Virus record (IMG/VR): IMGVR_UViG_3300046820_001270
Coordinates: 1 to 64,000 of that record
Reading direction: 5' to 3' (one strand)
Source: a virus
Lineage: Duplodnaviria; Caudoviricetes
DNA: 64,000 bases
The translations under genes and the position numbers were made by a program. The first letter of the stretch is position 1, and each line of letters begins with the position of its first letter. The notes under the pieces are model-generated. The model saw only the letters and a list, made by a program, of their open reading frames with translations, did no database searches and had not been told where the DNA came from. This document shows positions 1 to 64,000 of the stretch, in pieces.

Positions 1-1532
1 TGGATAAATCGTTAAAATATTTGGTTGGTATATCTGCAATAGTTATTGCGGGATGTGCTGCTTATTTTTCAATCACAGGGTTAGGTATTTTATTTGCGGG
101 TGCATCTGTATCAGTAATGGTTATGGCGGGATCTTTGGAGTATGCTAAATTAGTTACTGCCACATATCTTAAACAAAAATGGAACGTAATAAAAGGTTTT
201 AATAAATGGTACCTAACAACTTCTGTAGTAATTTTAATGGCAATTACATCTGCCGGTATCTTTGGTTATTTATCTAATGCCTTTCAACAACAAAATATTA
301 AGTTAGACCAAGTTCAACGTGAAATTGACGTTTGGAATAATAAAATAAAAACAGACACTACACAAATTACTTTATACACAAATCAATTAAATCAATTACA
401 ATCAAATAGTAATACGGTTTTAAATAATAACACAAATAGAAGTAGTTTAAGATTTGCAACATCTACAGGTAAAGAACAATCTAAGATTAGAACTAAAATT
501 AGTGTTCTTAACGATTCTGTTGCCGCATATAACGGACACATAAATGATATTAAAAATGCAAACATAGAACTTGAAAGAGAAGTTGGTGGTTTCCGTTTTG
601 TCGCCGAAGCATTTGGGATGAGTTTAAATTCGGTTGTTAAATTTTTTATATTCTTAATTGTAATAGTATTTGATCCATTAGCAATTGCATTAGTAATTGC
701 GTTTAACCAATTGGTTTTAGGTGAAAATAAAAAAGAAGATGAAGAAGTTAAGGAAGACAAAACAAAAGAAATTATTGAAGAAGAATCAAGATTGAAATTA
801 TCTAAAGAAGATTTAGAAATATTGGAAAGTGTTTTATTAAATCCACCACCACCGAATGAAAATTTAAAAGAGGCTGCGAAAACATATAACGAACAAGTTG
901 AAAATAAACAACCATTTGAAGAAATGTTAGATAAACTGCAACCGACACAAGAAGAACGTCATGAACTTTTGGTTGAAATGATGAAGAATGACGAAGAGTT
1001 GGGATTATATAATGAACCAATGGTTATGAAAGATGAAGTTGATTTAAAAGAAATTGCGGAAAAATTACAAGATAGAGAACTATTTCCCGAATCTAATCAA
1101 AGAGAAAAGGAGACTATTGAAAATTCAAATTGGGACGTTACTTTAATGGACGGGTTAGAAGATGAAGAACCATTCTTTACTGAAGAAGAGATCGAGAATA
1201 TTTTACAAGAAGAACCAACCGAAGAAGAAATTGAAAGAAATTTTTCTACTATAGAACCTGAAACGGAGAATATTTTCCAAGAAGAGGATGATTTGACCGA
1301 CGCAATTAGAGAATTCAATCAAGAATCAATAGAGGAAGATGATTTTGATGGGTTTGTTCCTGAACCATTCGCAACACCAGAAGAAGTTGAGGAATTAAAA
1401 ATAGACATTAAGATTGAAATTCCCGAAGACGATGAAAGAATGAACATTATAGGACAGAACGGGAACGAAGGATTACATTACGAAAACGAAGAAACTACAT
1501 CATCCGAACAAGATGATGAAAAAAAAAATTAA
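1..1532 (+). CDS. Membrane-anchored coiled-coil protein with long acidic tail (5' end at or just outside the window edge)
   Basis: Frame is open from nt 3 (GAT AAA TCG TTA AAA TAT TTG...) and nt 1-2 are TG, so the start is probably an ATG beginning one base before the window. Hydrophobic N-terminal helices, N/Q-rich coiled coil, another TM segment (FFIFLIVIVFDPLAIALVIAF), then an E/D-rich tail. Confidence 0.8.
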   Translation, partial: DKSLKYLVGISAIVIAGCAAYFSITGLGILFAGASVSVMVMAGSLEYAKLVTATYLKQKWNVIKGFNKWYLTTSVVILMAITSAGIFGYLSNAFQQQNIKLDQVQREIDVWNNKIKTDTTQITLYTNQLNQLQSNSNTVLNNNTNRSSLRFATSTGKEQSKIRTKISVLNDSVAAYNGHINDIKNANIELEREVGGFRFVAEAFGMSLNSVVKFFIFLIVIVFDPLAIALVIAFNQLVLGENKKEDEEVKEDKTKEIIEEESRLKLSKEDLEILESVLLNPPPPNENLKEAAKTYNEQVENKQPFEEMLDKLQPTQEERHELLVEMMKNDEELGLYNEPMVMKDEVDLKEIAEKLQDRELFPESNQREKETIENSNWDVTLMDGLEDEEPFFTEEEIENILQEEPTEEEIERNFSTIEPETENIFQEEDDLTDAIREFNQESIEEDDFDGFVPEPFATPEEVEELKIDIKIEIPEDDERMNIIGQNGNEGLHYENEETTSSEQDDEKKN

Positions 1533-1552
1533 ACGAATTCCCAATTCCAATA

Positions 1553-1825
1553 TTGGAGGAATTAACGGAGGAATTGGATTTGTTAATAATAGAAGATACA
1601 ATTCCCCTCAAGGAGGAACCTCAAACCTTAGAATCGACAGACTCTAAAGATGAAATTTTGTATTGGGAATCGGATGACGTAAATCCAAATTTAGTAATAT
1701 ACGATTTGGAAAATAACAGAACATTTGTACCGAGTTCTGAGGAAGAAATAATAACACCACAACCATCTCCGGTGGAAAAAGTTATAACAAGAAATGTTAG
1801 TTCAAGACGTAGAAATTTTAGATAA
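1553..1825 (+). CDS. Acidic hypothetical protein, possibly the -1 frame continuation of the previous gene
   Basis: TTG start only. The frame opens exactly at the A10 run (1519-1528). Same E/D-rich composition as the upstream tail. Confidence 0.5.
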   Translation: MEELTEELDLLIIEDTIPLKEEPQTLESTDSKDEILYWESDDVNPNLVIYDLENNRTFVPSSEEEIITPQPSPVEKVITRNVSSRRRNFR

Positions 1826-2396
1826 TTTAATTATTAATCGTAAAAAGTCTAAAAAGACACAAATATTTTTATATGATACCCAAAGAAGATTAGATGATTT
1901 TTTAAACAAAATCAAATATCGTCTTAATGGAAAATATGAAGATGTACCCCATTATGTTATTTCTAAATTAGGGGTAGTATATCAGTTGTTTGATACCGAT
2001 CACAGTTCCAATACATTTGACGACCCTCAGATAGACAAAAAACAGATTAAAATTGCCGTTGAGAACTTAGGTTGGTTGAATAAGAATACCGTTACTGGTG
2101 TCCTTAATAATTGGATTGGTGACCCTTATAGAGGTGAACCACACATTCGTAATTGGAGGAATTACTATTTTTGGGATGTGTACCCCGAAACCCAATTAAA
2201 AACCCTTTCCGAACTCTGTAATGAGTTATGTGATAAACATAATATAACTAAACAAATAGTCCCATCTCACGGATACTTGGAAAATGCCTCAAATTTCAGA
2301 GGAATAGTATGTAAATCCAATTTTTCAAGTATTTATACAGATATAAACCCTTCTTTTAACTTTGGGGTTTTTTTTAACAATGCAAAAGAAAACTAA
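1794..2396 (+). CDS. N-acetylmuramoyl-L-alanine amidase (Amidase_2)-like protein, Zn-ligand His residues apparently lost
   Basis: HYVISKLGVVYQ, IAVENLGWL, YPETQLKTLSELCNELCDKHNI and DINP resemble phage Amidase_2. IFLYDT stands where HHT is expected. Confidence 0.6.
   Translation: MLVQDVEILDNLIINRKKSKKTQIFLYDTQRRLDDFLNKIKYRLNGKYEDVPHYVISKLGVVYQLFDTDHSSNTFDDPQIDKKQIKIAVENLGWLNKNTVTGVLNNWIGDPYRGEPHIRNWRNYYFWDVYPETQLKTLSELCNELCDKHNITKQIVPSHGYLENASNFRGIVCKSNFSSIYTDINPSFNFGVFFNNAKEN
2330..2336 (+). promoter_or_regulatory. TATTTAT motif (putative phage late promoter)
   Basis: AAGTATTTATA lies inside the amidase 3' end, ~44 nt before the ATG at 2380. The same motif precedes several structural genes. 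Confidence 0.45.
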
Positions 2397-2904
2397 AACA
2401 GATTACGACGTAACAAGAAACATGTTAAAGACCATTAGGACTTTAACGGAATCTAAGGTTTCAAACAAGACATTAAACGAGATGGTTGGTTTTCAATCAC
2501 CTGAGGTAGATAAAGCTGAGGAAAATCTTAAAAATGATATCATTGTAGTAAATGATGTTGAAGTTAAAATGAACTCTTCAGATGAAGCCGATTTGAAATT
2601 ACAAGATAGTGAAAAAACGGCGATATCACAGTTAGTTGATAATTTTAAACAACAAGTTTCACAAATTGCAGACTTAAATCCTGGTATCACAATTGCCCCC
2701 GATCAAATTAGATTAGACGGATCATTAACTGATCAAGACATAAGTTTTGTTTTTATTGCGGGTAAAGAATCAGGAGTATACATTAATGCGGATATGTTAA
2801 AATTAGAACAAGACGTAGCAAATGAATTGGAAAAGTTAGCTAAGTTTCATGAGACATACGAAACCGCAATGAATCCATTAATACAAGAGAGAAAAACTAA
2901 CTAA
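2380..2904 (+). CDS. Hypothetical protein (probable virion/late protein)
   Basis: ORF track 2362..2904; the in-frame ATG at 2380 after an A-rich stretch is preferred. No recognised family. Confidence 0.7.
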   Translation: MQKKTKTDYDVTRNMLKTIRTLTESKVSNKTLNEMVGFQSPEVDKAEENLKNDIIVVNDVEVKMNSSDEADLKLQDSEKTAISQLVDNFKQQVSQIADLNPGITIAPDQIRLDGSLTDQDISFVFIAGKESGVYINADMLKLEQDVANELEKLAKFHETYETAMNPLIQERKTN

Positions 2905-2907
2905 TAA

Positions 2908-3147
2908 ATGGCACTAACAGATCAAGATAAGAGGGAGATAGAGAATATCACGAAGAAAGAGATTAAATCTTTTATGGACACAACACAAGCCCATAAGATC
3001 GTCGTGAAAATGATCCAAGACGAGTTAGGTACCAAGAAGATAGACGATAAAATAGTTGATTTATCAACCAAAGTGGTAGTTGAATTATTCAAGACCCTAT
3101 GGCAGAGAAAATCATTCTGGGAAAGTGCTTTAAAATCAGTTAAATAA
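2908..3147 (+). CDS. Small hypothetical protein
   Basis: 79 aa, ATG start, tightly coupled to both neighbours. Confidence 0.75.
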   Translation: MALTDQDKREIENITKKEIKSFMDTTQAHKIVVKMIQDELGTKKIDDKIVDLSTKVVVELFKTLWQRKSFWESALKSVK

Positions 3148-3995
3148 TGAAGTATTCAAAACCAAACTTTGAACATGAATGGAGTGAAGCTCTTCGTTAC
3201 CGTGAATTTGAAAAAATGGGTGAGGAAAAGTGGTTAGAGAAGGCGTCTAAAGATTTTGAGATTTCTAATTTTAATTCAATTAAAAATGTGTTGAATAATG
3301 TGGATTTAGATTATGATACATTAGAGGATGAAAAGAAGAAAAGATTTGAAAAACACTTTAAAGAAGGTGAAGTTGAAATTCCCATTGTTGTTAAATTTGG
3401 TGAGAAGGATTACGATCTTTTAGGAGGTAATACAAGACTTGCTGGTTTAATTAAAAAGGGTATAAACCCAAAATTGTGGGTTGTGGATATGACAAAAAAT
3501 AAAGAAGAGGTTAAAGAGACAGGGGCGGATTCCTCAGGATCGTTTAGTGGACCGGCTTTTGGAGGTGGAGACGGAGATGTAATTAAAAGAAAGATTTCTA
3601 AAATACCTAATTTTGAACCAAATGAACAAGAATTAGGGGAGGTAACTGATTCAAGTTCTTCAGGTGCGTTTGATGTACCAGCGTTCGGTAAATCGACCTA
3701 TGGTGGTCGTAGAGACCCATTGAAGATTGACGGACCTGACAGTATCTATAAAGGTAGAGCGGTTAAGGATAAGAATTTCCCTAAATGGGGAGGACCTGAT
3801 AGTGTCTTTGTTAAAGTTAAAGAGAAATGTAAGAAGTTCCCTTACTGTAATCAAGGAAATACAGGAGCTATTGAATACGTAAGTGAAGACAAAGAAATAC
3901 AACAAATAATAAGTGAAATCTCAAAAACATACGGTTTACCACGTAAACAAGTGGAAAATATCGTATTAAATGAGATTAAAGATATATTTATATAG
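3147..3995 (+). CDS. Hypothetical protein with ParB/Srx-like N-terminal domain and a KCKKFPYCNQG motif
   Basis: PIVVKFGEKDYDLLGGNTRLAG resembles the ParB-like P(I/V)xV...L(I/L)xGxxR motif. The C-terminal half has two ExTxxSSGxFxxPxF repeats. Confidence 0.6.
   Translation: MKYSKPNFEHEWSEALRYREFEKMGEEKWLEKASKDFEISNFNSIKNVLNNVDLDYDTLEDEKKKRFEKHFKEGEVEIPIVVKFGEKDYDLLGGNTRLAGLIKKGINPKLWVVDMTKNKEEVKETGADSSGSFSGPAFGGGDGDVIKRKISKIPNFEPNEQELGEVTDSSSSGAFDVPAFGKSTYGGRRDPLKIDGPDSIYKGRAVKDKNFPKWGGPDSVFVKVKEKCKKFPYCNQGNTGAIEYVSEDKEIQQIISEISKTYGLPRKQVENIVLNEIKDIFI
3985..3991 (+). promoter_or_regulatory. TATTTAT motif (putative late promoter)
   Basis: 6 nt before the ATG at 3998. Confidence 0.5.
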
Positions 3996-3997
3996 AT

Positions 3998-5245
3998 ATG
4001 AAAGTAAGTGAAATCAAACAACTAATAGAAAGTATAGTTACTGACGAAGTTAGAAAGACTATAATGGAAGAATCTGAGGGTAATAAGGAAGTGTATCACA
4101 TCAAATGTGAGGGAGTTCCATTAGGTACCTACAGTTCTCAAGAAGAAGCTGAAAATGATATGGATAAATTTAAAGAAATGCATCCAGGTAAAGAGCTTAT
4201 TATTGAGAAAGGTGTTTACGAATCACATGATGATATGTTAGATAAATTAGATGAAATGAATGATCAATTAGAAGAAACAAACGATATGGAAAATACAGAA
4301 ATGCAACCAGAGGAAGGAAATGCGTTTAGTGGAGCATTGGCTGCCGCTAAATTAAAAGGTGATAAAGAATTTAAAGTTGGGGATAAAGAATATGACGTAA
4401 AAGAGGAAGAAGAGTGTGATGAATGTGGTGGTGGTTATATGGAAGAAGAGGAAGAAGGTGGAGATGATTTTGAAGAAATGTTAAGAGGTAGAAGAAGAAA
4501 ACATAGTTATGTAGATAATGGTGAAGAAACACCTGACGAAATGGGTGAAGAAAAGAAATCTTGTGAAAAATGTGGTAAAGAGATGTGTGAGTGTGGTGGT
4601 GGAATGTATGAATCAAAAAAGAAAACATTACGTTTAACTGAAACTGAATTAACTAAGATGATTGCTAAAATGGTTAGTGAGTCAATACCTGGTTTAGATG
4701 CTGCAAAGAAAGCACATACTGAAAGTGGTAAAGAAAACAAAGCTAATATATCTGCAGTTGAAAAGAAAATCGCAGCAACAATGAAGTTTGATGGTAATGA
4801 TAATCCTGAATTTCCTAAGGCCATTGGTAAAGGTGAAAAAGTTGCAAGAAAGAATACGACAGATCAGGAAGATGAAATTAAGAAAAACTTTGCAGGTTTA
4901 GAAAATTTAGATTACGATATTGAACCAGATAGTAAATTTAAAGATAGATTAAAAAAAGCAATTGAAGGACATACTACAATGGGTAATGCTCCAACAACTG
5001 AGAAGACAGATGTTAAACCATCTAACGGAGCAAAACTTGGAGAAGAACCTAAAGATAAAGACGGTAACGTAATTCCAACACCAGAAACGGCTAAAGGAAT
5101 TGAAAAACAAGTTAAGGACAGACAAAAGGATAAAGATAATAGAGAGTTATACAATAAACAAGCCGTTCCGGTTAAATCTAAATCAATCAACGAAGAAGTT
5201 GAGAAGATGAAGAAAATGTTTAATTACAACAAGAAAACTCAATAA
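3998..5245 (+). CDS. Acidic, probably head-associated/internal virion protein
   Basis: 415 aa, E-rich, with short CxxC motifs (CDECGG, CEKCGK, CECGG), LTETELTKMIAKMVSES and terminal INEEVEKMKKMFNYN. The structural role is inference. Confidence 0.6.
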   Translation: MKVSEIKQLIESIVTDEVRKTIMEESEGNKEVYHIKCEGVPLGTYSSQEEAENDMDKFKEMHPGKELIIEKGVYESHDDMLDKLDEMNDQLEETNDMENTEMQPEEGNAFSGALAAAKLKGDKEFKVGDKEYDVKEEEECDECGGGYMEEEEEGGDDFEEMLRGRRRKHSYVDNGEETPDEMGEEKKSCEKCGKEMCECGGGMYESKKKTLRLTETELTKMIAKMVSESIPGLDAAKKAHTESGKENKANISAVEKKIAATMKFDGNDNPEFPKAIGKGEKVARKNTTDQEDEIKKNFAGLENLDYDIEPDSKFKDRLKKAIEGHTTMGNAPTTEKTDVKPSNGAKLGEEPKDKDGNVIPTPETAKGIEKQVKDRQKDKDNRELYNKQAVPVKSKSINEEVEKMKKMFNYNKKTQ

Positions 5246-5272
5246 TATCTTTTAAATCTTTTCATTAATCTT

Positions 5273-5280
5273 TATATTTG
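5273..5280 (+). promoter_or_regulatory. TATATTTG, Bacteroidota-type -7 promoter element (TAnnTTTG)
   Basis: Exact match to the consensus, 15 nt before the ATG at 5296. Confidence 0.55.
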
Positions 5281-5295
5281 TATTATAATAAAGTT

Positions 5296-5751
5296 ATGGA
5301 AAATAAAGAGAGTTATTTAGAGTTTGTTGGGTCTGAGAATTACAAACAACAAATTGATGTATGGTACAGGGCGTACAATATCAATAGAGAAAAAACAGAA
5401 CTTTTCTATGATTTTCTCATTTCACTATATGATTTGATGGAGGAAACTTATTTAGGTTCAGATGTTATATCTACAACCGACGATCAAATGAAACACTTTA
5501 CATGGTGTTGGGATAAGAATTTAGATAATTTTAATAAAGAAAAGATTTATTTTAAAGAAAGGGGTAATGGGTATGAATATTTTTGGAACTTCTTTTTGGA
5601 GGCCTATTATTACCCAAAAAATACTGAAAATACAATAAGAATACCTGAATACTTTTACGTATTATTTGACTTTGTTCATCGAAAAACCAGATCTGAACTG
5701 GATATGTTAACAGAATTGTACAAATTGTTAGAACAAAACTTGAAAAAGTAA
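5296..5751 (+). CDS. Hypothetical protein (aromatic-rich)
   Basis: ORF track 5278..5751 uses a TTG that overlaps the promoter box; in-frame ATG at 5296 preferred. Confidence 0.75.
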   Translation: MENKESYLEFVGSENYKQQIDVWYRAYNINREKTELFYDFLISLYDLMEETYLGSDVISTTDDQMKHFTWCWDKNLDNFNKEKIYFKERGNGYEYFWNFFLEAYYYPKNTENTIRIPEYFYVLFDFVHRKTRSELDMLTELYKLLEQNLKK

Positions 5752-5790
5752 AATTTTTTCCATATATTGATATTAAAATCGTAATAAAAT

Positions 5791-5982
5791 ATGGAAACCT
5801 TAAAAAAAATAGATGAACTTTTCATGAAGATGAAAGTTGACACGGAGAAGGTTTATGGAAAGGGTAACAGAAGTGCCTCTATTAGAGCAAGAAAATACGC
5901 CCAAGAAATAAAACAATTAATTGGAGTCTACAGAAAAGAGATTCTTGACGAAATGAAAAAACATGATGATGCAACAGATTAA
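5791..5982 (+). CDS. Histone H1-like nucleoid protein (Bacteroidota Hc1-type)
   Basis: 63 aa basic helical protein with KGNRSASIRARK...YRKE, matching the GNKAAGxRARK...FRK signature. Confidence 0.7.
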   Translation: METLKKIDELFMKMKVDTEKVYGKGNRSASIRARKYAQEIKQLIGVYRKEILDEMKKHDDATD

Positions 5983-6145
5983 ACTTTTTTTCTTTGTATT
6001 GAGTATTGTTTATTCATTACGAATTATTGTGGAGTTTGGTATAAAACTTACACAAGAGAATCCGGAACCAATGAAATTAACAAAACTTGAACAAATAGTA
6101 CAAATAATTTTATTGTCCTATATAATAACTTACCTATTAACTTAA
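5963..6145 (+). CDS. Small membrane protein
   Basis: 60 aa with two hydrophobic segments. Confidence 0.65.
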   Translation: MMMQQIKLFFFVLSIVYSLRIIVEFGIKLTQENPEPMKLTKLEQIVQIILLSYIITYLLT

Positions 6146-6149
6146 CAAC

Positions 6150-6605
6150 GTGTTTGAATCAATAAAATCATTAAGACCTTATTTCCATTCTTTAAGAGAA
6201 GTTCAAAATAATGTTAGTTTAGATATTAAATTACCATTAACTTGGAGATATGAAGATATTATAAAACCATATCGAACCATTAGTGTTAAGATACAAGATA
6301 AAAATGATAAGTATAATCTTGTATCATTAGTGTCACAAGCAACACAAGAAGGGTACGATGTTGCGTTTGCCTGTGCAAACGAAATATTTACTTTTAATAA
6401 GGAAGAAGAAGAAAAACAAAAATTATTCCACCAAAAAGTAAAAGAATTACAAGAATTATTTAAAACAGAATCTTTAGACAAGTTAAAAGAAATAAACTTA
6501 ACTGACAATTATGGACAAGAAACTACAACAGGGATTGAATTGGCTGGACAAGGAAATGAAGAAGGATCAGAAGGAAGTGGAGATACAGAAGACGAGGATG
6601 ATTAA
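6150..6605 (+). CDS. Hypothetical protein
   Basis: GTG start, 151 aa, coiled-coil and acidic tail overlapping the next gene by 95 nt. Confidence 0.7.
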   Translation: MFESIKSLRPYFHSLREVQNNVSLDIKLPLTWRYEDIIKPYRTISVKIQDKNDKYNLVSLVSQATQEGYDVAFACANEIFTFNKEEEEKQKLFHQKVKELQELFKTESLDKLKEINLTDNYGQETTTGIELAGQGNEEGSEGSGDTEDEDD

Positions 6606-6708
6606 TGAAATAAAAAAAATTAATAAGGAAGAGTTGTTTAAACCAAAAAAGAAAGTATCTATAATAGATAAATTATTAAAGATATTAGGTTATGGAAAAA
6701 AAAGGTGA
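6511..6708 (+). CDS. Small basic hypothetical protein
   Basis: 65 aa, K-rich, coupled to the next ATG at 6692. Confidence 0.6.
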   Translation: MDKKLQQGLNWLDKEMKKDQKEVEIQKTRMINEIKKINKEELFKPKKKVSIIDKLLKILGYGKKR

Positions 6709-6925
6709 GTTAATAAATCAATTAGCAATTATAAGTGACTTATTAGAAAAGTTAAATACAAATACGGAGTCGACAACTATTATCCTTAACTTAAAAGAGG
6801 ACGAATTTTTAAAGGCGTTCGATTCAATACAAAAAAAATACGGGAGAATAATTGAAAAACCTAACGAAACTTTTACAATAACGATAGGAGAAGTGGATAT
6901 TATTTTTAATATGAGTAATGTCTAA
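6692..6925 (+). CDS. Hypothetical protein
   Basis: 77 aa, ends convergently with the minus-strand gene. Confidence 0.65.
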   Translation: MEKKGELINQLAIISDLLEKLNTNTESTTIILNLKEDEFLKAFDSIQKKYGRIIEKPNETFTITIGEVDIIFNMSNV

Positions 6926-7544
6926 ATAATTCACGTCTATTAAATCCTTTAGACTCTAACAATTTATATAATTGTTTTCTTTGATAGGTAGTGATGTCTT
7001 TGACGAACATGAAGTTCGTCTTTTTTCTTTTTAGAAGGTCTTGTTTTAATAATTCAAACAATCTATCGGCATCATTAAGGTTTTTATTACCATACATTTT
7101 AACGTCATCCTCAATCTGTACAAATAGATTTTTATTTAATGTGAATATTTGGGTAATTTCTGTGATCGGTAGAATTTTGTCTACCATCTCATGATATCTA
7201 ATTCTTTTCTTTGTTTGGAAATCGTAAATTAACTCTTCTTGCCAATATGGTAAGATTTCTTTGATACGAAATTTATCGTCTTCAATCTTAGCTTCCATAT
7301 TTCTACCCAAACTATCTTTAACATATGTTGCAGTTGCCCAACGGTTATTTGGAAAGATTAGTGCAATCTCATATACTAATTCTTGTTTGCGTTTACTACC
7401 CTGTATTTTTAAAAATGGAGGTACACGCTGTGTTTTAAATTCCCTCCAATATTCATATACGGTGGTTCTTTTCATACAACGGTATAATACTTTTACTCTT
7501 TTCTTATTACAAAAAAGAACTATAAAATATTTTCCTTTTTTCAT
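6906..7544 (-). CDS. Basic hypothetical protein
   Basis: 212 aa ORF with natural composition; no competing long + strand ORF. Confidence 0.75.
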   Translation of the reverse strand: MKKGKYFIVLFCNKKRVKVLYRCMKRTTVYEYWREFKTQRVPPFLKIQGSKRKQELVYEIALIFPNNRWATATYVKDSLGRNMEAKIEDDKFRIKEILPYWQEELIYDFQTKKRIRYHEMVDKILPITEITQIFTLNKNLFVQIEDDVKMYGNKNLNDADRLFELLKQDLLKRKKTNFMFVKDITTYQRKQLYKLLESKGFNRRELFRHYSY

Positions 7545-7690
7545 ATTAATTTAGTTATTAAGGTGTATAAACCATATCCACCCAATAAAAACCAAACAAT
7601 AGTAAAAATGACAATACCCGTAGAAACGAATTGAGTTGTTTTCTCAACCTCCTCCCTTAATTGTTTTTTCTTACATGTGTTACAAGCCAT
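7541..7690 (-). CDS. 49-aa membrane peptide with N-terminal CxxC (not in ORF track)
   Basis: Hand translation: MACNTCKKKQLREEVEKTTQFVSTGIVIFTIVWFLLGGYGLYTLITKLI*. Its TGA overlaps the ATG of 6906..7544 (ATGA coupling). Confidence 0.7.
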   Translation of the reverse strand: MACNTCKKKQLREEVEKTTQFVSTGIVIFTIVWFLLGGYGLYTLITKLI

Positions 7691-7760
7691 AATAAAATAT
7701 ATACTTTAAATTTCTCTTTATCAAATATTTTAGGTATATTTTAATATAAATAAATGATTA

Positions 7761-8603
7761 ATGATTAGTTACATTGGAGGAAAGGCACGTATAGGTAAAT
7801 GGATAGTTCCACAAATACCAACAGATATTGAAACATATGTCGAAGGATTCAGTGGTATGTTTTGGGTATTCTTTAATATGGATTTGGCCAAGTTCCCGAA
7901 TCTAAAAACGGTCGTTTATAATGATTATAATAGATTGAACGCCAATCTAATGAAATGGGCTAAACAATATGACGTTTTACGTGAAGCATTATCAAAGTAT
8001 CCATGTCAGGCAGTTGGAGTAGAAGACACACCACCTGAATATGCTCAAATGTTTGCTCAATATCAAAAAGAAGTGTTCAATCCCGATTTAGTAATTACCG
8101 ATGAAAATAGTTTAGAAATTGTTTGTAAGTATGTGTATGTTTTAACACAAGTATTTTCAGGATCTAAACCTGAAACATCATCTTATACAGATTATAAAGG
8201 AAAGTATCGTTGTAAGGTTCTTATCTTTATGGATAAATTAAAGAACCCAAAATATAGAGAACATTTTGATAAGATCTCATTTGTTGAGAATAAAGATTTT
8301 TGTGATGTGGTAAAACAATACGATTCACCGACAACATATTTCTATATGGATCCTCCATATTGGAAAACTGAAAACTATTATTCTAATCATGATTTTGATG
8401 TTAATGATCATATCAGATTGGCGGAATGTATGAAAGGTATTGAAGGTAAATTTAGTTTATCATATTATGATTTTCCTAAGTTAGTTGAATGGTTCCCAAA
8501 AGATCAATATAAATGGAATCAAAAAGATTTTAAGAAAGCAGCGGCAGCAAAAAAAGACGGTACACAGAATGTTGGAACCGAACTTTTAATAATGAATTAT
8601 TAA
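7761..8603 (+). CDS. dam: N6-adenine DNA methyltransferase (Dam/D12 class)
   Basis: ISYIGGK, YVEGFSG, VVYNDYN, FYMDPPY and KFSLSY motifs. Confidence 0.9.
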   Translation: MISYIGGKARIGKWIVPQIPTDIETYVEGFSGMFWVFFNMDLAKFPNLKTVVYNDYNRLNANLMKWAKQYDVLREALSKYPCQAVGVEDTPPEYAQMFAQYQKEVFNPDLVITDENSLEIVCKYVYVLTQVFSGSKPETSSYTDYKGKYRCKVLIFMDKLKNPKYREHFDKISFVENKDFCDVVKQYDSPTTYFYMDPPYWKTENYYSNHDFDVNDHIRLAECMKGIEGKFSLSYYDFPKLVEWFPKDQYKWNQKDFKKAAAAKKDGTQNVGTELLIMNY

Positions 8604-8614
8604 TTTAAACAATT

Positions 8615-9139
8615 ATGAGTACAGCATGGTATGTGGTAAAAGTTTTACCCGGTAAAGAAAGATCATTAACTGAACAATTCAATAAAGATATTGGATTGGG
8701 TAGAATAAACAAAATTGTAAGATTTGTTTGTCCTACTGAGAAAGAATTCGTTGTGGTTAAAAATAAAAAAGTAATTAGAGAAAAAGTATTATATAGTGGA
8801 TATCTTTATTTTGAATCTATTAAACAATTAGAAGATGATGATTTGAAGATAATATCTTTAATACCTAATATTATGGGTATGATGGGAGATAGGATGCCAA
8901 TGTTATTGAAAGAAACTGATGTTAGACGTATATTGAAAGATGATACATTAGAAGAACATATTGAAAGTAAGAAATTAAAATTTGATAATGGAGAACCTAT
9001 TATAGTGTGTGATGGACCATTTAATGATTTTAGTGGTATTATTAAGGAAGTTAAAGGAGACAAGGTAGATGTTGAGATAAAAATATTTGGAAGAAATACC
9101 GCAGTTTCATTAACTTTGGATCAAATACGAAAACCCTAA
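8615..9139 (+). CDS. nusG: Transcription termination/antitermination factor, NusG family
   Basis: NGN domain (WYVVKVLPGKE...VLYSGYLYF) plus KOW domain (GEPIIVCDGPFNDFSG...IFGRNTAV). Confidence 0.9.
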   Translation: MSTAWYVVKVLPGKERSLTEQFNKDIGLGRINKIVRFVCPTEKEFVVVKNKKVIREKVLYSGYLYFESIKQLEDDDLKIISLIPNIMGMMGDRMPMLLKETDVRRILKDDTLEEHIESKKLKFDNGEPIIVCDGPFNDFSGIIKEVKGDKVDVEIKIFGRNTAVSLTLDQIRKP

Positions 9140-9474
9140 TGGATAATATTTCACCTGAAGTTTTAATCTATCTACAAACAGTTAAAAATTATTTTGAAAC
9201 AAACATAGAGGCTAAAGAATTTTTTTTAAGTAATTCTGACGGTGAATTGTTTTATAAACATTTAACTGAAATCGCACAGAAAAATTTTGAAAAAAAAGGA
9301 GAAGCAACATTAGATAGAGAACAATTTGAATTATTAAGAAAAACAATTGCTGCAATAATAATTGCAACGTCGATTACAAAAATCGGACAAGTTGAATACA
9401 AAAAAGAAGATTTTGATTACGATAATGGGGTGTTTATTGAATTCCCTAATTTCGGTTCAATTTGTCTTAATTAA
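9139..9474 (+). CDS. Hypothetical protein
   Basis: 111 aa; TAATG coupling to nusG. Confidence 0.75.
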   Translation: MDNISPEVLIYLQTVKNYFETNIEAKEFFLSNSDGELFYKHLTEIAQKNFEKKGEATLDREQFELLRKTIAAIIIATSITKIGQVEYKKEDFDYDNGVFIEFPNFGSICLN

Positions 9475-9482
9475 GATATTAT

Positions 9483-10565
9483 ATGAATATAAATTTACCA
9501 AACAATTATTCCATATACGATACTGTATATGGTAATGAAATACCAACAGAACAATATTATGTGGTAAAATATGACAAGTTACCATCAAAGTTTACGGATG
9601 TTAGTTTATCATACGAACCTGAAATTATTGAAGAAATAAAAAAGAATGGTTTTGTTGAAGTCGTAAAGATTAATATGAAATCTAAAAGTTATGAATCATC
9701 GACACAATCTTTATTCGTAAATGATCTTGCACAAATATTTGTTAGAACATATAAATCAAGTAGAGGACATAAAGAACCAAAAGAAAATCATATTCATTTA
9801 GAATTTGCTTATAATGGAACAAAGGGAGGGATTAAAGAACAAATTGATTTCGGTGTCTTTAAGAAATATGAGATAACAAAAAAGAAAGCGAGTATCCAAC
9901 TTGTTAAAAGTGATATGGGTCATTTAGATACTGAAGAGTATGATCTACATGTTCCACCGACAGATTTAGAGTTGAATTACGGAAGTGATTTTAGTAAAAT
10001 ACATGAAGTTATTGTGAATAGATTAAATTCCGATAATGATAAGGGAATAATTTTACTTCACGGAGATCCTGGTACTGGTAAGACTTCTTATATTAAACAT
10101 CTAACTACTTTAGTTAAAGACAAAGATATTTTATTTATTCCACCATCGATGGCGGAAATGTTATCAGAACCAACAATCATCCCTTTCTTAATGGATCATA
10201 AGAATTCAATTTTAATTATTGAAGATGCTGAACGAGTAATTAGTGATCGTGAAGGTAATGGTTCGCCCGCAGGAGTATCTAACATCCTTAACCTAACAGA
10301 CGGTATTTTGGGTGATTGTTTAAATATTCAGGTTATTGCCACCTTTAATATGAAAAGAGAGAAGATAGACCAAGCTCTTCTTCGTAAGGGTCGTTTAATC
10401 GCTGAACACAAGTTTGAGAAATTATCAGTTGAAGAAACCAACAAATTATTAAAACATTTAGAAAAAGATCAAGTTGTTGAGGAAGGTATGGTTTTAGCTG
10501 ATATTTATAACATAGACACAGAAGTCTATAAAACATCCAATAAAGGAAATAAAATAGGATTTTAA
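9483..10565 (+). CDS. AAA+ ATPase with N-terminal extension
   Basis: Walker A LHGDPGTGKT, Walker B LIIEDAE, LLNLTDG, ALLRKGR arginine finger. Confidence 0.9.
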   Translation: MNINLPNNYSIYDTVYGNEIPTEQYYVVKYDKLPSKFTDVSLSYEPEIIEEIKKNGFVEVVKINMKSKSYESSTQSLFVNDLAQIFVRTYKSSRGHKEPKENHIHLEFAYNGTKGGIKEQIDFGVFKKYEITKKKASIQLVKSDMGHLDTEEYDLHVPPTDLELNYGSDFSKIHEVIVNRLNSDNDKGIILLHGDPGTGKTSYIKHLTTLVKDKDILFIPPSMAEMLSEPTIIPFLMDHKNSILIIEDAERVISDREGNGSPAGVSNILNLTDGILGDCLNIQVIATFNMKREKIDQALLRKGRLIAEHKFEKLSVEETNKLLKHLEKDQVVEEGMVLADIYNIDTEVYKTSNKGNKIGF

Positions 10566-10574
10566 AATTATAAA

Positions 10575-10880
10575 ATGGAATACGTTACATCTGCACAAGT
10601 TGCACAATTACAATCAGAAGGAAGAAAATTATTAGTTCAGTACACAGCCGATTGGTGTTCACCATGTAAGGCATTAACACCAAGATTATCAAATTTATCT
10701 AATAGATATTCAGAAATTACATTTGTTAAAGTGAATGTTGATGAAAACCAAGATGCTGTTATGGAGTTAGGTATTAATACTGTACCTACAATTATGATTT
10801 ACGATGGTAGTACATTGGTCAATAGATCAACGGGTGCGAATGTTGATAGTATGTACACTAAAATTTTAGATACATTATAA
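10575..10880 (+). CDS. trxA: Thioredoxin
   Basis: ADWCSPCK, VKVNVDE, INTVPT. Confidence 0.9.
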   Translation: MEYVTSAQVAQLQSEGRKLLVQYTADWCSPCKALTPRLSNLSNRYSEITFVKVNVDENQDAVMELGINTVPTIMIYDGSTLVNRSTGANVDSMYTKILDTL

Positions 10881-10881
10881 T

Positions 10882-11151
10882 ATGGATGTTATTATTTTTT
10901 CATTAGCCGATTGTGATCATTGTCAAGATCTAAAAAAAAGATTATTAAATGAACAAATACCTTTTAAAGATTTTGAAATTAATAAACATAAACCATTTTG
11001 GGATGATATTGTAAAACAAACCGGATCGGATTATGTACCCACTATTTATTTAAAAGATGATAAAACAAAAACCGGACGTATTTTAATACCATTAAAAGAC
11101 TTTAATAATGGGGATGAAGCTATCAATATCATAAAAAAATACACATTATAA
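10882..11151 (+). CDS. Glutaredoxin-like protein
   Basis: CDHC active site, YVPTIY. Confidence 0.85.
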   Translation: MDVIIFSLADCDHCQDLKKRLLNEQIPFKDFEINKHKPFWDDIVKQTGSDYVPTIYLKDDKTKTGRILIPLKDFNNGDEAINIIKKYTL

Positions 11152-11179
11152 AAAAAAAGGGTTTGAAACCCTTTTTTTT
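11151..11179. terminator. Intrinsic, potentially bidirectional terminator
   Basis: AAAAAAAAGGGTT-TGA-AACCCTTTTTTTT perfect inverted repeat directly after the glutaredoxin stop. Confidence 0.8.
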
Positions 11180-11201
11180 ATGCCTATTAGTGGAATAAAA
11201 G

Positions 11202-11208
11202 TATTTAT
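11202..11208 (+). promoter_or_regulatory. TATTTAT motif (putative late promoter)
   Basis: AAGTATTTATG between the terminator and the fibre gene start at 11229. Confidence 0.55.
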
Positions 11209-11228
11209 GTAAAAGACTTTACTTTTAC

Positions 11229-13340
11229 ATGGCACTACAAAGAATAAATTGGACACAGATTGAGACGGAAAACGTCACACCAGGTACCACAATTGATCTC
11301 GGTTCGTCAACAACTCCATTAAATGCGGTCTACGCAGATAATTTATATGTTTCAGGAACAAGCTTAAGTAATTTGATTGCGGGTTCATCAGGTACTTCAG
11401 GATCTAATGGTACATCAGGTAATTCTGGTTCTTCAGGATCATCGGGTACTTCGGGATTACGTGGAGTCTCAGGATCTTCAGGATCTAGTGGTACATCTGG
11501 ATTTGGAACTTCAGGTTCGTCAGGTACATCAGGTCAAGATGGTTCTAATGGTTCTTCAGGTACGTCTGGATCTTCAGGAAATGGTACGTCAGGTACTTCA
11601 GGTGTGAGTGGTACTTCAGGAACATCAGGTTCGTCTGGTATTAGAGGTACTGCGGGTACTTCAGGTAGTTCAGGAACTTCAAGTAACGGAACATCAGGGT
11701 CTAGTGGTACATCAGGACAAAACGGTATTAATGGTGCCAACGGCCAAAATGGAACTTCAGGTTCTTCTGGATCGAACGGTACTTCAGGTACGTCAGGTCA
11801 AGATGGTTTAAATGGTAGTAATGGAACTAGTGGATCAAATGGAACAAATGGTACTAGTGGATCGAGCGGTACTAACGGATCTAGTGGTTCATCCGGTACG
11901 TCGGGTATTAGAGGTTCACACGGTACTTCAGGTACTTCAGGAAGTGTATATCAAACATCATCAACAACATACGTTTCAGATATTGATGAACATGACGGTG
12001 AAATATTACCACCATTTATTGTTGATGCTGGTTTGTCATATAGTGAAGGTCAGTTAGTTATTGCCGCATATGATGTAAACAATTATTTAATTGGTCGCGT
12101 TGTAAGTTATTTTGGAACAGAACTTACATTATTAATAGTAGATCATGCGGGTGGTAGTGGACACGATAGTTGGTCTATTAATTTGTATAGTGCAATTAGT
12201 GGAGGTGCCGGTGGATCTTCAACATTAAGAATTACCGATGGTACAACAACCGTTAACGGAGTTGATCAAATAACATTTGACGGAGCCGAAGTTACGGATA
12301 ACGGATTAGGTAATATAACAGTTACAATTATAGGAGGTGGTGGTGGCGGTGTTTCAGGTACTAACGGTACAAGTGGTTCTAATGGATCAAGTGGAACGTC
12401 AGGATCTAATGGATCATCAGGATCAAACGGAACGAATGGTTCTTCGGGAACTTCTGGTGTTACAGGTACAAGTGGTACGTCAGGTACTTCAGGTCCTGCC
12501 GGTGCTACAGGTACAAGTGGAACGTCCGGTTTGAATGGTACTAGTGGTACAAATGGTACAAGTGGTACAAATGGGACGTCCGGAACAGATGGTACAAGTG
12601 GTACTGATGGTTCTTCAGGTTCTAACGGAACAGACGGTACTTCAGGATCTAATGGTACTGATGGGTCTAGTGGTACATCAGGTACAGGTACAAATGGTAC
12701 TTCGGGTTCATCAGGTACATCCGCACCTGGTATAACATCAGGTACAAGTGGTACTGATGGTTATTCAGGTACCGATGGTTCTTCAGGATCTAGTGGATCA
12801 AACGGTACAGATGGTTCTAGTGGAACTTCAGGAGTTAATGGTACTAATGGTACGTCAGGTGTTAACGGAACAAGTGGTACCGATGGTTCTTCAGGAACTT
12901 CAGGTATTGGTATTAATGGTACATCAGGTACAAGTGGAACTGGCGGTGGTTCAGGAGTTTATGTTATAAAATTAGAATATAGTGCGGGTTCGTTAATATC
13001 TTCTCCATTTGTCGCAGCACAAGACCCACAAGGTAATACTATTACATCAGGTGCTGGTGGTTGGACATTTACAAGAGTTGGTGCAACTGAAGTGAGTGTA
13101 ACACATCCATTGGGTGTATGGGGAATAAATTTTATGACACATTCACAACTTGTTGGTGGTGATTTCTTAAGTAGAAATATGGGAGGAACAACAACAGGTC
13201 AATCGGTATGTGTACAAAATGCAGCAAAAACCTTAATGACGTTTAAAGCATTAGGACCTGGTTTTACCGGTGTATATGGAGTTGGATCGGTTGTTCAATA
13301 TATAACATGGCAAGTTCCTACAAATAATATTTATATATAA
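11229..13340 (+). CDS. Gly/Ser/Thr triplet-repeat fibre-like virion protein
   Basis: 703 aa with two long (G-S/T-S/N/D)n blocks separated by beta-rich spacers. Confidence 0.75.
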   Translation: MALQRINWTQIETENVTPGTTIDLGSSTTPLNAVYADNLYVSGTSLSNLIAGSSGTSGSNGTSGNSGSSGSSGTSGLRGVSGSSGSSGTSGFGTSGSSGTSGQDGSNGSSGTSGSSGNGTSGTSGVSGTSGTSGSSGIRGTAGTSGSSGTSSNGTSGSSGTSGQNGINGANGQNGTSGSSGSNGTSGTSGQDGLNGSNGTSGSNGTNGTSGSSGTNGSSGSSGTSGIRGSHGTSGTSGSVYQTSSTTYVSDIDEHDGEILPPFIVDAGLSYSEGQLVIAAYDVNNYLIGRVVSYFGTELTLLIVDHAGGSGHDSWSINLYSAISGGAGGSSTLRITDGTTTVNGVDQITFDGAEVTDNGLGNITVTIIGGGGGGVSGTNGTSGSNGSSGTSGSNGSSGSNGTNGSSGTSGVTGTSGTSGTSGPAGATGTSGTSGLNGTSGTNGTSGTNGTSGTDGTSGTDGSSGSNGTDGTSGSNGTDGSSGTSGTGTNGTSGSSGTSAPGITSGTSGTDGYSGTDGSSGSSGSNGTDGSSGTSGVNGTNGTSGVNGTSGTDGSSGTSGIGINGTSGTSGTGGGSGVYVIKLEYSAGSLISSPFVAAQDPQGNTITSGAGGWTFTRVGATEVSVTHPLGVWGINFMTHSQLVGGDFLSRNMGGTTTGQSVCVQNAAKTLMTFKALGPGFTGVYGVGSVVQYITWQVPTNNIYI

Positions 13341-13342
13341 AA

Positions 13343-16300
13343 ATGGCAAGACTAGAATCGTTACCAATTACATTAGTTGCTAGTATAAAACCTGGCAGTA
13401 TTACTACTAGTACATTTTATAATAATACTGGAAGTACTTATCATGGATATGGATATACATTTAATTGTACATTACAAGTAACAGCAACACTTACTTCAGA
13501 TGATAGAATTACACCAAATCAATTTATGTATGATGCATATTTTGTAAATGAAGGAATGTGGTTCGGTCAAAGTACTAATGGAGCATCTTATAAAATTATA
13601 AGTGTATCCACACCTACAAATGCATATGAAATTGATGTTGTTTTAAAAGATGTTGGTTTATATAATATATTATCTGACACTTCATTTAGTGGTTTTAATA
13701 CACCTAGTGAAGGTAATAACGGATTATTATTTTATTTATCCGATGATGGAGATCCAATATTAAGTGGATTACAATTGTTACAACCTTATTTACCTGACAT
13801 TAACTATTTTGTTAATGACATGTATGCAAAATTTCAATATAGAAATTTTACAACAACACACTATAATAATAACGATATCAATTTAGTATACGGTACAGGT
13901 TATAGTATTAATCAAATAGTTTATTTAAATTCAACTGGAACTTTTCAATTAGTTGATACAACTAATTCAAGTCAAGTTGAGAAATCTTTTGGTATTATTA
14001 CATCGGTTAATGAACCTGAAGATGGAAATATGACAGTTAAACCATTTGGTGAAATCAAAGGTGGTTTAACATTAACAGGATTTTCAATTGGAGATGTATT
14101 ATATTATGACGCAACCGCATCAAATACATCTTATGTTACGGATATAAAACCAACAACAAATCCATTACCTATTTACATTAAAATTAGTGATACCACAGGT
14201 TCATTAATTGGTGGTCAAACAAGTGGTGGAGGAGGTACAGGTGCATCAGGAACAAGTGGTACTTCAGGTACAGACGGTTCATCGGGAAGTAATGGTACAG
14301 ATGGTTCTAGTGGTACATCAGGTTCTAATGGTACCGATGGTTCTTCAGGTACAAGTGGTGTTGACGGAGTAAGTGGAACAAGTGGAACCAGTGGTTCTAA
14401 TGGAACCGACGGTTCCAGCGGTACGTCAGGATCAAATGGTACTGACGGTACTTCAGGTGTAGACGGAGTTTCCGGTACATCAGGTACAAGTGGTTCAGAT
14501 GGTACTTCAGGAGATAGTTTATTTAGTGAAGTATCACCGGGCGTATGGACAACAACAAATAATATTTTAATCACAGGATCTTTAAATGTTGATGGTACTG
14601 TTAATGCAAGAGAATTACATGTTACATATGAAACCTCTTCAGTAATGTATACGTCTGGATCAACAAAGTTCGGAAATACAATCGATGATACACATCAATT
14701 TACGGGATCTTTATTTATCTCAGGTTCGGTAAACATTACAAGTGGTAGTTTAGTTATAGATGGTGTTCCATTCTCAGCAATGACATCAGGAACATCAGGT
14801 TCTAATGGTACTGATGGTAGTTCAGGATCTAATGGTAGTGATGGTTCTTCAGGAACTAGTGGAGTAGACGGGGTATCAGGAACAAGTGGAACGTCAGGAT
14901 CAAATGGTACAGATGGTTCTTCGGGTTCTAGTGGTATTTCAGGAGTAGATGGTACTGACGGTTCTAGTGGTACTTCAGGTGTAGACGGAGTTTCCGGCAC
15001 ATCAGGTACTAGTGGATCAAATGGTACTGATGGTACCAGTGGTATTTCAGGAGTAGATGGTACTGACGGTTCTAGTGGTACTTCAGGTGTAGACGGAGTT
15101 TCAGGTACAAGCGGAACATCAGGTTCAAATGGTACGGATGGTACTAGTGGTATTTCGGGGGTGGATGGTACTGACGGTACTTCAGGAGATAGTTTATTTG
15201 CCGAAACTGGTAGTTTTTGGGCAACGACAAATGATATTCAAATAACGGGTTCATTAACTGTAGGTCAAGGTACCGGTGTTGTGAATTCTTATTTATTTTT
15301 AACGGATAGTAGTTCACTTATATTAACAAGTGGATCAAACATAATAGTAGAAAACGGTGGTTATATTACAGCAGCTTTCTTTGGTGATGGTGCGGGTTTA
15401 TATAACATACCAGCATCTGGTGTAACAGGATTAAATTTAAATTTAATTAGTAGTGGTAGTAATACTGCTTCTATTGGTTTAAATGGTTTTAACATTAATA
15501 CTAATACATCAATTACAGGTGCATTAAACGTTGATGGTATTATTACTGCGAGACAGTTAAATATTGATTACGTAAGTTCATCAATACTTTACACATCAGG
15601 TTCAACTAAGTTCGGTGACACCATTGACGACACTCACGAGTTTACAGGTTCATTGTTTATCAGTGGTTCTGTTAACATTTCAAGTGGTAGTTTAGTTATA
15701 GATGGTGTTCCATTCTCAGCAATGACATCAGGAACATCAGGTTCTAATGGTACGGATGGGACATCTGGTTCTAACGGAACGGATGGTAGTTCTGGATCTA
15801 ATGGTACGGACGGTTCTAGTGGTACATCGGGAGTTGATGGAGTATCAGGAACAAGTGGTACTTCAGGTTCTAACGGTACAGATGGTTCTTCAGGAAGTAA
15901 TGGTACTGACGGTTCATCAGGTTCTAGTGGTATTTCGGGGGTGGATGGTACTGACGGTTCTAGTGGTACGTCAGGTGTAGACGGAGTTTCCGGCACAAGT
16001 GGAACTTCAGGTAGTAATGGTACTGATGGTTCTTCAGGTTCCAGTGGTACAAGTGGGGTTGACGGAGTTTCCGGTACATCAGGTACATCAGGTTCTAACG
16101 GTACTGACGGATCTTCAGGTACTTCAGGAGATAGTTTATTTAGTGAAGTAACATCTGGTGTATGGGCAACAACAAATGATGTATTGATTACAGGTTCGTT
16201 ATTTGTATCTAATACAGTTTATGCTGAATCTGGATCGTTTAATTATGTTCATACAATTTACGAAACTGCTTCAGTTATTTACGGCAGCGGATCAACTAAA

Positions 16301-18589
16301 TTTGGAGACACATTTGATGATACTCATACATTTACAGGTTCAGTTAATATAACCGGTTCGATAACATTAAATGGACAAGCAATTGGTACAGGTAAGTTAG
16401 ACGAAACCGTATTTAATGATTACACGTCTTCGGTTACCTCATCATTCTCAGGTACATCATCATATGCAACATATGCTTTATACGCTGAAAACGCGGTTAT
16501 AGTATCGGGAGCCAACAAACAATTATATGTTTCTTCACCTTTAACGACATGGTCATTTACACATAACTTACATGAAAGATATCCTGTAATAAATGTTTTT
16601 GATGATAATGGTTACATTGTTGTACCTGAAACTATCAGATCAATTGATCAAGATAAAATTGAAGTATATTTTAATGTAGCTACAGCAGGACACGTAGTTG
16701 CATCTGTTGGTGGAGCGGGAACTTCAGGAACAAGTGGTTCAAACGGAACAGACGGTTCTTCAGGTTCTAGTGGATCAAACGGTACAGATGGATCTTCAGG
16801 AACTAGTGGTGTGGATGGTGTAAGTGGTACTAGTGGAACGTCAGGTTCTAACGGAACGGACGGAACATCAGGATCTAGTGGTATTTCAGGAATAGATGGA
16901 ACTGACGGAAGTTCAGGTACTTCAGGTGTGGATGGTGTAAGTGGCACTAGTGGTACTTCAGGTTCTAATGGTACAGATGGAACATCTGGTTCTAACGGAA
17001 CGGATGGTAGTTCGGGGTCTAATGGTACAGATGGAACTTCAGGTAGTAATGGTACTGATGGTAGTTCAGGATCTAGTGGTATTTCAGGGATTGACGGAAC
17101 AGACGGTTCTAGTGGTACAAGTGGGGTAGATGGAGTTTCCGGCACATCAGGTACTAGTGGATCAAATGGTACTGATGGTTCTTCAGGTTCTAGTGGTACA
17201 AGTGGGGTAGATGGTGTAAGTGGTACAAGTGGAACAAGTGGTTCTAATGGTACTGACGGTACGAGTGGAAGTAATGGTACTGATGGTAGTTCAGGTACTT
17301 CAGGAGATAGTTTATTTAGTGAGGTGTCTTCGGGAGTATGGACAACAACAAACGACGTATTAATTACAGGTTCTTTATATGTTTCAAATACAGTTCATGC
17401 GGAATCAGGTTCATTTAATTATATTCACACAATTTACGAAACTGCTTCAGTTATTTACAGTAGTGGATCTACCAAATTCGGAGATACTTTTGACGACACA
17501 CACAATTTTACGGGATCTGTTAATATAACAGGATCAATCACACTTAATGGTCAAGCGGTTGGTGTTGGTAAATTAGATGAAACAACATTTAATGCTTATA
17601 CATCTTCGGTTACGTCATCATTCTCAGGTACATCATCGTACGCAATATTTGCTGAAAATGCGGTGATCGTCTCAGGAGCTAACAAACAATTATATGTTTC
17701 TTCACCTTCAACAACTTGGTCTTTCACACACAATTTACATGAAAGGTACCCTGTTATAAATGTTTTTGATAGTAATGGATACATTGTAGTTCCTGAAACA
17801 ATAAGAAGTGTTAATCAAGATTTAATTGAGGTATATTTCAATACTCCCGAAACAGGTCATATTGTAGCATCGGTCGGTGGTGCGGGTACAAGTGGAACAA
17901 GTGGAAGTAATGGTACTGATGGATCTTCAGGATCTAACGGTACGGACGGTAGTTCTGGTACTTCAGGATCAAACGGTACAGATGGATCTAGTGGTAGTAA
18001 CGGAACGGACGGAACATCAGGATCTAATGGTACTGATGGTTCTTCAGGATCTAGTGGTATTTCGGGTATTGACGGAACAGACGGTTCTAGTGGTACAAGT
18101 GGGGTAGATGGAGTATCGGGTACAAGTGGTACATCAGGTTCTAATGGTACCGACGGTACATCAGGTGATAGTTTATTTGCTCAAACTGGATCTTTTTGGG
18201 CAACGACAAATGACATTCAAATTACAGGGTCTTTAGATGTTGATGGTATTATTACGGCAAGAGAAATACATACATCATACGTAACATCTTCAGTATTATA
18301 TGAATCTGGATCAACAAAATTCGGAGATACGTTAGACGACACACATCAATTTACAGGTTCATTATTAACTACAGGATCAGTAACAATTAATGGAGATTTA
18401 ATTGTAAATGGTACAACAACATTGACGGCAACAGATCCATTAAGAGAATCACTTATTATATCAGGAGCAATGGCGATGATGCAAGCTCAAATACAAGCAC
18501 AAATCGTTTCGGCATCTATATCAATGCAAGGACAACAAGTGATATTTAATCAAAATACGATTAATATAATGGATTTGGGAGGATTTTAA
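13343..18589 (+). CDS. Giant modular fibre protein (1748 aa) with Gly-X-Y repeat blocks and repeated globular modules
   Basis: Triplet blocks alternate with SGSTKFG(D/N)TxDDTHxFTGS modules (five copies) and WSFTHNL...YP modules (two copies). Ends IMDLGGF. Confidence 0.8.
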   Translation: MARLESLPITLVASIKPGSITTSTFYNNTGSTYHGYGYTFNCTLQVTATLTSDDRITPNQFMYDAYFVNEGMWFGQSTNGASYKIISVSTPTNAYEIDVVLKDVGLYNILSDTSFSGFNTPSEGNNGLLFYLSDDGDPILSGLQLLQPYLPDINYFVNDMYAKFQYRNFTTTHYNNNDINLVYGTGYSINQIVYLNSTGTFQLVDTTNSSQVEKSFGIITSVNEPEDGNMTVKPFGEIKGGLTLTGFSIGDVLYYDATASNTSYVTDIKPTTNPLPIYIKISDTTGSLIGGQTSGGGGTGASGTSGTSGTDGSSGSNGTDGSSGTSGSNGTDGSSGTSGVDGVSGTSGTSGSNGTDGSSGTSGSNGTDGTSGVDGVSGTSGTSGSDGTSGDSLFSEVSPGVWTTTNNILITGSLNVDGTVNARELHVTYETSSVMYTSGSTKFGNTIDDTHQFTGSLFISGSVNITSGSLVIDGVPFSAMTSGTSGSNGTDGSSGSNGSDGSSGTSGVDGVSGTSGTSGSNGTDGSSGSSGISGVDGTDGSSGTSGVDGVSGTSGTSGSNGTDGTSGISGVDGTDGSSGTSGVDGVSGTSGTSGSNGTDGTSGISGVDGTDGTSGDSLFAETGSFWATTNDIQITGSLTVGQGTGVVNSYLFLTDSSSLILTSGSNIIVENGGYITAAFFGDGAGLYNIPASGVTGLNLNLISSGSNTASIGLNGFNINTNTSITGALNVDGIITARQLNIDYVSSSILYTSGSTKFGDTIDDTHEFTGSLFISGSVNISSGSLVIDGVPFSAMTSGTSGSNGTDGTSGSNGTDGSSGSNGTDGSSGTSGVDGVSGTSGTSGSNGTDGSSGSNGTDGSSGSSGISGVDGTDGSSGTSGVDGVSGTSGTSGSNGTDGSSGSSGTSGVDGVSGTSGTSGSNGTDGSSGTSGDSLFSEVTSGVWATTNDVLITGSLFVSNTVYAESGSFNYVHTIYETASVIYGSGSTKFGDTFDDTHTFTGSVNITGSITLNGQAIGTGKLDETVFNDYTSSVTSSFSGTSSYATYALYAENAVIVSGANKQLYVSSPLTTWSFTHNLHERYPVINVFDDNGYIVVPETIRSIDQDKIEVYFNVATAGHVVASVGGAGTSGTSGSNGTDGSSGSSGSNGTDGSSGTSGVDGVSGTSGTSGSNGTDGTSGSSGISGIDGTDGSSGTSGVDGVSGTSGTSGSNGTDGTSGSNGTDGSSGSNGTDGTSGSNGTDGSSGSSGISGIDGTDGSSGTSGVDGVSGTSGTSGSNGTDGSSGSSGTSGVDGVSGTSGTSGSNGTDGTSGSNGTDGSSGTSGDSLFSEVSSGVWTTTNDVLITGSLYVSNTVHAESGSFNYIHTIYETASVIYSSGSTKFGDTFDDTHNFTGSVNITGSITLNGQAVGVGKLDETTFNAYTSSVTSSFSGTSSYAIFAENAVIVSGANKQLYVSSPSTTWSFTHNLHERYPVINVFDSNGYIVVPETIRSVNQDLIEVYFNTPETGHIVASVGGAGTSGTSGSNGTDGSSGSNGTDGSSGTSGSNGTDGSSGSNGTDGTSGSNGTDGSSGSSGISGIDGTDGSSGTSGVDGVSGTSGTSGSNGTDGTSGDSLFAQTGSFWATTNDIQITGSLDVDGIITAREIHTSYVTSSVLYESGSTKFGDTLDDTHQFTGSLLTTGSVTINGDLIVNGTTTLTATDPLRESLIISGAMAMMQAQIQAQIVSASISMQGQQVIFNQNTINIMDLGGF
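14739..15753 (+). repeat. 73-bp exact direct repeat (14739-14811 and 15681-15753)
   Basis: caagtggtagtttagttatagatggtgttccattctcagcaatgacatcaggaacatcaggttctaatggtac occurs twice, checked base by base. Confidence 0.9.
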
Positions 18590-18651
18590 TATATAATAAT
18601 AAAAAATATAAAAAATTGATAGAAATAACTCGAGGATCACAAAAAATTAAG

Positions 18652-18658
18652 TATTTAT
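18652..18658 (+). promoter_or_regulatory. TATTTAT motif (putative late promoter)
   Basis: AAGTATTTATA, 21 nt before the ATG at 18680. Confidence 0.55.
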
Positions 18659-18679
18659 AAACTAAACAAACAAACGTAG

Positions 18680-21600
18680 ATGGCACAAATCATTAAACAT
18701 AGGAGGGGTTCGATATCCATCCTAAAAAACACAACAGCGAGAAACGGTGAATTAATCATTGCGACCGGTTCAATAAGTGACTTATCTGGTCCTTTTATCT
18801 TTATTGGTTCTCCAGTAGGTACGGATGAAGGAGTTGCAGGTGCCTTCAACGCGATATCCAAGATATATCAAGGAGCTAACGCACCATCAATTAATGCTGG
18901 CACATATGGTTCTGGATTAGATGGTACACCATTCTATGCCAGTTCTGAGAAGAAATTATACATATTAAACAACAGTAACGTTGGTAATACCTCATTAAAT
19001 TTAGTTGGTAACATTGAAGGTAATACTATCAGTGGTGTAACAATTACTAATTTAACAGGTACGACTGCAACATTTAGTAGTCAAGTTAATGTAAGTGGTT
19101 CATTAAACGTTACGGGTAGTTTATATATAAACGGAACATCATACACTGCAGCAACTTCAGGTACATCGGGTTCTAATGGTACTGATGGAAGTTCAGGTAC
19201 TTCAGGTTCTAACGGTACTGATGGTTCTTCAGGAAGCAATGGTACGAACGGTTCATCAGGTTCATCAGGAAGTAATGGTACAAATGGTTCATCAGGAAGT
19301 AATGGTACCGATGGTTCTTCAGGTTCTAATGGTACCGATGGTTCATCAGGTTCATCAGGAAGTAATGGTACTAATGGTTCATCAGGGTCTAGCGGTTCTA
19401 ATGGTACCGATGGTTCTTCAGGTTCTAATGGTACCGATGGTTCTTCAGGTTCTAATGGTACAAACGGTAGTTCAGGTTCTAGTGGATCAAATGGTACTAA
19501 CGGTTCATCAGGTTCTAACGGAACAGATGGTAGTTCTGGAACTAGTGGTTCTAATGGTACTGATGGTTCTTCAGGTTCTAGTGGTTCTAACGGAACAGAT
19601 GGTTCTTCAGGTTCTAGTGGTTCTAATGGTACTGATGGTTCTTCAGGTTCTAACGGTACAAACGGTTCATCAGGAACATCAGGAGATAGTTTATTTGCTT
19701 TAACAGGTTCAATATGGTCTACAACAAATTCAGTAAGAATTGTAGGTGCGTTAACATCATCAGTAGTATCATCTTCATTTGTAGGTGATGGTGCAGGTTT
19801 ATATAACATTCCAGCAAGTGGAGTTACAGGATTAGAATTAAATAAAATAGTAAGTGGTTCAGTAAGTGCATCAATTCAGTCGGACGGAACGTTCAGAGTA
19901 AACGGTGATACATTTATTAACGGTACAATAACTGCAAACCAATTAAATATAAATTATGTAACATCATCGGTGTTATATTCTTCAGGTTCAACCAAGTTTG
20001 GAGATACATTTGACGATTTACATGAATTTACAGGAAGTGTAAACATTACAGGTTCATTATTCTTAAATGGTGTAACAGTTGGAACGGGTAAACTAAATAC
20101 AACTGATTTCAACTCATATACATCTTCAGTAAACTCACAATTTGCAGGAACATCATCATTTGCAGTTTCTTCATCATATGCGGTTTACGCGGAAAATGCG
20201 GTTATTGTTTCAGGTCAAACTAAAACATTAGTAATTGGTTCAGCATCAACAACATGGTCATTCAACCACAATTTAGGATACAAATATCCTGCAATTAACG
20301 TGTTTGATGGTAGTGATAAAGTTGTTATTCCAACAGAAATTGAAGTTATTGATAGTAATAACTTAAAAGTATACTTTAATGAAGCACAAACAGGTACAGT
20401 AATTGCCACTGTCGGTGGTAATGGTTCTTCAGGTTCTAGTGGAACTGCTGGAACAAACGGTAGTTCAGGTTCTAGTGGATCAAATGGTACTAACGGTTCA
20501 TCAGGTTCTAACGGAACAGATGGTAGTTCTGGTTCTTCAGGTTCTAACGGTACAAACGGTAGTTCTGGAACTAGTGGTTCTAATGGTACTGATGGTTCTT
20601 CAGGTTCTAGTGGTTCTAACGGAACAGATGGTTCTTCAGGTTCTAACGGTACAAACGGTTCATCAGGTTCTTCAGGAAGTAATGGTACAAACGGTTCATC
20701 AGGTTCTAACGGAACAGATGGTTCATCAGGTTCTTCAGGAAGTAATGGTACTAATGGTTCTTCAGGAACTTCAGGTTCTAATGGTACAAATGGTTCTTCA
20801 GGATCAAACGGAACAGATGGTTCTTCAGGATCAAACGGAACAGATGGCTCTAGTGGTTCTTCAGGAAGTAACGGTACTAACGGTTCATCAGGAAGTTCAG
20901 GTTCTAACGGAACTGATGGCTCTTCAGGAACAAGTGGTAGTAATGGTACTAACGGTTCTTCAGGGTCTAGTGGTTCTTCAGGAAGTAATGGTACCGACGG
21001 TTCTTCAGGTACATCAGGTTCTAATGGTACCGACGGTTCTTCAGGTACATCAGTATCAGTAACAGGTACAAACAATTTTATCGGTAAATTCCAATCAGGA
21101 GCAACGATTACATTAGTAGATTCAAGTGTAGTTGATAATGGTACAAATGTAACAGTTAATTCAAACTTAGTTGTTACGGGAACAACGAATATTCAAGGTA
21201 ATACAAGTGTTACAGGAGCGTTCACAGTTGGTTCAGGTTCAATTACATCGTTAGGTGGTGATTTATTTGTATCAGGAAACTTACAAGTATTAGGTTCATC
21301 CACAAATGTAAACATCCAATCAAGTACAGTTGCAATCGGTGATAATATTATCTTAGTAAACGCTTACTCACCATTCCAAAGATACGCAGGTATCAGTGGA
21401 TATGATTCAGGTTCAGCGGATCAATCAGGTTCTTTACTATGGGATTCAACTAATAATAATTGGTTAACAGTTGACGGTTCTAATAACTCAAGTAAAGTAA
21501 TTGGAACAACCGCAGGAGCATTAGGAAGTGAAACAAGTTTAACAAGTGGAACGTTCCCAATCGCATCTTCAGACAACACAATCGGTGATAGTTTATTGAC

Positions 21601-21871
21601 TTATAGTGGTACAACATTACAATTCAACACAGATAAATTCACAGTTGAATCAGCATCAGGAAACACAGTAATAGCGGGTACGTTAAAAGTAAGTGGAAAT
21701 GGAGCGGATGCAGGTACGAACACCTCAACTGTAACATACAAAAACTCAAGTGATGTATTTGGTGAGATTTCAGCAACATCTTCAAGTGTGGCGGTTACAT
21801 CAATGTTAGGATATAAAACATCTGACGGATCATTAACCTTCACAGATACAATCGACGGAGGAACATTCTAA
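18680..21871 (+). CDS. Fibre protein (1063 aa) with SGSNGT(N/D)GS repeat blocks
   Basis: N-terminus MAQIIKHRRG...GELIIATG, shared STKFGDT and WSFNHNL modules, C-terminus TIDGGTF. Confidence 0.8.
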   Translation: MAQIIKHRRGSISILKNTTARNGELIIATGSISDLSGPFIFIGSPVGTDEGVAGAFNAISKIYQGANAPSINAGTYGSGLDGTPFYASSEKKLYILNNSNVGNTSLNLVGNIEGNTISGVTITNLTGTTATFSSQVNVSGSLNVTGSLYINGTSYTAATSGTSGSNGTDGSSGTSGSNGTDGSSGSNGTNGSSGSSGSNGTNGSSGSNGTDGSSGSNGTDGSSGSSGSNGTNGSSGSSGSNGTDGSSGSNGTDGSSGSNGTNGSSGSSGSNGTNGSSGSNGTDGSSGTSGSNGTDGSSGSSGSNGTDGSSGSSGSNGTDGSSGSNGTNGSSGTSGDSLFALTGSIWSTTNSVRIVGALTSSVVSSSFVGDGAGLYNIPASGVTGLELNKIVSGSVSASIQSDGTFRVNGDTFINGTITANQLNINYVTSSVLYSSGSTKFGDTFDDLHEFTGSVNITGSLFLNGVTVGTGKLNTTDFNSYTSSVNSQFAGTSSFAVSSSYAVYAENAVIVSGQTKTLVIGSASTTWSFNHNLGYKYPAINVFDGSDKVVIPTEIEVIDSNNLKVYFNEAQTGTVIATVGGNGSSGSSGTAGTNGSSGSSGSNGTNGSSGSNGTDGSSGSSGSNGTNGSSGTSGSNGTDGSSGSSGSNGTDGSSGSNGTNGSSGSSGSNGTNGSSGSNGTDGSSGSSGSNGTNGSSGTSGSNGTNGSSGSNGTDGSSGSNGTDGSSGSSGSNGTNGSSGSSGSNGTDGSSGTSGSNGTNGSSGSSGSSGSNGTDGSSGTSGSNGTDGSSGTSVSVTGTNNFIGKFQSGATITLVDSSVVDNGTNVTVNSNLVVTGTTNIQGNTSVTGAFTVGSGSITSLGGDLFVSGNLQVLGSSTNVNIQSSTVAIGDNIILVNAYSPFQRYAGISGYDSGSADQSGSLLWDSTNNNWLTVDGSNNSSKVIGTTAGALGSETSLTSGTFPIASSDNTIGDSLLTYSGTTLQFNTDKFTVESASGNTVIAGTLKVSGNGADAGTNTSTVTYKNSSDVFGEISATSSSVAVTSMLGYKTSDGSLTFTDTIDGGTF

Positions 21872-21889
21872 AAATAGAATAAAATTAAT

Positions 21890-21920
21890 AAGGAGGACCC
21901 AAAAAGTCCTCCTTTTTTTT
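21890..21920 (+). terminator. Intrinsic terminator
   Basis: AAGGAGGAC-CCAAAAA-GTCCTCCTT followed by a T-run. Confidence 0.85.
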
Positions 21921-21961
21921 ATTCATATTAAAAAAATATTGTAATTTAAAACATTAAAAGA

Positions 21962-21968
21962 TATTTAT
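21962..21968 (+). promoter_or_regulatory. TATTTAT motif (putative late promoter)
   Basis: 4 nt before the ATG at 21973, downstream of a terminator. Confidence 0.5.
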
Positions 21969-21972
21969 TGGT

Positions 21973-24918
21973 ATGGCAACAACAATTCAAATCTTAACAA
22001 CAAATTATAGTGGTGAAACGGCCACTATTACCTTTTCACCATGTAGTGGAGGAACAATTAATTTAGGTTCACAAGTAATACCTTACAACTATGTAAGTGA
22101 AAATTACTTAGGTGATTATTCTTTATATTTTTCGGATTATGATCAAACATGTACTTTTACAATACCATGTTCGACACCAACTCCAACACCAACAGGTGAC
22201 CCAACTCCAACACCAACAATTGTTGTGACTGCTACACCTCTACCAACAGGAACCGCAACACCAACACCAACGGCAACTGATGTTCCACCAACACCAACGC
22301 CAACGGCTACAGAAGTACCAATACAATCATATGCTTACCAAATAGATGTTAGTGGGCAATATTTTGACCCTTATCAAGCGTGTCAAAATCAAGTAGTTAA
22401 TTACACTGTTTATACCTCTTATCCATCATTAAATACAGGACACATATTATATATTGATCCTGAACTTACTTCAGAGTATAATCCTGGATTAGGAAATTAC
22501 TTTATTATTGAAGATGCGTTTAATACATATGTTATTGATACAAATTATGGAGGAATAAATACCTTAACAAATTGTAATGACGTTCAACAACCCACACCAA
22601 CAGCAACTGCGACACCTACACCAACACCAACTGCAACTGAATATCCAATGGTACATTTAGGTTTAAGTGCCGATAATGGAAACACTGCGTGTGATAATCA
22701 TCTTTATAACTCATATAATGTCACAACTGAAGCTTTCGGATATAGTATGGGAACAAATTTATGTGATTCCAATGGAGTAACATTTACTGGAGTGGACATT
22801 ACAAATCTTGCAAATCCAACAGGTCTTCAATCAATATGGGTGTCTGATGGAACATATTCAAGATTCGGATGGTTAAATTCAATTGGTGTTGTTTTCTCAG
22901 GTTCAACATGTGTATTATGTGGATCTGCAACACCAACACCAACACCAACAGCTACAGATATTATAATTACACCAACTGTAAGTCAAGAACCAACTTCAAC
23001 TCCAACACCGACACCTACACAAACAGAAATGCCACCAACACATACACCAACACCAACACCAACACCAACTGTAAGTCAACAACCAACCCCAACACCAACA
23101 CCTACAAATAATCCTAATTCACCAACAACATTTAATGTATATGTTAGTGAAACGGGTGAGCAAATTGCATGTAATGGAGGAGATACACCTATGGGTGCTT
23201 TCCACCAATTTACAATTGTAGGTGATACAAATGATTTATGTTCATCAACACAATTTACTAATTGTTTTTTCATACCAACATATGATCTTTATACATTTTA
23301 TGTAAGTGATGGTACAAACTCTAGATTACTACAAAGAATAGGTGGAGTTTCAGGTACAACTGCAACTGCAATTGCAAGTTGTGAATTATGTGTTCCATTC
23401 CCAACGGCAACACCAACAGCAACACCAACCCCAACATTATTAATTACATCATTTAACGGTTTACAAATTTCTGGAGGATCAACTTTATACGAGGCTTGTC
23501 AAACTATTGGAACTAATAACGTATACGCAATCAATTCATTAAGTTTATATGATAATGGAATTTATTTGTATATCGATGAAACATTAACACAGGTTGCTCA
23601 AAATAATTATTTATATAAATTAATTTCGACAGATGGTTTAGACACCACATATATTGTAACAGTTGATGAGACAGGCATGATAACAAGTGTTAATGATTGT
23701 TCTACAATAAATCAACCAACACCTACGGCTACTAATGTACCACCAACGGGAACACCAACTAGTACCCCGGTACCACCAACTAGTACTCCTCATATTACAC
23801 CTCCACCACCAACTGTAAGTCCAACACCAACAGCTACAGATATTATAATTACACCAACTGTAAGTCAAGAACCAACTTCAACTCCAACTCCAACACCGAC
23901 ATCAACACCGGTATCATGTGAATGTCTTACAGTTTATAATGAGGGAGGTAGAAATATAACATTCCAATATGTTAGATGTTCAGATGGTATTTTAGTTCCA
24001 TTATCGGTTCCAAGAGGATCAAATAGAACGGTATGTGTACAGTCAGGTACTGATATAATATCTGACGACATTGGATTATTGACTGTGGTAGATAATGGAA
24101 CACCTTGTACTGTAAACGGCGACTGTGCAAACCCACCAACCGCAACACCTGTACCAGATCCAACATCAACTCCAGTACCACCACCAACTAGTACTCCAGT
24201 ACCACCACCAACTAGTACTCCAGTACCACCACCAACATCAACTCCAGTACCACCACCAACAGCAACACCAGATCAAACATCAAATTGGGTTAATATAACA
24301 ACACAATGTTATGGTTGTGATGTTTATTACATTCAAGAAGACCAAAATCCATATTCACCAACATACACTCAAACAAGACAAGGTTCATTAGTGGCAAGTA
24401 ACAGTGCTTCTTGTGGAGGATGTTGTGGTCAATCAACCGCAGCAAATTGGGTTAACGAAAGTACAGATTGTGATGGATTTACATTATATAATGTTCAAAG
24501 AGACACAAATAGTTGTTCAGCAACATATAATAATACAAGAAGAGGAAGTGATATAGCATACAATAGTCCAGCTTGTGGATATGTACCACCACCGACATCA
24601 ACACCGGTACCAGCACCAACACCAACACCTGGAACATCATATACATATCGATTAGGACCATCATACACATTGGCAAGCCAAGCATGTGGAAATTTCGGTA
24701 TGGATTTCTATACTGAAGTCTTCGCAGCAACGAATGTAATATATGAGGTACAACAATTCTTTACAGATTCTGGTTTAACAGCTCCATATTATGGAGAAAA
24801 TGAAACTCACGCATTTCAATTAATGGATGGAGCTTTACCAATTGGTATCTCATATTCAGGAAGAATTTCATACACAGGACAGGTATCGGATAGAACATTC
24901 TGTGCGGAACAACCTTAA
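21973..24918 (+). CDS. Pro/Thr-rich (mucin-like) multidomain surface/virion protein with Cys-containing domains
   Basis: PTPTPT and PPPTSTPV linkers separate about five related xAC-containing domains (YQACQ, TACDN, IACNG, EACQT, QACGN). Confidence 0.8.
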   Translation: MATTIQILTTNYSGETATITFSPCSGGTINLGSQVIPYNYVSENYLGDYSLYFSDYDQTCTFTIPCSTPTPTPTGDPTPTPTIVVTATPLPTGTATPTPTATDVPPTPTPTATEVPIQSYAYQIDVSGQYFDPYQACQNQVVNYTVYTSYPSLNTGHILYIDPELTSEYNPGLGNYFIIEDAFNTYVIDTNYGGINTLTNCNDVQQPTPTATATPTPTPTATEYPMVHLGLSADNGNTACDNHLYNSYNVTTEAFGYSMGTNLCDSNGVTFTGVDITNLANPTGLQSIWVSDGTYSRFGWLNSIGVVFSGSTCVLCGSATPTPTPTATDIIITPTVSQEPTSTPTPTPTQTEMPPTHTPTPTPTPTVSQQPTPTPTPTNNPNSPTTFNVYVSETGEQIACNGGDTPMGAFHQFTIVGDTNDLCSSTQFTNCFFIPTYDLYTFYVSDGTNSRLLQRIGGVSGTTATAIASCELCVPFPTATPTATPTPTLLITSFNGLQISGGSTLYEACQTIGTNNVYAINSLSLYDNGIYLYIDETLTQVAQNNYLYKLISTDGLDTTYIVTVDETGMITSVNDCSTINQPTPTATNVPPTGTPTSTPVPPTSTPHITPPPPTVSPTPTATDIIITPTVSQEPTSTPTPTPTSTPVSCECLTVYNEGGRNITFQYVRCSDGILVPLSVPRGSNRTVCVQSGTDIISDDIGLLTVVDNGTPCTVNGDCANPPTATPVPDPTSTPVPPPTSTPVPPPTSTPVPPPTSTPVPPPTATPDQTSNWVNITTQCYGCDVYYIQEDQNPYSPTYTQTRQGSLVASNSASCGGCCGQSTAANWVNESTDCDGFTLYNVQRDTNSCSATYNNTRRGSDIAYNSPACGYVPPPTSTPVPAPTPTPGTSYTYRLGPSYTLASQACGNFGMDFYTEVFAATNVIYEVQQFFTDSGLTAPYYGENETHAFQLMDGALPIGISYSGRISYTGQVSDRTFCAEQP
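22939..23888 (+). repeat. 68-bp exact direct repeat (22939-23006 and 23821-23888)
   Basis: ccaacaccaacagctacagatattataattacaccaactgtaagtcaagaaccaacttcaactccaac occurs twice (encodes PTPTATDIIITPTVSQEPTSTP). Confidence 0.85.
24154..24270 (+). repeat. 24-bp tandem repeat encoding PPPTSTPV (about 4-5 units)
   Basis: ccaccaccaactagtactccagta units, two identical and the others degenerate. Confidence 0.8.
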
Positions 24919-24949
24919 TAAAAAATAAAATAAATTAAAATAAAATAAA

Positions 24950-25120
24950 ATGGGACATAGATTTAAAGTAGAATATCAAGTAGGTGAAGAAAAAATAATA
25001 TTTCATTGTGGTGCCTTTAGTAATTCAATAGAAGAATCACTAAACATAGCAACAATAGAGATAAACAAATATGTCGAAAGACAGGAAGGAACTGTCCTTT
25101 CAATCGAAAATGTACAATAA
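24950..25120 (+). CDS. 56-aa hypothetical protein (not in ORF track)
   Basis: Hand translation MGHRFKVEYQVGEEKIIFHCGAFSNSIEESLNIATIEINKYVERQEGTVLSIENVQ*; A-rich upstream region; followed by a terminator. Confidence 0.65.
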   Translation: MGHRFKVEYQVGEEKIIFHCGAFSNSIEESLNIATIEINKYVERQEGTVLSIENVQ

Positions 25121-25127
25121 AAACATC

Positions 25128-25157
25128 AAAGGAGACCTTAAATAAGTCTCCTTTTTT
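25128..25157 (+). terminator. Intrinsic terminator
   Basis: AAAGGAGAC-CTTAAATAA-GTCTCCTTT plus TTT. Confidence 0.85.
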
Positions 25158-25169
25158 ATTTATTAAATG

Positions 25170-25176
25170 TATTTAT
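25170..25176 (+). promoter_or_regulatory. TATTTAT motif (putative late promoter; second copy at 25157-25163)
   Basis: ATGTATTTATA followed by two hairpins and the ATG at 25238. Confidence 0.5.
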
Positions 25177-25237
25177 AATAAGACCTACATAGGTCTTTAA
25201 CCGTGATATATATCACAAGGATTTAGAACACATATAT

Positions 25238-28200
25238 ATGAGTCAAATAGTAAAACTACGTAGAAGTTCCACAGGTGGAAATAGACCTACTAACTCCCAA
25301 TTACAATTAGGAGAATTAGCAATAAACACAACCGATGGTAAAATTTATTTCTCCAAATCGGGGTCATTAAACACCTCAATTGAGGAAGTTTTAACTACAA
25401 ATACTCAAAACACAGGTTCATTAAATCTTAGTGGTAGTTTCAATTTAATTGGAGCGGAAAATATAACCGGATCTTTAATCACAACAGGTTCTCTAAGAGT
25501 TTTAGGGGATACATCATTAACGTCATTAGTCGTATCAGGTTCAGACCCCGTTGCAAATGTTCAAGCATTTGTTCCCGATAGTACTGTATACAATAATGCA
25601 AGTTTTAATAGTCCAGATAGAGTCGCTTCGGGTATTCGTTTTAATTGGAGTAATGAAAACTGGACTATAGGTGCCGCAAGAGGTTTAACAACTGATGTTG
25701 ATGGTTTGGTGTTTAGTAGAAATGGTGTTAGACAAATGTTACTCGATGAGAATAATAATTTAGTTCTTTCAGGTTCAATTAATTTAACAGGGTCTATATA
25801 TGTTAATGGTGCGGTTGTTGGAACAGGTAAATTAGATGAAACAACATTTAATACATATACAGGTTCAAATACATCTACATTTGCAGGAACATCATCATAT
25901 GCATCATATGCATTAACAGCTTCTTATGTATCAAACCCAACAATAGTTTCAGGTTCAACAAAGAAAACAACGGTAACATCAGCTTCAACAACATGGTCGT
26001 TGAATCATGCGATGAACGAAAGATATCCATCAATTACAGTATTTGATAGTGATGGTTATGTTGTCATACCAACAGGTGTTAGAGCAATAGATTCAAATAA
26101 TATTGAAGTATATTTTTCAGAGGCACAAACAGGAACAGTAATTGCAACTGTCGGTGGTAGTGGTGCAGTTGGTGCAACAGGTGCCTCAGGTACAAATGGT
26201 ACTTCAGGAACAAGTGGAGCAGACGGTATTGGTGGTTACACACAAACATATGCATCAGCAACAACTTGGTCAGTTGCACACAATTTAGATTTAGATTATC
26301 CAGGTGTAACGGTTTGGGATAGTAATAGAAAAGTTATAATCCCAAGTGAGATAACATCAATAGATTCAAACAATTTACAAATAACATTCCCAATTGCACA
26401 AGCGGGGGAAGTTCATATAGTTAGAGGTGGACACATGATTAGTGGTTCACAAGATTTATCTGCAGTTGGAACAATAACACCATCCGCAAATGGTTTATAT
26501 AATTTAGGTAGTGTATCTAAACAATTTAATAATGTTTATATTTCAGGTAGTCTTTTAGTAAATGGAGTACCATATAGTAGTGGACAAAATATAGATACAA
26601 GTTCATTCGCAACAACAGGTTCAAATACATTTAAAGGAACACAAACATTTAGTGGATCATTAATACCTGTTGGTAGTGGTTCATATGATTTAGGTAGTGA
26701 GTCAAATCCATTTAGACACTTATACTTATCAAGTGCATCATTATATATTGATGGACAAAAAGTTTTAGGTTCAACAAATCAGGAATTACAAATCACAACA
26801 GATAATGGACAATCTATTAAGATTTTAGAGCAAGGTACTGATACAATTACATTTCAAACTGTGGATGGAGATATTCAATTGAAGTCATCCGGTGGAGGTA
26901 ATATATTAATTGATCCAACAACAGGTTCGGTCGATATTAGAGGAAATGTTATAGTTCAAGATGGATTTAAAATATTAAGTTCAGGTGGTAATAGTGTTGT
27001 TTTTGCTGATGACATTATTGTATCAGGTTCGGCTAATTTCACAAATGGAGTTACAATTGGTGGAGTATCATATGCATCGGCAACATCTGGTACATCCGGT
27101 TCTAACGGAACAAATGGTTCTTCAGGAACTAGTGGAAGTAACGGATCATCAGGAACATCAGGGTCTAACGGAACAAATGGATCTAGTGGAACGAATGGTT
27201 CTTCAGGTTCTAACGGAACAAATGGAACTAGTGGAACGAATGGTACGTCAGGTTCTAACGGAACAAATGGTTCTTCAGGTACATCAGTAACTGTTTCCGG
27301 TACTAATGATGTAATAGGTAAATTTAGTTCAGGAACATTAGTTAATTCAAACATAACTGACAACGCTTCATTAGTTAATATTAATTCAAACACAACAATA
27401 ACAGGATCATTGACGATTACACAAAACTTAAATGTTTTGGGATCTTCGTCAATTACTTATACAACTGCATCTCAATTAAGAGTAAACGACAACGTAATCA
27501 CAGTAAACGCTTCATCACCAGGTGTAAGATTTGCGGGTCTGTCGGTAATTGATAGTGGTTCATCACCTTTGGTTTCGGGTTCATTCTTGTTTGACTCATT
27601 AAACAATCAATTTGTTTATGTTCACACAAACCAATCTACGGTGACATCATCGGTAGTTATGGTAGGTGCACAGACTTATAATAGTTTAGGAAACGAAATA
27701 TTACCAACAACAAATAGAGTATTAAAATCTTTAGGTCAAGAACATCTTGGTGATTCAAATATCTCAGATAACGGTACGACAGTATCTATTAATGGAGGTT
27801 TAATTGTAACAGGTTCTATCTTATCAACAGTTACTCCATTAGTTTCAGGTTCTTCACAAATATCATTTAATGGTATAACAGATAAACCAAGTTTAGTTAG
27901 TGGATCATCACAAATAGTTTATTCAGGTTTAACAGGAATACCTTCAGGTATTGTATCGGGTTCATTACAAGTTGATGTAATGTCAACAACAAACATTGCG
28001 AGATTGGCAACAACCGGTTCTAATACATTTACGGCAAATCAAAATATTAGTACAACAAGAACAAATGGTTCTAATACAAATGTACTTACATTATCTGATA
28101 ATGTAACAGGAGTTCAAACTCCTGGATTTGGTTTGAGAATACAATATCAATCAAATGGGACAGGTGTTAATGCTGCTATAGGTTTAGAAAATGGCGGAGG

Positions 28201-28594
28201 AGGTACAAATAACGAATCACAAATTTCATTGTATACTCAAAATACTGCAGGAGCATTAACTAGACAAGTATTAGTAGGTTCAACGGGTAATCTAACCGTT
28301 ACTGGAACTATTACCGAAAACTCATCATTACGATATAAAGAAAATGTTGAAACTATTAAATATGGTTTGGATAAAGTTCTTCAAATGAGAGGTGTTACAT
28401 ATGATAAAAAGGATAATGGTGTGAAGGAAATGGGTGTAATTGCAGAAGAAATTCATGAAGTTTTACCTGAAGTAGTTTTGAAAAATGAAGAAGGTGATAT
28501 AGATTCGGTTTCGTATGGTAGAATTACCGCAGTATTGATTGAAGCCATAAAAGATTTAAAGAAAGAAATTGAAGAATTAAAGGCAAATAAATAA
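25238..28594 (+). CDS. Tail fibre protein with C-terminal intramolecular chaperone (peptidase S74)
   Basis: N-term IVKLRRS...GELAINTTDGKIYF; Gly-X-Y blocks; C-term SSLRYKENV...RGVTY...MGVIAEE...SVSYGRITAVLIEAIKDL coiled coil. Confidence 0.88.
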   Translation: MSQIVKLRRSSTGGNRPTNSQLQLGELAINTTDGKIYFSKSGSLNTSIEEVLTTNTQNTGSLNLSGSFNLIGAENITGSLITTGSLRVLGDTSLTSLVVSGSDPVANVQAFVPDSTVYNNASFNSPDRVASGIRFNWSNENWTIGAARGLTTDVDGLVFSRNGVRQMLLDENNNLVLSGSINLTGSIYVNGAVVGTGKLDETTFNTYTGSNTSTFAGTSSYASYALTASYVSNPTIVSGSTKKTTVTSASTTWSLNHAMNERYPSITVFDSDGYVVIPTGVRAIDSNNIEVYFSEAQTGTVIATVGGSGAVGATGASGTNGTSGTSGADGIGGYTQTYASATTWSVAHNLDLDYPGVTVWDSNRKVIIPSEITSIDSNNLQITFPIAQAGEVHIVRGGHMISGSQDLSAVGTITPSANGLYNLGSVSKQFNNVYISGSLLVNGVPYSSGQNIDTSSFATTGSNTFKGTQTFSGSLIPVGSGSYDLGSESNPFRHLYLSSASLYIDGQKVLGSTNQELQITTDNGQSIKILEQGTDTITFQTVDGDIQLKSSGGGNILIDPTTGSVDIRGNVIVQDGFKILSSGGNSVVFADDIIVSGSANFTNGVTIGGVSYASATSGTSGSNGTNGSSGTSGSNGSSGTSGSNGTNGSSGTNGSSGSNGTNGTSGTNGTSGSNGTNGSSGTSVTVSGTNDVIGKFSSGTLVNSNITDNASLVNINSNTTITGSLTITQNLNVLGSSSITYTTASQLRVNDNVITVNASSPGVRFAGLSVIDSGSSPLVSGSFLFDSLNNQFVYVHTNQSTVTSSVVMVGAQTYNSLGNEILPTTNRVLKSLGQEHLGDSNISDNGTTVSINGGLIVTGSILSTVTPLVSGSSQISFNGITDKPSLVSGSSQIVYSGLTGIPSGIVSGSLQVDVMSTTNIARLATTGSNTFTANQNISTTRTNGSNTNVLTLSDNVTGVQTPGFGLRIQYQSNGTGVNAAIGLENGGGGTNNESQISLYTQNTAGALTRQVLVGSTGNLTVTGTITENSSLRYKENVETIKYGLDKVLQMRGVTYDKKDNGVKEMGVIAEEIHEVLPEVVLKNEEGDIDSVSYGRITAVLIEAIKDLKKEIEELKANK

Positions 28595-29478
28595 TGGCTA
28601 ATTTAAAAAACTTAACAATTAATGATACAGGTTTTTTAGGATTACCTAGTGGTACAACTGCACAAAGACCTGCATCTCCAACTGCTGGAATGATTAGGTA
28701 TAACACATCTTTATCAACAATAGAATTTTATAATGGTTCTTCGTGGGCAAATTATACAACAATATTAGGATTAACAGAATCAGCACCCGCAGCAAATGCC
28801 ACTGAAATATTAACTTATTATCCTAACGCAACTGATGGAGATTATTGGTATAAACCTAACGGATATGGTTCAGCAATTAAATGTTACACAAACTTTTCAA
28901 ACGCACCATCAGGAAAAGGATATGTTATGATTGCTAGAGGTAGAGAATCAACGGATTGGTGGAATAATTCAGGACAAAATACAGGAAGTGATGGTTTAGC
29001 CGCCGCAAATCTTACAACAAACACTCCAATTGCGGTTTCACCTGCAACATTTGTGGACGCATTGATTGGTGGAAGATGGGATTTGTTAAAAATGTTATTA
29101 AATAGAAGAAATAATGGTGATAGTTTTTACTTTGAAGGAAAAACCGCAACATCCGCATTTAATTGGACTTCATTCAATGCCAATTCTTCGGATAGAACTA
29201 CTACTGTTAAAAAAAATAGTGGACTTTTTAGAACAGGAACATTACAATTTGATATTACAGAAACAACTTTATGGACTGATACTTTATCTACAAGTGGATA
29301 TGGTGTAGCAAATAATTGTGATAGAACTTTTACTTGGACTTGGGCAGGACATCAAAGTGCTGGTGGTACACAATATCAAGGTTGGTCTGGTGGTAGTGGT
29401 TGTACACCGGCCGGATCATTTCAAGCTGCGGTGGAAGCCCATGCAATCCAATTAGTAAATCTTTATGTAGTTTGTTAA
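28594..29478 (+). CDS. Adhesin-like protein: shared N-terminal module plus fibrinogen-like head
   Basis: MANLKNLTINDTGFLGLPSGTTAQRP...GMIRYNT...EFYNG..W, then PAANATEI...DGDYWYKP...GYVMI. Confidence 0.65.
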   Translation: MANLKNLTINDTGFLGLPSGTTAQRPASPTAGMIRYNTSLSTIEFYNGSSWANYTTILGLTESAPAANATEILTYYPNATDGDYWYKPNGYGSAIKCYTNFSNAPSGKGYVMIARGRESTDWWNNSGQNTGSDGLAAANLTTNTPIAVSPATFVDALIGGRWDLLKMLLNRRNNGDSFYFEGKTATSAFNWTSFNANSSDRTTTVKKNSGLFRTGTLQFDITETTLWTDTLSTSGYGVANNCDRTFTWTWAGHQSAGGTQYQGWSGGSGCTPAGSFQAAVEAHAIQLVNLYVVC

Positions 29479-29479
29479 T

Positions 29480-30343
29480 ATGGCAACATTAAAAAATATA
29501 ACACTTTCATCAGACACGTCGGCATTACAATTGCCAATTGGTTCATCTGTGCAAAGACCCGTTAGCCCTACAAATGGATATTTAAGATTTAACGATGGAT
29601 TAAAAGTAGTTGAACACTTTCATTCTGAAACTTCAACTTGGAGATATCTACCCGATATTACAAGACAAGGTTTAATAGTTTATTATGATTTTGGTGAAAC
29701 AAATTGTTATAACGGTAGTGGAACAAATATAACAGATTTAAGTGGTGTTGGTAATAATGGAACATTAACAAATTCACCAACGTATAGTACAACCGATGGT
29801 GGAATAATTACATTTAATGGTTCTAATCATCACATATATAGAGGAAGTGTTATAAATCCACCAACTACAATTTTTAGTATGAATGTTGTTGCAAAATTTG
29901 CAGACACAGGTGCCGGTGGTAGATATGTAATGGCGTTAGGTAGAGATATTGGTACAAATGGTGGAATGGCACTTATTGCGTATGGTTATGCGGGTGCAAG
30001 TAATGAACTTATTTTTGAATTAGGTAGTTCATTCGGTAGAGTTAGTGCGGGAATAGTTCCTTCAACCGGTATATGGTATGATTTAACGGTAACCGCAGAT
30101 GGTACAACTACTAAATTTTATATAAATGGTACATTAAGAAATACAGGTACACAGAGTACGGGTCAAATTGCATCATCACCTGGTTTAAGTATTGGTTCTT
30201 ATTTAAGTGCGGCAATTCCACCCACAGCATCAAGTGCTTGGTTTAATGGTAATATAGCATCGGTTAAAATATATAATAGAGAGTTGACACACGCTGATGT
30301 AACTAAAAACTTTAGAGCACATAGAACTAGATTTGGATTATGA
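29480..30343 (+). CDS. Adhesin-like protein with LamG/concanavalin A-like domain
   Basis: Shared N-module; GLIVYYDFG...DLSG.GNNGTL...TFNG...WYDLTVT...FYING...IYNRELT. Confidence 0.8.
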   Translation: MATLKNITLSSDTSALQLPIGSSVQRPVSPTNGYLRFNDGLKVVEHFHSETSTWRYLPDITRQGLIVYYDFGETNCYNGSGTNITDLSGVGNNGTLTNSPTYSTTDGGIITFNGSNHHIYRGSVINPPTTIFSMNVVAKFADTGAGGRYVMALGRDIGTNGGMALIAYGYAGASNELIFELGSSFGRVSAGIVPSTGIWYDLTVTADGTTTKFYINGTLRNTGTQSTGQIASSPGLSIGSYLSAAIPPTASSAWFNGNIASVKIYNRELTHADVTKNFRAHRTRFGL

Positions 30344-30362
30344 TAAAAAAATTAAATAACTA

Positions 30363-31226
30363 ATGGCAAATTTATTAAATATTACAATAAACGATACGGG
30401 ACATATAACATTACCATCTGGTACAACTGCACAAAGACCATCCAGTCCATTAGTCGGTTATATTAGATTTAATACAACTATGGGTTTAGTTGAGTATTAT
30501 AATGGTAGTTATTGGATAGACCAAACAACCGGTAGAATTGCGGAAGGTGGTATTGTAACATCAAACTTATTACTTCATTTAGATAGTAGTAAACCAACAA
30601 GTTATCGTGGTGGTAATGTGTGGTATGATATTAGTTCACAATGTGCACATGGAATATTTGTAAATGGACCAACATATTCCCCAACGGAGAGTTCAGGTGG
30701 AGCAGTTACATTTGATGGAACTAATGATTATGTTAGAATTTCTACATTAAATACATTACCAACAACACAAATAACTATGGAAGGTTGGATTAAACCAACA
30801 AGAACGGTAAGTACAGGTACAGTAAGAGGTGGTGTAGTTTCTGCAACAAATACAACATATTTGGGTATATTTAACTCCGCCGATGGTGGTAGTACACACT
30901 CTTTACATTGGGCAAATACTACCGATAGTAGTAGACCCGCTAGTGCAGTTGGTAATATTCCCAATAATGTTTGGTCACACATTGTAGGTACGTGGGACGG
31001 TTCAACAAGTAGAGCATACGTGAATGGAACAGAAGTTTGGTCGGCAGCACAAACAGGAACAATTGCCGCCGCAACATATGTAGTTGGAACATATGGTAGT
31101 GGATTAGTAGATGCTTTACACAATTTTCAAGGACAAATTGCAATTGCAAGAATGTACAGTATAGGATTAAGTGGTGCTCAAGTTTTACAAAATTATAACG
31201 CGCAAAGAAATAGATTTAATATTTAA
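30363..31226 (+). CDS. Adhesin-like protein with LamG/concanavalin A-like domain
   Basis: Shared N-module; LLLHLDS...FDGTNDY...ITMEGWIK...WSHIVGTWDG...YVNG...NYNAQRNRFNI. Confidence 0.8.
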   Translation: MANLLNITINDTGHITLPSGTTAQRPSSPLVGYIRFNTTMGLVEYYNGSYWIDQTTGRIAEGGIVTSNLLLHLDSSKPTSYRGGNVWYDISSQCAHGIFVNGPTYSPTESSGGAVTFDGTNDYVRISTLNTLPTTQITMEGWIKPTRTVSTGTVRGGVVSATNTTYLGIFNSADGGSTHSLHWANTTDSSRPASAVGNIPNNVWSHIVGTWDGSTSRAYVNGTEVWSAAQTGTIAAATYVVGTYGSGLVDALHNFQGQIAIARMYSIGLSGAQVLQNYNAQRNRFNI

Positions 31227-31231
31227 ATATA

Positions 31232-31939
31232 ATGGCAAGTTTAAAAAATTTAACAATTAACGATACAGGATTTATTAAATTACCAACAGGTAGTACAGGT
31301 GAAAGACCATCTCCGTCCAATGGATACGTTAGATATAATACTACTTTAGGTAGGCCTGAAGTTTATGTTAATAACTGGTTAAATCCTTATGCTAGAATGG
31401 AAAGTTATTTACATTATTACGAAGGTAGAGACGCGAATTTGTATACGGGAAATTGGAATAATAGTACAACATTCACAATGTTAAACTTTGGCGAATTAGG
31501 ACATGTCACTGCACATGGTTGGTCGACAGGTCCTGCAACATATACATTAACATTGGGTTCAATACCAACACATACACAAGTTCGTTATATGGTATTTTGG
31601 CATTTAGTGGACTCATTGGATACCGAAACAAGTAATTTATATTTAATGAATTCATCAGGAACAGAAACTGAATTTTGGAGATTTACAAAAATTTACAATG
31701 CCGCACCATCAACATCAGTTTTACAATCAGGGGCATCCGCAACTTGGAGTAATCCAAAAACATACACTTATAGACCTTGGGGAAACGGTACTTATGGAAA
31801 TGATGGATATGTGATATTTGATAGTGGATATTATGACCACACATCAACATCATTTACAGCAAGACATGTGTGTGGAGCAGATCAGGCACAAGCAGATGAA
31901 GCACATTATCTTTCACATGTTCAATTATGGATAAAATAA
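31232..31939 (+). CDS. Adhesin-like protein: shared N-terminal module plus unrecognised beta-rich head
   Basis: MASLKNLTINDTGFIKLPTGSTGERP...GYVRYNT; aromatic-rich C-domain. Confidence 0.7.
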   Translation: MASLKNLTINDTGFIKLPTGSTGERPSPSNGYVRYNTTLGRPEVYVNNWLNPYARMESYLHYYEGRDANLYTGNWNNSTTFTMLNFGELGHVTAHGWSTGPATYTLTLGSIPTHTQVRYMVFWHLVDSLDTETSNLYLMNSSGTETEFWRFTKIYNAAPSTSVLQSGASATWSNPKTYTYRPWGNGTYGNDGYVIFDSGYYDHTSTSFTARHVCGADQAQADEAHYLSHVQLWIK

Positions 31940-31945
31940 AAAATT

Positions 31946-33595
31946 ATGGCAACACTTAAAAATACAACAATAACAAGTTCTAGTGGATATTTAGGATTAC
32001 CATCGGGAACGGGTACAGAAAGACCTACACCGGCAACAGGTATGATGAGATATAATTCAAGTCGTACTGAGGTTGAGGTGTATGATGGTACTAAGTGGAC
32101 GAGCGCACAAAAAAGAAAAGAAAATTATAGTACATCTGGTTTAGTTTGTTATATAGATGCAGGTGACCCACAATGTTATAGTGGTAATGGAAGTACATTA
32201 ACAGATTTATCAGGAAATTCAAATAATTTAACATTACCTGGCTCTGGAGTTTCGTTTAATACTTTAGGTGGAGGTTCTTTATATTTTAATGGAACCGCAC
32301 GAGCAAACGTTGCACATCATAGTTCATTAGATTTTACAGGTACACAACAATATACGGCTGTAATTTGGGTAAATCCATCTTTGGGTGGAACAACTTGGCA
32401 TGGATTAATAAGTAAAGGAGATGCACAACAATATGCGGCAACATTAAGAAGTGCATTCGGGTATATTCATTACGAAACAAATTATTCATTAGGCCCGATA
32501 GATACACCAACGAATTCAATAGTAGGGAATAAGTGGCAACAAGTTGTCATTAGAAGTAATGGGTCATCAAAAGCAACATTCATTGATACAATAAGATGTG
32601 CATATGTAACGGGATCCGTTAGTTCAACTACAAATACCGAAACATTGAGATTTGGCGAAGGAAATGGTGGGGAATTACTTATTGGATATTTGGGTGCGGT
32701 AATGATATATAATAGAGCATTAAGTGATGAAGAAATCGGAAATTTATTTAATGAACAAAGAGGTAGATATGGTGTAGATGCACCATTAGGTTCAGCATTT
32801 AATCCAGCAGATTCGGCACAAACAATAAAAACCTTAAATACAAATGCACCAAATGGTGTATATTATATAAATTTACCTAACGTTGGCCCAAGAAAAACAT
32901 TTTGTATAATGGATAGTGCCTTTGATGGTGGTGGTTGGATGATGGTAATGAAAGCTACACGAGGAACTACTTTTAATTATGCATCAAGTTATTGGACCAC
33001 TCAAAATGTATTAAATCAAAATAACTTAAATCAAGATGATGGTGATGCTAAATATGATGCATTCAATTATTTTGAAGGTACAGATTTAATGGCAAGATGG
33101 CCCGATATTACAACCAGTGGTGGTAGTATTGCGGGAACAGGAACTTGGACATGGATGGAAAAAGGGTTTAATGGTGGTAGAGATAGTACGCGAACAAATT
33201 TAGTAAATTTCTTTACTAATGCTGGAACATATGAAAATGGTTACGGTGGATACTTCAGAAGAGACGCAAAAACATTTACAGGTTGGGCAAATGGGATATT
33301 TTCAAGTCAGGTGGATATTAGATTTTATGGATTTAATTTTGATGGAGCTGGTAACTATTTTGGAAATGATATGACTAGAGTTAGATGGGGGTTTGGATGG
33401 AATGAAAACGGAGAAGGTTTATATTCATCTCCTGCAACATTAGCAACTGGTGGAGCACCTGGTTCAAATGATGTTGGTGGTGGAATTGGTATGGATACTC
33501 AATTTGGAAGTTATTCAGCAGGTGATAGAATTAATTGTTGTCAAGACACAACCGGTATCAATAGAACCGCTAGAGTAGAGGTCTATATTAGATAG
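31946..33595 (+). CDS. Adhesin-like protein with LamG plus fibrinogen-like domains
   Basis: Shared N-module; GLVCYIDAG...MIYNRALS (LamG); PADSAQTI...NGVYYI...FCIMD...GGGWMMVMK (fibrinogen-like). Confidence 0.8.
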   Translation: MATLKNTTITSSSGYLGLPSGTGTERPTPATGMMRYNSSRTEVEVYDGTKWTSAQKRKENYSTSGLVCYIDAGDPQCYSGNGSTLTDLSGNSNNLTLPGSGVSFNTLGGGSLYFNGTARANVAHHSSLDFTGTQQYTAVIWVNPSLGGTTWHGLISKGDAQQYAATLRSAFGYIHYETNYSLGPIDTPTNSIVGNKWQQVVIRSNGSSKATFIDTIRCAYVTGSVSSTTNTETLRFGEGNGGELLIGYLGAVMIYNRALSDEEIGNLFNEQRGRYGVDAPLGSAFNPADSAQTIKTLNTNAPNGVYYINLPNVGPRKTFCIMDSAFDGGGWMMVMKATRGTTFNYASSYWTTQNVLNQNNLNQDDGDAKYDAFNYFEGTDLMARWPDITTSGGSIAGTGTWTWMEKGFNGGRDSTRTNLVNFFTNAGTYENGYGGYFRRDAKTFTGWANGIFSSQVDIRFYGFNFDGAGNYFGNDMTRVRWGFGWNENGEGLYSSPATLATGGAPGSNDVGGGIGMDTQFGSYSAGDRINCCQDTTGINRTARVEVYIR

Positions 33596-33618
33596 TTTAA
33601 TTATTAAAATATTTTTCT

Positions 33619-33624
33619 TATATT
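33619..33624 (+). promoter_or_regulatory. TATATT box, likely promoter opening the tailoring island
   Basis: T-rich run then TATATT 6 nt before the ATG at 33631; same geometry at 48019-48024 before 48032. Confidence 0.4.
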
Positions 33625-33630
33625 ATCTTA

Positions 33631-34362
33631 ATGATTACTAATCAAGACTTCATAACAAATAATATAACGACCAATTTAGGTGAACCTGTTCCATATAAAT
33701 GGACACACGGGGCAACAACCAAACATATGGGTGATGGACTTATTGTATATTCAATAGTGCAACATATGAGGGCAAAAAATTGTCTTTGTATTGGTTCAGG
33801 TGGTGGTTATATACCCCGTATTATGACACAAGCAAGAATTGATTTACACAAGCAACAAATTTTTGAGGGAAATAGTGATTTAAATTGGGGAGATATTGGA
33901 ACGACCTATCTGGTTGACGCTTGCAATGGGGTAGGAGGACCTAACGACTTACAGGATGAGAATTCACACTTCCGTTATACTTTTCACCCCAGATTGATTA
34001 AATCAACGTCAGAAGAGGCGTATTATAATTTCTTTGTTTTACAGGATATTAAATTAGATTTTATCTTTATTGACGGAGATCATTCATATGAAGGAGTTAA
34101 AAAAGATTTTGAATTATATTCACAATTATTAACGGATAAAGGAATTATAATTATACACGATACAGATTCAGATTATGAGGAAAAACTCATAGTTTCTGAG
34201 GATGCAAAAAAAGATCACCATAGATTTGATGGACCATCTAAGTTTATTGAAGAATTAGAAAAAAACCCATCATATAATTTGATTAATTTATTTAATTTTG
34301 GTATATTACCTAATAAACCGTCATCTAGCGGTATTACGGTAATTAATAAGAAAAATGGTTAG
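33631..34362 (+). CDS. Class I SAM-dependent methyltransferase (Methyltransf_24-like, probable O-methyltransferase)
   Basis: LCIGSGGG, DFIFIDGDHSYEGVKKDF, IIIIHDT. Confidence 0.85.
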   Translation: MITNQDFITNNITTNLGEPVPYKWTHGATTKHMGDGLIVYSIVQHMRAKNCLCIGSGGGYIPRIMTQARIDLHKQQIFEGNSDLNWGDIGTTYLVDACNGVGGPNDLQDENSHFRYTFHPRLIKSTSEEAYYNFFVLQDIKLDFIFIDGDHSYEGVKKDFELYSQLLTDKGIIIIHDTDSDYEEKLIVSEDAKKDHHRFDGPSKFIEELEKNPSYNLINLFNFGILPNKPSSSGITVINKKNG

Positions 34363-35212
34363 ATTATTAACAGTTATTGGTCACGGAGTTAACTTACTTC
34401 CCCATTTCATCAAACATTATGAAAAACATGTAGATGAAATTAACATTGCCGTTTACGAGACTGAATTATATCCTAATTTAACTAAAGAGATTAATGAAGT
34501 AATAAAAAATTATGAAAAAGTTAAGGTTGTAATAACAATACAAGAAAGAGTATTTGATTGGGAAAAGGTAACACACTTATATAATTTTATCAAATCAAAA
34601 CAAAAAGATAGTTGGTATGTTATTGCAGATATTGATGAATTTCATTTATATCCAAATGATGATTTACATAAATTAATATATGACTGTCAAGAAAATAATT
34701 GGGACATTGTTAGAGGTGGATTTATTGATAGAATTGGTAGAGGAGGTGAGTTTAGTGAGTTAGTTAATGATATATCAATATGGGAACAATTCCCAAATGC
34801 GGGATTTTTTAGATATCCTATGAGTCAAGCGTGTCCAAATAAGATTTGTGTGATGAAAGGTTATGTTGACGTAACATCAGGACAACATTATGCTAAAATA
34901 GATGATCACACAACATGGAGGTGGCAAGGATGGGATCACCCGTTGATTGCACCAATTGAGACCCATTCAGTCCAAGTACATCATTTTAAATGGGATTCAA
35001 CATCAATTGAAAGAGTGTTAAATGTTGCAAACATTGACGAAGACTATGCATTTTCAAATGAGTATTTTAAAATGTATAAAGAACTTAAAAAAACAAACTT
35101 TAAAATAGATTTATTAAAGTCTGAATATATGTTTGAATTAGGATTAATTAATCCTGAATTTAATGATTATAAAAATTGGAATAAATTAATTAAAAAAATT
35201 GTTTCAATATAA
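34355..35212 (+). CDS. GT-A fold glycosyltransferase (GT2-like)
   Basis: LPHFIKHY, WYVIADIDEF (DxD), NKICVMK, VHHFKW. Confidence 0.7.
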   Translation: MVRLLTVIGHGVNLLPHFIKHYEKHVDEINIAVYETELYPNLTKEINEVIKNYEKVKVVITIQERVFDWEKVTHLYNFIKSKQKDSWYVIADIDEFHLYPNDDLHKLIYDCQENNWDIVRGGFIDRIGRGGEFSELVNDISIWEQFPNAGFFRYPMSQACPNKICVMKGYVDVTSGQHYAKIDDHTTWRWQGWDHPLIAPIETHSVQVHHFKWDSTSIERVLNVANIDEDYAFSNEYFKMYKELKKTNFKIDLLKSEYMFELGLINPEFNDYKNWNKLIKKIVSI

Positions 35213-36660
35213 TGAAATTAGCAATAATAGTACCGTATAGAGATAGACGTAGTAATTTAGATATATTCATACCACACATGGAAGAATTTTTATCTAACAA
35301 ACAAATAGATTATAAGATTTTTGTTTCAGAACAATCCGACGACAGACCATTTAATTATGGTAAAATTTGTAATGCTATATTTAATGAAATAAAAGATGAC
35401 TACGATTATTTTTGTTTTCATGATGTTGATATGTTACCAATAAACGACGATGCTGATTATTCGTATAAAGAAGAACCAACTCATTTAGTTTTTGAAGATG
35501 AAGATGAAAATGTAATATTACCGTACAATCAATATTTCGGCGGAGTAGTAATATTCAAAAAAGAAGATTTCATCAAAATAAATGGATTTGCAAATGATTA
35601 TTGGGGTAAAGGATATGTTGATTTAGATTTATTATTTAGATGTCAAAAAAACAATTTACCAATAATCAAAAATTATAATTACAGTGTTAAGAATAGTATA
35701 AAACAAGATCTTAAACACCGAAATATAAGTAAAAGATTATCTAAAGTTGAGTTATATGAAAATTCAATAATTGTTAATATGGATTCTAATATAATTGCAA
35801 AAGATTTTACGTTAAGCTTTTACTACACACAAAAACCATTTGTTACAAGTAAAGTTGTTTTATTCAGAACATTAGACACGGTAACAAATGCGGAAAAACA
35901 TAGCCATTTATTTGTTAGTAATAATGATCTACAAATTTTTACCGTAAATGGACAGTTAATTATTCAATTTATGAATAATAATAGTCTATTCCAAATTGAT
36001 ATTAATAGTAATATTGATTTAACCGCACTAAACCACTTTACATTTGTACATAATAGTAAAACAAAAGAATTTACGTTTTACTTAAATGGAATTGAACATA
36101 CAAGTAAAAAATATGACATAGATTACCAATTTTCAAATAAAAATGTTATTATTGGTAATATCGATAATAAAAATATTTTAGAATTATATGATTTAAAATT
36201 ATTTACCACTTCTTTAACAATAAATGAAATTATTAAAAATTATTACTACGGCATTGATTCAAATTGTTTAGATTTTAATCAATTATGTGTTTATCAAGAT
36301 ATTGACGTGTTATTAGATAAACAAATGAATATATGGAAATTAATGGCTAGAACAACGGTTACTAAAGAAAATCAAATTTTAGGTGAAACTAAGATTAATG
36401 ATAAATTAATTCATCAGTTTGGAAAAATAAAATATACACCAATTAAAATGAACGGTAGATATAAATTATTAAATAAAAAATATGAAGAAATTGAAGAAAC
36501 ACATCATCCGGATATTTTGGAAAACAAAAGAACATATTACGAGGACTTATTAAGTGGTAGAATAAAAATTGATAAATTCGGACTTAAGAGTGTAAAATAC
36601 AAATTACTAAATAGGGTGGATTTTAATGAAAACACTGAATGGTTAAAAGTTAGTTTATGA
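35212..36660 (+). CDS. GT7 (beta-1,4-galactosyltransferase-like) glycosyltransferase with lectin-like insert, divergent active site
   Basis: IIVPYRDR, PFNYGKICN, FHDVDMLP, YFGGV, NGFANDYWGKGYVDLD; fold resumes at GRYKLL...GLKSVKYK. Confidence 0.8.
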   Translation: MKLAIIVPYRDRRSNLDIFIPHMEEFLSNKQIDYKIFVSEQSDDRPFNYGKICNAIFNEIKDDYDYFCFHDVDMLPINDDADYSYKEEPTHLVFEDEDENVILPYNQYFGGVVIFKKEDFIKINGFANDYWGKGYVDLDLLFRCQKNNLPIIKNYNYSVKNSIKQDLKHRNISKRLSKVELYENSIIVNMDSNIIAKDFTLSFYYTQKPFVTSKVVLFRTLDTVTNAEKHSHLFVSNNDLQIFTVNGQLIIQFMNNNSLFQIDINSNIDLTALNHFTFVHNSKTKEFTFYLNGIEHTSKKYDIDYQFSNKNVIIGNIDNKNILELYDLKLFTTSLTINEIIKNYYYGIDSNCLDFNQLCVYQDIDVLLDKQMNIWKLMARTTVTKENQILGETKINDKLIHQFGKIKYTPIKMNGRYKLLNKKYEEIEETHHPDILENKRTYYEDLLSGRIKIDKFGLKSVKYKLLNRVDFNENTEWLKVSL

Positions 36661-37070
36661 TAAAGGAGTTATTACAAAATGAGATGTTTGTTCAAAAATT
36701 GGAAACAATTGCTGAAGAAATTAATTTAATAAAAGAAAATAAAGGTGATTTTAGTTTTTTTGTCCCCAAATTTATTATAAACATGGAAGGATTATTAAAA
36801 ATGTTCCATCCTAATGGATCAAATACATTTGATTACGCATCTAAATTTGAATCAACAAAAGAAGAGAAGATAAGATTACAGGAGGAAAAAAAACAACATT
36901 ACGAAACAATTGCAAGTGCGATGGAATTATATAAAAGAATTGAAGTAATTGATGCTAACATATCATATATTGAAAATGATATATCTGATTCAGAATGGAA
37001 AGTATGGAAGGAAGGTCATGAAGGTATCGCGTTTGATAAAGTAAAAAAATATTTAAATAAAAACAATTAA
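36657..37070 (+). CDS. Hypothetical helical protein
   Basis: 137 aa, ATGA-coupled to the upstream gene. Confidence 0.7.
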   Translation: MIKELLQNEMFVQKLETIAEEINLIKENKGDFSFFVPKFIINMEGLLKMFHPNGSNTFDYASKFESTKEEKIRLQEEKKQHYETIASAMELYKRIEVIDANISYIENDISDSEWKVWKEGHEGIAFDKVKKYLNKNN

Positions 37071-37071
37071 A

Positions 37072-37311
37072 ATGGAAAATAAGAAAGAATTAACAACAGA
37101 AGAAAGAGGAGTACAAGCATTAGAGAGTATTGCAAATTCTGCAAGAGACATAAGTGATTGGGTTTATTCTTTAAATACGGAATCGTGGTCTGAAAGACTT
37201 GAGTGGTATTTAAATGAATTTTACTTATTAGCAAAGGCTAAAACAATCGGATCATCAAATAGACCAACAAAAGAATATGAAGAAGAAACTGGCGATAGTA
37301 GTCCCTTATAG
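37072..37311 (+). CDS. Small hypothetical protein
   Basis: 79 aa, overlaps the next start. Confidence 0.65.
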   Translation: MENKKELTTEERGVQALESIANSARDISDWVYSLNTESWSERLEWYLNEFYLLAKAKTIGSSNRPTKEYEEETGDSSPL

Positions 37312-38527
37312 AGATAGACCAACACATTTAAAAACTTTTGTATCTCATATGAAATCTTATTTAAAAGAATATGATTATGAGATTATAGTTGTTGAACAAT
37401 TTAACAATAAACCATTTAATAGAGGTAAATTGTTAAATGTTGGTGCAAAATATGCAAATGACAACGGATTTGATTATTTATGTTTTCATGATGTTGATAT
37501 GTTACCAATTAAGGTAGATTACTCATATCCTGAACACCCAACTAGTTTAATATCTGAATTAGAAAATAAGGATGGTAATATTTTCTTCTCATATTTTGGA
37601 GGTATTACTTTATTTAAGGTAGAGGATTTTTTTGATATAAATGGATACTCAAACAATTATTGGGGGTGGGGGTTTGAAGACACCGACCTTTTTTACAGAG
37701 TAACACATGGAGGACTATTCTTTGATACTGAAACTATCGGTGAAGATAATTATTCATTTATAGGATCAATCAGTTTAAAGGAATTAGATTACATTAAAAT
37801 ACCAATTACATCTTCATTTATCAATAATGATTTTGAAATAAAATTAACGGCTAAAATAGAATCGAAATATCTTGACGAGAATAAAGAATATGACGAGTTT
37901 CCAATTCTATCAATACCTGGTTATAACATAGGTTTATTTTATAATTCATTTAATAGGTATTTTATTCAGATATACGATCAAAATAAAAAACCATATTCAA
38001 TAACGAGTGACATATTAGACGATATTACATCAATTTTTAAATTTATTAAAGTAGGAAATAAAGTTTCTTTTCATATTAATGAAAAACTAATAGGTGAAAT
38101 TGAAATGGATAAACCAATTTTAGATTTAAACAATAAATTTATGTATGTTGGTTCATTTTCAGAAAAGGAAAATATTGAATTTGACATGGATTTAATCGAT
38201 TTAAATATTAATGGATATTCATTAGGTACTAACGATTTTGAGATGTTTGGAGGAATAATAAATGAAGAAAAAGTAATACCACATAAAACATCTTTACCAA
38301 AACCAGTTAGAAGAGAAGGGTTATTTAGAGAATTATATCATGATACTAACGCATCTATAAATAAATCTTGGGTACACCAAGAAACAAGAAAGAATCAAAT
38401 TTATTATAACAATTTTGTAAAACAAAATTTAATTGATTTTACAAAAGAGGGATTGAACTCATTAAATTATAATTTGATATCGGAAAGTGATAATTTAGAT
38501 TATAAAATTTTATCAGTAGAAATATGA
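37277..38527 (+). CDS. GT7 glycosyltransferase with lectin-like insert
   Basis: IVVPYRDR, FNRGKLLNVG, FHDVDMLP, YFGG, NGYSNNYWGWGFEDTD; after the insert EGLFRELYH...EGLNSLNY. Confidence 0.85.
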   Translation: MKKKLAIVVPYRDRPTHLKTFVSHMKSYLKEYDYEIIVVEQFNNKPFNRGKLLNVGAKYANDNGFDYLCFHDVDMLPIKVDYSYPEHPTSLISELENKDGNIFFSYFGGITLFKVEDFFDINGYSNNYWGWGFEDTDLFYRVTHGGLFFDTETIGEDNYSFIGSISLKELDYIKIPITSSFINNDFEIKLTAKIESKYLDENKEYDEFPILSIPGYNIGLFYNSFNRYFIQIYDQNKKPYSITSDILDDITSIFKFIKVGNKVSFHINEKLIGEIEMDKPILDLNNKFMYVGSFSEKENIEFDMDLIDLNINGYSLGTNDFEMFGGIINEEKVIPHKTSLPKPVRREGLFRELYHDTNASINKSWVHQETRKNQIYYNNFVKQNLIDFTKEGLNSLNYNLISESDNLDYKILSVEI

Positions 38528-39936
38528 GTCATAAGTTAGGTATTTGTATACCATATAGAAACAGAGAAGAACATTTAAAAAAATTAATTCCACATTTATC
38601 TAAACACCTAAATGACCAAGAAATTGAACATAAGTTCTATGTTGGACACCAAGTTGATGATAAGTTATTTAATAGAGGCGCAATGAAAAATATTGCGGCA
38701 AAATATGCATTTGACGATGGTTGCGATTATGTGGCTTGGCACGATGTTGATATGTTACCTAAATTAGACGCTGATTATTCTTATCCAACCGAAAACCCAT
38801 TACATATTGCAACTAAGTTATCTAAATATAACTACACTTTAGGGTATGATCAGTATTTCGGAGGAGTTATTTTATTTACCAAAGAACAAGTTGAAAAGAC
38901 CAATGGTTATTCAAACGACTATTGGGATTGGGGTATGGAGGACGATGATTTATTTTGGAGATGTTATTTTGAGGGAATGACGACAGGTAAAATATTTAAA
39001 AACTACACAGATAAATCATTTGGATATTTCGATGGAACATCTTCACATGTTGAAATTGCAAATAGAACTGCCGCAGAATGTTTAAATAAAAATCATACAA
39101 TTTCCGTGTTAGTTAGTGCAGAACAACAAACAAACAAAGTACCCATATTTTTAATTGGAGATGAAGAAAAACAATTTATTGAGTACCCAATTTTAACTAA
39201 AAGTGGTGGTTATAGTTATATGTTATCTTTCAATAATTCAAGGGCATATACAATGAGGTTATTTAACGATGCACGTACACAAATATACAATTGGATCAAA
39301 AGATTTGAAAACATGTGGACTTGGATAACCATATCAGTTAATACCGATACTAAGGAAATTTATTTTTATCTAAATGACGAATTGGTAAGAAATATCAATG
39401 ACGTTAAAGAAAAACTACCTGTTTCAATTACTGGAAATGGATTATTAAGGTACGATATGAGAAACCCATTTTATTTAGGGTTTGATAAACAAACAAATAA
39501 TAGATTTAAAGGTAAAATTTCGGAGATTAAAGTTTATAACAAGTACTTTACCCCTGAAGAAATATCTACCGTTCTTGAGAAGAAAACTACCGAAGGATTG
39601 GTATTTGAGTACGATTTCACAAACAATGATAATATAGTTTTAAATAATGTTAAAATAGAGAAAGAAAACATCAACATTATTGAAAATATCATACCATATA
39701 GAAAAGAAGGTAGTTTTGAATGTTTAGAACATATAGATGAGGGATTTAAGAACGGAACATGGGCTAAAGGTGAAACCACCGCAAGAAATGAAAAGAGATT
39801 TATCATGGAAATGCAACAAAATAAGATTAATTACAAATCGGAAGGTTATAATGAAGTTTTAGATATTATGGAAATTGTTAATATAAATGAAACTGATTAT
39901 CATAACACAGTATTTATTAATGTTAATATGAAATAA
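38524..39936 (+). CDS. GT7 glycosyltransferase with LamG-like insert
   Basis: ICIPYRNR, FNRGAMKN, WHDVDMLP, YFGGV, NGYSNDYWDWGMEDDD; insert has FDG...WTWITI...FYLN...IKVYN; resumes EGSFECLEH. Confidence 0.85.
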   Translation: MSHKLGICIPYRNREEHLKKLIPHLSKHLNDQEIEHKFYVGHQVDDKLFNRGAMKNIAAKYAFDDGCDYVAWHDVDMLPKLDADYSYPTENPLHIATKLSKYNYTLGYDQYFGGVILFTKEQVEKTNGYSNDYWDWGMEDDDLFWRCYFEGMTTGKIFKNYTDKSFGYFDGTSSHVEIANRTAAECLNKNHTISVLVSAEQQTNKVPIFLIGDEEKQFIEYPILTKSGGYSYMLSFNNSRAYTMRLFNDARTQIYNWIKRFENMWTWITISVNTDTKEIYFYLNDELVRNINDVKEKLPVSITGNGLLRYDMRNPFYLGFDKQTNNRFKGKISEIKVYNKYFTPEEISTVLEKKTTEGLVFEYDFTNNDNIVLNNVKIEKENINIIENIIPYRKEGSFECLEHIDEGFKNGTWAKGETTARNEKRFIMEMQQNKINYKSEGYNEVLDIMEIVNINETDYHNTVFINVNMK

Positions 39937-39961
39937 ATTATGTTATTACAAATATTTTTTG

Positions 39962-39969
39962 TATATTTG
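39962..39969 (+). promoter_or_regulatory. TATATTTG, Bacteroidota-type -7 element
   Basis: Exact consensus 23 nt before the first radical SAM gene. Confidence 0.55.
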
Positions 39970-39992
39970 TTATAACATACAAAAAATTAAAA

Positions 39993-41375
39993 ATGGATTA
40001 CTTAGAAGAAGTCAAACATAATTTAGACGGGGTGGGTTGCGGTTTTTGTTTAGCGAAATGGACACAAGTTACTATGCATTTACATAATGGATTTACCCAT
40101 TCTTGTCACCATCCGAGTCCACATAAAATACCTTTAGAGGAGTTAGAAACAAACCCAACCGCATTACATAACACATCATTTAAGAAGAAGATTCGAGAAG
40201 AAATGTTATTAGGTAAAAAACCTAGCGAGTGTAATTATTGTTGGAATATTGAAAAGAATTCAGAATCATATTCTGATAGAGTTTTTAAAAGTTCAGAAGA
40301 GTGGTCATTAAAACATTTTAAAGAGATTAAGGAATTACCTTGGGACGCTAACTATAACCCAAAATACGTCGAAGTTAGTTTTTCAAATACATGTAATTTC
40401 AAATGTTCATATTGTGGACCTACGTTTTCATCTCGATGGGTGGAAGAATCCGAACAACATGGAGGTTACCCAACATCAAATAATTTTAATAATTTAGATT
40501 GGCTTAAAAATACAAATCAGATCCCTTACAAACAAACTGAAGATAATCCATATTTGGAGGCATTTTGGAAATGGTGGCCTGTATTATATACAACTTTAGA
40601 CACATTTAGAATAACAGGAGGAGAACCTTTATTATCAAAAGACACATGGGGTATTTTAGAATATATTGCAACAACTGAAAATCCAAACAGAGATTTAAAT
40701 ATATCAATCAATTCTAATTTAGGAGTACCAAAAAACTTGATAGAAAAAATGGTAGATCTATGTGAAAAAATAATTAACGAAGGAAGAGTTAAGACTTTAA
40801 TAATTTTTACATCTTGTGAATCATATGGTGAACAGGCAGAGTACGGTAGACATGGATTAAATTATAGTAATTTTATTGAAAATGTTGAATATATATTACA
40901 AAGATTACCAAAGGTTACTATTAACATTATGGCAGCCTTTAACGTATTTTCTCCATTTGGTTATACTAAATTAGTTGACGAAGTCTTCCAATTAAAAAAG
41001 AAGTACCATAATAATGAGAGATATTGGGTTTCCGCAATTCAGTTAGATACGTCGTATATTAGATCCCCATCATTCTTATCTGTTAAAATATTAGAAGATG
41101 ATCATAAGAAATTAATTTTGGAAAGTGCAAAGAAGAGTTTTTATTATGCTATGCCTGAATTTACAAATGAATATTATGGTTTTTCAAATACCGAAGTTCA
41201 AAAAATAAAAAGATTGTATGATTATGCAATTGGTAACGATTATTTATATGACGTTGAACAAAATAGAGTTGATTTTGTAAACTTTGTCGATGAACATGAT
41301 AAAAGAAGAGGAACAAACTTTTTACAAACATTTCCTGAATTAGAAAATTTATATAACAATGTTAAAAATAGATAA
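39993..41375 (+). CDS. Radical SAM protein with N-terminal twitch/SPASM-like Cys motif
   Basis: FCLAKW..SCHH..CNYCW, then CNFKCSYC, ITGGEP, D.RRGTNF..TFPEL. Confidence 0.9.
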   Translation: MDYLEEVKHNLDGVGCGFCLAKWTQVTMHLHNGFTHSCHHPSPHKIPLEELETNPTALHNTSFKKKIREEMLLGKKPSECNYCWNIEKNSESYSDRVFKSSEEWSLKHFKEIKELPWDANYNPKYVEVSFSNTCNFKCSYCGPTFSSRWVEESEQHGGYPTSNNFNNLDWLKNTNQIPYKQTEDNPYLEAFWKWWPVLYTTLDTFRITGGEPLLSKDTWGILEYIATTENPNRDLNISINSNLGVPKNLIEKMVDLCEKIINEGRVKTLIIFTSCESYGEQAEYGRHGLNYSNFIENVEYILQRLPKVTINIMAAFNVFSPFGYTKLVDEVFQLKKKYHNNERYWVSAIQLDTSYIRSPSFLSVKILEDDHKKLILESAKKSFYYAMPEFTNEYYGFSNTEVQKIKRLYDYAIGNDYLYDVEQNRVDFVNFVDEHDKRRGTNFLQTFPELENLYNNVKNR

Positions 41376-41943
41376 GGGACAACCATGGGTTATGTGGCCA
41401 GATAATTTGGTTAGTAATTTCATTGAAAACCCATCCAATAAAATATTTGATCACGACGGGGATTTTAATTTCACAATGAAATTTGAATTACCTGAACCGA
41501 TTAAAGAAAAGAAAACGTTAATTGCAAAATTACCAAGTTATTTCGGTCTTGATATTGTACCCGATGGTTGTCTCTTAATTTACAGATATAAATCGGCAAT
41601 TGAAACATTTCATTTATTTGAGGAATGTACTTGGGATATGAACATTATATATACATTAGTTATTGAGAAAATTGGTGATAAATTAACCATAAAAATAGAT
41701 GATAAAGTATCGTTTAATCTTGATTTAATTTTTAGATTGGGTTATGATGATAATTCACATATTATTTTTGGAGCAGGTAATTTTCCTAAAAATGGATTTA
41801 ATTTAAATTATTTACCGGTTAATTTACACTACCTATCAATAACTAAGGATAACGAATTAATATCAGAACATAATTTTGAGACTTTTATATACGATAAAAG
41901 TTTTGACTTAACTGATAATTGTAATTTTATACATAAAATTTAA
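41359..41943 (+). CDS. Hypothetical protein, possibly a stand-alone beta-sandwich (LamG-like)
   Basis: FNFTMKF...YTLVIEK...LTIKID...HIIFGAG pattern is similar to the GT7 inserts; weak. Confidence 0.5.
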   Translation: MLKIDKGQPWVMWPDNLVSNFIENPSNKIFDHDGDFNFTMKFELPEPIKEKKTLIAKLPSYFGLDIVPDGCLLIYRYKSAIETFHLFEECTWDMNIIYTLVIEKIGDKLTIKIDDKVSFNLDLIFRLGYDDNSHIIFGAGNFPKNGFNLNYLPVNLHYLSITKDNELISEHNFETFIYDKSFDLTDNCNFIHKI

Positions 41944-41946
41944 AAT

Positions 41947-43515
41947 ATGGGAGTTTTTGCAAAAAAAGAAGATGAGAGTTATATTGAATATCGCGATCGT
42001 GCGATTAATTCCATTTCACCATCTTTCTGTGGTGCTAAATGGTTCAATGCAACAATATGGTTAGGTAATGGTACAACTGCGAGTTGTCACCACCCACCAG
42101 CACATAAAATACCGTTAGAAGAAGTTGCTACTAGTTACAAGGCAATCCATAACACTCAGTATAAAAAGTTAATTAGAAAACAAATGCTTGAAGGTGAAAG
42201 ACCTAAAGAGTGTGAATATTGTTGGAAGATTGAGGACATGGGTAAGGATAAGGTTTCTGATAGAGTTTATAAGTCAATCATCTACACAGATGAAGAATTA
42301 AAAAACGCAAAAACAGAATTGGGTTGGCAAGAAGATGTTGATTTAAAAACATTGGAGATTGCTTTTGATCCTAATTGTAATTTTGCTTGTTCATATTGTA
42401 ACGCATCATTTTCAACAACGTGGCAAAATGACATTAAGAAAAGTGGACCATATCAAAATTTAGTAAGTGATGGTGCTGCGGCATTTCAACATGATGGAGT
42501 ACATTCGATGCCGTATGGTAAAAAGAATGAAGGTAATCCTTATGTTGAAGCATTTTGGAAATGGTGGGAAGGTGAACTACAATTTAGTTTAAGAGAATTA
42601 AGAGTTACGGGTGGAGAACCAACGATGTCTCAAGATTTTTGGAAGTTAATGAAGTGGTGGGAGACTAATAAAGATTGTGAAGTTGAATTCGCAGTTAATT
42701 CAAACTTAGGACAAAAAGATGAATTGTTTGAAGAATTACTAAAGGCAAGTCACAATATTAAAAGTTTTCATTTATATACGAGTTGTGAATCTAAAGGAGC
42801 ACATGCGGAATATATCAGAGATGGTTTGAAATGGGAAAAATGGATTGGTAATGTTGAAAGAATGTTAAAAGAAGGTAATGTTCAATCCATAAATTGTATG
42901 ATGACAATAAATGCATTATGTTTATTTTCAATTACAGATTTTATGGATGAAATATTGAGATTAAAAAGGGAATACAGAACGTCATCACCTAATTGTTCAT
43001 TCAATATTCTTCGTTTTCCTTCATTTCAATCAATTGTAACACTACCAAAACACGTCAGAGAGGAGAGAGCAAACCATATTGAAAAATGGATCCAAGATAA
43101 TTATGACGGAGGAGCAAATTTCTTCTTAGATTGGGAAAGAGACGGTATGTTAAGAATGGTATCTTATATAAGAGAAATTGAAACAGGACATAGTCATACG
43201 TCTTCAATAGAATCAAGAGAAAGAGATTTTAAATCATTTTATACTCAATATGATATTAGAAGAAATAAAAACTTTGTTGAAACATTCCCTGAATTAAAAG
43301 AATGGTTTGAATCAATTCCTGAAACTAAATTAGAGTATACTACAGAGTTAATAGATGGAGACGACGCTAAATCAAATAGATATGTCGATGAGGTTATGGA
43401 GACAGCTAAAAAAGAAGGATGGGTATTAAATCCTCAATGGCATAATCCAGGTGCACAGGAGTATGTTGAACCGGATATTCAGGACGAAATGATAAACTTT
43501 ATTAATAATAAATAA
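41947..43515 (+). CDS. Radical SAM protein with N-terminal twitch/SPASM-like motif
   Basis: FCGAKW..SCHH..CEYCW; CNFACSYC; VTGGEP; closest paralogue of 39993. Confidence 0.9.
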   Translation: MGVFAKKEDESYIEYRDRAINSISPSFCGAKWFNATIWLGNGTTASCHHPPAHKIPLEEVATSYKAIHNTQYKKLIRKQMLEGERPKECEYCWKIEDMGKDKVSDRVYKSIIYTDEELKNAKTELGWQEDVDLKTLEIAFDPNCNFACSYCNASFSTTWQNDIKKSGPYQNLVSDGAAAFQHDGVHSMPYGKKNEGNPYVEAFWKWWEGELQFSLRELRVTGGEPTMSQDFWKLMKWWETNKDCEVEFAVNSNLGQKDELFEELLKASHNIKSFHLYTSCESKGAHAEYIRDGLKWEKWIGNVERMLKEGNVQSINCMMTINALCLFSITDFMDEILRLKREYRTSSPNCSFNILRFPSFQSIVTLPKHVREERANHIEKWIQDNYDGGANFFLDWERDGMLRMVSYIREIETGHSHTSSIESRERDFKSFYTQYDIRRNKNFVETFPELKEWFESIPETKLEYTTELIDGDDAKSNRYVDEVMETAKKEGWVLNPQWHNPGAQEYVEPDIQDEMINFINNK

Positions 43516-44756
43516 TGGAAGAACAAATATCGGATATATTTCCAATTAAAACAGACACCGCATGCCAATTTAAATGGACATGGAGTACTTTGTTTTTATC
43601 GGTAGGAACATCATCAAGTTGTCACAGATGTAAAGGTTTTGATGTTAGTGAAAATATGCAAGATTTTCATAATCACCCTGATAAAATTAAGGATAGAGAA
43701 AATATGTTGGAGGGAAAATGGCCAGGTAATGGATGTGAGTACTGTAAAAAGATAGAAGATGCTGGAGGTGAGAGCGAAAGAACTTCGTTCATAAATGATT
43801 TACATTTATCACCTAAAGAATTGGTCAACAATCCAACAGCCACTAATGTAACCCCAAGAATATTGGAAGTATATTTTACAAACTTATGTAATCAAAAGTG
43901 TGTATATTGTTCACCATTTTTTAGTTCATTAATACAAACCGAAATTGAAAAATTTGGTCCGTTGGAAGACATATATGATTTAAATGGATTTAATGGTAGG
44001 GATGATTACGAAAAATTAAAATCTGATTTTTGGATTTGGATGGAAAAAAACTCAACCGAATTATATCAGTTTCAAATATTAGGTGGAGAACCAATGTACC
44101 AACCAGAATTTAATGAGTGTTTGGAATATTTGGAATCAAGAAATCACCCTAAAATGAATTGGAAAATATTCAGTAATTTGAAACATAATCCAACAAAATT
44201 TAAAGAGAAAATTGATAGGATTAGTCAACTAATTGAATCTAATAAATTAAAATCTTTTGAAATTGTTTGTAGCCAAGATAGTTGGGGACCACAGGCAGAA
44301 TTTAGTAGATATGGAATGAGTTTAGTAGAATGGGAAGAAAATTTTAATATATTATTAAATTCACCTTACGTTACTATATCCATACACTCAACAATTTCAC
44401 CAACAACGTTACCAACTATGGCAGATTTTTATAGAAAGATAATGGAATGGAATAAAATTAAAAGAGTAGACTATGGATGGAATACAATAGCTAACCCTGT
44501 TTTTATGAATCCAGAGATATTGGGACATTATGCAGAACCATTTTTTGATGATTTATTATCTGTAATACCTGATAATGATCATAGAAAACTTTATTTAGAG
44601 GGATTTAAAACACAAGTAACAACTCATCCTGTTGACTCAATAAGATTAAAAAGACTTAGTGATTATTTAGATCGTATTGACCAAAGAAGAAACACTGATT
44701 GGAAAAGTCTATATCCATGGTTAGTTGATGTTTGTGAAAAAGAAATTATTAATTAA
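43515..44756 (+). CDS. Radical SAM protein with N-terminal twitch/SPASM-like motif
   Basis: ACQFKW..SCHRC..CEYC; CNQKCVYC; ILGGEP. Confidence 0.9.
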   Translation: MEEQISDIFPIKTDTACQFKWTWSTLFLSVGTSSSCHRCKGFDVSENMQDFHNHPDKIKDRENMLEGKWPGNGCEYCKKIEDAGGESERTSFINDLHLSPKELVNNPTATNVTPRILEVYFTNLCNQKCVYCSPFFSSLIQTEIEKFGPLEDIYDLNGFNGRDDYEKLKSDFWIWMEKNSTELYQFQILGGEPMYQPEFNECLEYLESRNHPKMNWKIFSNLKHNPTKFKEKIDRISQLIESNKLKSFEIVCSQDSWGPQAEFSRYGMSLVEWEENFNILLNSPYVTISIHSTISPTTLPTMADFYRKIMEWNKIKRVDYGWNTIANPVFMNPEILGHYAEPFFDDLLSVIPDNDHRKLYLEGFKTQVTTHPVDSIRLKRLSDYLDRIDQRRNTDWKSLYPWLVDVCEKEIIN

Positions 44757-44759
44757 AAT

Positions 44760-46103
44760 ATGAAAATAAAACCATCAGAAGGAAATCAAACATTTTGTAT
44801 GGCACCTTGGGCACATACATACCTTTCACCACAAAGTGAGAGGAGATTATGTTGTGCATCAAGAGAAAAGGCTGAATGGGCAACACAATATTTGGATTCT
44901 GAAAGTGCAAATAAAAATTCAAAATATAATCCAGGAACATTAGAAGATCATTGGAACTCTGAATATATGAAAGGTATTCGTAGAGATTTAATGGAAGGTA
45001 AAGAAATACCACAATGTTCTGTTTGTAATGGAAAATTATTAAACATATCAATTTATAGAGATTATTTTACTAAGACATTATTTCCTGATAAAATAGAAGA
45101 AGCATTTGAAAAAACAAACGATGATGGATATACCGAAATGAAACCAATATCTTTTGATTATCGAATAAAAAACCTTTGCAATTTTAAATGTAGAATGTGT
45201 GGAGACCAATTGTCATCTTCTTGGGAGGCTGAAAGAAGATCAATGGGTCATTATGATGCGAATGGTAATACGGATTATTGGGCACACAAAGAAAATAAAC
45301 CAATAATAGAAAAATTTCAAAGAGAAGTTGCGGAAAAGGAATTGTGGGATGCAGTTAAAGAAGGTAGAATTGAGGAGATATATTGGGTTGGAGGTGAACC
45401 ACTTATGTGGGACATTCATTGGGAAATCATGGAGTACTTAGTCCAAACCGGAGGTGCTAAAAATGTGTGGGTAAGATATAATACTAATTTTTCAAGAACA
45501 ACTTATAAACATTATAATTTAAAAGATTATTTACCACACTTTAAACAAGTACAGATTTGCGCATCAATAGATGGTACGGGGAAAATTGTTGAATACGTTA
45601 GACATGGAATAATTTGGGAAAATTGGATTAATAATTTTAAAAATTATACATTTTTGAATGAACAGTATGGTAGTTATGGAATTGCATTTGATTTAACAAT
45701 AACAACACCTGGATTATTTGCATTAAAAGATCTTTTTGATTTATCCGTTGAATTAGGTGTTCACACATTAATTAAAACAACCTTTGCATTTGACGGTACA
45801 ATTGTGATGTGTCCTCAGGTTTTACCAAGAGAATTATTCGATGAAGTTATTGATGATATCATTAATTATATTAAACCTAAATTAGAAGGTAGAGAATATT
45901 ATTCATATTGGATAACTTGCTTAGAAGATTTAAAAACAAGACAGACGTTCCAAGAAAAATATGAGAATTGGGAAAGTGAGTTAAAACACGGAAAAGAAAG
46001 ATTAGGTATTACCGACATGTGGAGAGGAGATGTAAATAAACTTGAAGAAATATTTAGTATAAATCCAAAAGTACTAAATTGGTGGCAAAATATTAAAATA
46101 TAA
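44760..46103 (+). CDS. Radical SAM protein with N-terminal twitch/SPASM-like motif
   Basis: FCMAPW..LCC..CSVC; CNFKCRMC; WVGGEP. Confidence 0.9.
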   Translation: MKIKPSEGNQTFCMAPWAHTYLSPQSERRLCCASREKAEWATQYLDSESANKNSKYNPGTLEDHWNSEYMKGIRRDLMEGKEIPQCSVCNGKLLNISIYRDYFTKTLFPDKIEEAFEKTNDDGYTEMKPISFDYRIKNLCNFKCRMCGDQLSSSWEAERRSMGHYDANGNTDYWAHKENKPIIEKFQREVAEKELWDAVKEGRIEEIYWVGGEPLMWDIHWEIMEYLVQTGGAKNVWVRYNTNFSRTTYKHYNLKDYLPHFKQVQICASIDGTGKIVEYVRHGIIWENWINNFKNYTFLNEQYGSYGIAFDLTITTPGLFALKDLFDLSVELGVHTLIKTTFAFDGTIVMCPQVLPRELFDEVIDDIINYIKPKLEGREYYSYWITCLEDLKTRQTFQEKYENWESELKHGKERLGITDMWRGDVNKLEEIFSINPKVLNWWQNIKI

Positions 46104-47332
46104 TGGAAAAACAAAATGTTTTTTGTGTATTACCTTGGATACACTTAGCAACACATCCAATAGGAACAGTTACTCCTTGTTGTATCACTGACATGACTAA
46201 CGCCATATCAACGGCAGCTAAAGAGCATGATCCCGCACAACATTTATTCTTAAGTAGAGATACTTTAGACGATATTACTAATTCAGTTAGATTTAATCAA
46301 GTTCGTAAAGAAATGATGAACGGAGAATTCCCTAAAATTTGTCAGAAGTGTTATAAGTACGATCAAGGAGGAGTTAAGTCAAAAAGAATTGAATCAAATG
46401 AAAAATTTAAAGAATACATTGACCAATGTTTTGCTAACACCAACCCTGACGGATCACTTAAAGAAGTAAATTACAAATATATTGAATTGAGATTAGGGAC
46501 TGTATGTAATTTAAAATGTGTTACATGTAATCCATTTTCATCAAATAGATGGAATCAAGATTTACATATTTTTGAAGGAACAGAATTTGAAAAAGATTAT
46601 TTCAAAGTAGATATTAAAACTGAGTGGTTTAGAGATCATAATTTTTATGACGAACTATACAGTAAGAGTAATGGTTTAAAAGAAATATGGATTAATGGAG
46701 GAGAACCAACATTAATTAAGGAACATAGTTATTTTTTAGAGAAGTTTGTTAATGACGGAACGAGTAAAGATATCGATTTACATTATAGTTTAAATTGCAC
46801 TCAATTTCCCAATAAATTTATTGAAATATGGAAGAATTTTAATAAAGTAAGGATACAACTATCTATCGATGACTTAGGGGATAGAAATACATATATTAGA
46901 TATCCGTCCGATTGGAACGTTATCTATGACTCATTTCAAAAAATATTACAATATAAAAATGATTTTGATTTAGAAGTATGTCAAACTGTTAGTGTTTTAA
47001 ACGTAATGAATATAGATAATTTTAAAAAGTTTACCTTAGATCACGATATTATGGTTTCACATAATTTTGTTCATTATCCATCTCATTTACAAGTTAATTT
47101 AATTCCTGAAGAGTATAAAGAAAAATTATTAAATGATTTAAAATATTTGAGAATAGACGAGGTAGAAAGGTTAAAAATTGAACTGTTTAAACCACATGAT
47201 CAAGATGATGTAATAAAATTTTATAATTTCACCAGTTTATTAGATTCAAGTAGGAATATTGAAATAGGAGATCATTTAGAAGAATGGAAAATCCCATTTG
47301 ATGATTATATTAGTAAAGGAATAATTTTTTAA
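46103..47332 (+). CDS. Radical SAM protein with N-terminal twitch/SPASM-like motif
   Basis: FCVLPW..PCC..CQKC; CNLKCVTC; INGGEP. Confidence 0.9.
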   Translation: MEKQNVFCVLPWIHLATHPIGTVTPCCITDMTNAISTAAKEHDPAQHLFLSRDTLDDITNSVRFNQVRKEMMNGEFPKICQKCYKYDQGGVKSKRIESNEKFKEYIDQCFANTNPDGSLKEVNYKYIELRLGTVCNLKCVTCNPFSSNRWNQDLHIFEGTEFEKDYFKVDIKTEWFRDHNFYDELYSKSNGLKEIWINGGEPTLIKEHSYFLEKFVNDGTSKDIDLHYSLNCTQFPNKFIEIWKNFNKVRIQLSIDDLGDRNTYIRYPSDWNVIYDSFQKILQYKNDFDLEVCQTVSVLNVMNIDNFKKFTLDHDIMVSHNFVHYPSHLQVNLIPEEYKEKLLNDLKYLRIDEVERLKIELFKPHDQDDVIKFYNFTSLLDSSRNIEIGDHLEEWKIPFDDYISKGIIF

Positions 47333-47338
47333 AAAATT

Positions 47339-47992
47339 ATGAAAAATACTTTATGGATTTTTGGAGATTCAACAAGCGACGAATTTACACCAAAAAATTT
47401 AAATGATAATTTTGATTTTAGGACCAAATATTATAATTATAAAGGTTTTACACCAAAAGTGTTTGGTCAAATAATATCCGAAACATTAAATTTAAATTAT
47501 AAAAATAATTCAGGTCAGGGATTTTGTAATGATAGTATTTTTCAAACTATTTGTGACGTGTCAGACCAAATTAAAAAAGAAGATATATTAATAATTAATT
47601 GGACCTCAATTACAAGATTTAGAATGATAAGTAAAATTAATGTTTGGACACATATTGTCCCTAATTTTAATGTCGACACTAAATTATTTAATAATATTAG
47701 TAATAATACAATAAACGAAATATTAATTAATAGAGATAATGATCTATACGTTAATGACGTAAATTCAAAAATAAAATTAATTAAAAACGCATATAAAGAT
47801 AATATTGTTATTAATTGGACACCTTTCATACATAAATTTGATGCGGAAATGTTATTTGATGATTTTGAAACAATATTTAAAGAAACTTCAGGTGAGATAA
47901 ATGATTATCATTTTAGTGAAAACGGACATTTAAAATTAGCGGATTATTTATTATCAATTATAGATCAAATAATGAATAAAAAATTAATTTAA
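47339..47992 (+). CDS. SGNH/GDSL-like protein
   Basis: WIFGDST, GFCNDSI, INWTSITR, DYHFSENGH; ends KKLI. Confidence 0.7.
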   Translation: MKNTLWIFGDSTSDEFTPKNLNDNFDFRTKYYNYKGFTPKVFGQIISETLNLNYKNNSGQGFCNDSIFQTICDVSDQIKKEDILIINWTSITRFRMISKINVWTHIVPNFNVDTKLFNNISNNTINEILINRDNDLYVNDVNSKIKLIKNAYKDNIVINWTPFIHKFDAEMLFDDFETIFKETSGEINDYHFSENGHLKLADYLLSIIDQIMNKKLI

Positions 47993-48031
47993 AATTTTAT
48001 TTATTCATTATTTTTAATTATATTAGTTTAA

Positions 48032-48463
48032 ATGAAACTAATATCACATAGAGGTAATTTGTATGGGCCTAATCCAAATGAAGAAAATAACCCTCAATAC
48101 ATTATAGATACTCTTGAATTAGGATACGACGTAGAAATTGACGTTTGGTATATAGACAATAAATTCTATTTAGGTCACGACTATGCTAAATATGAAATAG
48201 ACATTAAGTTTCTATTAAATGAAAAATTATGGTGTCATTCTAAAAATTTAGATGCGTTAAATGAAATGTTAAACAATGGAATTAGATGTTTTTGGCATCA
48301 AAATGATGATTTTACATTAACTAGTGATGGTTTTATATGGACATACCCAAATAAAGAAACAACAATAAAATCAATAATTGTTTGTTTAGATGATACTTTA
48401 CCAAATAATTTAAATAAAAATAATATATATGGAATTTGCGGAGACAATGTCGGATCTTGGTAA
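48032..48463 (+). CDS. Short PLC/GDPD-like phosphodiesterase-fold protein
   Basis: LISHRGN, EENNP, YDVEIDVW, LGHD, LWCHSKN, GIC.D. Confidence 0.7.
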   Translation: MKLISHRGNLYGPNPNEENNPQYIIDTLELGYDVEIDVWYIDNKFYLGHDYAKYEIDIKFLLNEKLWCHSKNLDALNEMLNNGIRCFWHQNDDFTLTSDGFIWTYPNKETTIKSIIVCLDDTLPNNLNKNNIYGICGDNVGSW

Positions 48464-49226
48464 AATTAAACGAATTGCTGTATGTTTAAGTGGTAATTTT
48501 AGAACTTGGAAAACAGTTGTTAAAACTTGGGATAATGTTATAAAAATCGATAACGTTGAAGTGGATTATTTTATTCATACATGGGATAAAGTATCTCCGT
48601 CAATGCAAATAATCGGAAATTTAAAAAAAACTGGTATTACGGATGAAGAGATACTAAAAGACTATTACAAACCATTAGATATGAATTTACTTAATGAAGT
48701 ATTAGATTATCATAAACCTGTTAGTTATTTAATCGAATCTCCAAAAGATTTAAGTTTTAAAAACCCTAAACAATCGATATTTGAAAAATCACATTTATCA
48801 CAATTTTTTGGGATAATGATGGTAGGTAAATTAAAGAGAGAACATGAAATTAAAAATGACTTCACATATGATTTAGTAATACGAATGAGATTCGATACAT
48901 ATTTTACTACACCAATAATAATTGATAACATTAAACCCAAATTAAACACAGTGTATGGAAATCACTATGATTATTATTATGATGAAGTATATAAAAGACA
49001 TAATGGTAGATTGGGGGACATTTTTTGGTGTTCAGATTCACTAACTTATGATATACTGTCGGATTTTTATTTAGAATTACAAAACATTACAGATATACCA
49101 CATGGGACACCACCAGAATTTAGTTGGTTGCGTTATATAAAGAAAAACGGGATTAACATAACACCAAATCCTAGATGGGACTTACATATTCTAAGGGAGA
49201 ATGATACGTTAAAAAAATTAATATAA
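48429..49226 (+). CDS. Putative nucleotide-sugar transferase (IAVCxSG family)
   Basis: IAVCLSGNFRT, DYFIHTW, YDLVIRMRFD, GDIFWC..S; alternative ATG at 48447; ends KKLI. Confidence 0.6.
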   Translation: MEFAETMSDLGKIKRIAVCLSGNFRTWKTVVKTWDNVIKIDNVEVDYFIHTWDKVSPSMQIIGNLKKTGITDEEILKDYYKPLDMNLLNEVLDYHKPVSYLIESPKDLSFKNPKQSIFEKSHLSQFFGIMMVGKLKREHEIKNDFTYDLVIRMRFDTYFTTPIIIDNIKPKLNTVYGNHYDYYYDEVYKRHNGRLGDIFWCSDSLTYDILSDFYLELQNITDIPHGTPPEFSWLRYIKKNGINITPNPRWDLHILRENDTLKKLI

Positions 49227-50000
49227 ATGGAAAAAAGAAAAATTGCAGTTTGTATAAGTGGACAAATAAGAACAGCGATTGAAGCCGTATCTAATTTTAA
49301 TTTATTTTTTCAGGATGAAGATATAGATGTGTTTATTCACACATGGTATGACCCATCATTAGAAGATCATGAAAATGTAATAAATCAAATAAAAACACTA
49401 TATAAACCAAAAAAATTTCAAATTGATATATCACCAAATACCAATAGACTTAATTTTGAGGTAATGTTAAAGACCATTATGTTATCAAATGAATTAAAAA
49501 GGAAATATGAAGTTGAGAATGATATTAGGTATGATGTCGTTGTAAAATATAGATTTGACATTTTATTTCCACAAATTACCAAATTTACAGTAAATAACAT
49601 AGAACCACGTACATTATATTACCCACAAGGGAATAACGGAGTACAACATACGGACTATAATAATCACGGGATGACTGATGTTATATTTTGGGGAGATTCC
49701 CAAACGATGGATATTGCTTGTGATACTTATAGATATTATAAATTCGTATTATTGCCAATTAGAAACACATTTGTCGAAAAAACTGGACATATTGTATATG
49801 ACATGTCAGAATCATTAATGAGTCCAGGACAAATCATATTTAAGTATGCAACAAAACATAATATTTTCCCGATGGTTCTTAAAAAAGACGATAATAATTT
49901 TATGAATTTTACATTATGGAGAAAGGAAGTAAAAAATCTAAATTGGATAAACGATTTCGATAAAATAGAACATTTTTATCTAAATCAATATAACGACTAA
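49227..50000 (+). CDS. Putative nucleotide-sugar transferase, paralogue of the upstream gene
   Basis: IAVCISGQIRT, DVFIHTW, YDVVVKYRFD, DVIFWGDS..MD. Confidence 0.6.
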   Translation: MEKRKIAVCISGQIRTAIEAVSNFNLFFQDEDIDVFIHTWYDPSLEDHENVINQIKTLYKPKKFQIDISPNTNRLNFEVMLKTIMLSNELKRKYEVENDIRYDVVVKYRFDILFPQITKFTVNNIEPRTLYYPQGNNGVQHTDYNNHGMTDVIFWGDSQTMDIACDTYRYYKFVLLPIRNTFVEKTGHIVYDMSESLMSPGQIIFKYATKHNIFPMVLKKDDNNFMNFTLWRKEVKNLNWINDFDKIEHFYLNQYND

Positions 50001-50012
50001 AAAAATAATATT

Positions 50013-50888
50013 ATGAAATTATTGGTAACAGGAGATAGTTGGACATATGGTAGTGAATTAAGATCCCCTGAATTAAAAAAAGAAGACTTAGATACTCATA
50101 AAAATAATACTGAGTATAGAACTAAAAATGCTTGGCCACATAAATTAAGTAAATTAATGGGTAATGTTGATGAAATGGTAAATATTTCAAAACCATCCGC
50201 TAGTAATGATCGAATAGTGAGAGAATTAATTGATTATTTAACTAAAAATTACATTAAAGATAAAAAACCTGTTGACGATTTATTTGTAATTGTTGGATTT
50301 TCATCGTTAGATAGAGTTGATTTTTTTTACGACGGTTTATTTGGTAGAGGTTGGGAAACGATTTGGCCAAAATTTAATCATCATTATAGATTTTCCGATA
50401 TTGAGGATTTTAGTAAATTATATAATGAAGGCTTCTCAACAATTTATGGAGACTTCAATAGATATGTAAATCAAATACAATTTTTAGAATTATTTTTTGA
50501 AAAACATCATATAAAATATATGTTTTTTCATGGATTTTATCATCATCAAAATAAATATATAAGTAATTGGGAAGATGTGTTATATGTAAACGGATTAGCT
50601 TACGAATCTGGTACTTATTATTCTAAATTACATAATGAATTTGATTTAGATAGATGGATTGATATTGATCCAATACGTTTTGTTGATAAGGATAAACCAA
50701 TTCATAGTTTTCATAATAGAATAAAAAAAATTGCGAATGACCAAGACATATCATTAGACAAAATATTTGCGAAAAATATTGGTATGCATCCGTCAGAACT
50801 TGGACATACCTTATGGGCGGAATATCTTTATGAATATATGAAAGAAAATAAAAAGTTATTTAAGTTTATTGAAAAAACATTAATATGA
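50013..50888 (+). CDS. SGNH/GDSL-like protein
   Basis: VTGDSWTYG, SASNDRI, VGFSSLDR, MHPSELGH; ends KTLI. Confidence 0.7.
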   Translation: MKLLVTGDSWTYGSELRSPELKKEDLDTHKNNTEYRTKNAWPHKLSKLMGNVDEMVNISKPSASNDRIVRELIDYLTKNYIKDKKPVDDLFVIVGFSSLDRVDFFYDGLFGRGWETIWPKFNHHYRFSDIEDFSKLYNEGFSTIYGDFNRYVNQIQFLELFFEKHHIKYMFFHGFYHHQNKYISNWEDVLYVNGLAYESGTYYSKLHNEFDLDRWIDIDPIRFVDKDKPIHSFHNRIKKIANDQDISLDKIFAKNIGMHPSELGHTLWAEYLYEYMKENKKLFKFIEKTLI

Positions 50889-51655
50889 TAAAAAAATTAA
50901 TGATTTGTGGAGATAGTTATGCATCAGGAATTGGATTAGATGAAAGTTATAATTTAGAAAAATCTTTTGGAGGTTTAATTTCTGAAAAATTAAGTATACC
51001 CTCAATAAATTACTCACGAGCAGGTATTTGTAATTTTGGAATATTTTTACAAGTTAAAAAATCTATTGAGGATAATAAAAATGATTTAGATAAATCATTA
51101 GTTATTATTTCATTAACACAATCTAGTAGATTAATGATTGCTTCCGAAAATATAACATCTGAGGATTTGGATTTATCAAATGTTGATTACATTAATAATC
51201 GACCATTTTCATATAGTGAAAAAAGAAAAAGAGACGTACCATTTATATTAAACAAAAGTCCTAAATTATTTAGCCAAACTATTTTAGATGTATTGGCACA
51301 TTTAAATAATAAAGTGTCGGGTGCAATGGAAGATGCTTATAAGATTTTACCAAAATATAAAATTGAAACATTAGGACAATATATACAAGATGTTTACTCC
51401 GATCCAATAAAAGATGAATATGACGTGGCTTTGGTTGCAAGAACACATCTATTATTAAAGATGAACAATATTAAACACATATTTTTAGGATCTCCAAGAA
51501 GTAAATTTGATTTTGTACCTGATGAAAATTTTTGTGAAGTAAATTGGAGAGAAATATCGGATAAATATCCAGACGAAATAGGATCAAGTCATTGTAATGA
51601 ATTTGGCCACGAAATGGTAAGAGATTTAATTTTAAAAAAAATATCAAATGAATAA
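50885..51655 (+). CDS. SGNH/GDSL-like protein
   Basis: ICGDSYASG, AGICNFGI, LTQSSR, SHCNEFGH. Confidence 0.7.
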   Translation: MIKKLMICGDSYASGIGLDESYNLEKSFGGLISEKLSIPSINYSRAGICNFGIFLQVKKSIEDNKNDLDKSLVIISLTQSSRLMIASENITSEDLDLSNVDYINNRPFSYSEKRKRDVPFILNKSPKLFSQTILDVLAHLNNKVSGAMEDAYKILPKYKIETLGQYIQDVYSDPIKDEYDVALVARTHLLLKMNNIKHIFLGSPRSKFDFVPDENFCEVNWREISDKYPDEIGSSHCNEFGHEMVRDLILKKISNE

Positions 51656-52835
51656 AGACACATTCTGCATAATGACGTACAAAGGTTTATTCGTTGAACC
51701 TACAAAACATGTGAAACCATGTTGTGTATTCAAAGATTTTGAAACCCCGTTAATATATGATGAAAATAAAACATTTGATGAAATGTTTAATTCCCCTCAA
51801 TTTATTGAATTAAGAGAAAAAATGGACAATGGTATTGTTCATAGTGGTTGTGTAAATTGTTTTAATGGCACTATTAACCATAGAGAGGGTATGAACATTA
51901 TGTTTTTTGGTAACGACTATGAAAAACTTAAAGAATTAAATATAAGTGAAGATTATAAATCGGACGAGATTCTTTATTTAGATTTAAGAATTTCCAATTT
52001 ATGTAATTTTAAATGTAGAATGTGTAATGCAACATATTCTTCCTCATGGGAAGACGAAATGAAACAAATTGAACCTAATTTTATATCTGAACCGAAATGT
52101 GGACATAATTGGATTAATCCTATTGTAGATAAAATAGATAAGATAAAATATCTTTATTTAGCAGGAGGAGAACCTTTAATAATGAAGGAAACATTTCAAT
52201 TATTAAAGTTAATAGAAAATAGAAAAAATGAAATTACATTATTTTTAAATACTAATTTGTCAAATTTAGAGTATAAAAAAATAGATGTTATTAATGAAAT
52301 AATAGAATTTAATAAAATACATTTATTTGTATCTTGTGATGGGTTTGGAGAAGTCGGTGAATACCAAAGAACAGGATTTAATACGGAAAAGTTTAAAACT
52401 AATTTAAAGACATTACTAAGTAGGATTAATAACTTAGATAAAATAAAATTAGATATAATTTATGCGTTAAGTTCAATAAATGTCTATAACCTGTTTAATT
52501 TTATGAAAGAACTAAAGGAAGAATTTAATTTAGGAGATGAAGTTATTAATTTTCAGTTTGTTAGTTCACCATGGTATTTTAGTGTGGCATCTATGGATGA
52601 AACACATAAAAAAGATGTGGTAAGTTTTATAAAAGATAATTATCATTTTTGTAATGAAAAAACTAAAAATCAATTAGATAATTTTATATATTTTGTCGAA
52701 AACAATAAAGACAACATAACCACATATCAAAAAGAAAAAGACTATGAATTCTTAAAAAAATTAGATATATTTAGAAATACAAATATAAATGAGGTTTCAC
52801 CTTGGATTTTTAAAAGTATTTTTAATGAGTTATAA
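51648..52835 (+). CDS. Radical SAM protein with N-terminal twitch/SPASM-like motif
   Basis: FCIMTY..PCC..CVNC; CNFKCRMC; LAGGEP. Confidence 0.9.
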   Translation: MNKDTFCIMTYKGLFVEPTKHVKPCCVFKDFETPLIYDENKTFDEMFNSPQFIELREKMDNGIVHSGCVNCFNGTINHREGMNIMFFGNDYEKLKELNISEDYKSDEILYLDLRISNLCNFKCRMCNATYSSSWEDEMKQIEPNFISEPKCGHNWINPIVDKIDKIKYLYLAGGEPLIMKETFQLLKLIENRKNEITLFLNTNLSNLEYKKIDVINEIIEFNKIHLFVSCDGFGEVGEYQRTGFNTEKFKTNLKTLLSRINNLDKIKLDIIYALSSINVYNLFNFMKELKEEFNLGDEVINFQFVSSPWYFSVASMDETHKKDVVSFIKDNYHFCNEKTKNQLDNFIYFVENNKDNITTYQKEKDYEFLKKLDIFRNTNINEVSPWIFKSIFNEL

Positions 52836-53538
52836 ATGTTTATACGCAAATGGAGATAGTTGGACGGAAGGGGATGAAATCGGAGATGAAAAGGATCATC
52901 GTAACACGCCGACCCTTAGATATTACAACTCTTGGCCTTGGTTTTTATCACAAGAATTGAATATCGGTGTTTGTGTAAATGACGGTGCCAACGGAAGATC
53001 AAATTATAGAATTTTCAGAAGAACCATTAAATTTATATTTGAATGGATAGAAAATGGAAAAAATCCATCTGAGTTAATTATTATTAATGGATGGACAACG
53101 CCAGAAAGATTTGAACTACCTGTTATAGATAAAAAAGGAAAAGGTAGTTATACTCATCTATTAATCAATACCCCGATATATGATAAAATTAAGTATGATT
53201 CATTAACTATTGATAAAATTAATAAATTTAGCAATTTATTTTATGAATTAATTGACTTAAATGAATTAGATAAAAATATGATTAACCATATGAGAATATT
53301 GAGAATTATTACCAAATATTTTGGTATAACTTATTTTGATTTTATTGGTGTTGGTAATCACCCGAATAACATTAAATTAAATTATAAAGATGATTTTAGT
53401 AATCTTTTTTCTAAAAGTTTTTTAAATACGGTATATGAAAATAAATGGAGTACTCACGAACAAAAACACCCAACAATCGAAACCCACAAAAAATGGGCAA
53501 CACTATTGAAAAATTTTATTAATGAATATAATTTATAG
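52825..53538 (+). CDS. SGNH/GDSL-like protein
   Basis: In-frame ATG at 52825 preferred over 52789; ANGDSWTEG, GRSNYRI, GWTTPER, KHPTIETH. Confidence 0.7.
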   Translation: MSYKCLYANGDSWTEGDEIGDEKDHRNTPTLRYYNSWPWFLSQELNIGVCVNDGANGRSNYRIFRRTIKFIFEWIENGKNPSELIIINGWTTPERFELPVIDKKGKGSYTHLLINTPIYDKIKYDSLTIDKINKFSNLFYELIDLNELDKNMINHMRILRIITKYFGITYFDFIGVGNHPNNIKLNYKDDFSNLFSKSFLNTVYENKWSTHEQKHPTIETHKKWATLLKNFINEYNL

Positions 53539-54244
53539 TTTATGTGGTAATGGACAAAGATTTAAAGATAAGGGATATGATACAATAAAATACCTTATCA
53601 AATATGGTAATGCACCTATGTTGTATCATTCTGTAAATACATTAGGTATTAGTGGTAATTTACATTTTATTGTTAGAGACGTACATTTAAAAGAATATAA
53701 ATTTTTAGAAAAGTTTCTATTAGATTTAGGTGGTAAAATAACAATTTGTTATAAGGAAACTTCGGGAGCAGCAGAATCTTTGTTATTATGTGAAAATGAT
53801 ATTGAAAATAAAGATTTACCATTTATATCGGTAAATTCAGATCAATATATGAATTGGAATGCTAAACCATTTATAAAAAAATTATTAGAAAATCCCGATA
53901 CTTCATATACACTAACATTTCAATCAACCGATCCAAAATGTAGTTATGTTAGATTGTTAAATGATAAAATAGTCGAAGTTAGAGAAAAATTAGTAATTAG
54001 CAATCAAGCAACTGTTGGGGTATATCATTGGAAAACAAGTAAAGATTTTTTTATTGATGCTAAACAAATGATTAATGATAATGTTAGAGACAATAATGAA
54101 TTTTACGTTGCACCAGTTTATAACTTTTCAATAAAAAGAGGATTAGTGGTTAAACCACATGAAATAAATCCAGATAATTTTATACCAGTCGGTACTCCAT
54201 ATGACTTGGTAAATTTTATGGCAGAACAAAGATTTTTTGATTAA
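53522..54244 (+). CDS. Sugar-phosphate nucleotidyltransferase-like protein (NTP_transferase fold)
   Basis: GNGQRFKDKGY..KYLI, TSGAAES, VNSDQ, ATVGVYHW, EFYVAPVYN, VGTPYDL. Confidence 0.8.
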   Translation: MNIIYSLCGNGQRFKDKGYDTIKYLIKYGNAPMLYHSVNTLGISGNLHFIVRDVHLKEYKFLEKFLLDLGGKITICYKETSGAAESLLLCENDIENKDLPFISVNSDQYMNWNAKPFIKKLLENPDTSYTLTFQSTDPKCSYVRLLNDKIVEVREKLVISNQATVGVYHWKTSKDFFIDAKQMINDNVRDNNEFYVAPVYNFSIKRGLVVKPHEINPDNFIPVGTPYDLVNFMAEQRFFD

Positions 54245-54576
54245 TGGAAAAATACAATATAAATGATTTTAAGAGAGGGTGGTTTATTGGTAATTTTGAA
54301 CCATCATTATTTAAGGGTAATTTTGAAGTAGGTCTTCAAAAATCAAAAATGGGAGATAGCCATGACGACCATTTCCATAAAAAAAATACCGAATATAATT
54401 TAGTTATTAGCGGTAGAATCAAAATAAACGATGAGGTATTTATTAAGGATGATATATTCATAATTAAACCATATACAGTAAGTCATAGTGTAGAATATCT
54501 TGAAGATACTGAAATTTTGGTTGTAAGAGATATGAGCGATTCTACAGATAAGTACATTTATAAAATAATTAATTAA
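54244..54576 (+). CDS. Cupin-fold protein
   Basis: GWFIGNFEPS, HDDHFHKKNTEY...ISG. Confidence 0.7.
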   Translation: MEKYNINDFKRGWFIGNFEPSLFKGNFEVGLQKSKMGDSHDDHFHKKNTEYNLVISGRIKINDEVFIKDDIFIIKPYTVSHSVEYLEDTEILVVRDMSDSTDKYIYKIIN

Positions 54577-54578
54577 CA

Positions 54579-55802
54579 ATGAATATATATAAAAAAACGG
54601 CACCCGATAATCATTTTGTGGTCGAGTATTATTTGGAAGCAAAAACATCATTAAAAGATGCGGCTTGGAACATCGCTATAGGACAGAGTATAGGAAATCC
54701 AAATAATCGAAGTATTTGGGAAACTGAAGAAATGTATGAAAATCACATTTGTTTTATACTCGAAGATGAGGATTACTTAAAATCACATAAAAATGGTATT
54801 GTAAAAATTTCATTTCCACTTTCAAACATTAATTTAGAAGAAGACGGAATTTCACAAATTTTATGTCACATTGCTGGAGGACAAGTTGATATCTTAGAAA
54901 TTCAAAAATGTCATGTTTTAAATATTGAATTACCTGAAGATGTTGAAAACTCATTTAAATTAAAACCAGCATACGGTATAGACGGATTTAGAAAATTAAA
55001 TGGTGTTTACGAAAAACCATTTTTAGGTGGGATCATTAAACCAAAAGTTGGTATGTCACCGGAAGTGTTATTAGAAGTGGTAAAAGAAATGGTCAACGGA
55101 GGGGTTAATTTTATCAAAGAAGACGAGTTATTAGGAAACCCAAATCACTGTCCATTAGAACAAAGAGTACCACTTATTACAAAATGGTTAAAAGAAAATG
55201 CTCCTGATGTGATATATTGTTTTTGTATTAATGGAGATAGTCCATATGCATTACAAAGAGCCCAATTTGTGGTGGATAATGGGGGTAATGGTATTCATAT
55301 AAACGTTTGGAGTGGATTAGGTGTGTACCGAGCAATCAGGAAACAAAACCCAAATTTATGGATACATTTTCAAAAAAGTGGTGATAAATTTTTCACAGAT
55401 AAAAGAGCACCGTTTCACATATATTGGCCCGTGATTTGTAAAATTGCAGGATGGTCTGGTGTAGATTCAATTCATGCGGGTATGATTGGTGGGTATATGA
55501 ATCAGGATGAAGAAGAATTAAAAGACACTTTAAAAATGTTATGGAAATACAATATTGTTCCAGCTCTAAGTTGTGGTATGCATCCAGGATTAGTACAATA
55601 TGTTAATGAATCTTTAAAAAGTTTTGATTGGATGGCAAATGTCGGTGGAGCAATGCATGCACATCCGATGGGAACTTTGGGAGGAGGAATTGCCATGAAA
55701 CAAGCAATAAATAAAAACTTTGACGGACAAGAATTCAAAATTGCAACTGAGAAATGGGGCAATAAAGAGTTTAACCCAGATTTGGCTTATCGATATTTTT
55801 AA
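54579..55802 (+). CDS. RuBisCO large-subunit-like protein (RLP, form IV-like)
   Basis: GGIIKPKVG, GGVNFIKEDE, DSIHAG, PALSCGMHPG, VGGAMHAHPMG; several carboxylase residues are substituted. Confidence 0.9.
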   Translation: MNIYKKTAPDNHFVVEYYLEAKTSLKDAAWNIAIGQSIGNPNNRSIWETEEMYENHICFILEDEDYLKSHKNGIVKISFPLSNINLEEDGISQILCHIAGGQVDILEIQKCHVLNIELPEDVENSFKLKPAYGIDGFRKLNGVYEKPFLGGIIKPKVGMSPEVLLEVVKEMVNGGVNFIKEDELLGNPNHCPLEQRVPLITKWLKENAPDVIYCFCINGDSPYALQRAQFVVDNGGNGIHINVWSGLGVYRAIRKQNPNLWIHFQKSGDKFFTDKRAPFHIYWPVICKIAGWSGVDSIHAGMIGGYMNQDEEELKDTLKMLWKYNIVPALSCGMHPGLVQYVNESLKSFDWMANVGGAMHAHPMGTLGGGIAMKQAINKNFDGQEFKIATEKWGNKEFNPDLAYRYF

Positions 55803-55816
55803 AAAATAATTTAATA

Positions 55817-57484
55817 ATGTATATAATAGGTATATCCGCATTTTATCACGATTCGTCTGTTTGTTTATTTAGAGACAATCAATTAATTTTTGCTTGTGAA
55901 GAAGAAAAGTTCACAGGTATTAAACATGATAGTTCGTTCCCAACGAATGCCTTGGAATATATCTATAAACAATATAAGATTACATCCAAAAATTTACAAG
56001 CAGTTTGTTATTATGAGGATCCTAAATTAAAATATCAAAGAGTAATGGAGAACATTAAACCTCAATGGTTTAAAAATCCAATATACTCATTGAAGTCTTA
56101 TTTTAAAATACGTAGTAATGTAAAGAATGTTGATAAGAAATTAAAAGAGATCTGCCCAACGATATTTTATTCAACACATCATGAAGCACATCAGTATTAT
56201 GCACATTATACATCACATTTTGAGGAATCAACTTGTTTATCAGTTGACGGTGTAGGTGAGATTGATACGGTGTCATTGGGAGTTGCAGATTATAATGGAA
56301 TCAAATACAGTTCACTTGCAAAGTATCCACATTCAATGGGTCTTTATTACTCCGCATTGACCTCATATTTAGGGTTTAGACCGAACGAAGGTGAGTATAA
56401 GGTAATGGGATTAGCGTCTTATGGTGATCCTCAAAAGTACATTAAAGAGGTACGTGATTTGATTTCATTTAAAAGTGGTAAGTTGGTGTGTAATATGAAT
56501 GTATTTTGTTGGAATAAGACCGATAAATCTATGTTCAATGAGAAACTTGTGGAACTATTAAGTGTTCCACAAAGATTACCTGAAGAAACATTGGAACAAA
56601 CACATAAAGACTTGGCTGCTGCCGTTCAACTAAGATATGAGGAGGTATTGTTTGAAATTATCAAATCAATTAGACACGTAAGTAAAAGTCCAAACTTAAC
56701 ATTAAGTGGTGGTTGTGCGTATAATGGAACGGCTAATGGTAAAATTGTTGATAAATCACATTTTACACACCTTTGGATTCCACCGGCACCATCTGATGCG
56801 GGATCGGCAATTGGATCAGTCGTTCATTATTTGGTTAAAGAACGTAAAGTAAGAAGTAAAATTACAAGAAATCCATTTTTAGGACCTCAATATTATTTTG
56901 ATGATATTAGACGAGCAATTCATAGAAATAATTTTAAAAAGTTTGAATCTGAAAATAAATTAAGAACACATATTGCTCAAAAATTATTCGAAGGTAAAGT
57001 TGTGGGATGGTTTAATGGTCACATTGAATTCGGAGCAAGATCTTTAGGTAATAGATCAATATTGGCAAATCCAACATTACCTGATATGAAAGATAGAATT
57101 AATAAGGTCATTAAGAAAAGAGAAGGATTTAGACCGTTTGCACCAATGGTGACCAAAGAGAAACAAGATCAATTCTTTGAGATGACGGATGACGTTCCTT
57201 ATATGAATCAGGTTGTTAAGGTAAAGGAAGAATATCGAGATAAATTACCTGCGGTCACACACGTAGATGGTAGTGCAAGAGTTCAAACAGTTTACAAATA
57301 CACCGTTATTTATGATTTATTAAACGAATTTGAAAAATTAAGTGGTTATCCAATTTTATTGAATACCTCATTCAATGTTAAAGATAAGACAATGGTGTTG
57401 ACACCGAAAGATGCGGTTGATACTTTCTTTGATACTGATATGGATATATTAGTAATGGGTAATTATGTTATGTATAAAAATTAA
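55817..57484 (+). CDS. Carbamoyltransferase (NodU/CmcH/TobZ family)
   Basis: HDSSVCL, EEEKFTGIKH, HHEAH, VDGVGE, EYKVMGLASYG, PSDAGSAIG, EFGARSLGNRSIL, RPFAP, HVDGSARVQTV, LNTSFN. Confidence 0.95.
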   Translation: MYIIGISAFYHDSSVCLFRDNQLIFACEEEKFTGIKHDSSFPTNALEYIYKQYKITSKNLQAVCYYEDPKLKYQRVMENIKPQWFKNPIYSLKSYFKIRSNVKNVDKKLKEICPTIFYSTHHEAHQYYAHYTSHFEESTCLSVDGVGEIDTVSLGVADYNGIKYSSLAKYPHSMGLYYSALTSYLGFRPNEGEYKVMGLASYGDPQKYIKEVRDLISFKSGKLVCNMNVFCWNKTDKSMFNEKLVELLSVPQRLPEETLEQTHKDLAAAVQLRYEEVLFEIIKSIRHVSKSPNLTLSGGCAYNGTANGKIVDKSHFTHLWIPPAPSDAGSAIGSVVHYLVKERKVRSKITRNPFLGPQYYFDDIRRAIHRNNFKKFESENKLRTHIAQKLFEGKVVGWFNGHIEFGARSLGNRSILANPTLPDMKDRINKVIKKREGFRPFAPMVTKEKQDQFFEMTDDVPYMNQVVKVKEEYRDKLPAVTHVDGSARVQTVYKYTVIYDLLNEFEKLSGYPILLNTSFNVKDKTMVLTPKDAVDTFFDTDMDILVMGNYVMYKN

Positions 57485-57487
57485 AAT

Positions 57488-57604
57488 ATGAAAAAATTAA
57501 TCAATTGGGTAAAAGACTACTTTGAAAGAAGAAAAAGAAAGAAAGAATTTAAAAAGAAATTAGAAGATTTACGTAAAAGAGATCCATTTATTTATAATCA
57601 CTAA
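57488..57604 (+). CDS. 38-aa basic peptide (not in ORF track)
   Basis: MKKLINWVKDYFERRKRKKEFKKKLEDLRKRDPFIYNH*, starting 3 nt after the carbamoyltransferase stop. Confidence 0.65.
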   Translation: MKKLINWVKDYFERRKRKKEFKKKLEDLRKRDPFIYNH

Positions 57605-57612
57605 TTTCGTGA

Positions 57613-57619
57613 TATTTAT
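57613..57619 (+). promoter_or_regulatory. TATTTAT motif (putative late promoter)
   Basis: 13 nt before the ATG at 57633. Confidence 0.45.
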
Positions 57620-57632
57620 ATAAAAACAAATC

Positions 57633-57836
57633 ATGACATTCAAAATCAATGCACTTAAAACAATCGTAGGAAACGAAGAATTCGTATTATTGGACAATAT
57701 TTTTAACTCTGCTCAAGAAGCATTGGACTTTGTAAAGGCAAACTTATCATTAAATGATACTTTAGGACCAAAAAACGTTGTAAGTATTAAAATAAATGAC
57801 GTTTACTATCATTATTTTGAAATTATCGAAGGATAA
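57633..57836 (+). CDS. Small hypothetical protein
   Basis: 67 aa with its own upstream motif. Confidence 0.65.
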   Translation: MTFKINALKTIVGNEEFVLLDNIFNSAQEALDFVKANLSLNDTLGPKNVVSIKINDVYYHYFEIIEG

Positions 57837-57837
57837 T

Positions 57838-57866
57838 TTGACAATTTGAGGTATTTTTAGTATATT
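57838..57866 (+). promoter_or_regulatory. sigma70-type promoter TTGACA-N17-TATATT
   Basis: TTGACA 57838-57843, 17-nt spacer, TATATT 57861-57866; ATG at 57875. Confidence 0.65.
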
Positions 57867-57874
57867 ATATCATT

Positions 57875-58312
57875 ATGATATACTGGTTAACTGGACAACC
57901 CGCAGCAGGTAAAACAACATTAGGTACTTGGATTCAATCAAGTTTCCCTAATAAGTCCATAATTGTGGACGGAGACGATATCCGAGAAATATTCGTAAAT
58001 AAAGACTATTCTGAGGAAGGAAGGAAGAAAAACATTGAAAAGGCACAGATTTTGGCTAAGTTCCTTCATCATAAGGGTTATACCGTTATCGTATCGTTAG
58101 TTTCACCATATAGAGATCAAAGAGAAGAGTTTAAGAACGAAATGGGTGATAACTTAAGAGAAATCTATGTACATACCACCCAAGATAGAGGACGTAATCA
58201 TTTTCATGTTGAGGGGTATGAGCCACCTTTAGATAACTACTACGATTGTAATACTACAGATAGTAGTGAATATCAAACATTTTTAGAATTAAGAAGAAAA
58301 TTAAACATTTAA
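57875..58312 (+). CDS. cysC: Adenylyl-sulfate (APS) kinase
   Basis: WLTGQPAAGKTT, VDGDDIRE, RKKNI, VSLVSPY, EIYV, YEPP. Confidence 0.85.
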   Translation: MIYWLTGQPAAGKTTLGTWIQSSFPNKSIIVDGDDIREIFVNKDYSEEGRKKNIEKAQILAKFLHHKGYTVIVSLVSPYRDQREEFKNEMGDNLREIYVHTTQDRGRNHFHVEGYEPPLDNYYDCNTTDSSEYQTFLELRRKLNI

Positions 58313-58316
58313 TAAT

Positions 58317-58682
58317 ATGAGTAAGAAATATGCAATGTATGTTGGCAGATGGCAGAATTGGCACAAGGGCCACGAATGGTTAATTAACCAACAGTTAGAA
58401 AAGGGTAAGGATATTTGGGTTGCAATTAGAAATGTTCCGACAGATGAAAATAATCCTAAAACGGCCCAAGAAGTAATGATGGAATTAGCTGGTGAACCAT
58501 ATTTTATGGAAAATTCACATAGAATTAATATATCCATTATTCCAGATATTGAAAGTATCAATTATGGTAGAGGGGTTGGTTATGACGTTATTTATCACGA
58601 ACCACCACCTGAAGTTGAAGTAATAAGTGGAACTAAAATCCGTAATGGAGAAATGACAACTGACGGTAAAGTTAAAGGATAA
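58317..58682 (+). CDS. HxGH nucleotidyltransferase (cytidylyltransferase-like)
   Basis: YVGRWQNWHKGH, YGRGVGY, ISGTKIR. Confidence 0.75.
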   Translation: MSKKYAMYVGRWQNWHKGHEWLINQQLEKGKDIWVAIRNVPTDENNPKTAQEVMMELAGEPYFMENSHRINISIIPDIESINYGRGVGYDVIYHEPPPEVEVISGTKIRNGEMTTDGKVKG

Positions 58683-59197
58683 TGATACACCAAAGAGTTT
58701 TATTTACCAAAGACGAATGTGATTACCTTATAAATTACAGAAATAATGGTGTTTACCGAAATAACGGAGGGTATGTAAACCATGTTGATATAAATTATAA
58801 ACAGTGGTCAATTTTCAGAAATAGTGATTTAGAATTTTTGTTTGATAGAATTATATCTTTTGCTGAAATATCCTTTGATGTAAAAATAGAAAATTTTAAA
58901 GAGGAAAGTTGGATCTATCAGTGGGAAGTGAATGACGGTTATGGAATGCATAGGGATAATGTTAAAAATAGGAAATTCATAATAGGTGTACAATTGAATG
59001 ACGATTATGTTGGAGGGGATTTAATGGTTGATTATGGTAATCAAATATTAATTGCGGATAAAACAATTGGTAATTGTTATACTTTTGAATCCGCAATGTT
59101 ACACGGAGTTTCACCTATAATATCGGGTAATAGATTTAATATGTTAACTTTTTTTCCAACGTATAATATAAAACAGAATAAAGTTAGTTTAATATGA
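58682..59197 (+). CDS. 2OG-Fe(II) oxygenase
   Basis: GMHRD, QLNDDYVGGDL, LHGVSPI..G.RF; ends VSLI. Confidence 0.85.
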   Translation: MIHQRVLFTKDECDYLINYRNNGVYRNNGGYVNHVDINYKQWSIFRNSDLEFLFDRIISFAEISFDVKIENFKEESWIYQWEVNDGYGMHRDNVKNRKFIIGVQLNDDYVGGDLMVDYGNQILIADKTIGNCYTFESAMLHGVSPIISGNRFNMLTFFPTYNIKQNKVSLI

Positions 59198-59403
59198 TAG
59201 TAGAAAGAAAAAGACACATAGTTAAAACAATATCGTATCGTGTTATTAGTACTTTAATAGGGTTTGTTATAATGTGGTGGGTAAGTGGATCAATTAAAGT
59301 TGGTGCGGCATTTGGTGTGGCGGAATTGATATATAAACCCATACAATATTACATTCACGAAAGAATATGGTATAAGTGGATAAAATATGGATTAAAAAAA
59401 TAA
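59194..59403 (+). CDS. DUF2061-like membrane protein
   Basis: RHIVKTISYR...YYIHERIW. Confidence 0.8.
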   Translation: MIVERKRHIVKTISYRVISTLIGFVIMWWVSGSIKVGAAFGVAELIYKPIQYYIHERIWYKWIKYGLKK

Positions 59404-59439
59404 AAAAAGAAAAAACAATAATCTAATATATAATAAGTT

Positions 59440-60003
59440 ATGATTGGTAATATAGACATATTTGAAAAATTCCTATCACCCGAAGAATGCGACCTTATTT
59501 TAAATAAATGTAAAGGAGAATTAACATTATCAAAGGCGAAAGTATACGGGGATAATTCTAACGATACTCATACTAAAACAATTAGAAAATCATCAATCGG
59601 GTGGATATCTGATTTAGGATTTTTAAATGAAAGATTAACAAATATATTAAAAAAAACATTCACAATAAACGGTATGGAAGTTACTGGATTAGGTAATTAT
59701 CAATTTACTGAATACAAAGAAGACGAATATTTTGATTGGCATACTGATAGTACGGACACTATATATAGAGATAGATTTACATCAATAGTAATTCAATTAA
59801 ACGATACATATCAAGGTGGAATATTGGAAATAAAAAATATTAAAGGAGAACTAGTACCAATAGAAAATAAAATAGGAACGTTATATATTTTTAATTCAAG
59901 ATTATCACATAGAGTAACACCTGTGGTAGATGGTATTAGATACTCATTAGTAAATTGGGTATCATTAGTTAAAACCGATTCAAAAAAACAAAATCTTTTA
60001 TAA
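59440..60003 (+). CDS. 2OG-Fe(II) oxygenase (prolyl-4-hydroxylase-like)
   Basis: FDWHTD, QLNDTYQGGIL, SHRVTPVVDGIRYSLVNW; ends QNLL. Confidence 0.9.
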   Translation: MIGNIDIFEKFLSPEECDLILNKCKGELTLSKAKVYGDNSNDTHTKTIRKSSIGWISDLGFLNERLTNILKKTFTINGMEVTGLGNYQFTEYKEDEYFDWHTDSTDTIYRDRFTSIVIQLNDTYQGGILEIKNIKGELVPIENKIGTLYIFNSRLSHRVTPVVDGIRYSLVNWVSLVKTDSKKQNLL

Positions 60004-60023
60004 TAATAAAAAAACAAAAACAA

Positions 60024-60233
60024 ATGAAAATTTTTAATTTAGGTGATGCCTCACCATCAGGTAGAATGACATTCCTTTCAATAGGGGTGGTGGTATTTAT
60101 AGCCAATTGTTTAGCTGGTTTTGATAACATTAGTTGGGTACATTGGCTACCTCCGGTTCTTTTACCTTTGGCCGCTTTAACTGGAATTTGTCCTTTTAAG
60201 ATCGTATGGGAAAAATTAGGATTTAGAAAATAA
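60024..60233 (+). CDS. DUF2892/YgaP-like membrane protein
   Basis: Two TM segments and AALTGICPF...KLG. Confidence 0.7.
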   Translation: MKIFNLGDASPSGRMTFLSIGVVVFIANCLAGFDNISWVHWLPPVLLPLAALTGICPFKIVWEKLGFRK

Positions 60234-60242
60234 AAAAATAAA

Positions 60243-60578
60243 ATGAAATTTATATTAACATTTGCAATTGCTATTATAATTTTATATTCTATTATTGGTT
60301 GGAAACGAATATTTGATAGATATAAAATGTTTATGAATAAAACTTATTGGACAGATTATAATACAATTGAGTTTGCTGCTTGGTTTGCTAAGGCGATCAT
60401 CATAATACCTGGATTAGTATTCGGAATTGAAATATGGTATCTACATTTCCTAACACTACTTACGTCTTCATTATTGATTTGGGCATCAATGAAAAAGGAT
60501 TTACCTACATTAATTGCTTTTAATACGATATGGATTTGTTTATCATTAACGATATTAATAAGACATTTAATACCATAA
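60243..60578 (+). CDS. Membrane protein
   Basis: 111 aa, about four hydrophobic segments. Confidence 0.75.
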   Translation: MKFILTFAIAIIILYSIIGWKRIFDRYKMFMNKTYWTDYNTIEFAAWFAKAIIIIPGLVFGIEIWYLHFLTLLTSSLLIWASMKKDLPTLIAFNTIWICLSLTILIRHLIP

Positions 60579-60579
60579 T

Positions 60580-61821
60580 ATGAAAGTTACAATTATAGGT
60601 GGAGGAACTGCCGGTTGGTTATCGGGTTTATATTTTAATTCTCAGGGATATGAAGATATTACAATTATAGATAGTTCCAAAGTTGGAATATTAGGTGCGG
60701 GAGAGGCATCTACACCAAATTTAAATGGATTATTATTAAATTTAGGAATTGATAAGATTGATTTTTTAAAAACAACCGGAGCAACCATAAAGGTATCGAA
60801 TGATTTTATAAATTGGTCTCCCTTCGGAGGTAAATACGAAAACCCATTCGGTCACCCCAATAGATTAAAAGAAGAAAATGATAATACATATGGTTATCAT
60901 TTTGATGCGAGAGAATGTGCTAAGTATTTTAAAAATATAGGAATTAATAGAGGAATAAAACATTTAGATGTTAATATTACACATTTTACTCAAAATGAAA
61001 ACGGAGATATTACCAATATTCATACCGAAGAAAAAATAAACATTGAAACAGAATTTGTTATCGATTGTAGTGGTTTTGGTAGATTATGTATCGGTAAATT
61101 ATATAATAGTAAATGGAAATCGTATTCGGAATATTTGAAGGCTAACTGTGCAATTGCATATTTTCTACCACAGGATAGAGTATTGACAGAAAATTCTAAA
61201 ACACATACCCAATCCATTGCTATGAAAAACGGATGGATGTGGCAAGCACCACTACAACATAGATGGGGATGTGGATATGTGTTTAATGATACTTACATTA
61301 CAAATGAAGAGGCTAAAAAAGAAGTTGAAGATTACTTGGGTAGAGAAATTGAAATTGTTAAAACTTTCAAATTTGATGCTGGTGGGTATGAAGAAACATG
61401 GATTAATAATTGTGTTGCACTTGGGTTATCTAGCGGATTTTTAGAACCATTAGAAGGAACATCGTTAATGTCCGTTATATGGTCTTTAAATAAATTAAGT
61501 GATATTAGGTTAGAAAATTGTAATTTTGAAAATAGAAAATTATATAATGAATATGTTAATAATGTAAATTATCAATCTATGTTGTTTGTTAGACATCATT
61601 ATAATTGTGGTCGAACTGATACTAAATTTTGGAGAGATATAAATAATACTAAATTACCATCAGATTTAATTAAAATACTTAGAAGTTTAGAAAAGAATAT
61701 TGAAGACGATTCATTGATTTATATTACAAGTAAAAAAGATGGATTACCAATATTTGGTAAAAATCATTATCAAATAGTTGATTTGGGTCATAAATCAAAA
61801 ACAATAAAAACATTTTTATAA
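60580..61821 (+). CDS. Flavin-dependent halogenase (tryptophan halogenase family)
   Basis: IIGGGTAGW, GAGEAS, GATIK, FVIDCSGF, WMWQAP, GFLEPLEGT; ends KTFL. Confidence 0.88.
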   Translation: MKVTIIGGGTAGWLSGLYFNSQGYEDITIIDSSKVGILGAGEASTPNLNGLLLNLGIDKIDFLKTTGATIKVSNDFINWSPFGGKYENPFGHPNRLKEENDNTYGYHFDARECAKYFKNIGINRGIKHLDVNITHFTQNENGDITNIHTEEKINIETEFVIDCSGFGRLCIGKLYNSKWKSYSEYLKANCAIAYFLPQDRVLTENSKTHTQSIAMKNGWMWQAPLQHRWGCGYVFNDTYITNEEAKKEVEDYLGREIEIVKTFKFDAGGYEETWINNCVALGLSSGFLEPLEGTSLMSVIWSLNKLSDIRLENCNFENRKLYNEYVNNVNYQSMLFVRHHYNCGRTDTKFWRDINNTKLPSDLIKILRSLEKNIEDDSLIYITSKKDGLPIFGKNHYQIVDLGHKSKTIKTFL

Positions 61822-61822
61822 G

Positions 61823-62332
61823 ATGAATCATATATTAGTTGATAATTTTTTTAACGACCCCCATTCAATCAGAAAACTTGCATTGTCTATGGAATATGTT
61901 AAATCATCTAAAAAAACAGGATGGAAAGGATATAGAGTCATTATAAATAATGATGATATAAAAAAATATATTAAATATAAATTAATTGAAATAGATAAAA
62001 AATTTGAAAATTTATTGATAGATGAAATTTTTTTTCATTATATTTTAGAGGAAAATAGAAATGATTTAAAAAAAAGATTACACAAAGACACAACAGATTT
62101 TGCTGGAGTTATTTACCTCACACCAAACCCACCTAAAAATTCAGGAACAACCTTACATAACGATAATACCAATTTGGAGAACGTAATTGATAATGTATAT
62201 AATAGATTTATTTTCTATGACGGAAAAAAATTACACGGCCCACAAGATACTTTTGGTAATAGTATTGAAAATGGTAGATTAACATTAACCATGTTTGCAA
62301 ATATTAGTAAGAATAAAAAAACAATAATATAA
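61823..62332 (+). CDS. 2OG-Fe(II) oxygenase-like protein
   Basis: VDNFFNDP, LHKD, AGVIYLTP, SGTT, NVYNRFIFY, LHG, RLT; ends KTII. Confidence 0.75.
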   Translation: MNHILVDNFFNDPHSIRKLALSMEYVKSSKKTGWKGYRVIINNDDIKKYIKYKLIEIDKKFENLLIDEIFFHYILEENRNDLKKRLHKDTTDFAGVIYLTPNPPKNSGTTLHNDNTNLENVIDNVYNRFIFYDGKKLHGPQDTFGNSIENGRLTLTMFANISKNKKTII

Positions 62333-62334
62333 TT

Positions 62335-62937
62335 ATGATTGAAGAAATAAAATTAAATGATAATACTAATATCTATAAATCAAAAATAAAAATTACCGAT
62401 AAAAATAAATTGATATCGGATATAAAACTTAATTTAGATATTTCCATAAATTCAAAAAATTCAACCCCCACCGAACCTGGTATCCAATCAACTATTGTAA
62501 TATCAACACCTTCCATACGAGAATTAAATGAAAAAATAATAGATGTATTATTTAAAAATTCTAAGATAGATATAAATACACCATATATCACAAATCAATG
62601 GGTTTATATTAGTGATAAGAAGAATACATATTATGGATTTCATTCCCACGATAAGAAAAATCACACAAACATACCGTTACAATGGACATATACTTATTAT
62701 GTCCAAATGCCAAATAATTTAGTTGGGGATGATGGTAAATTAGTTTTTAAATTAGATAATGATACTACACATTCCATATTGCCTGAAGTTGGTGATTTAC
62801 TTATATTTCCCACAACATTATTACATGCACCAATGACTAATACTAATTCGGAAATAGAAAGAATTGTATTTGCTGGAGTTTGGAGTTATATTGACACAAC
62901 AATTCAAATTAGAAAAAAAAATAAAACATTATTATAA
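62335..62937 (+). CDS. 2OG-Fe(II) oxygenase-like protein
   Basis: HSHD, YTYYVQMP, GKLVF, PEVGDLLIFP..LLHAP, RIVFAG; ends KTLL. Confidence 0.75.
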   Translation: MIEEIKLNDNTNIYKSKIKITDKNKLISDIKLNLDISINSKNSTPTEPGIQSTIVISTPSIRELNEKIIDVLFKNSKIDINTPYITNQWVYISDKKNTYYGFHSHDKKNHTNIPLQWTYTYYVQMPNNLVGDDGKLVFKLDNDTTHSILPEVGDLLIFPTTLLHAPMTNTNSEIERIVFAGVWSYIDTTIQIRKKNKTLL

Positions 62938-62938
62938 T

Positions 62939-63226
62939 ATGTTAAATTTTAAAGAAATATTTACATCTTGGGCGAAACTTTCAAATCCAACAGAACAAGA
63001 GGAACGATTAGCTAAAATTAGATTTTCAATATGTGAAGGTTGTCAATATAAGAAAGAGATTATTAAGACAAAGAAGTGGTCGTTATTATGTGGAAAATGT
63101 GGATGTCCTATACGGGCAAAAGTTTTTTCAGATCAGATTAATCCGTGTCCTATGGGATATTGGAAAGATATCGATAAAAATTTTGGATTAGATATTGATG
63201 AAAAGAATAAAAAATCAATAATTTAA
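62939..63226 (+). CDS. Small Cys-rich metal-binding protein
   Basis: ATG at 62939 preferred; R..ICEGC...CGKCGCPIRAK...CPMGYW; ends KSII. Confidence 0.75.
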   Translation: MLNFKEIFTSWAKLSNPTEQEERLAKIRFSICEGCQYKKEIIKTKKWSLLCGKCGCPIRAKVFSDQINPCPMGYWKDIDKNFGLDIDEKNKKSII

Positions 63227-63255
63227 TATATACATATATATAAGTATATTTCAAA

Positions 63256-63292
63256 TTAAATATATAATTTAAATATTAAATTATATATTTAA
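63256..63292. repeat. Perfect 17-bp inverted repeat with a 3-nt spacer, all A/T
   Basis: TTAAATATATAATTTAA-ATA-TTAAATTATATATTTAA. Confidence 0.85.
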
Positions 63293-63315
63293 GAGAACAA
63301 TTACTAAAAATAAAC

Positions 63316-63322
63316 TATTTAT
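63316..63322 (+). promoter_or_regulatory. TATTTAT motif (putative late promoter)
   Basis: AACTATTTATC, 26 nt before the ATG at 63349. Confidence 0.5.
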
Positions 63323-63348
63323 CAAATAACATAAATAATATAAAGAAT

Positions 63349-64000
63349 ATGAAAGGTACAATTATTGGGACGGACTTATTAGAATTTAACAATTCGGTAA
63401 AAATTTTAGAAATAAACACAAATACAACTATCTTCAACAGTGCAGTTGATTTGTTAGATTATACATTATTTTTTGAAATGTTAGTTAATAATAATATTAA
63501 CGAATTACATTTTATTTATAATGAGTCGGATGCGTATATAAATGATACCGATACAATGCTTTTTTTATTTGAAGAAAGATTAAAAACAAAATGTATTGAG
63601 AATGGTATCACATATTTTGATTACAAAGTACCAGCTAATTCTGTAACTGTACCGTTTATTGAAGATGCTAATAATAAATTTATTTTAAGACAGGCATTTG
63701 ATACGACTGCGTTGGTAGATGAAACATATTGTGCAGATAAATTTGAATTTTTTAATTTAATGAAAGATTCACAATATATTCCAAAAACATATATAAATAA
63801 TGGTACTGAATTATCTTTTGACACCTTTAATACTATAAGTAATTATACAAACGGTAGACCAAATTTAGTTAAAAAAGATAGATACCCAAGTTATGATTTT
63901 CATTTATATCCTGCTTTATCTAAATTAACTACCGATGTACAATTATCTCAATTAAAAACATCAGTAGATAATACCACGTTTTTGATACAAGAATTTATTT
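63349..64000 (+). CDS. ATP-grasp-like protein, circularly permuted type (3' truncated, not in ORF track)
   Basis: Hand translation is open to the window end: MKGTIIGTDLLE...KILEINTN...DKFEFF..M...IPKTY...PNLVKK...LIQEFI. Confidence 0.6.
   Translation, partial: MKGTIIGTDLLEFNNSVKILEINTNTTIFNSAVDLLDYTLFFEMLVNNNINELHFIYNESDAYINDTDTMLFLFEERLKTKCIENGITYFDYKVPANSVTVPFIEDANNKFILRQAFDTTALVDETYCADKFEFFNLMKDSQYIPKTYINNGTELSFDTFNTISNYTNGRPNLVKKDRYPSYDFHLYPALSKLTTDVQLSQLKTSVDNTTFLIQEFI

Follow-up and report, generated by a model that had tools for sequence, protein, structure and literature searches.

A short C-terminal tail shared by unrelated tailoring-type enzymes around an ATP-grasp/Hint precursor gene in a freshwater phage and its relatives

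PTS1, the signal [SAC]-[KRH]-[LM]-COOH that is read by the TPR domain of Pex5, is among the closest comparisons for the tail described here: both are tiny, strictly C-terminal peptides with a free carboxylate and basic residues before it, and each is found on dozens of unrelated enzymes whose functions are linked. In the tail, however, position -2 is Leu or Ile and never basic, and it belongs to a bacterial phage with no known TPR receptor or compartment. Encapsulin cargo-loading and microcompartment encapsulation peptides are likewise short common C-terminal tags on unrelated enzymes encoded beside one organising gene, but here this gene encodes an ATP-grasp/Hint precursor and not a shell protein. 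Recognition in RiPP biosynthesis relies on leaders and RREs, including the protein-like NHLP leaders of proteusins (PMC12537861, PMC10858898). As in these pathways, a whole set of tailoring enzymes, a flavin halogenase among them, has to locate one precursor in which a small core is joined to a large, structured leader. Known RiPPs, however, have the folded reader on the enzyme and the recognition sequence on the precursor, whereas here the common peptide is on the enzymes. To our knowledge, a shared enzyme tail has not been described in RiPP clusters. Our full-text literature searches returned no description of such a tail, nor of ATP-grasp/Hint precursors in phages.

The window, a stretch of 64,000 nucleotides, comes from a large freshwater phage that shares the tagged cluster with many uncultured relatives; its capsid is of the HK97-type T4 kind, which identifies the virus as a phage. 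In one island of the window proteins end in a Lys-rich linker followed by [K/N]-[S/T/K/N]-[L/I]-[I/L] and the free carboxylate (Table 1). The form K-[TSKN]-[LIF]-[LI]-COOH terminates 8-9 of the approximately 22 island genes, but no gene in the rest of the window. Two final Ile/Leu residues were found in 8/21 island genes, compared with an internal dipeptide frequency of 2.65% (P 4e-8), and in 0/34 window genes outside the island, while the corresponding values for the four-residue pattern are 9/21 and 0.2% (P 4e-19). Out-of-frame stop codons are preceded by the motif in only 0.5-0.9% of cases, and against this null both the island (8/24 tagged, P 3e-12) and that of the relative G001 (245 kb, estimated to be 86% complete; 11/21, P 3e-20, with 4/248 tagged elsewhere) stand out. 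Chance or composition as origin of the tag was ruled out by the internal-frequency, out-of-frame and control-locus nulls. All nine C-termini listed in the preliminary description lie where it had placed them, and none of the fibre genes (11229-33595) has such an end, as it had said. Its nine unrelated folds shrink to about seven families by BLAST, or some five superfamilies: 58682 and 59440 form one family, 47339 clusters with 50013 through BLAST, and 62335 is a further 2OG-Fe(II) oxygenase. For the last gene, which had been started at TTG 62864, ATG 62939 is the most likely start, giving the same 95 aa as in its 54 relatives. The tags do precede gaps after 47992 and 63226 as reported, the rounded lengths of about 40 and 120 nt being exactly 39 and 122 nt.

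Table 1: Coordinates and C-termini of cluster genes in the window.
Position	Strand	Length	Tag	Protein	C-terminal end	Junction or remark
47339..47992	+	217 aa	yes		...MNKKLI	next gene 39 nt on
48429..49226	+	265 aa	yes	DUF7796 match, weak	...TLKKLI	stop abuts next ATG
50013..50888	+	291 aa	yes	DUF6071	...IEKTLI	ATGA overlap with next gene
57875..58682	+		no	two cluster members: APS-kinase-like (57875-58312) and 121-aa protein (58317-58682)		
58682..59197	+	171 aa	yes	2OG-Fe(II) oxygenase	...NKVSLI	ATGA overlap with 59194-59403
59194-59403			no	DUF2061-like, small		
59440..60003	+	187 aa	yes	2OG-Fe(II) oxygenase	...KKQNLL	
60243..60578	+	111 aa			...RHLIP	family 20, 33% tagged
60580..61821	+	413 aa	yes	FAD-dependent Trp-halogenase-like enzyme	...KTIKTFL	
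61823..62332	+	169 aa	yes	DUF6445 match, weak and partial only	...NKKTII	
62335..62937	+	200 aa	yes	2OG-Fe(II) oxygenase	...KNKTLL	
62939..63226	+	95 aa	yes	no assigned function	...NKKSII	followed by 122-nt gap
63349..63999	+	217 aa (N-terminal part, cut by window end)	no	precursor of ~500 aa		

The motif is always exactly C-terminal, which suggests that the free carboxylate is read. The residues before it place the tail outside several known classes. Position -2 is L in 69%, I in 23%, F in 6% and K in 0% of the tails, which excludes PTS1. Position -3 is S, K, T or N with Lys in only ~20% of the families, so that the dilysine ER-retrieval signals KKxx and KxKxx (Lys at -3 plus Lys at -4 or -5) do not apply. 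Position -4 is K in 41% and position -5 is K, N, I or E with Q in only 9/134, whereas the beta-clamp motif QL[SD]LF has Gln at -5 and Leu at -4. The SSB C-terminal tip, the T7 gp2.5/gp4 tails and such clamp-binding motifs (QL[SD]LF-COOH) also plug a hydrophobic C-terminal tip of several proteins into one hub, but those DNA enzymes have tails that are acidic or start with Gln, whereas ours are Lys-rich and belong to tailoring enzymes. G001 has acidic-hydrophobic tails beside a tail-sheath-like gene at 117-125 kb (four tailed proteins scanned, no Pfam match), and a DNA polymerase was not detected in it. A likeness to PDZ class I ligands ([S/T]-x-hydrophobic-COOH) and to the ClpX C-motif 2 lies in the basic and then aliphatic terminal residues and in about 41% of the tails (family-weighted) ending in S/T-L-I-COOH; P0 is hydrophobic in every tagged protein, but P-2 is S or T in only this fraction and otherwise K, N, E or D. 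Bacterial PDZ proteases are known to act in the envelope, and PF13180 gave no match in the 245 kb of G001 compared with a match in 14/14 control genomes.

The oxygenase at 58682 belongs to a family of 135 unique members (97-100% tagged), the gene at 47339, which has no Pfam match of its own but groups with the DUF6071 (SGNH-like) protein 50013, to one of 55 unique members (91% tagged), and the 95-aa protein, whose gene immediately precedes that of the precursor in almost every locus, to one that is 94-98% tagged; a protein-atlas look-up of the latter gave viral hypothetical proteins only. In alignment A3 the family of the oxygenase 62335 shows a conserved tail ...IKKEKSLI, and of the 120 best homologues of the halogenase-like enzyme 103 end in two hydrophobic residues and most others in TLV. 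As relatives of the 60243 protein end in RHLI, KHLL, KNIL or RNLL, its RHLIP terminus reads as a tag-like end capped by a single proline. The family of the APS-kinase-like protein, a cofactor-supply enzyme according to Pfam, is tagged in 13% and that of the 121-aa protein in 0%. Our IMG/VR scan gave no related loci for 50013 and a single contig for 62335, and megablast of the island against isolate phages gave no match.

The preliminary description missed that the tagged genes are arranged around the ATP-grasp/Hint/Cys-rich precursor gene beginning at 63349, which is the most informative context. We centred a positional profile of 73 IMG/VR loci on the untagged ~500-aa precursor. Positions -5 to -1 and +1 to +4 are tagged in 80-100% of the loci, the precursors themselves in 1%, and from about ten genes away on either side the value is ~5%. 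Because all the loci are from related AT-rich phages, gene-level counts lack independence, and family-level counts were used as an offset: 32/57 families within five genes on either side are tagged compared with 33/231 beyond (P 3e-10). The split is bimodal with 22 families at least 80% tagged, 47 at most 20% tagged and 11 between. At least 22 BLAST-unrelated families carry the tag across the relatives, among them 2OG oxygenases, flavin halogenase, radical SAM enzymes, methyltransferases, SGNH-like hydrolases, a phosphoesterase and others, and in G001 also a NAD-epimerase/2OG fusion. The precursor, APS kinase, 121-aa protein, DUF2061 and carbamoyltransferase families are untagged; the tag is absent from the precursor and from cofactor-supply enzymes. 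Homologous enzymes in phage loci without a visible precursor have the core motif in 0/162 cases. Profile and family counts thus bear out the earlier idea that the tag marks interchangeable tailoring-type enzymes of one cluster, to which it is restricted. DUF2061-like small membrane proteins and a HSP20 gene are further conserved neighbours.

In the precursor a glutathionylspermidine-synthetase-type ATP-grasp domain is followed by a Hint domain that ends in HN and then by a Trp/Tyr-rich peptide of ~30 aa with six Cys; the part present in the window is 84% identical to L036. The N-domain of the precursor has the same fold as the ATP-grasp ligases GspS, YgiC/YjfC and GSH synthetase, which bind the C-terminal carboxylates of peptides, and the ATP-grasp motifs are invariant across 44 sequences, so the domain is probably a catalyst of ligation and more than a mere receptor. 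As in inteins, the HN of the Hint domain is followed by Cys. With a Cys-rich peptide after the Hint HN of a precursor-like protein and tailoring-type enzymes around it, the locus may be a RiPP biosynthetic cluster. Where the precursor homologue is remote (profile E 1e-31 to 1e-95) and its core peptide unrelated, the neighbours are still tagged; the tail is conserved across deep divergence. None of the 336 representative precursor homologues is from a cultured phage, and a tblastn search of 50,697 phage records with the precursor as query gave no match, so no cultured phage of that collection can serve as a model.

The tag is a short linear motif under selection at the protein level. In the preliminary description such a signal was to fail if the motif were equally frequent in other frames or in all tightly coupled genes, or if the protein sequence were not conserved, and all these tests favoured the tag. 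The out-of-frame frequency lies far below that of the islands, tight junctions outside islands are tagged in only 0/16 (window) and 1/60 (relative) cases, and inside islands tags occur at tight and loose junctions alike. Residues are kept while synonymous codons at -2, -3 and -4 match background usage: Leu in the tag is TTA in 68%, CTN in 25% and TTG in 8% (background 64/26/11), and Ser is TCN as well as AGT. A codon bias was observed only at -1, where the excess of ATA is due to ATGA overlaps. Orthologue tails such as HKSKTIKTFL, HKAKRTKSLI and NRTRNKKELI vary but keep the pattern. We give hardly any credence to the tag being a by-product of an A/T-rich initiation, coupling or recombination sequence downstream, even if in many cases a tagged gene adjoins the following start or overlaps it, and AAAAAAWTAAT occurs 7 times compared with 2.7 expected. 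Besides the free synonymous sites and the untagged coupled junctions, Ser/Thr codons at -3 include G or C, the residues come in a fixed order, and tags precede gaps of 39-122 nt or more and occur on both strands. The competing idea raised together with the tag, that it reflects A-rich sequence at which translation of the following gene starts, is thereby refuted.

As the best explanation, to which we would give an even chance, the tail is a C-terminal docking peptide that brings the tailoring enzymes to a common partner; we infer both this function and the identity of the receptor. The last residues and the carboxylate would insert into a pocket of this partner, and many small single-domain enzymes would thereby gather on one substrate or scaffold. 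Our preferred candidate for the partner is the folded 470-aa 'leader' of the precursor itself, which would invert the usual RiPP logic by placing the peptide tag on the enzyme and the folded receptor on the substrate. The Cys-rich peptide starts at the HN|C junction and would be set free there by C-terminal cleavage of the Hint type. In its full form, with ~20 unrelated tailoring enzymes each carrying a K-[S/T]-L-I-COOH plug whose carboxylate is read by the ATP-grasp (or Hint) domain of the substrate, so that the precursor is scaffold as well as substrate for interchangeable enzymes, and in the extreme version with the ATP-grasp domain activating this carboxylate and linking enzyme and peptide covalently, the model is a tentative one that we regard as possible. 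No peptide-binding domain was recognised in the tagged enzymes by Pfam scans. Some tagged domains usually act on small molecules, for which a metabolon or compartment fits equally well as docking on the precursor, the three tagged genes at 47339-50888 sit 13-16 kb from the precursor, and the probable catalytic role of the ATP-grasp domain also speaks against its being a mere receptor. A complex prediction for the precursor (alignment A2) and a tagged 2OG oxygenase (alignment A3) scored 0.00 without controls and carries no weight either way.

Other functions of a protein-level signal appear less plausible. The tail might be a degron, a basic-then-hydrophobic C-terminus that ClpXP or another AAA+ protease of the host recognises, leaving the cluster enzymes short-lived or remodelled. 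Its strictly terminal position and its composition, a Lys-rich stretch and then two aliphatic residues at the free C-terminus, are qualitatively MuA-like (the MuA-type C-motif 2 is reportedly RRKKAI-COOH, from work of Flynn and colleagues in 2003), and as no receptor encoded by the phage was found a host reader is possible. We nevertheless consider a degron rather unlikely, as there is no evident cause to destabilise only the acceptor-modifying enzymes while sparing cofactor-supply enzymes of the same operons, and like PDZ, ClpP and S41 protease genes were not found in G001 at its estimated completeness. Targeting to a compartment, membrane or prohead, comparable to what encapsulin cargo-loading peptides or PTS1 do, would suit the layout of one tiny C-terminal peptide common to many unrelated enzymes, the conserved DUF2061-like membrane proteins and HSP20 beside the cluster, and the T4 capsid. 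This is unlikely in our view: a membrane anchor needs more than two hydrophobic residues, the motif is not that of PTS1, it does not seem to fit the encapsulin cargo-peptide consensus, and packaging some twenty enzymes without substrate serves no evident purpose; no encapsulin was found among the cluster genes scanned with Pfam. Quite improbable is a tail that is itself a substrate, its carboxylate being activated by the ATP-grasp ligase of the precursor and joined to a thiol or amine such as that of the N-terminal Cys on the freed Cys-rich peptide, so that tagged proteins become covalently linked to peptide or precursor. The ligase fold of the N-domain, its invariant motifs, the intein-like HN-Cys end of the Hint domain and the strictly terminal tags would all agree with it, but precursor would be consumed one-for-one, the tagged proteins resemble ordinary tailoring enzymes, a Rosetta-stone search found no tagged family fused to a Cys-rich peptide, and the core peptide's own conserved ...K-x-COOH end is an equally possible target of the ligase.

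In summary, the tag is a genome-mining marker that delimits a large, undescribed family of phage clusters around ATP-grasp/Hint/Cys-rich precursors, and it indicates which of the neighbouring genes, several of them without assigned function, belong to the pathway. If the docking plug is true, it would be a portable four-residue address sending any enzyme to one peptide-modifying assembly, and thus a new organising principle for peptide natural-product pathways as well as a simple engineering handle.

All nine C-termini that the preliminary description had listed as sharing a terminal tag were found at their places in the window, which is AT-rich (25–36% G+C), belongs to a contig of about 334 kb from a freshwater metagenome and has nearly all of its called genes on one and the same strand. 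Two terminal I/L residues end 8 of the 21 genes in the island, the gene run carrying the tagged ends, where 0.56 are expected from how often such dipeptides occur inside these proteins (P 4e-8), and none of the 34 window genes outside it; the four-residue pattern at island ends has a P of about 4e-19 against the internal-frequency null. The motif was defined post hoc, from data already seen, and its simplest version withstands any reasonable correction for this. The null of peptides preceding out-of-frame stop codons, which had been proposed as a check, contains the core motif (K-[TSKN]-[LIF]-[LI]-COOH) in 0.5–0.9% of cases, compared to 8/24 in the window island and 11/21 in the island of G001, a 245-kb relative. 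The claim of nine unrelated folds has to be reduced, as three 2OG oxygenases are among the tagged proteins and two further ones form a single BLAST family matching DUF6071; another shows a weak DUF6445 match only. The last tagged gene most likely starts at 62939.

As a competing explanation it had been suggested that the tag is merely the A-rich translation start of the next gene, and this is refuted by codon usage, gene coupling and orthologues. For 84 non-redundant core-tagged genes, with the bodies of the same genes as background, Leu at position −2 is encoded by TTA/CTA/CTT/TTG/CTC in 68/13/10/8/2% of cases vs 64/10/10/11/2%, Ser at −3 uses TCT, TCG, AGT and TCA, and Thr, Lys, Asn and Gln codons match background usage. 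Only the last codon has an excess of ATA, for which the frequent ATGA overlaps account. As a residue is thus kept through codons differing at all three positions, these data indicate that the tag is under selection as protein sequence. Outside the islands the tag is found at 0/16 (window) and 1/60 (G001) tight junctions, compared to 5/10 and 6/10 inside, where loose junctions are also tagged (3/14 and 5/11). Orthologues retain the tail pattern though its sequence varies: among the 120 best halogenase homologues (identity down to 43%), 103 have two of I/L/F/M as their last residues, and TLV ends most of the remaining ones. Cyanophage-like halogenase homologues (38–40% identity) are untagged and 80 residues longer. 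The A-rich string AAAAAAWTAAT occurs seven times in the window vs 2.7 expected; it codes for two of the C-terminal KKLI ends, and for the N-terminal M-(I)-KKL... in both the gene at 50885 and a small ORF (57488).

In G001 the tagged island genes lie at 53–70 kb around an untagged protein of about 500 amino acids, and only 4/248 genes elsewhere end in the core motif. We fetched 80 IMG/VR loci with an alignment of this central protein and tabulated the C-termini in the 73 where it was recognised. Two terminal hydrophobic residues are present in 93–100% of the genes at −5 to −1 and 80–93% at +1 to +4, in 1% of the central genes, in about 25% at ±8 and in about 5% from some ten genes away. When 1,803 proteins were clustered by BLAST, 80 families had three or more distinct members, and tagging among them is bimodal, with 22 families at least 80% tagged (most 100%), 47 at most 20% and 11 intermediate. 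Majority-tagged families number 24/80 vs a 10% null (P 6e-7), and tagged families make up 32/57 within ±5 genes vs 33/231 beyond (P 3e-10). Control loci with homologous enzymes and no precursor in the fetched stretch showed the core motif in 0/162 and a two-hydrophobic end in 6/162 proteins. Tagged families include several 2OG oxygenases, a halogenase, radical SAM enzymes, methyltransferases, a metallophosphoesterase and an epimerase-2OG fusion, along with DUF6071, DUF6734, a SET-domain protein and several unknowns; the precursor, APS kinase, a 121-aa protein, DUF2061, a carbamoyltransferase, HSP20 and others are untagged.

Family-weighted residue frequencies are I 62%, L 24% and F 7% at −1, L 69% and I 23% at −2, S 24%, K 20%, T 17% and N 12% at −3, and K 41% and N 19% at −4, with K at 25–33% from −5 to −8. 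Between the tag and the final conserved block of each family there is a polar linker, variable in sequence and six to ten residues long. Among distinct members of the well-sampled tagged families, 91–100% have the motif at the very end, a placement suggesting that the free carboxylate belongs to the recognised signal. One 111-aa island protein has relatives ending RHLI, KHLL or KNIL and itself carries one additional proline, possibly a natural 'masked' tag. Upstream of the island two genes of unknown function carry half-tags, and the 12-nt string AAAGTTAGTTTA noted there recurs at the end of a tagged gene (Table).

Features of the window and of related loci with their positions
Feature	Position	Remark
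Tail-fibre genes	window 11–33 kb	
Radical SAM and other unassigned genes	window 33–47 kb	between tail-fibre genes and island
Half-tagged genes	window 34355–35212; 35212–36660	end KKIVSI and LKVSL, single terminal hydrophobic residue; no PHROG match for 35212–36660
AAAAAAWTAAT	window 47978, 49212, 50891, 57491, others	
Tagged gene sharing AAAGTTAGTTTA	window 58682–59197	
111-aa protein	window 60243–60578	ends RHLIP
Precursor homologue	window 63349–63999	cut by window end; 84% identical to L036 over 217 aa
Precursor in L036	L036:10001–11518	
Precursor homologue with second Hint domain	L119:3394–5274	
HSP20	L116:17973–18362	
Second small group in G001	91.7–97.7 kb (L027:11713–17673)	ends IKLKIF, VKRSLI, KIKSLV, EIENII; 35 kb from main island; one member a DUF6734 protein

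The central protein appears to be a peptide precursor. According to AlphaFold models and Foldseek, residues 1–290 are predicted to fall among the glutathionylspermidine synthetase, YgiC/YjfC and eukaryotic glutathione synthetase ATP-grasp ligases (E 2e-6), with AFDB matches including 'circularly permuted ATP-grasp', and residues ~300–472 to adopt a Hint fold as in hedgehog proteins, inteins and BILs (E 4e-8). The ATP-grasp motifs E21-x-N23, K131, K176 and Q214-E215-F216 are invariant in 44 sequences, and after the His-Asn that terminates the Hint domain comes a Cys-rich peptide some 30 residues long. Searching 1.8 billion representatives with a profile gave 336 homologues with very different core peptides, and all those inspected (among P0121–P0270) show the ATP-grasp domain, the Hint domain and the HN|Cys-rich tail, the cores being hypervariable with 6–8 Cys and often ending in K or K-x. 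In some homologues (P0123, P0124, P0128–P0130, P0132 and others) a second Hint domain (CF.AGT...HN) directly follows the core; cleavage at both ends could free it, and this layout suggests intein-style release or head-to-tail cyclisation. The tag surrounds distant homologues as well, with 12 consecutive tagged genes in L116 (two of them preceding the precursor and ten following it), 8/9 genes after the precursor in L124, most genes in L118, L119 and L123 and about 6/10 in L122, showing that its association with the precursor is old and independent of the core sequence. A tblastn search of 50,697 phage records did not find the precursor in any cultured phage of that collection. As G001 encodes a T4 gp23-type capsid, the window phage and its relatives are large T4-like phages, and L039 (IMGVR_UViG_GVMAG-M-3300009164-63_000001), with precursor and tagged neighbours on a contig bearing a giant-virus MAG name, looks like a mis-binned phage fragment since the relatives have T4-type capsids.

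Acceptor-modifying enzymes are tagged and cofactor-supply enzymes are not. Taken with the terminal position and the many unrelated families that carry the tag, this distribution fits a docking peptide read by a single shared partner, onto which the tail would bring these enzymes; a docking plug is therefore the best-supported reading, albeit not a proven one. The tail may instead be a degron, a localisation signal or a ligase substrate; PDZ, ClpP and S41 protease genes were not found in G001 (estimated 86% complete). For the docking reading, the folded leader of the precursor is the obvious candidate receptor: no other untagged protein is present at all clusters, and its ATP-grasp fold belongs to a class binding peptide carboxylates. 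Most loci were, however, fetched with the precursor itself; in the 17 loci fetched via enzymes the precursor is also there where the flank allows. The ATP-grasp ligases named above activate peptides at their C-terminal carboxylate. Where the tagged run ends, a phage gene for HSP20 (alpha-crystallin) is a recurrent neighbour (BLAST family 18, in 14 loci; beside the run in L009–L013); it has an I-K-V/I-K-I tail of its own, and as sHSP grooves bind short hydrophobic tails HSP20 is a second candidate receptor.

Known RiPP systems, among them ones that have protein-like leaders and flavin halogenases, have the leader read by the enzyme (PMC12537861, PMC10858898). In its way of working the tail can be likened to PTS1, encapsulin cargo peptides, SSB tips and PDZ ligands, but it lacks the defining sequence of PTS1, of the dilysine ER-retrieval motif and of the beta-clamp-binding motif; set against the PDZ class I pattern, its last residue is always hydrophobic, with S or T at −3 in about 41% of tails and K/N/E/D in the rest. 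Our literature search gave no description of a common tail on cluster enzymes, and to our knowledge none has been described on enzymes of this kind. We conclude that the tag is genuine, strongly conserved and maintained by selection on the protein, and that it marks the bounds of a hitherto undescribed peptide-modification cluster of phages.

Follow-up and report, generated by a model that had tools for sequence, protein, structure and literature searches.

The window analysed here, a stretch of 64,000 nucleotides from a giant freshwater phage (IMG/VR record IMGVR_UViG_3300046820_001270), contains a gene for a RuBisCO-like protein (RLP) within a small cassette, alongside the gene for a sugar-activating enzyme. 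The relevant features are as follows.

48032-48463, + strand: miniature GDPD-like phosphodiesterase (mini-GDPD), 143 aa (HRG..EN..ExD..GHD motif, GDPD profile matches, structural model)
48429-49226, + strand: DUF7796-like protein, 265 aa, candidate cassette transferase (phrog_13607; DUF7796 26.8 bits)
49227-50000, + strand: DUF7796-like paralogue, 257 aa (phrog_13607; 32% identity to 48429-49226, E 1e-17)
53522-54244, + strand: GT-A fold NTP-transferase (sugar/alcohol-phosphate nucleotidyltransferase), 240 aa (phrog_3980, 1.5e-42; profile match to PDB 4evw)
54244-54576, + strand: single-domain cupin, 110 aa, with H43, H45, and E50 as putative metal site (alignment, PDB matches, structural model)
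54579-55802, + strand: RLP, full-length, 407 aa, 'form IV-like' clade (Pfam PF00016 and PF02788)
55817-57484, + strand: NodU/CmcH-type carbamoyltransferase, downstream neighbour (Pfam Carbam_trans_N/C, 1e-59 to 1e-65)

The transferase, cupin, and RLP genes are translationally coupled, in line with what the sequence-only reading of this DNA had claimed: all three lie on the + strand, the first two overlap by 1 nt (TAATG), and a gap of 2 nt separates the cupin from the RLP; an upstream ORF also overlaps the transferase start by 17 nt. The mini-GDPD and the two DUF7796-like genes, situated about 5.5-6 kb upstream of this core trio, had been overlooked in that reading, as had the cellular homologs and the published phage RLPs of the clade. 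The cassette is placed behind tail-fibre genes, amid glycosyltransferase, sulfation-type, and carbamoylation genes, in an island that also holds six radical SAM genes. The carbamoyltransferase is outside the conserved cassette: just 3/80 related loci have it close to the RLP.

Both domains of the RuBisCO large-subunit superfamily, the N-terminal alpha/beta domain (PF02788, RuBisCO_large_N; 1.7e-05, 25.5 bits, cut-off 20.7) and the C-terminal TIM barrel (PF00016, RuBisCO_large; 9.3e-33, 114.2 bits, cut-off 30.1), are recognized in the RLP. HMMER and MAFFT alignments agree with most of the residue assignments previously made by eye: K175 and K177, the carbamylated-lysine motif (K201/D203/E204), H327, and S379 are retained, while N123 is replaced by G, H294/R295 by Q/K, and the loop-6 residue K334 by Y. 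E60 is likewise lost, but not to the glutamine first proposed; the column is occupied by G35, and Q36 lies one residue on. Further substitutions, beyond those noted earlier, are T65 to N, H298 to D, and G380 to C. The enzyme retains its Mg/carbamate center and proximal phosphate loop. Of the 21 canonical active-site columns, 19 do not vary across 116/116 family members, even where sequence identity drops to about 33%, and the residues G, G, Q, K, and Y at the positions of E60, N123, H294, R295, and K334 are common to the window and all 116 members; judged from these alignments, the RLP is under strong constraint.

All named NCBIfam models for RuBisCO and RLPs score the protein far below their cut-offs. 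The top named models are form III (TIGR03326, 162 bits, cut-off 497), and the best PDB matches are 2cwx (2.2e-34) and 3nwr (1.5e-33), with a weak match to the DeepYkr group in the form of Rhodopseudomonas palustris RLP2 (2qyg, 1.6e-15). Form III enzymes from Pyrococcus horikoshii (2cwx) and Thermococcus kodakarensis (1geh/3a12) are the best solved-structure sequence matches, and have in common with the RLP the K175, K177, K201, D203, E204, H327, and S379 core as well as the full-length fold. The model for OiaX, the 3-oxo-isoapionate-4-phosphate decarboxylase of apiose catabolism (NF042437), gives 124 bits where 700 are needed; this identity was rejected on that score and because the loci are those of glycan biosynthesis, not catabolism. 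In a phylogeny, a type of check that had been proposed, the RLP family is monophyletic (support 100/100) and distinct from forms I, III, and other sequences. This family may correspond to the 'IV-GOS' clade of the 2007 review by Tabita.

Phage and Beckwithbacteria 'form IV-like' RLPs have been described previously, with their function left open (Jaffe, Castelle, Dupont & Banfield, 2018/2019; bioRxiv 10.1101/386292; PMC6389311). Those RLPs and the one reported here have in common large myovirus-type phage genomes, high divergence, and changes at key residues, and a Beckwithbacteria MAG sequence (L091) nests within the phage clade in our tree, matching the earlier report. The RLP clade therefore appears to match the published one, a correspondence drawn through L091 as proxy and the published description. 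In contrast with the present data, Jaffe et al. describe no transferase/cupin/GDPD cassette, and no SAR11, Legionella, or DPANN members.

The partner proteins are divergent members of known folds. Taken alone, the window transferase and cupin have no Pfam match (for the cupin, MannoseP_isomer included), and each falls below every curated family cut-off; the transferase has weak NCBIfam RmlA/GlmU matches, and its homologs carry PF00483 in precomputed tables. The NTP_transferase signature G-x-G-x-R(x)n-K is present in the transferase, with G9, G11, R13, and K23 invariant. A profile of 45 transferase homologs matches PDB 4evw, an NDP-sugar pyrophosphorylase that is itself uncharacterized, over its full length (3.7e-34), and GMPP and RmlA structures at 1e-12 to 1e-10; LicC (1jyk) is among the PDB relatives. 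The cupin carries the superfamily motif HxH(x4)E(x6)G, in which H43, H45, E50, and G57 are invariant, and matches cupin_2 structures in the PDB. Its AlphaFold model (pLDDT 93.7) adopts a cupin fold, with every top fold match a cupin; the best of these in Swiss-Prot are the C-terminal isomerase cupins of ManC/RfbM/XanB/AlgA, at 16-20% identity. A predicted transferase-cupin complex scored 0.00, which bears neither for nor against binding.

In the mini-GDPD, the HRG..EN..ExD..GHD motif is invariant and the top sequence and fold matches are glycerophosphodiester phosphodiesterases (GDPDs), though at 143 aa it is well short of the about 240 aa of a full GDPD (beta/alpha)8 barrel and lacks a Pfam GDPD match. 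Its model (pLDDT 95.5) matches the AFDB cluster 'GP-PDE domain' at TM 0.89; a fold search of the PDB gave weak rows (best E 2.3e-3), the top ones all GDPDs. The DUF7796-like protein at 48429-49226 falls just under the DUF7796 cut-off of 27, and 21 of 46 members of its family match that model. Profile search identified no PDB relative for this family, and its sole annotation in the Atlas, 'capsular polysaccharide biosynthesis', was assigned automatically.

Linkage was surveyed within ±6 kb of 116 non-redundant RLP loci, 48 of them cellular, and in a separate set of 80 related IMG/VR loci. The transferase occurs at 104/116 loci, the cupin and a GDPD-like phosphodiesterase at 75/116 each, and a DUF7796-like protein at 51/116; among the IMG/VR loci, 77/80 have the transferase and 76/80 the cupin. 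Linkage of RLP, transferase, and cupin is far beyond chance. Its loss had been named beforehand as an outcome that would refute the proposed pathway, and the linkage is instead clearly conserved across phages, Legionella, and DPANN archaea. Fusions join the same partners: transferase-cupin at 14 loci, with the cupin behind the transferase and the domain order of ManC/RfbM/XanB/AlgA, and transferase-GDPD and GDPD-DUF7796 (L053) at one locus each. The mini-GDPD gene directly follows the RLP in most related loci, and in DPANN loci a full-length Pfam GDPD gene replaces it beside the RLP-transferase pair. The cupin is missing from most cellular loci (present in 10/48), so the core reaction does not depend on it. 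Alongside the RLP, the cassette has a nucleotidyltransferase, in most cases a cupin and a mini GDPD-like phosphodiesterase, and frequently a DUF7796-like protein.

Besides many phages, the cassette is found in surface-glycan clusters of SAR11, Legionella, and the tiny DPANN archaea. On a Pelagibacter chromosome it lies in an LPS-core locus, surrounded by heptose-pathway genes, a gene for a GT9 heptosyltransferase, and one for a CMP-sugar synthetase; in a SAR11 single-cell genome it forms part of an islet between lepA and gyrB, together with GT17, GT61, and an epimerase. A DUF7796-like homolog adjoins the RLP-transferase pair in SAR11. In Legionellaceae, RLP and transferase adjoin LicD, an adjacency confined to four loci of this family; neither the phage nor the SAR11 loci contain LicD. 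Phage contexts include NeuB, CMP-sugar synthetases, GT2/4/8, sulfotransferases, and methyltransferases. HAD-NTP_transferase fusions, in which the transferase domain is a paralog, occur in the same loci of Pelagibacter and phages.

The recurrence of one cassette in SAR11, Legionella, archaeal, and phage surface-sugar clusters suggests that this RuBisCO branch probably helps to build an activated sugar unit. We consider it fairly likely that the cassette, with the RLP as its signature enzyme, is mobile and supplies surface-glycan assembly with a building block that is sugar-like and nucleotide-activated. The sequence-only reading had also proposed a biosynthetic sugar pathway, and this proposal is supported in part: the RLP is tied to a nucleotidyltransferase and cupin in a glycan-building island, a setting that fits a biosynthetic over a catabolic role, and a methionine-salvage context is lacking.

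The RLP most likely performs enolization-type chemistry on a monophosphorylated keto-sugar, the product of which would be nucleotide-activated for glycan decoration. A homodimeric RLP would bind the keto-sugar monophosphate through the retained proximal phosphate loop (G381, G403, G404); the K201-carbamate/Mg2+ center (K201, D203, E204), together with K175, would enolize it, and the product would be an isomerized or epimerized sugar phosphate, formed with neither carboxylation nor C-C cleavage. The cupin may contribute an aldose-ketose or epimerase step, and the transferase would join the phosphate to an NMP, yielding an NDP-linked donor. The unit could then be placed on the glycan by a transferase, for which LicD is the candidate in Legionella and DUF7796-like proteins, GDPD-like proteins, or glycosyltransferases are candidates elsewhere; the phage product would decorate either the infected-cell envelope or the virion. 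Fold, active-site signature, linkage, fusions, and contexts are observed; the class of substrate, the sequence of reactions, and the target are what we infer.

Within this activated-sugar reading, the donor may tentatively be assigned to a primary-phosphate type resembling CDP-ribitol or CDP-fructose, whose unit would end up attached to the glycan through a phosphodiester. To our knowledge, every characterized RLP substrate carries a primary phosphate ester next to a carbonyl; PMC6302742 documents this for Rhodospirillum rubrum. LicD-family enzymes transfer phospho-alcohols from CDP donors. In the LicC/LicD and TarI/TarJ CDP-alcohol pathways (phosphocholine and ribitol phosphate), a GT-A transferase similarly activates a primary phosphate ester, which a LicD-family enzyme transfers to the glycan; here, in contrast, the phosphate ester would come from no kinase or reductase, and the RLP occupies that place. 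What counts against a primary phosphate is the ManC-like transferase-cupin pair, which points to an anomeric sugar-1-phosphate substrate. The broader proposition, that the RLP clade catalyzes a hitherto undescribed committed step to a nucleotide-activated sugar or keto-alditol phosphate that would be installed on surface glycans, probably via a phosphodiester, seems to us evenly balanced on the present sequence evidence.

The same ManC-like pair raises an alternative that we regard as rather unlikely, in which the unit is attached glycosidically: the RLP would supply a rare ketose phosphate, the cupin would convert it to an aldose phosphate, the phosphate would be shifted to C1 by a phosphomutase (supplied by the host, or the HAD domain that is fused to paralogous transferases), and the transferase would form an ordinary NDP-sugar for glycosyltransferases. 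The order of NTP-transferase then cupin is common to the bifunctional type II phosphomannose isomerase (PMI)/GDP-mannose pyrophosphorylases ManC/RfbM/XanB/AlgA and the present cassette, as separate adjacent genes here and as fusions with those enzymes' domain order in 14 related loci. The cupin fold is nearest to the PMI domain of these enzymes, HAD-NTP_transferase fusions occur in the same Pelagibacter and phage loci, and many glycosyltransferases lie nearby. However, the core cassette contains no mutase, Legionella has RLP and transferase alone beside LicD, and the GDPD-family partner is left without a role. The cupin is only 16-20% identical to PMI domains, the transferase is nearest to 4evw, and GDP-mannose synthesis proceeds with neither an RLP nor a GDPD.

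Our literature search found nothing on an RLP with a cupin, nucleotidyltransferase, LicD, glycosyltransferase, or pelagimyophage. A precedent is the Rhodospirillum rubrum MTA-isoprenoid shunt, where an RLP acts as 5-methylthio-D-ribulose-1-phosphate 1,3-isomerase and is followed by a cupin methylsulfurylase (PMC6302742); on this model the RLP-cupin pair could be imagined to recycle 5'-methylthio- or 5'-deoxy-ribulose-1-phosphate produced by the six radical SAM enzymes of the island. The two systems are alike in that the RLP works with a small cupin and in the enolization-based isomerization of a ketose 1-phosphate without carboxylation; the present system differs in its active-site signature, in the coupling to a nucleotidyltransferase within glycan loci, and in having no methionine-salvage genes. 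The window's radical SAM genes are near the RLP in 0/80 related loci, and an IF-2B/MtnA-family gene is absent from a complete cassette-bearing Pelagibacter genome and from five related phage records (80-100% complete). Such by-product salvage is therefore highly improbable. Identification of the RLP as a methionine-salvage enzyme (MtnW/YkrW) was likewise rejected, given the lack of an MtnA-family gene in these carriers and MtnW scores far below cut-off (PRK09549, 116 bits against 409; TIGR03332, 91 bits against 513.6).

It is just as improbable that the activated sugar hypermodifies phage DNA or nucleotides instead of glycan. Large T4-like phages glycosylate DNA, and hypermodification would need a nucleotide-sugar supply; yet the cassette, with an identical active site, is also present in cellular LPS/glycan loci, the window copy sits behind tail-fibre genes and amid the glycosyltransferase, sulfation-type, and carbamoylation genes, and the census found no DNA-modifying enzyme linked to it. 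The idea that the RLP is a functional carboxylase, or a nucleotide-salvage enzyme of form III type (the AMP pathway), can be dismissed with near certainty despite the form III affinity of the best named models, since E60, N123, H294, R295, H298, and K334 are all invariantly replaced, in keeping with the initial judgment that the RLP does not fix CO2, the TIGR03326 score is far under its cut-off, and a ribose-1,5-bisphosphate isomerase family gene is absent from the same Pelagibacter genome and five phage records.

RuBisCO-like proteins are a textbook example of an enzyme put to new uses. The handful of RLP reactions known to us all belong to salvage or catabolism, and a role in biosynthesis, tied to nucleotide activation, would extend the superfamily to a new function. 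If true, the activated-sugar reading would give the RuBisCO fold a third physiological role, in addition to CO2 fixation and to sulfur/sugar-acid salvage, that jumbo phages distribute among SAR11, Legionella, CPR bacteria, and DPANN archaea. Because the active site is invariant, an assay of a single member would annotate all members; it would also reveal a surface-glycan decoration copied by phages, which probably bears on phage-host recognition.

Among 50,697 records of deposited phages, no match was found to positions 53000-58000 of the window (megablast) or to the RLP (tblastn). No RNA evidence was found for the window phage; one metatranscriptome yielded short pieces, mostly of relatives' carbamoyltransferase. 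At E<=1e-5, the search for homologs returned 2133 cluster representatives, a count that also covers matches beyond the RLP clade. Look-ups by exact protein sequence gave no record for the Legionella and Azospirillum RLPs, probably an effect of the start codon chosen. The RLP family is abundant: cultured bacteria that carry it include Azospirillum oleiclasticum RWY-5-1-1, Legionella drozanskii, and L. nautarum, and it is present in hundreds of large phages and in the most abundant marine bacterium.

The coupling of a RuBisCO-like protein (RLP) to a nucleotidyltransferase and a cupin, claimed in the sequence-only reading, is real, and two further gene families recur with these three ORFs:

48032-48463, + strand: GDPD-like gene (mini-GDPD), the fourth of the cassette, in which the glycerophosphodiester phosphodiesterase motif HRG..EN..ExD..GHD is invariant
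48429-49226 and 49227-50000, + strand: DUF7796-like genes, the fifth recurrent family, after the mini-GDPD
53522-54244, + strand: nucleotidyltransferase, 240 aa, first of the three coupled ORFs
54244-54576, + strand: cupin, 110 aa, second coupled ORF
54579-55802, + strand: RLP, 407 aa, third coupled ORF

The linkage is conserved. Among 80 IMG/VR loci with RLP relatives at 50-84% identity, the transferase is present in 77 and the cupin in 76, mostly in identical order, and a 145-aa gene, whose counterpart in the window is the mini-GDPD at 48032-48463, immediately follows the RLP in 64. A census of 116 non-redundant RLP loci (±6 kb) recovered the nucleotidyltransferase in 104, the cupin in 75 (65/68 phage and 10/48 cellular loci), a GDPD-like gene in 75, and a DUF7796-like gene in 51; fusions of transferase with cupin (n=14), transferase with GDPD (n=1), and GDPD with DUF7796 (n=1) were also identified. 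The mini-GDPD is confidently modeled as a miniature fold, and in DPANN loci it is replaced by a full-length Pfam GDPD. In the window, the mini-GDPD and first DUF7796-like ORFs overlap by 35 nt in different frames; in phage locus L053 (8206-9276) the two form a single 356-aa protein. The transferase-cupin fusions occur mostly on giant-virus-MAG-labelled IMG/VR "GVMAG" contigs and close relatives (loci L064, L066, L072-L074, and L077).

The RLP is a full-length homolog of the RuBisCO large subunit (Pfam PF00016, 9e-33; PF02788, 2e-5), and its closest solved structures are form III RuBisCO 2cwx (2e-34) followed by the uncharacterised RLP 3nwr. Scores against named NCBIfam models all fall far under cut-off (form III, 162 vs 497 bits; OiaX, 124 vs 700; MtnW, 116 vs 409). 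In an alignment of 118 non-identical sequences against an Azospirillum form I reference (spinach numbering), K175, K177, K201, D203, E204, H327, S379, G381, G403, and G404 are kept, with replacements E60→G, T65→N, N123→G, H294→Q, R295→K, H298→D, K334→Y, and G380→C. Earlier calls by eye agree at K175/K177, N123, H294/R295, H327, K334, and S379, but not at E60, which had been read as Q. The pattern is essentially invariant across 116/116 family members, from phages to Legionella and at identities down to ~33%; the exceptions are six sequences at H298 and two at G404. Retention of the carbamate/Mg center and proximal phosphate loop indicates that the RLP is a predicted active enzyme, binding phosphate beside the reacting carbonyl. 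Because the distal phosphate residues, the hydration/cleavage base H294, and loop-6 K334 are lost, carboxylation is excluded, in line with the sequence-only reading that the RLP is not a CO2-fixing enzyme; given established RuBisCO and RLP structure-function knowledge, the loss also argues for a monophosphate substrate.

The window transferase on its own has no Pfam match; a profile built from 45 homologs aligns over its full length with the NDP-sugar pyrophosphorylase 4evw (3.7e-34), with further matches to GMPP, RmlA, GlmU, LicC, and IspD-type enzymes. The 110-aa protein contains the cupin metal motif and is modeled as a confident cupin fold (pLDDT 93.7), closest among characterised proteins to the C-terminal isomerase domains of ManC/RfbM/XanB/AlgA.

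Cellular relatives lie in surface-glycan loci. The gene order in Pelagibacter is 2-hydroxyacid dehydrogenase, unknown gene, mini-GDPD, transferase, RLP; the surrounding genes are of the GmhA/HldE heptose type or encode a GT9 heptosyltransferase, a HAD-transferase fusion, and a CMP-sugar synthetase. An islet between lepA and gyrB in a SAR11 single-cell genome combines the cassette with GT17, GT61, and an epimerase. In Legionellaceae, LicD lies head to head with the RLP-transferase pair, and related phages place NeuB, CMP-sugar synthetases, GT2/GT4/GT8, sulfotransferases, and methyltransferases beside the cassette.

These contexts and the cassette linkage support, in outline, the earlier proposal of biosynthetic sugar activation. 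Judged from sequence, the cassette product is probably a nucleotide-activated unit destined for a surface glycan, and the RLP step would most likely be enolisation-type, an isomerisation or epimerisation. Two versions remain. RLPs are known to act on primary phosphate esters, which, with the LicD and GDPD links, favors a primary-phosphate donor of the CDP-ribitol kind, transferred as a phosphodiester. The other version, in which the cassette would yield a glycosidic NDP-sugar in ManC-like fashion, draws on the transferase-cupin architecture and on HAD-transferase paralogs. A methionine-salvage/MTA-shunt role, where an RLP-plus-cupin precedent exists (PMC6302742), fails because the IF-2B/MtnA family was not found in the complete Pelagibacter genome or in five related phage records (80-100% complete), and because scores lie far below MtnW cut-offs.

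A genome scan identified carriers in a complete Pelagibacter chromosome and many SAR11 single-cell genomes, Legionella maceachernii, L. nautarum, L. drozanskii, Tatlockia, Francisellaceae, Azospirillum oleiclasticum, Turneriella, Elusimicrobia, Verrucomicrobia, CPR bacteria, and DPANN archaea. In the tree, the family forms one clade (100/100) to the exclusion of forms I, III, and others, with proteobacterial, Elusimicrobia, and Turneriella sequences at its base and the window RLP in an all-phage subclade. Phage RLPs of similar kind, grouped with Beckwithbacteria, are already known, with function explicitly left open (Jaffe et al.), and our tree reproduces this grouping; the literature searched yielded no paper on the cassette or on any activity of the family. 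RLPs from four genome_contigs loci (L081, L084, L082, and L104), binned as Saprospirales, Phycisphaerales, Verrucomicrobiae, and an unclassified bacterium, fall inside the phage clade on short branches. At least some of these contigs, most clearly L081 (RLP 79% identical to that of the window), probably represent phage DNA assigned to MAGs in error.

The window belongs to the genome of a very large T4-like phage, recovered from a freshwater metagenome, and its 11-33 kb stretch carries tail-fibre genes of collagen-like and T4 type; a second, independent study contains the same DNA, and an identical RLP protein occurs on a 334-kb contig. The three coupled ORFs lie inside a single same-strand island from 33.6 kb to the window end, which also contains DUF6071 proteins and the following:

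35212-39936: three GT7-type glycosyltransferases, eukaryote-type and beta-1,4-galactosyltransferase-like, two fused to a ConA-like/Laminin_G_3 lectin domain, unusual for a phage
39993-47332 and 51648-52835: six paralogous radical SAM enzymes, the last scoring 262 bits, above cut-off, against NCBIfam N_Twi_rSAM (twitch-domain radical SAM), with SPASM-type matches in the N-terminal part (residues 7-84)
55817-57484: NodU/CmcH-type O-carbamoyltransferase, immediately downstream of the RLP
57875-58682: APS-kinase-like gene, then a 121-aa HxGH nucleotidyltransferase-like gene
58682-60003 and 62335-62937: three small 2OG-Fe(II) oxygenases around the halogenase-like gene
60580-61821: halogenase-like flavoenzyme of the tryptophan-halogenase family (Pfam, 2.6e-86)

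Among the 80 related IMG/VR loci, the radical SAM, GT7, and DUF6071 genes of the window never accompany the RLP, and a carbamoyltransferase is nearby in just three. The carbamoyltransferase alone is widespread in metagenomes, with much higher contig depth in run X3. An APS_kinase and DUF2061 pair lies ~8 kb from the RLP in the unrelated phage L136/L137 (L136 19432-20791); with the APS-kinase-like gene of the window phage, this suggests that a sulfation-type module may travel with RLP-bearing islands.
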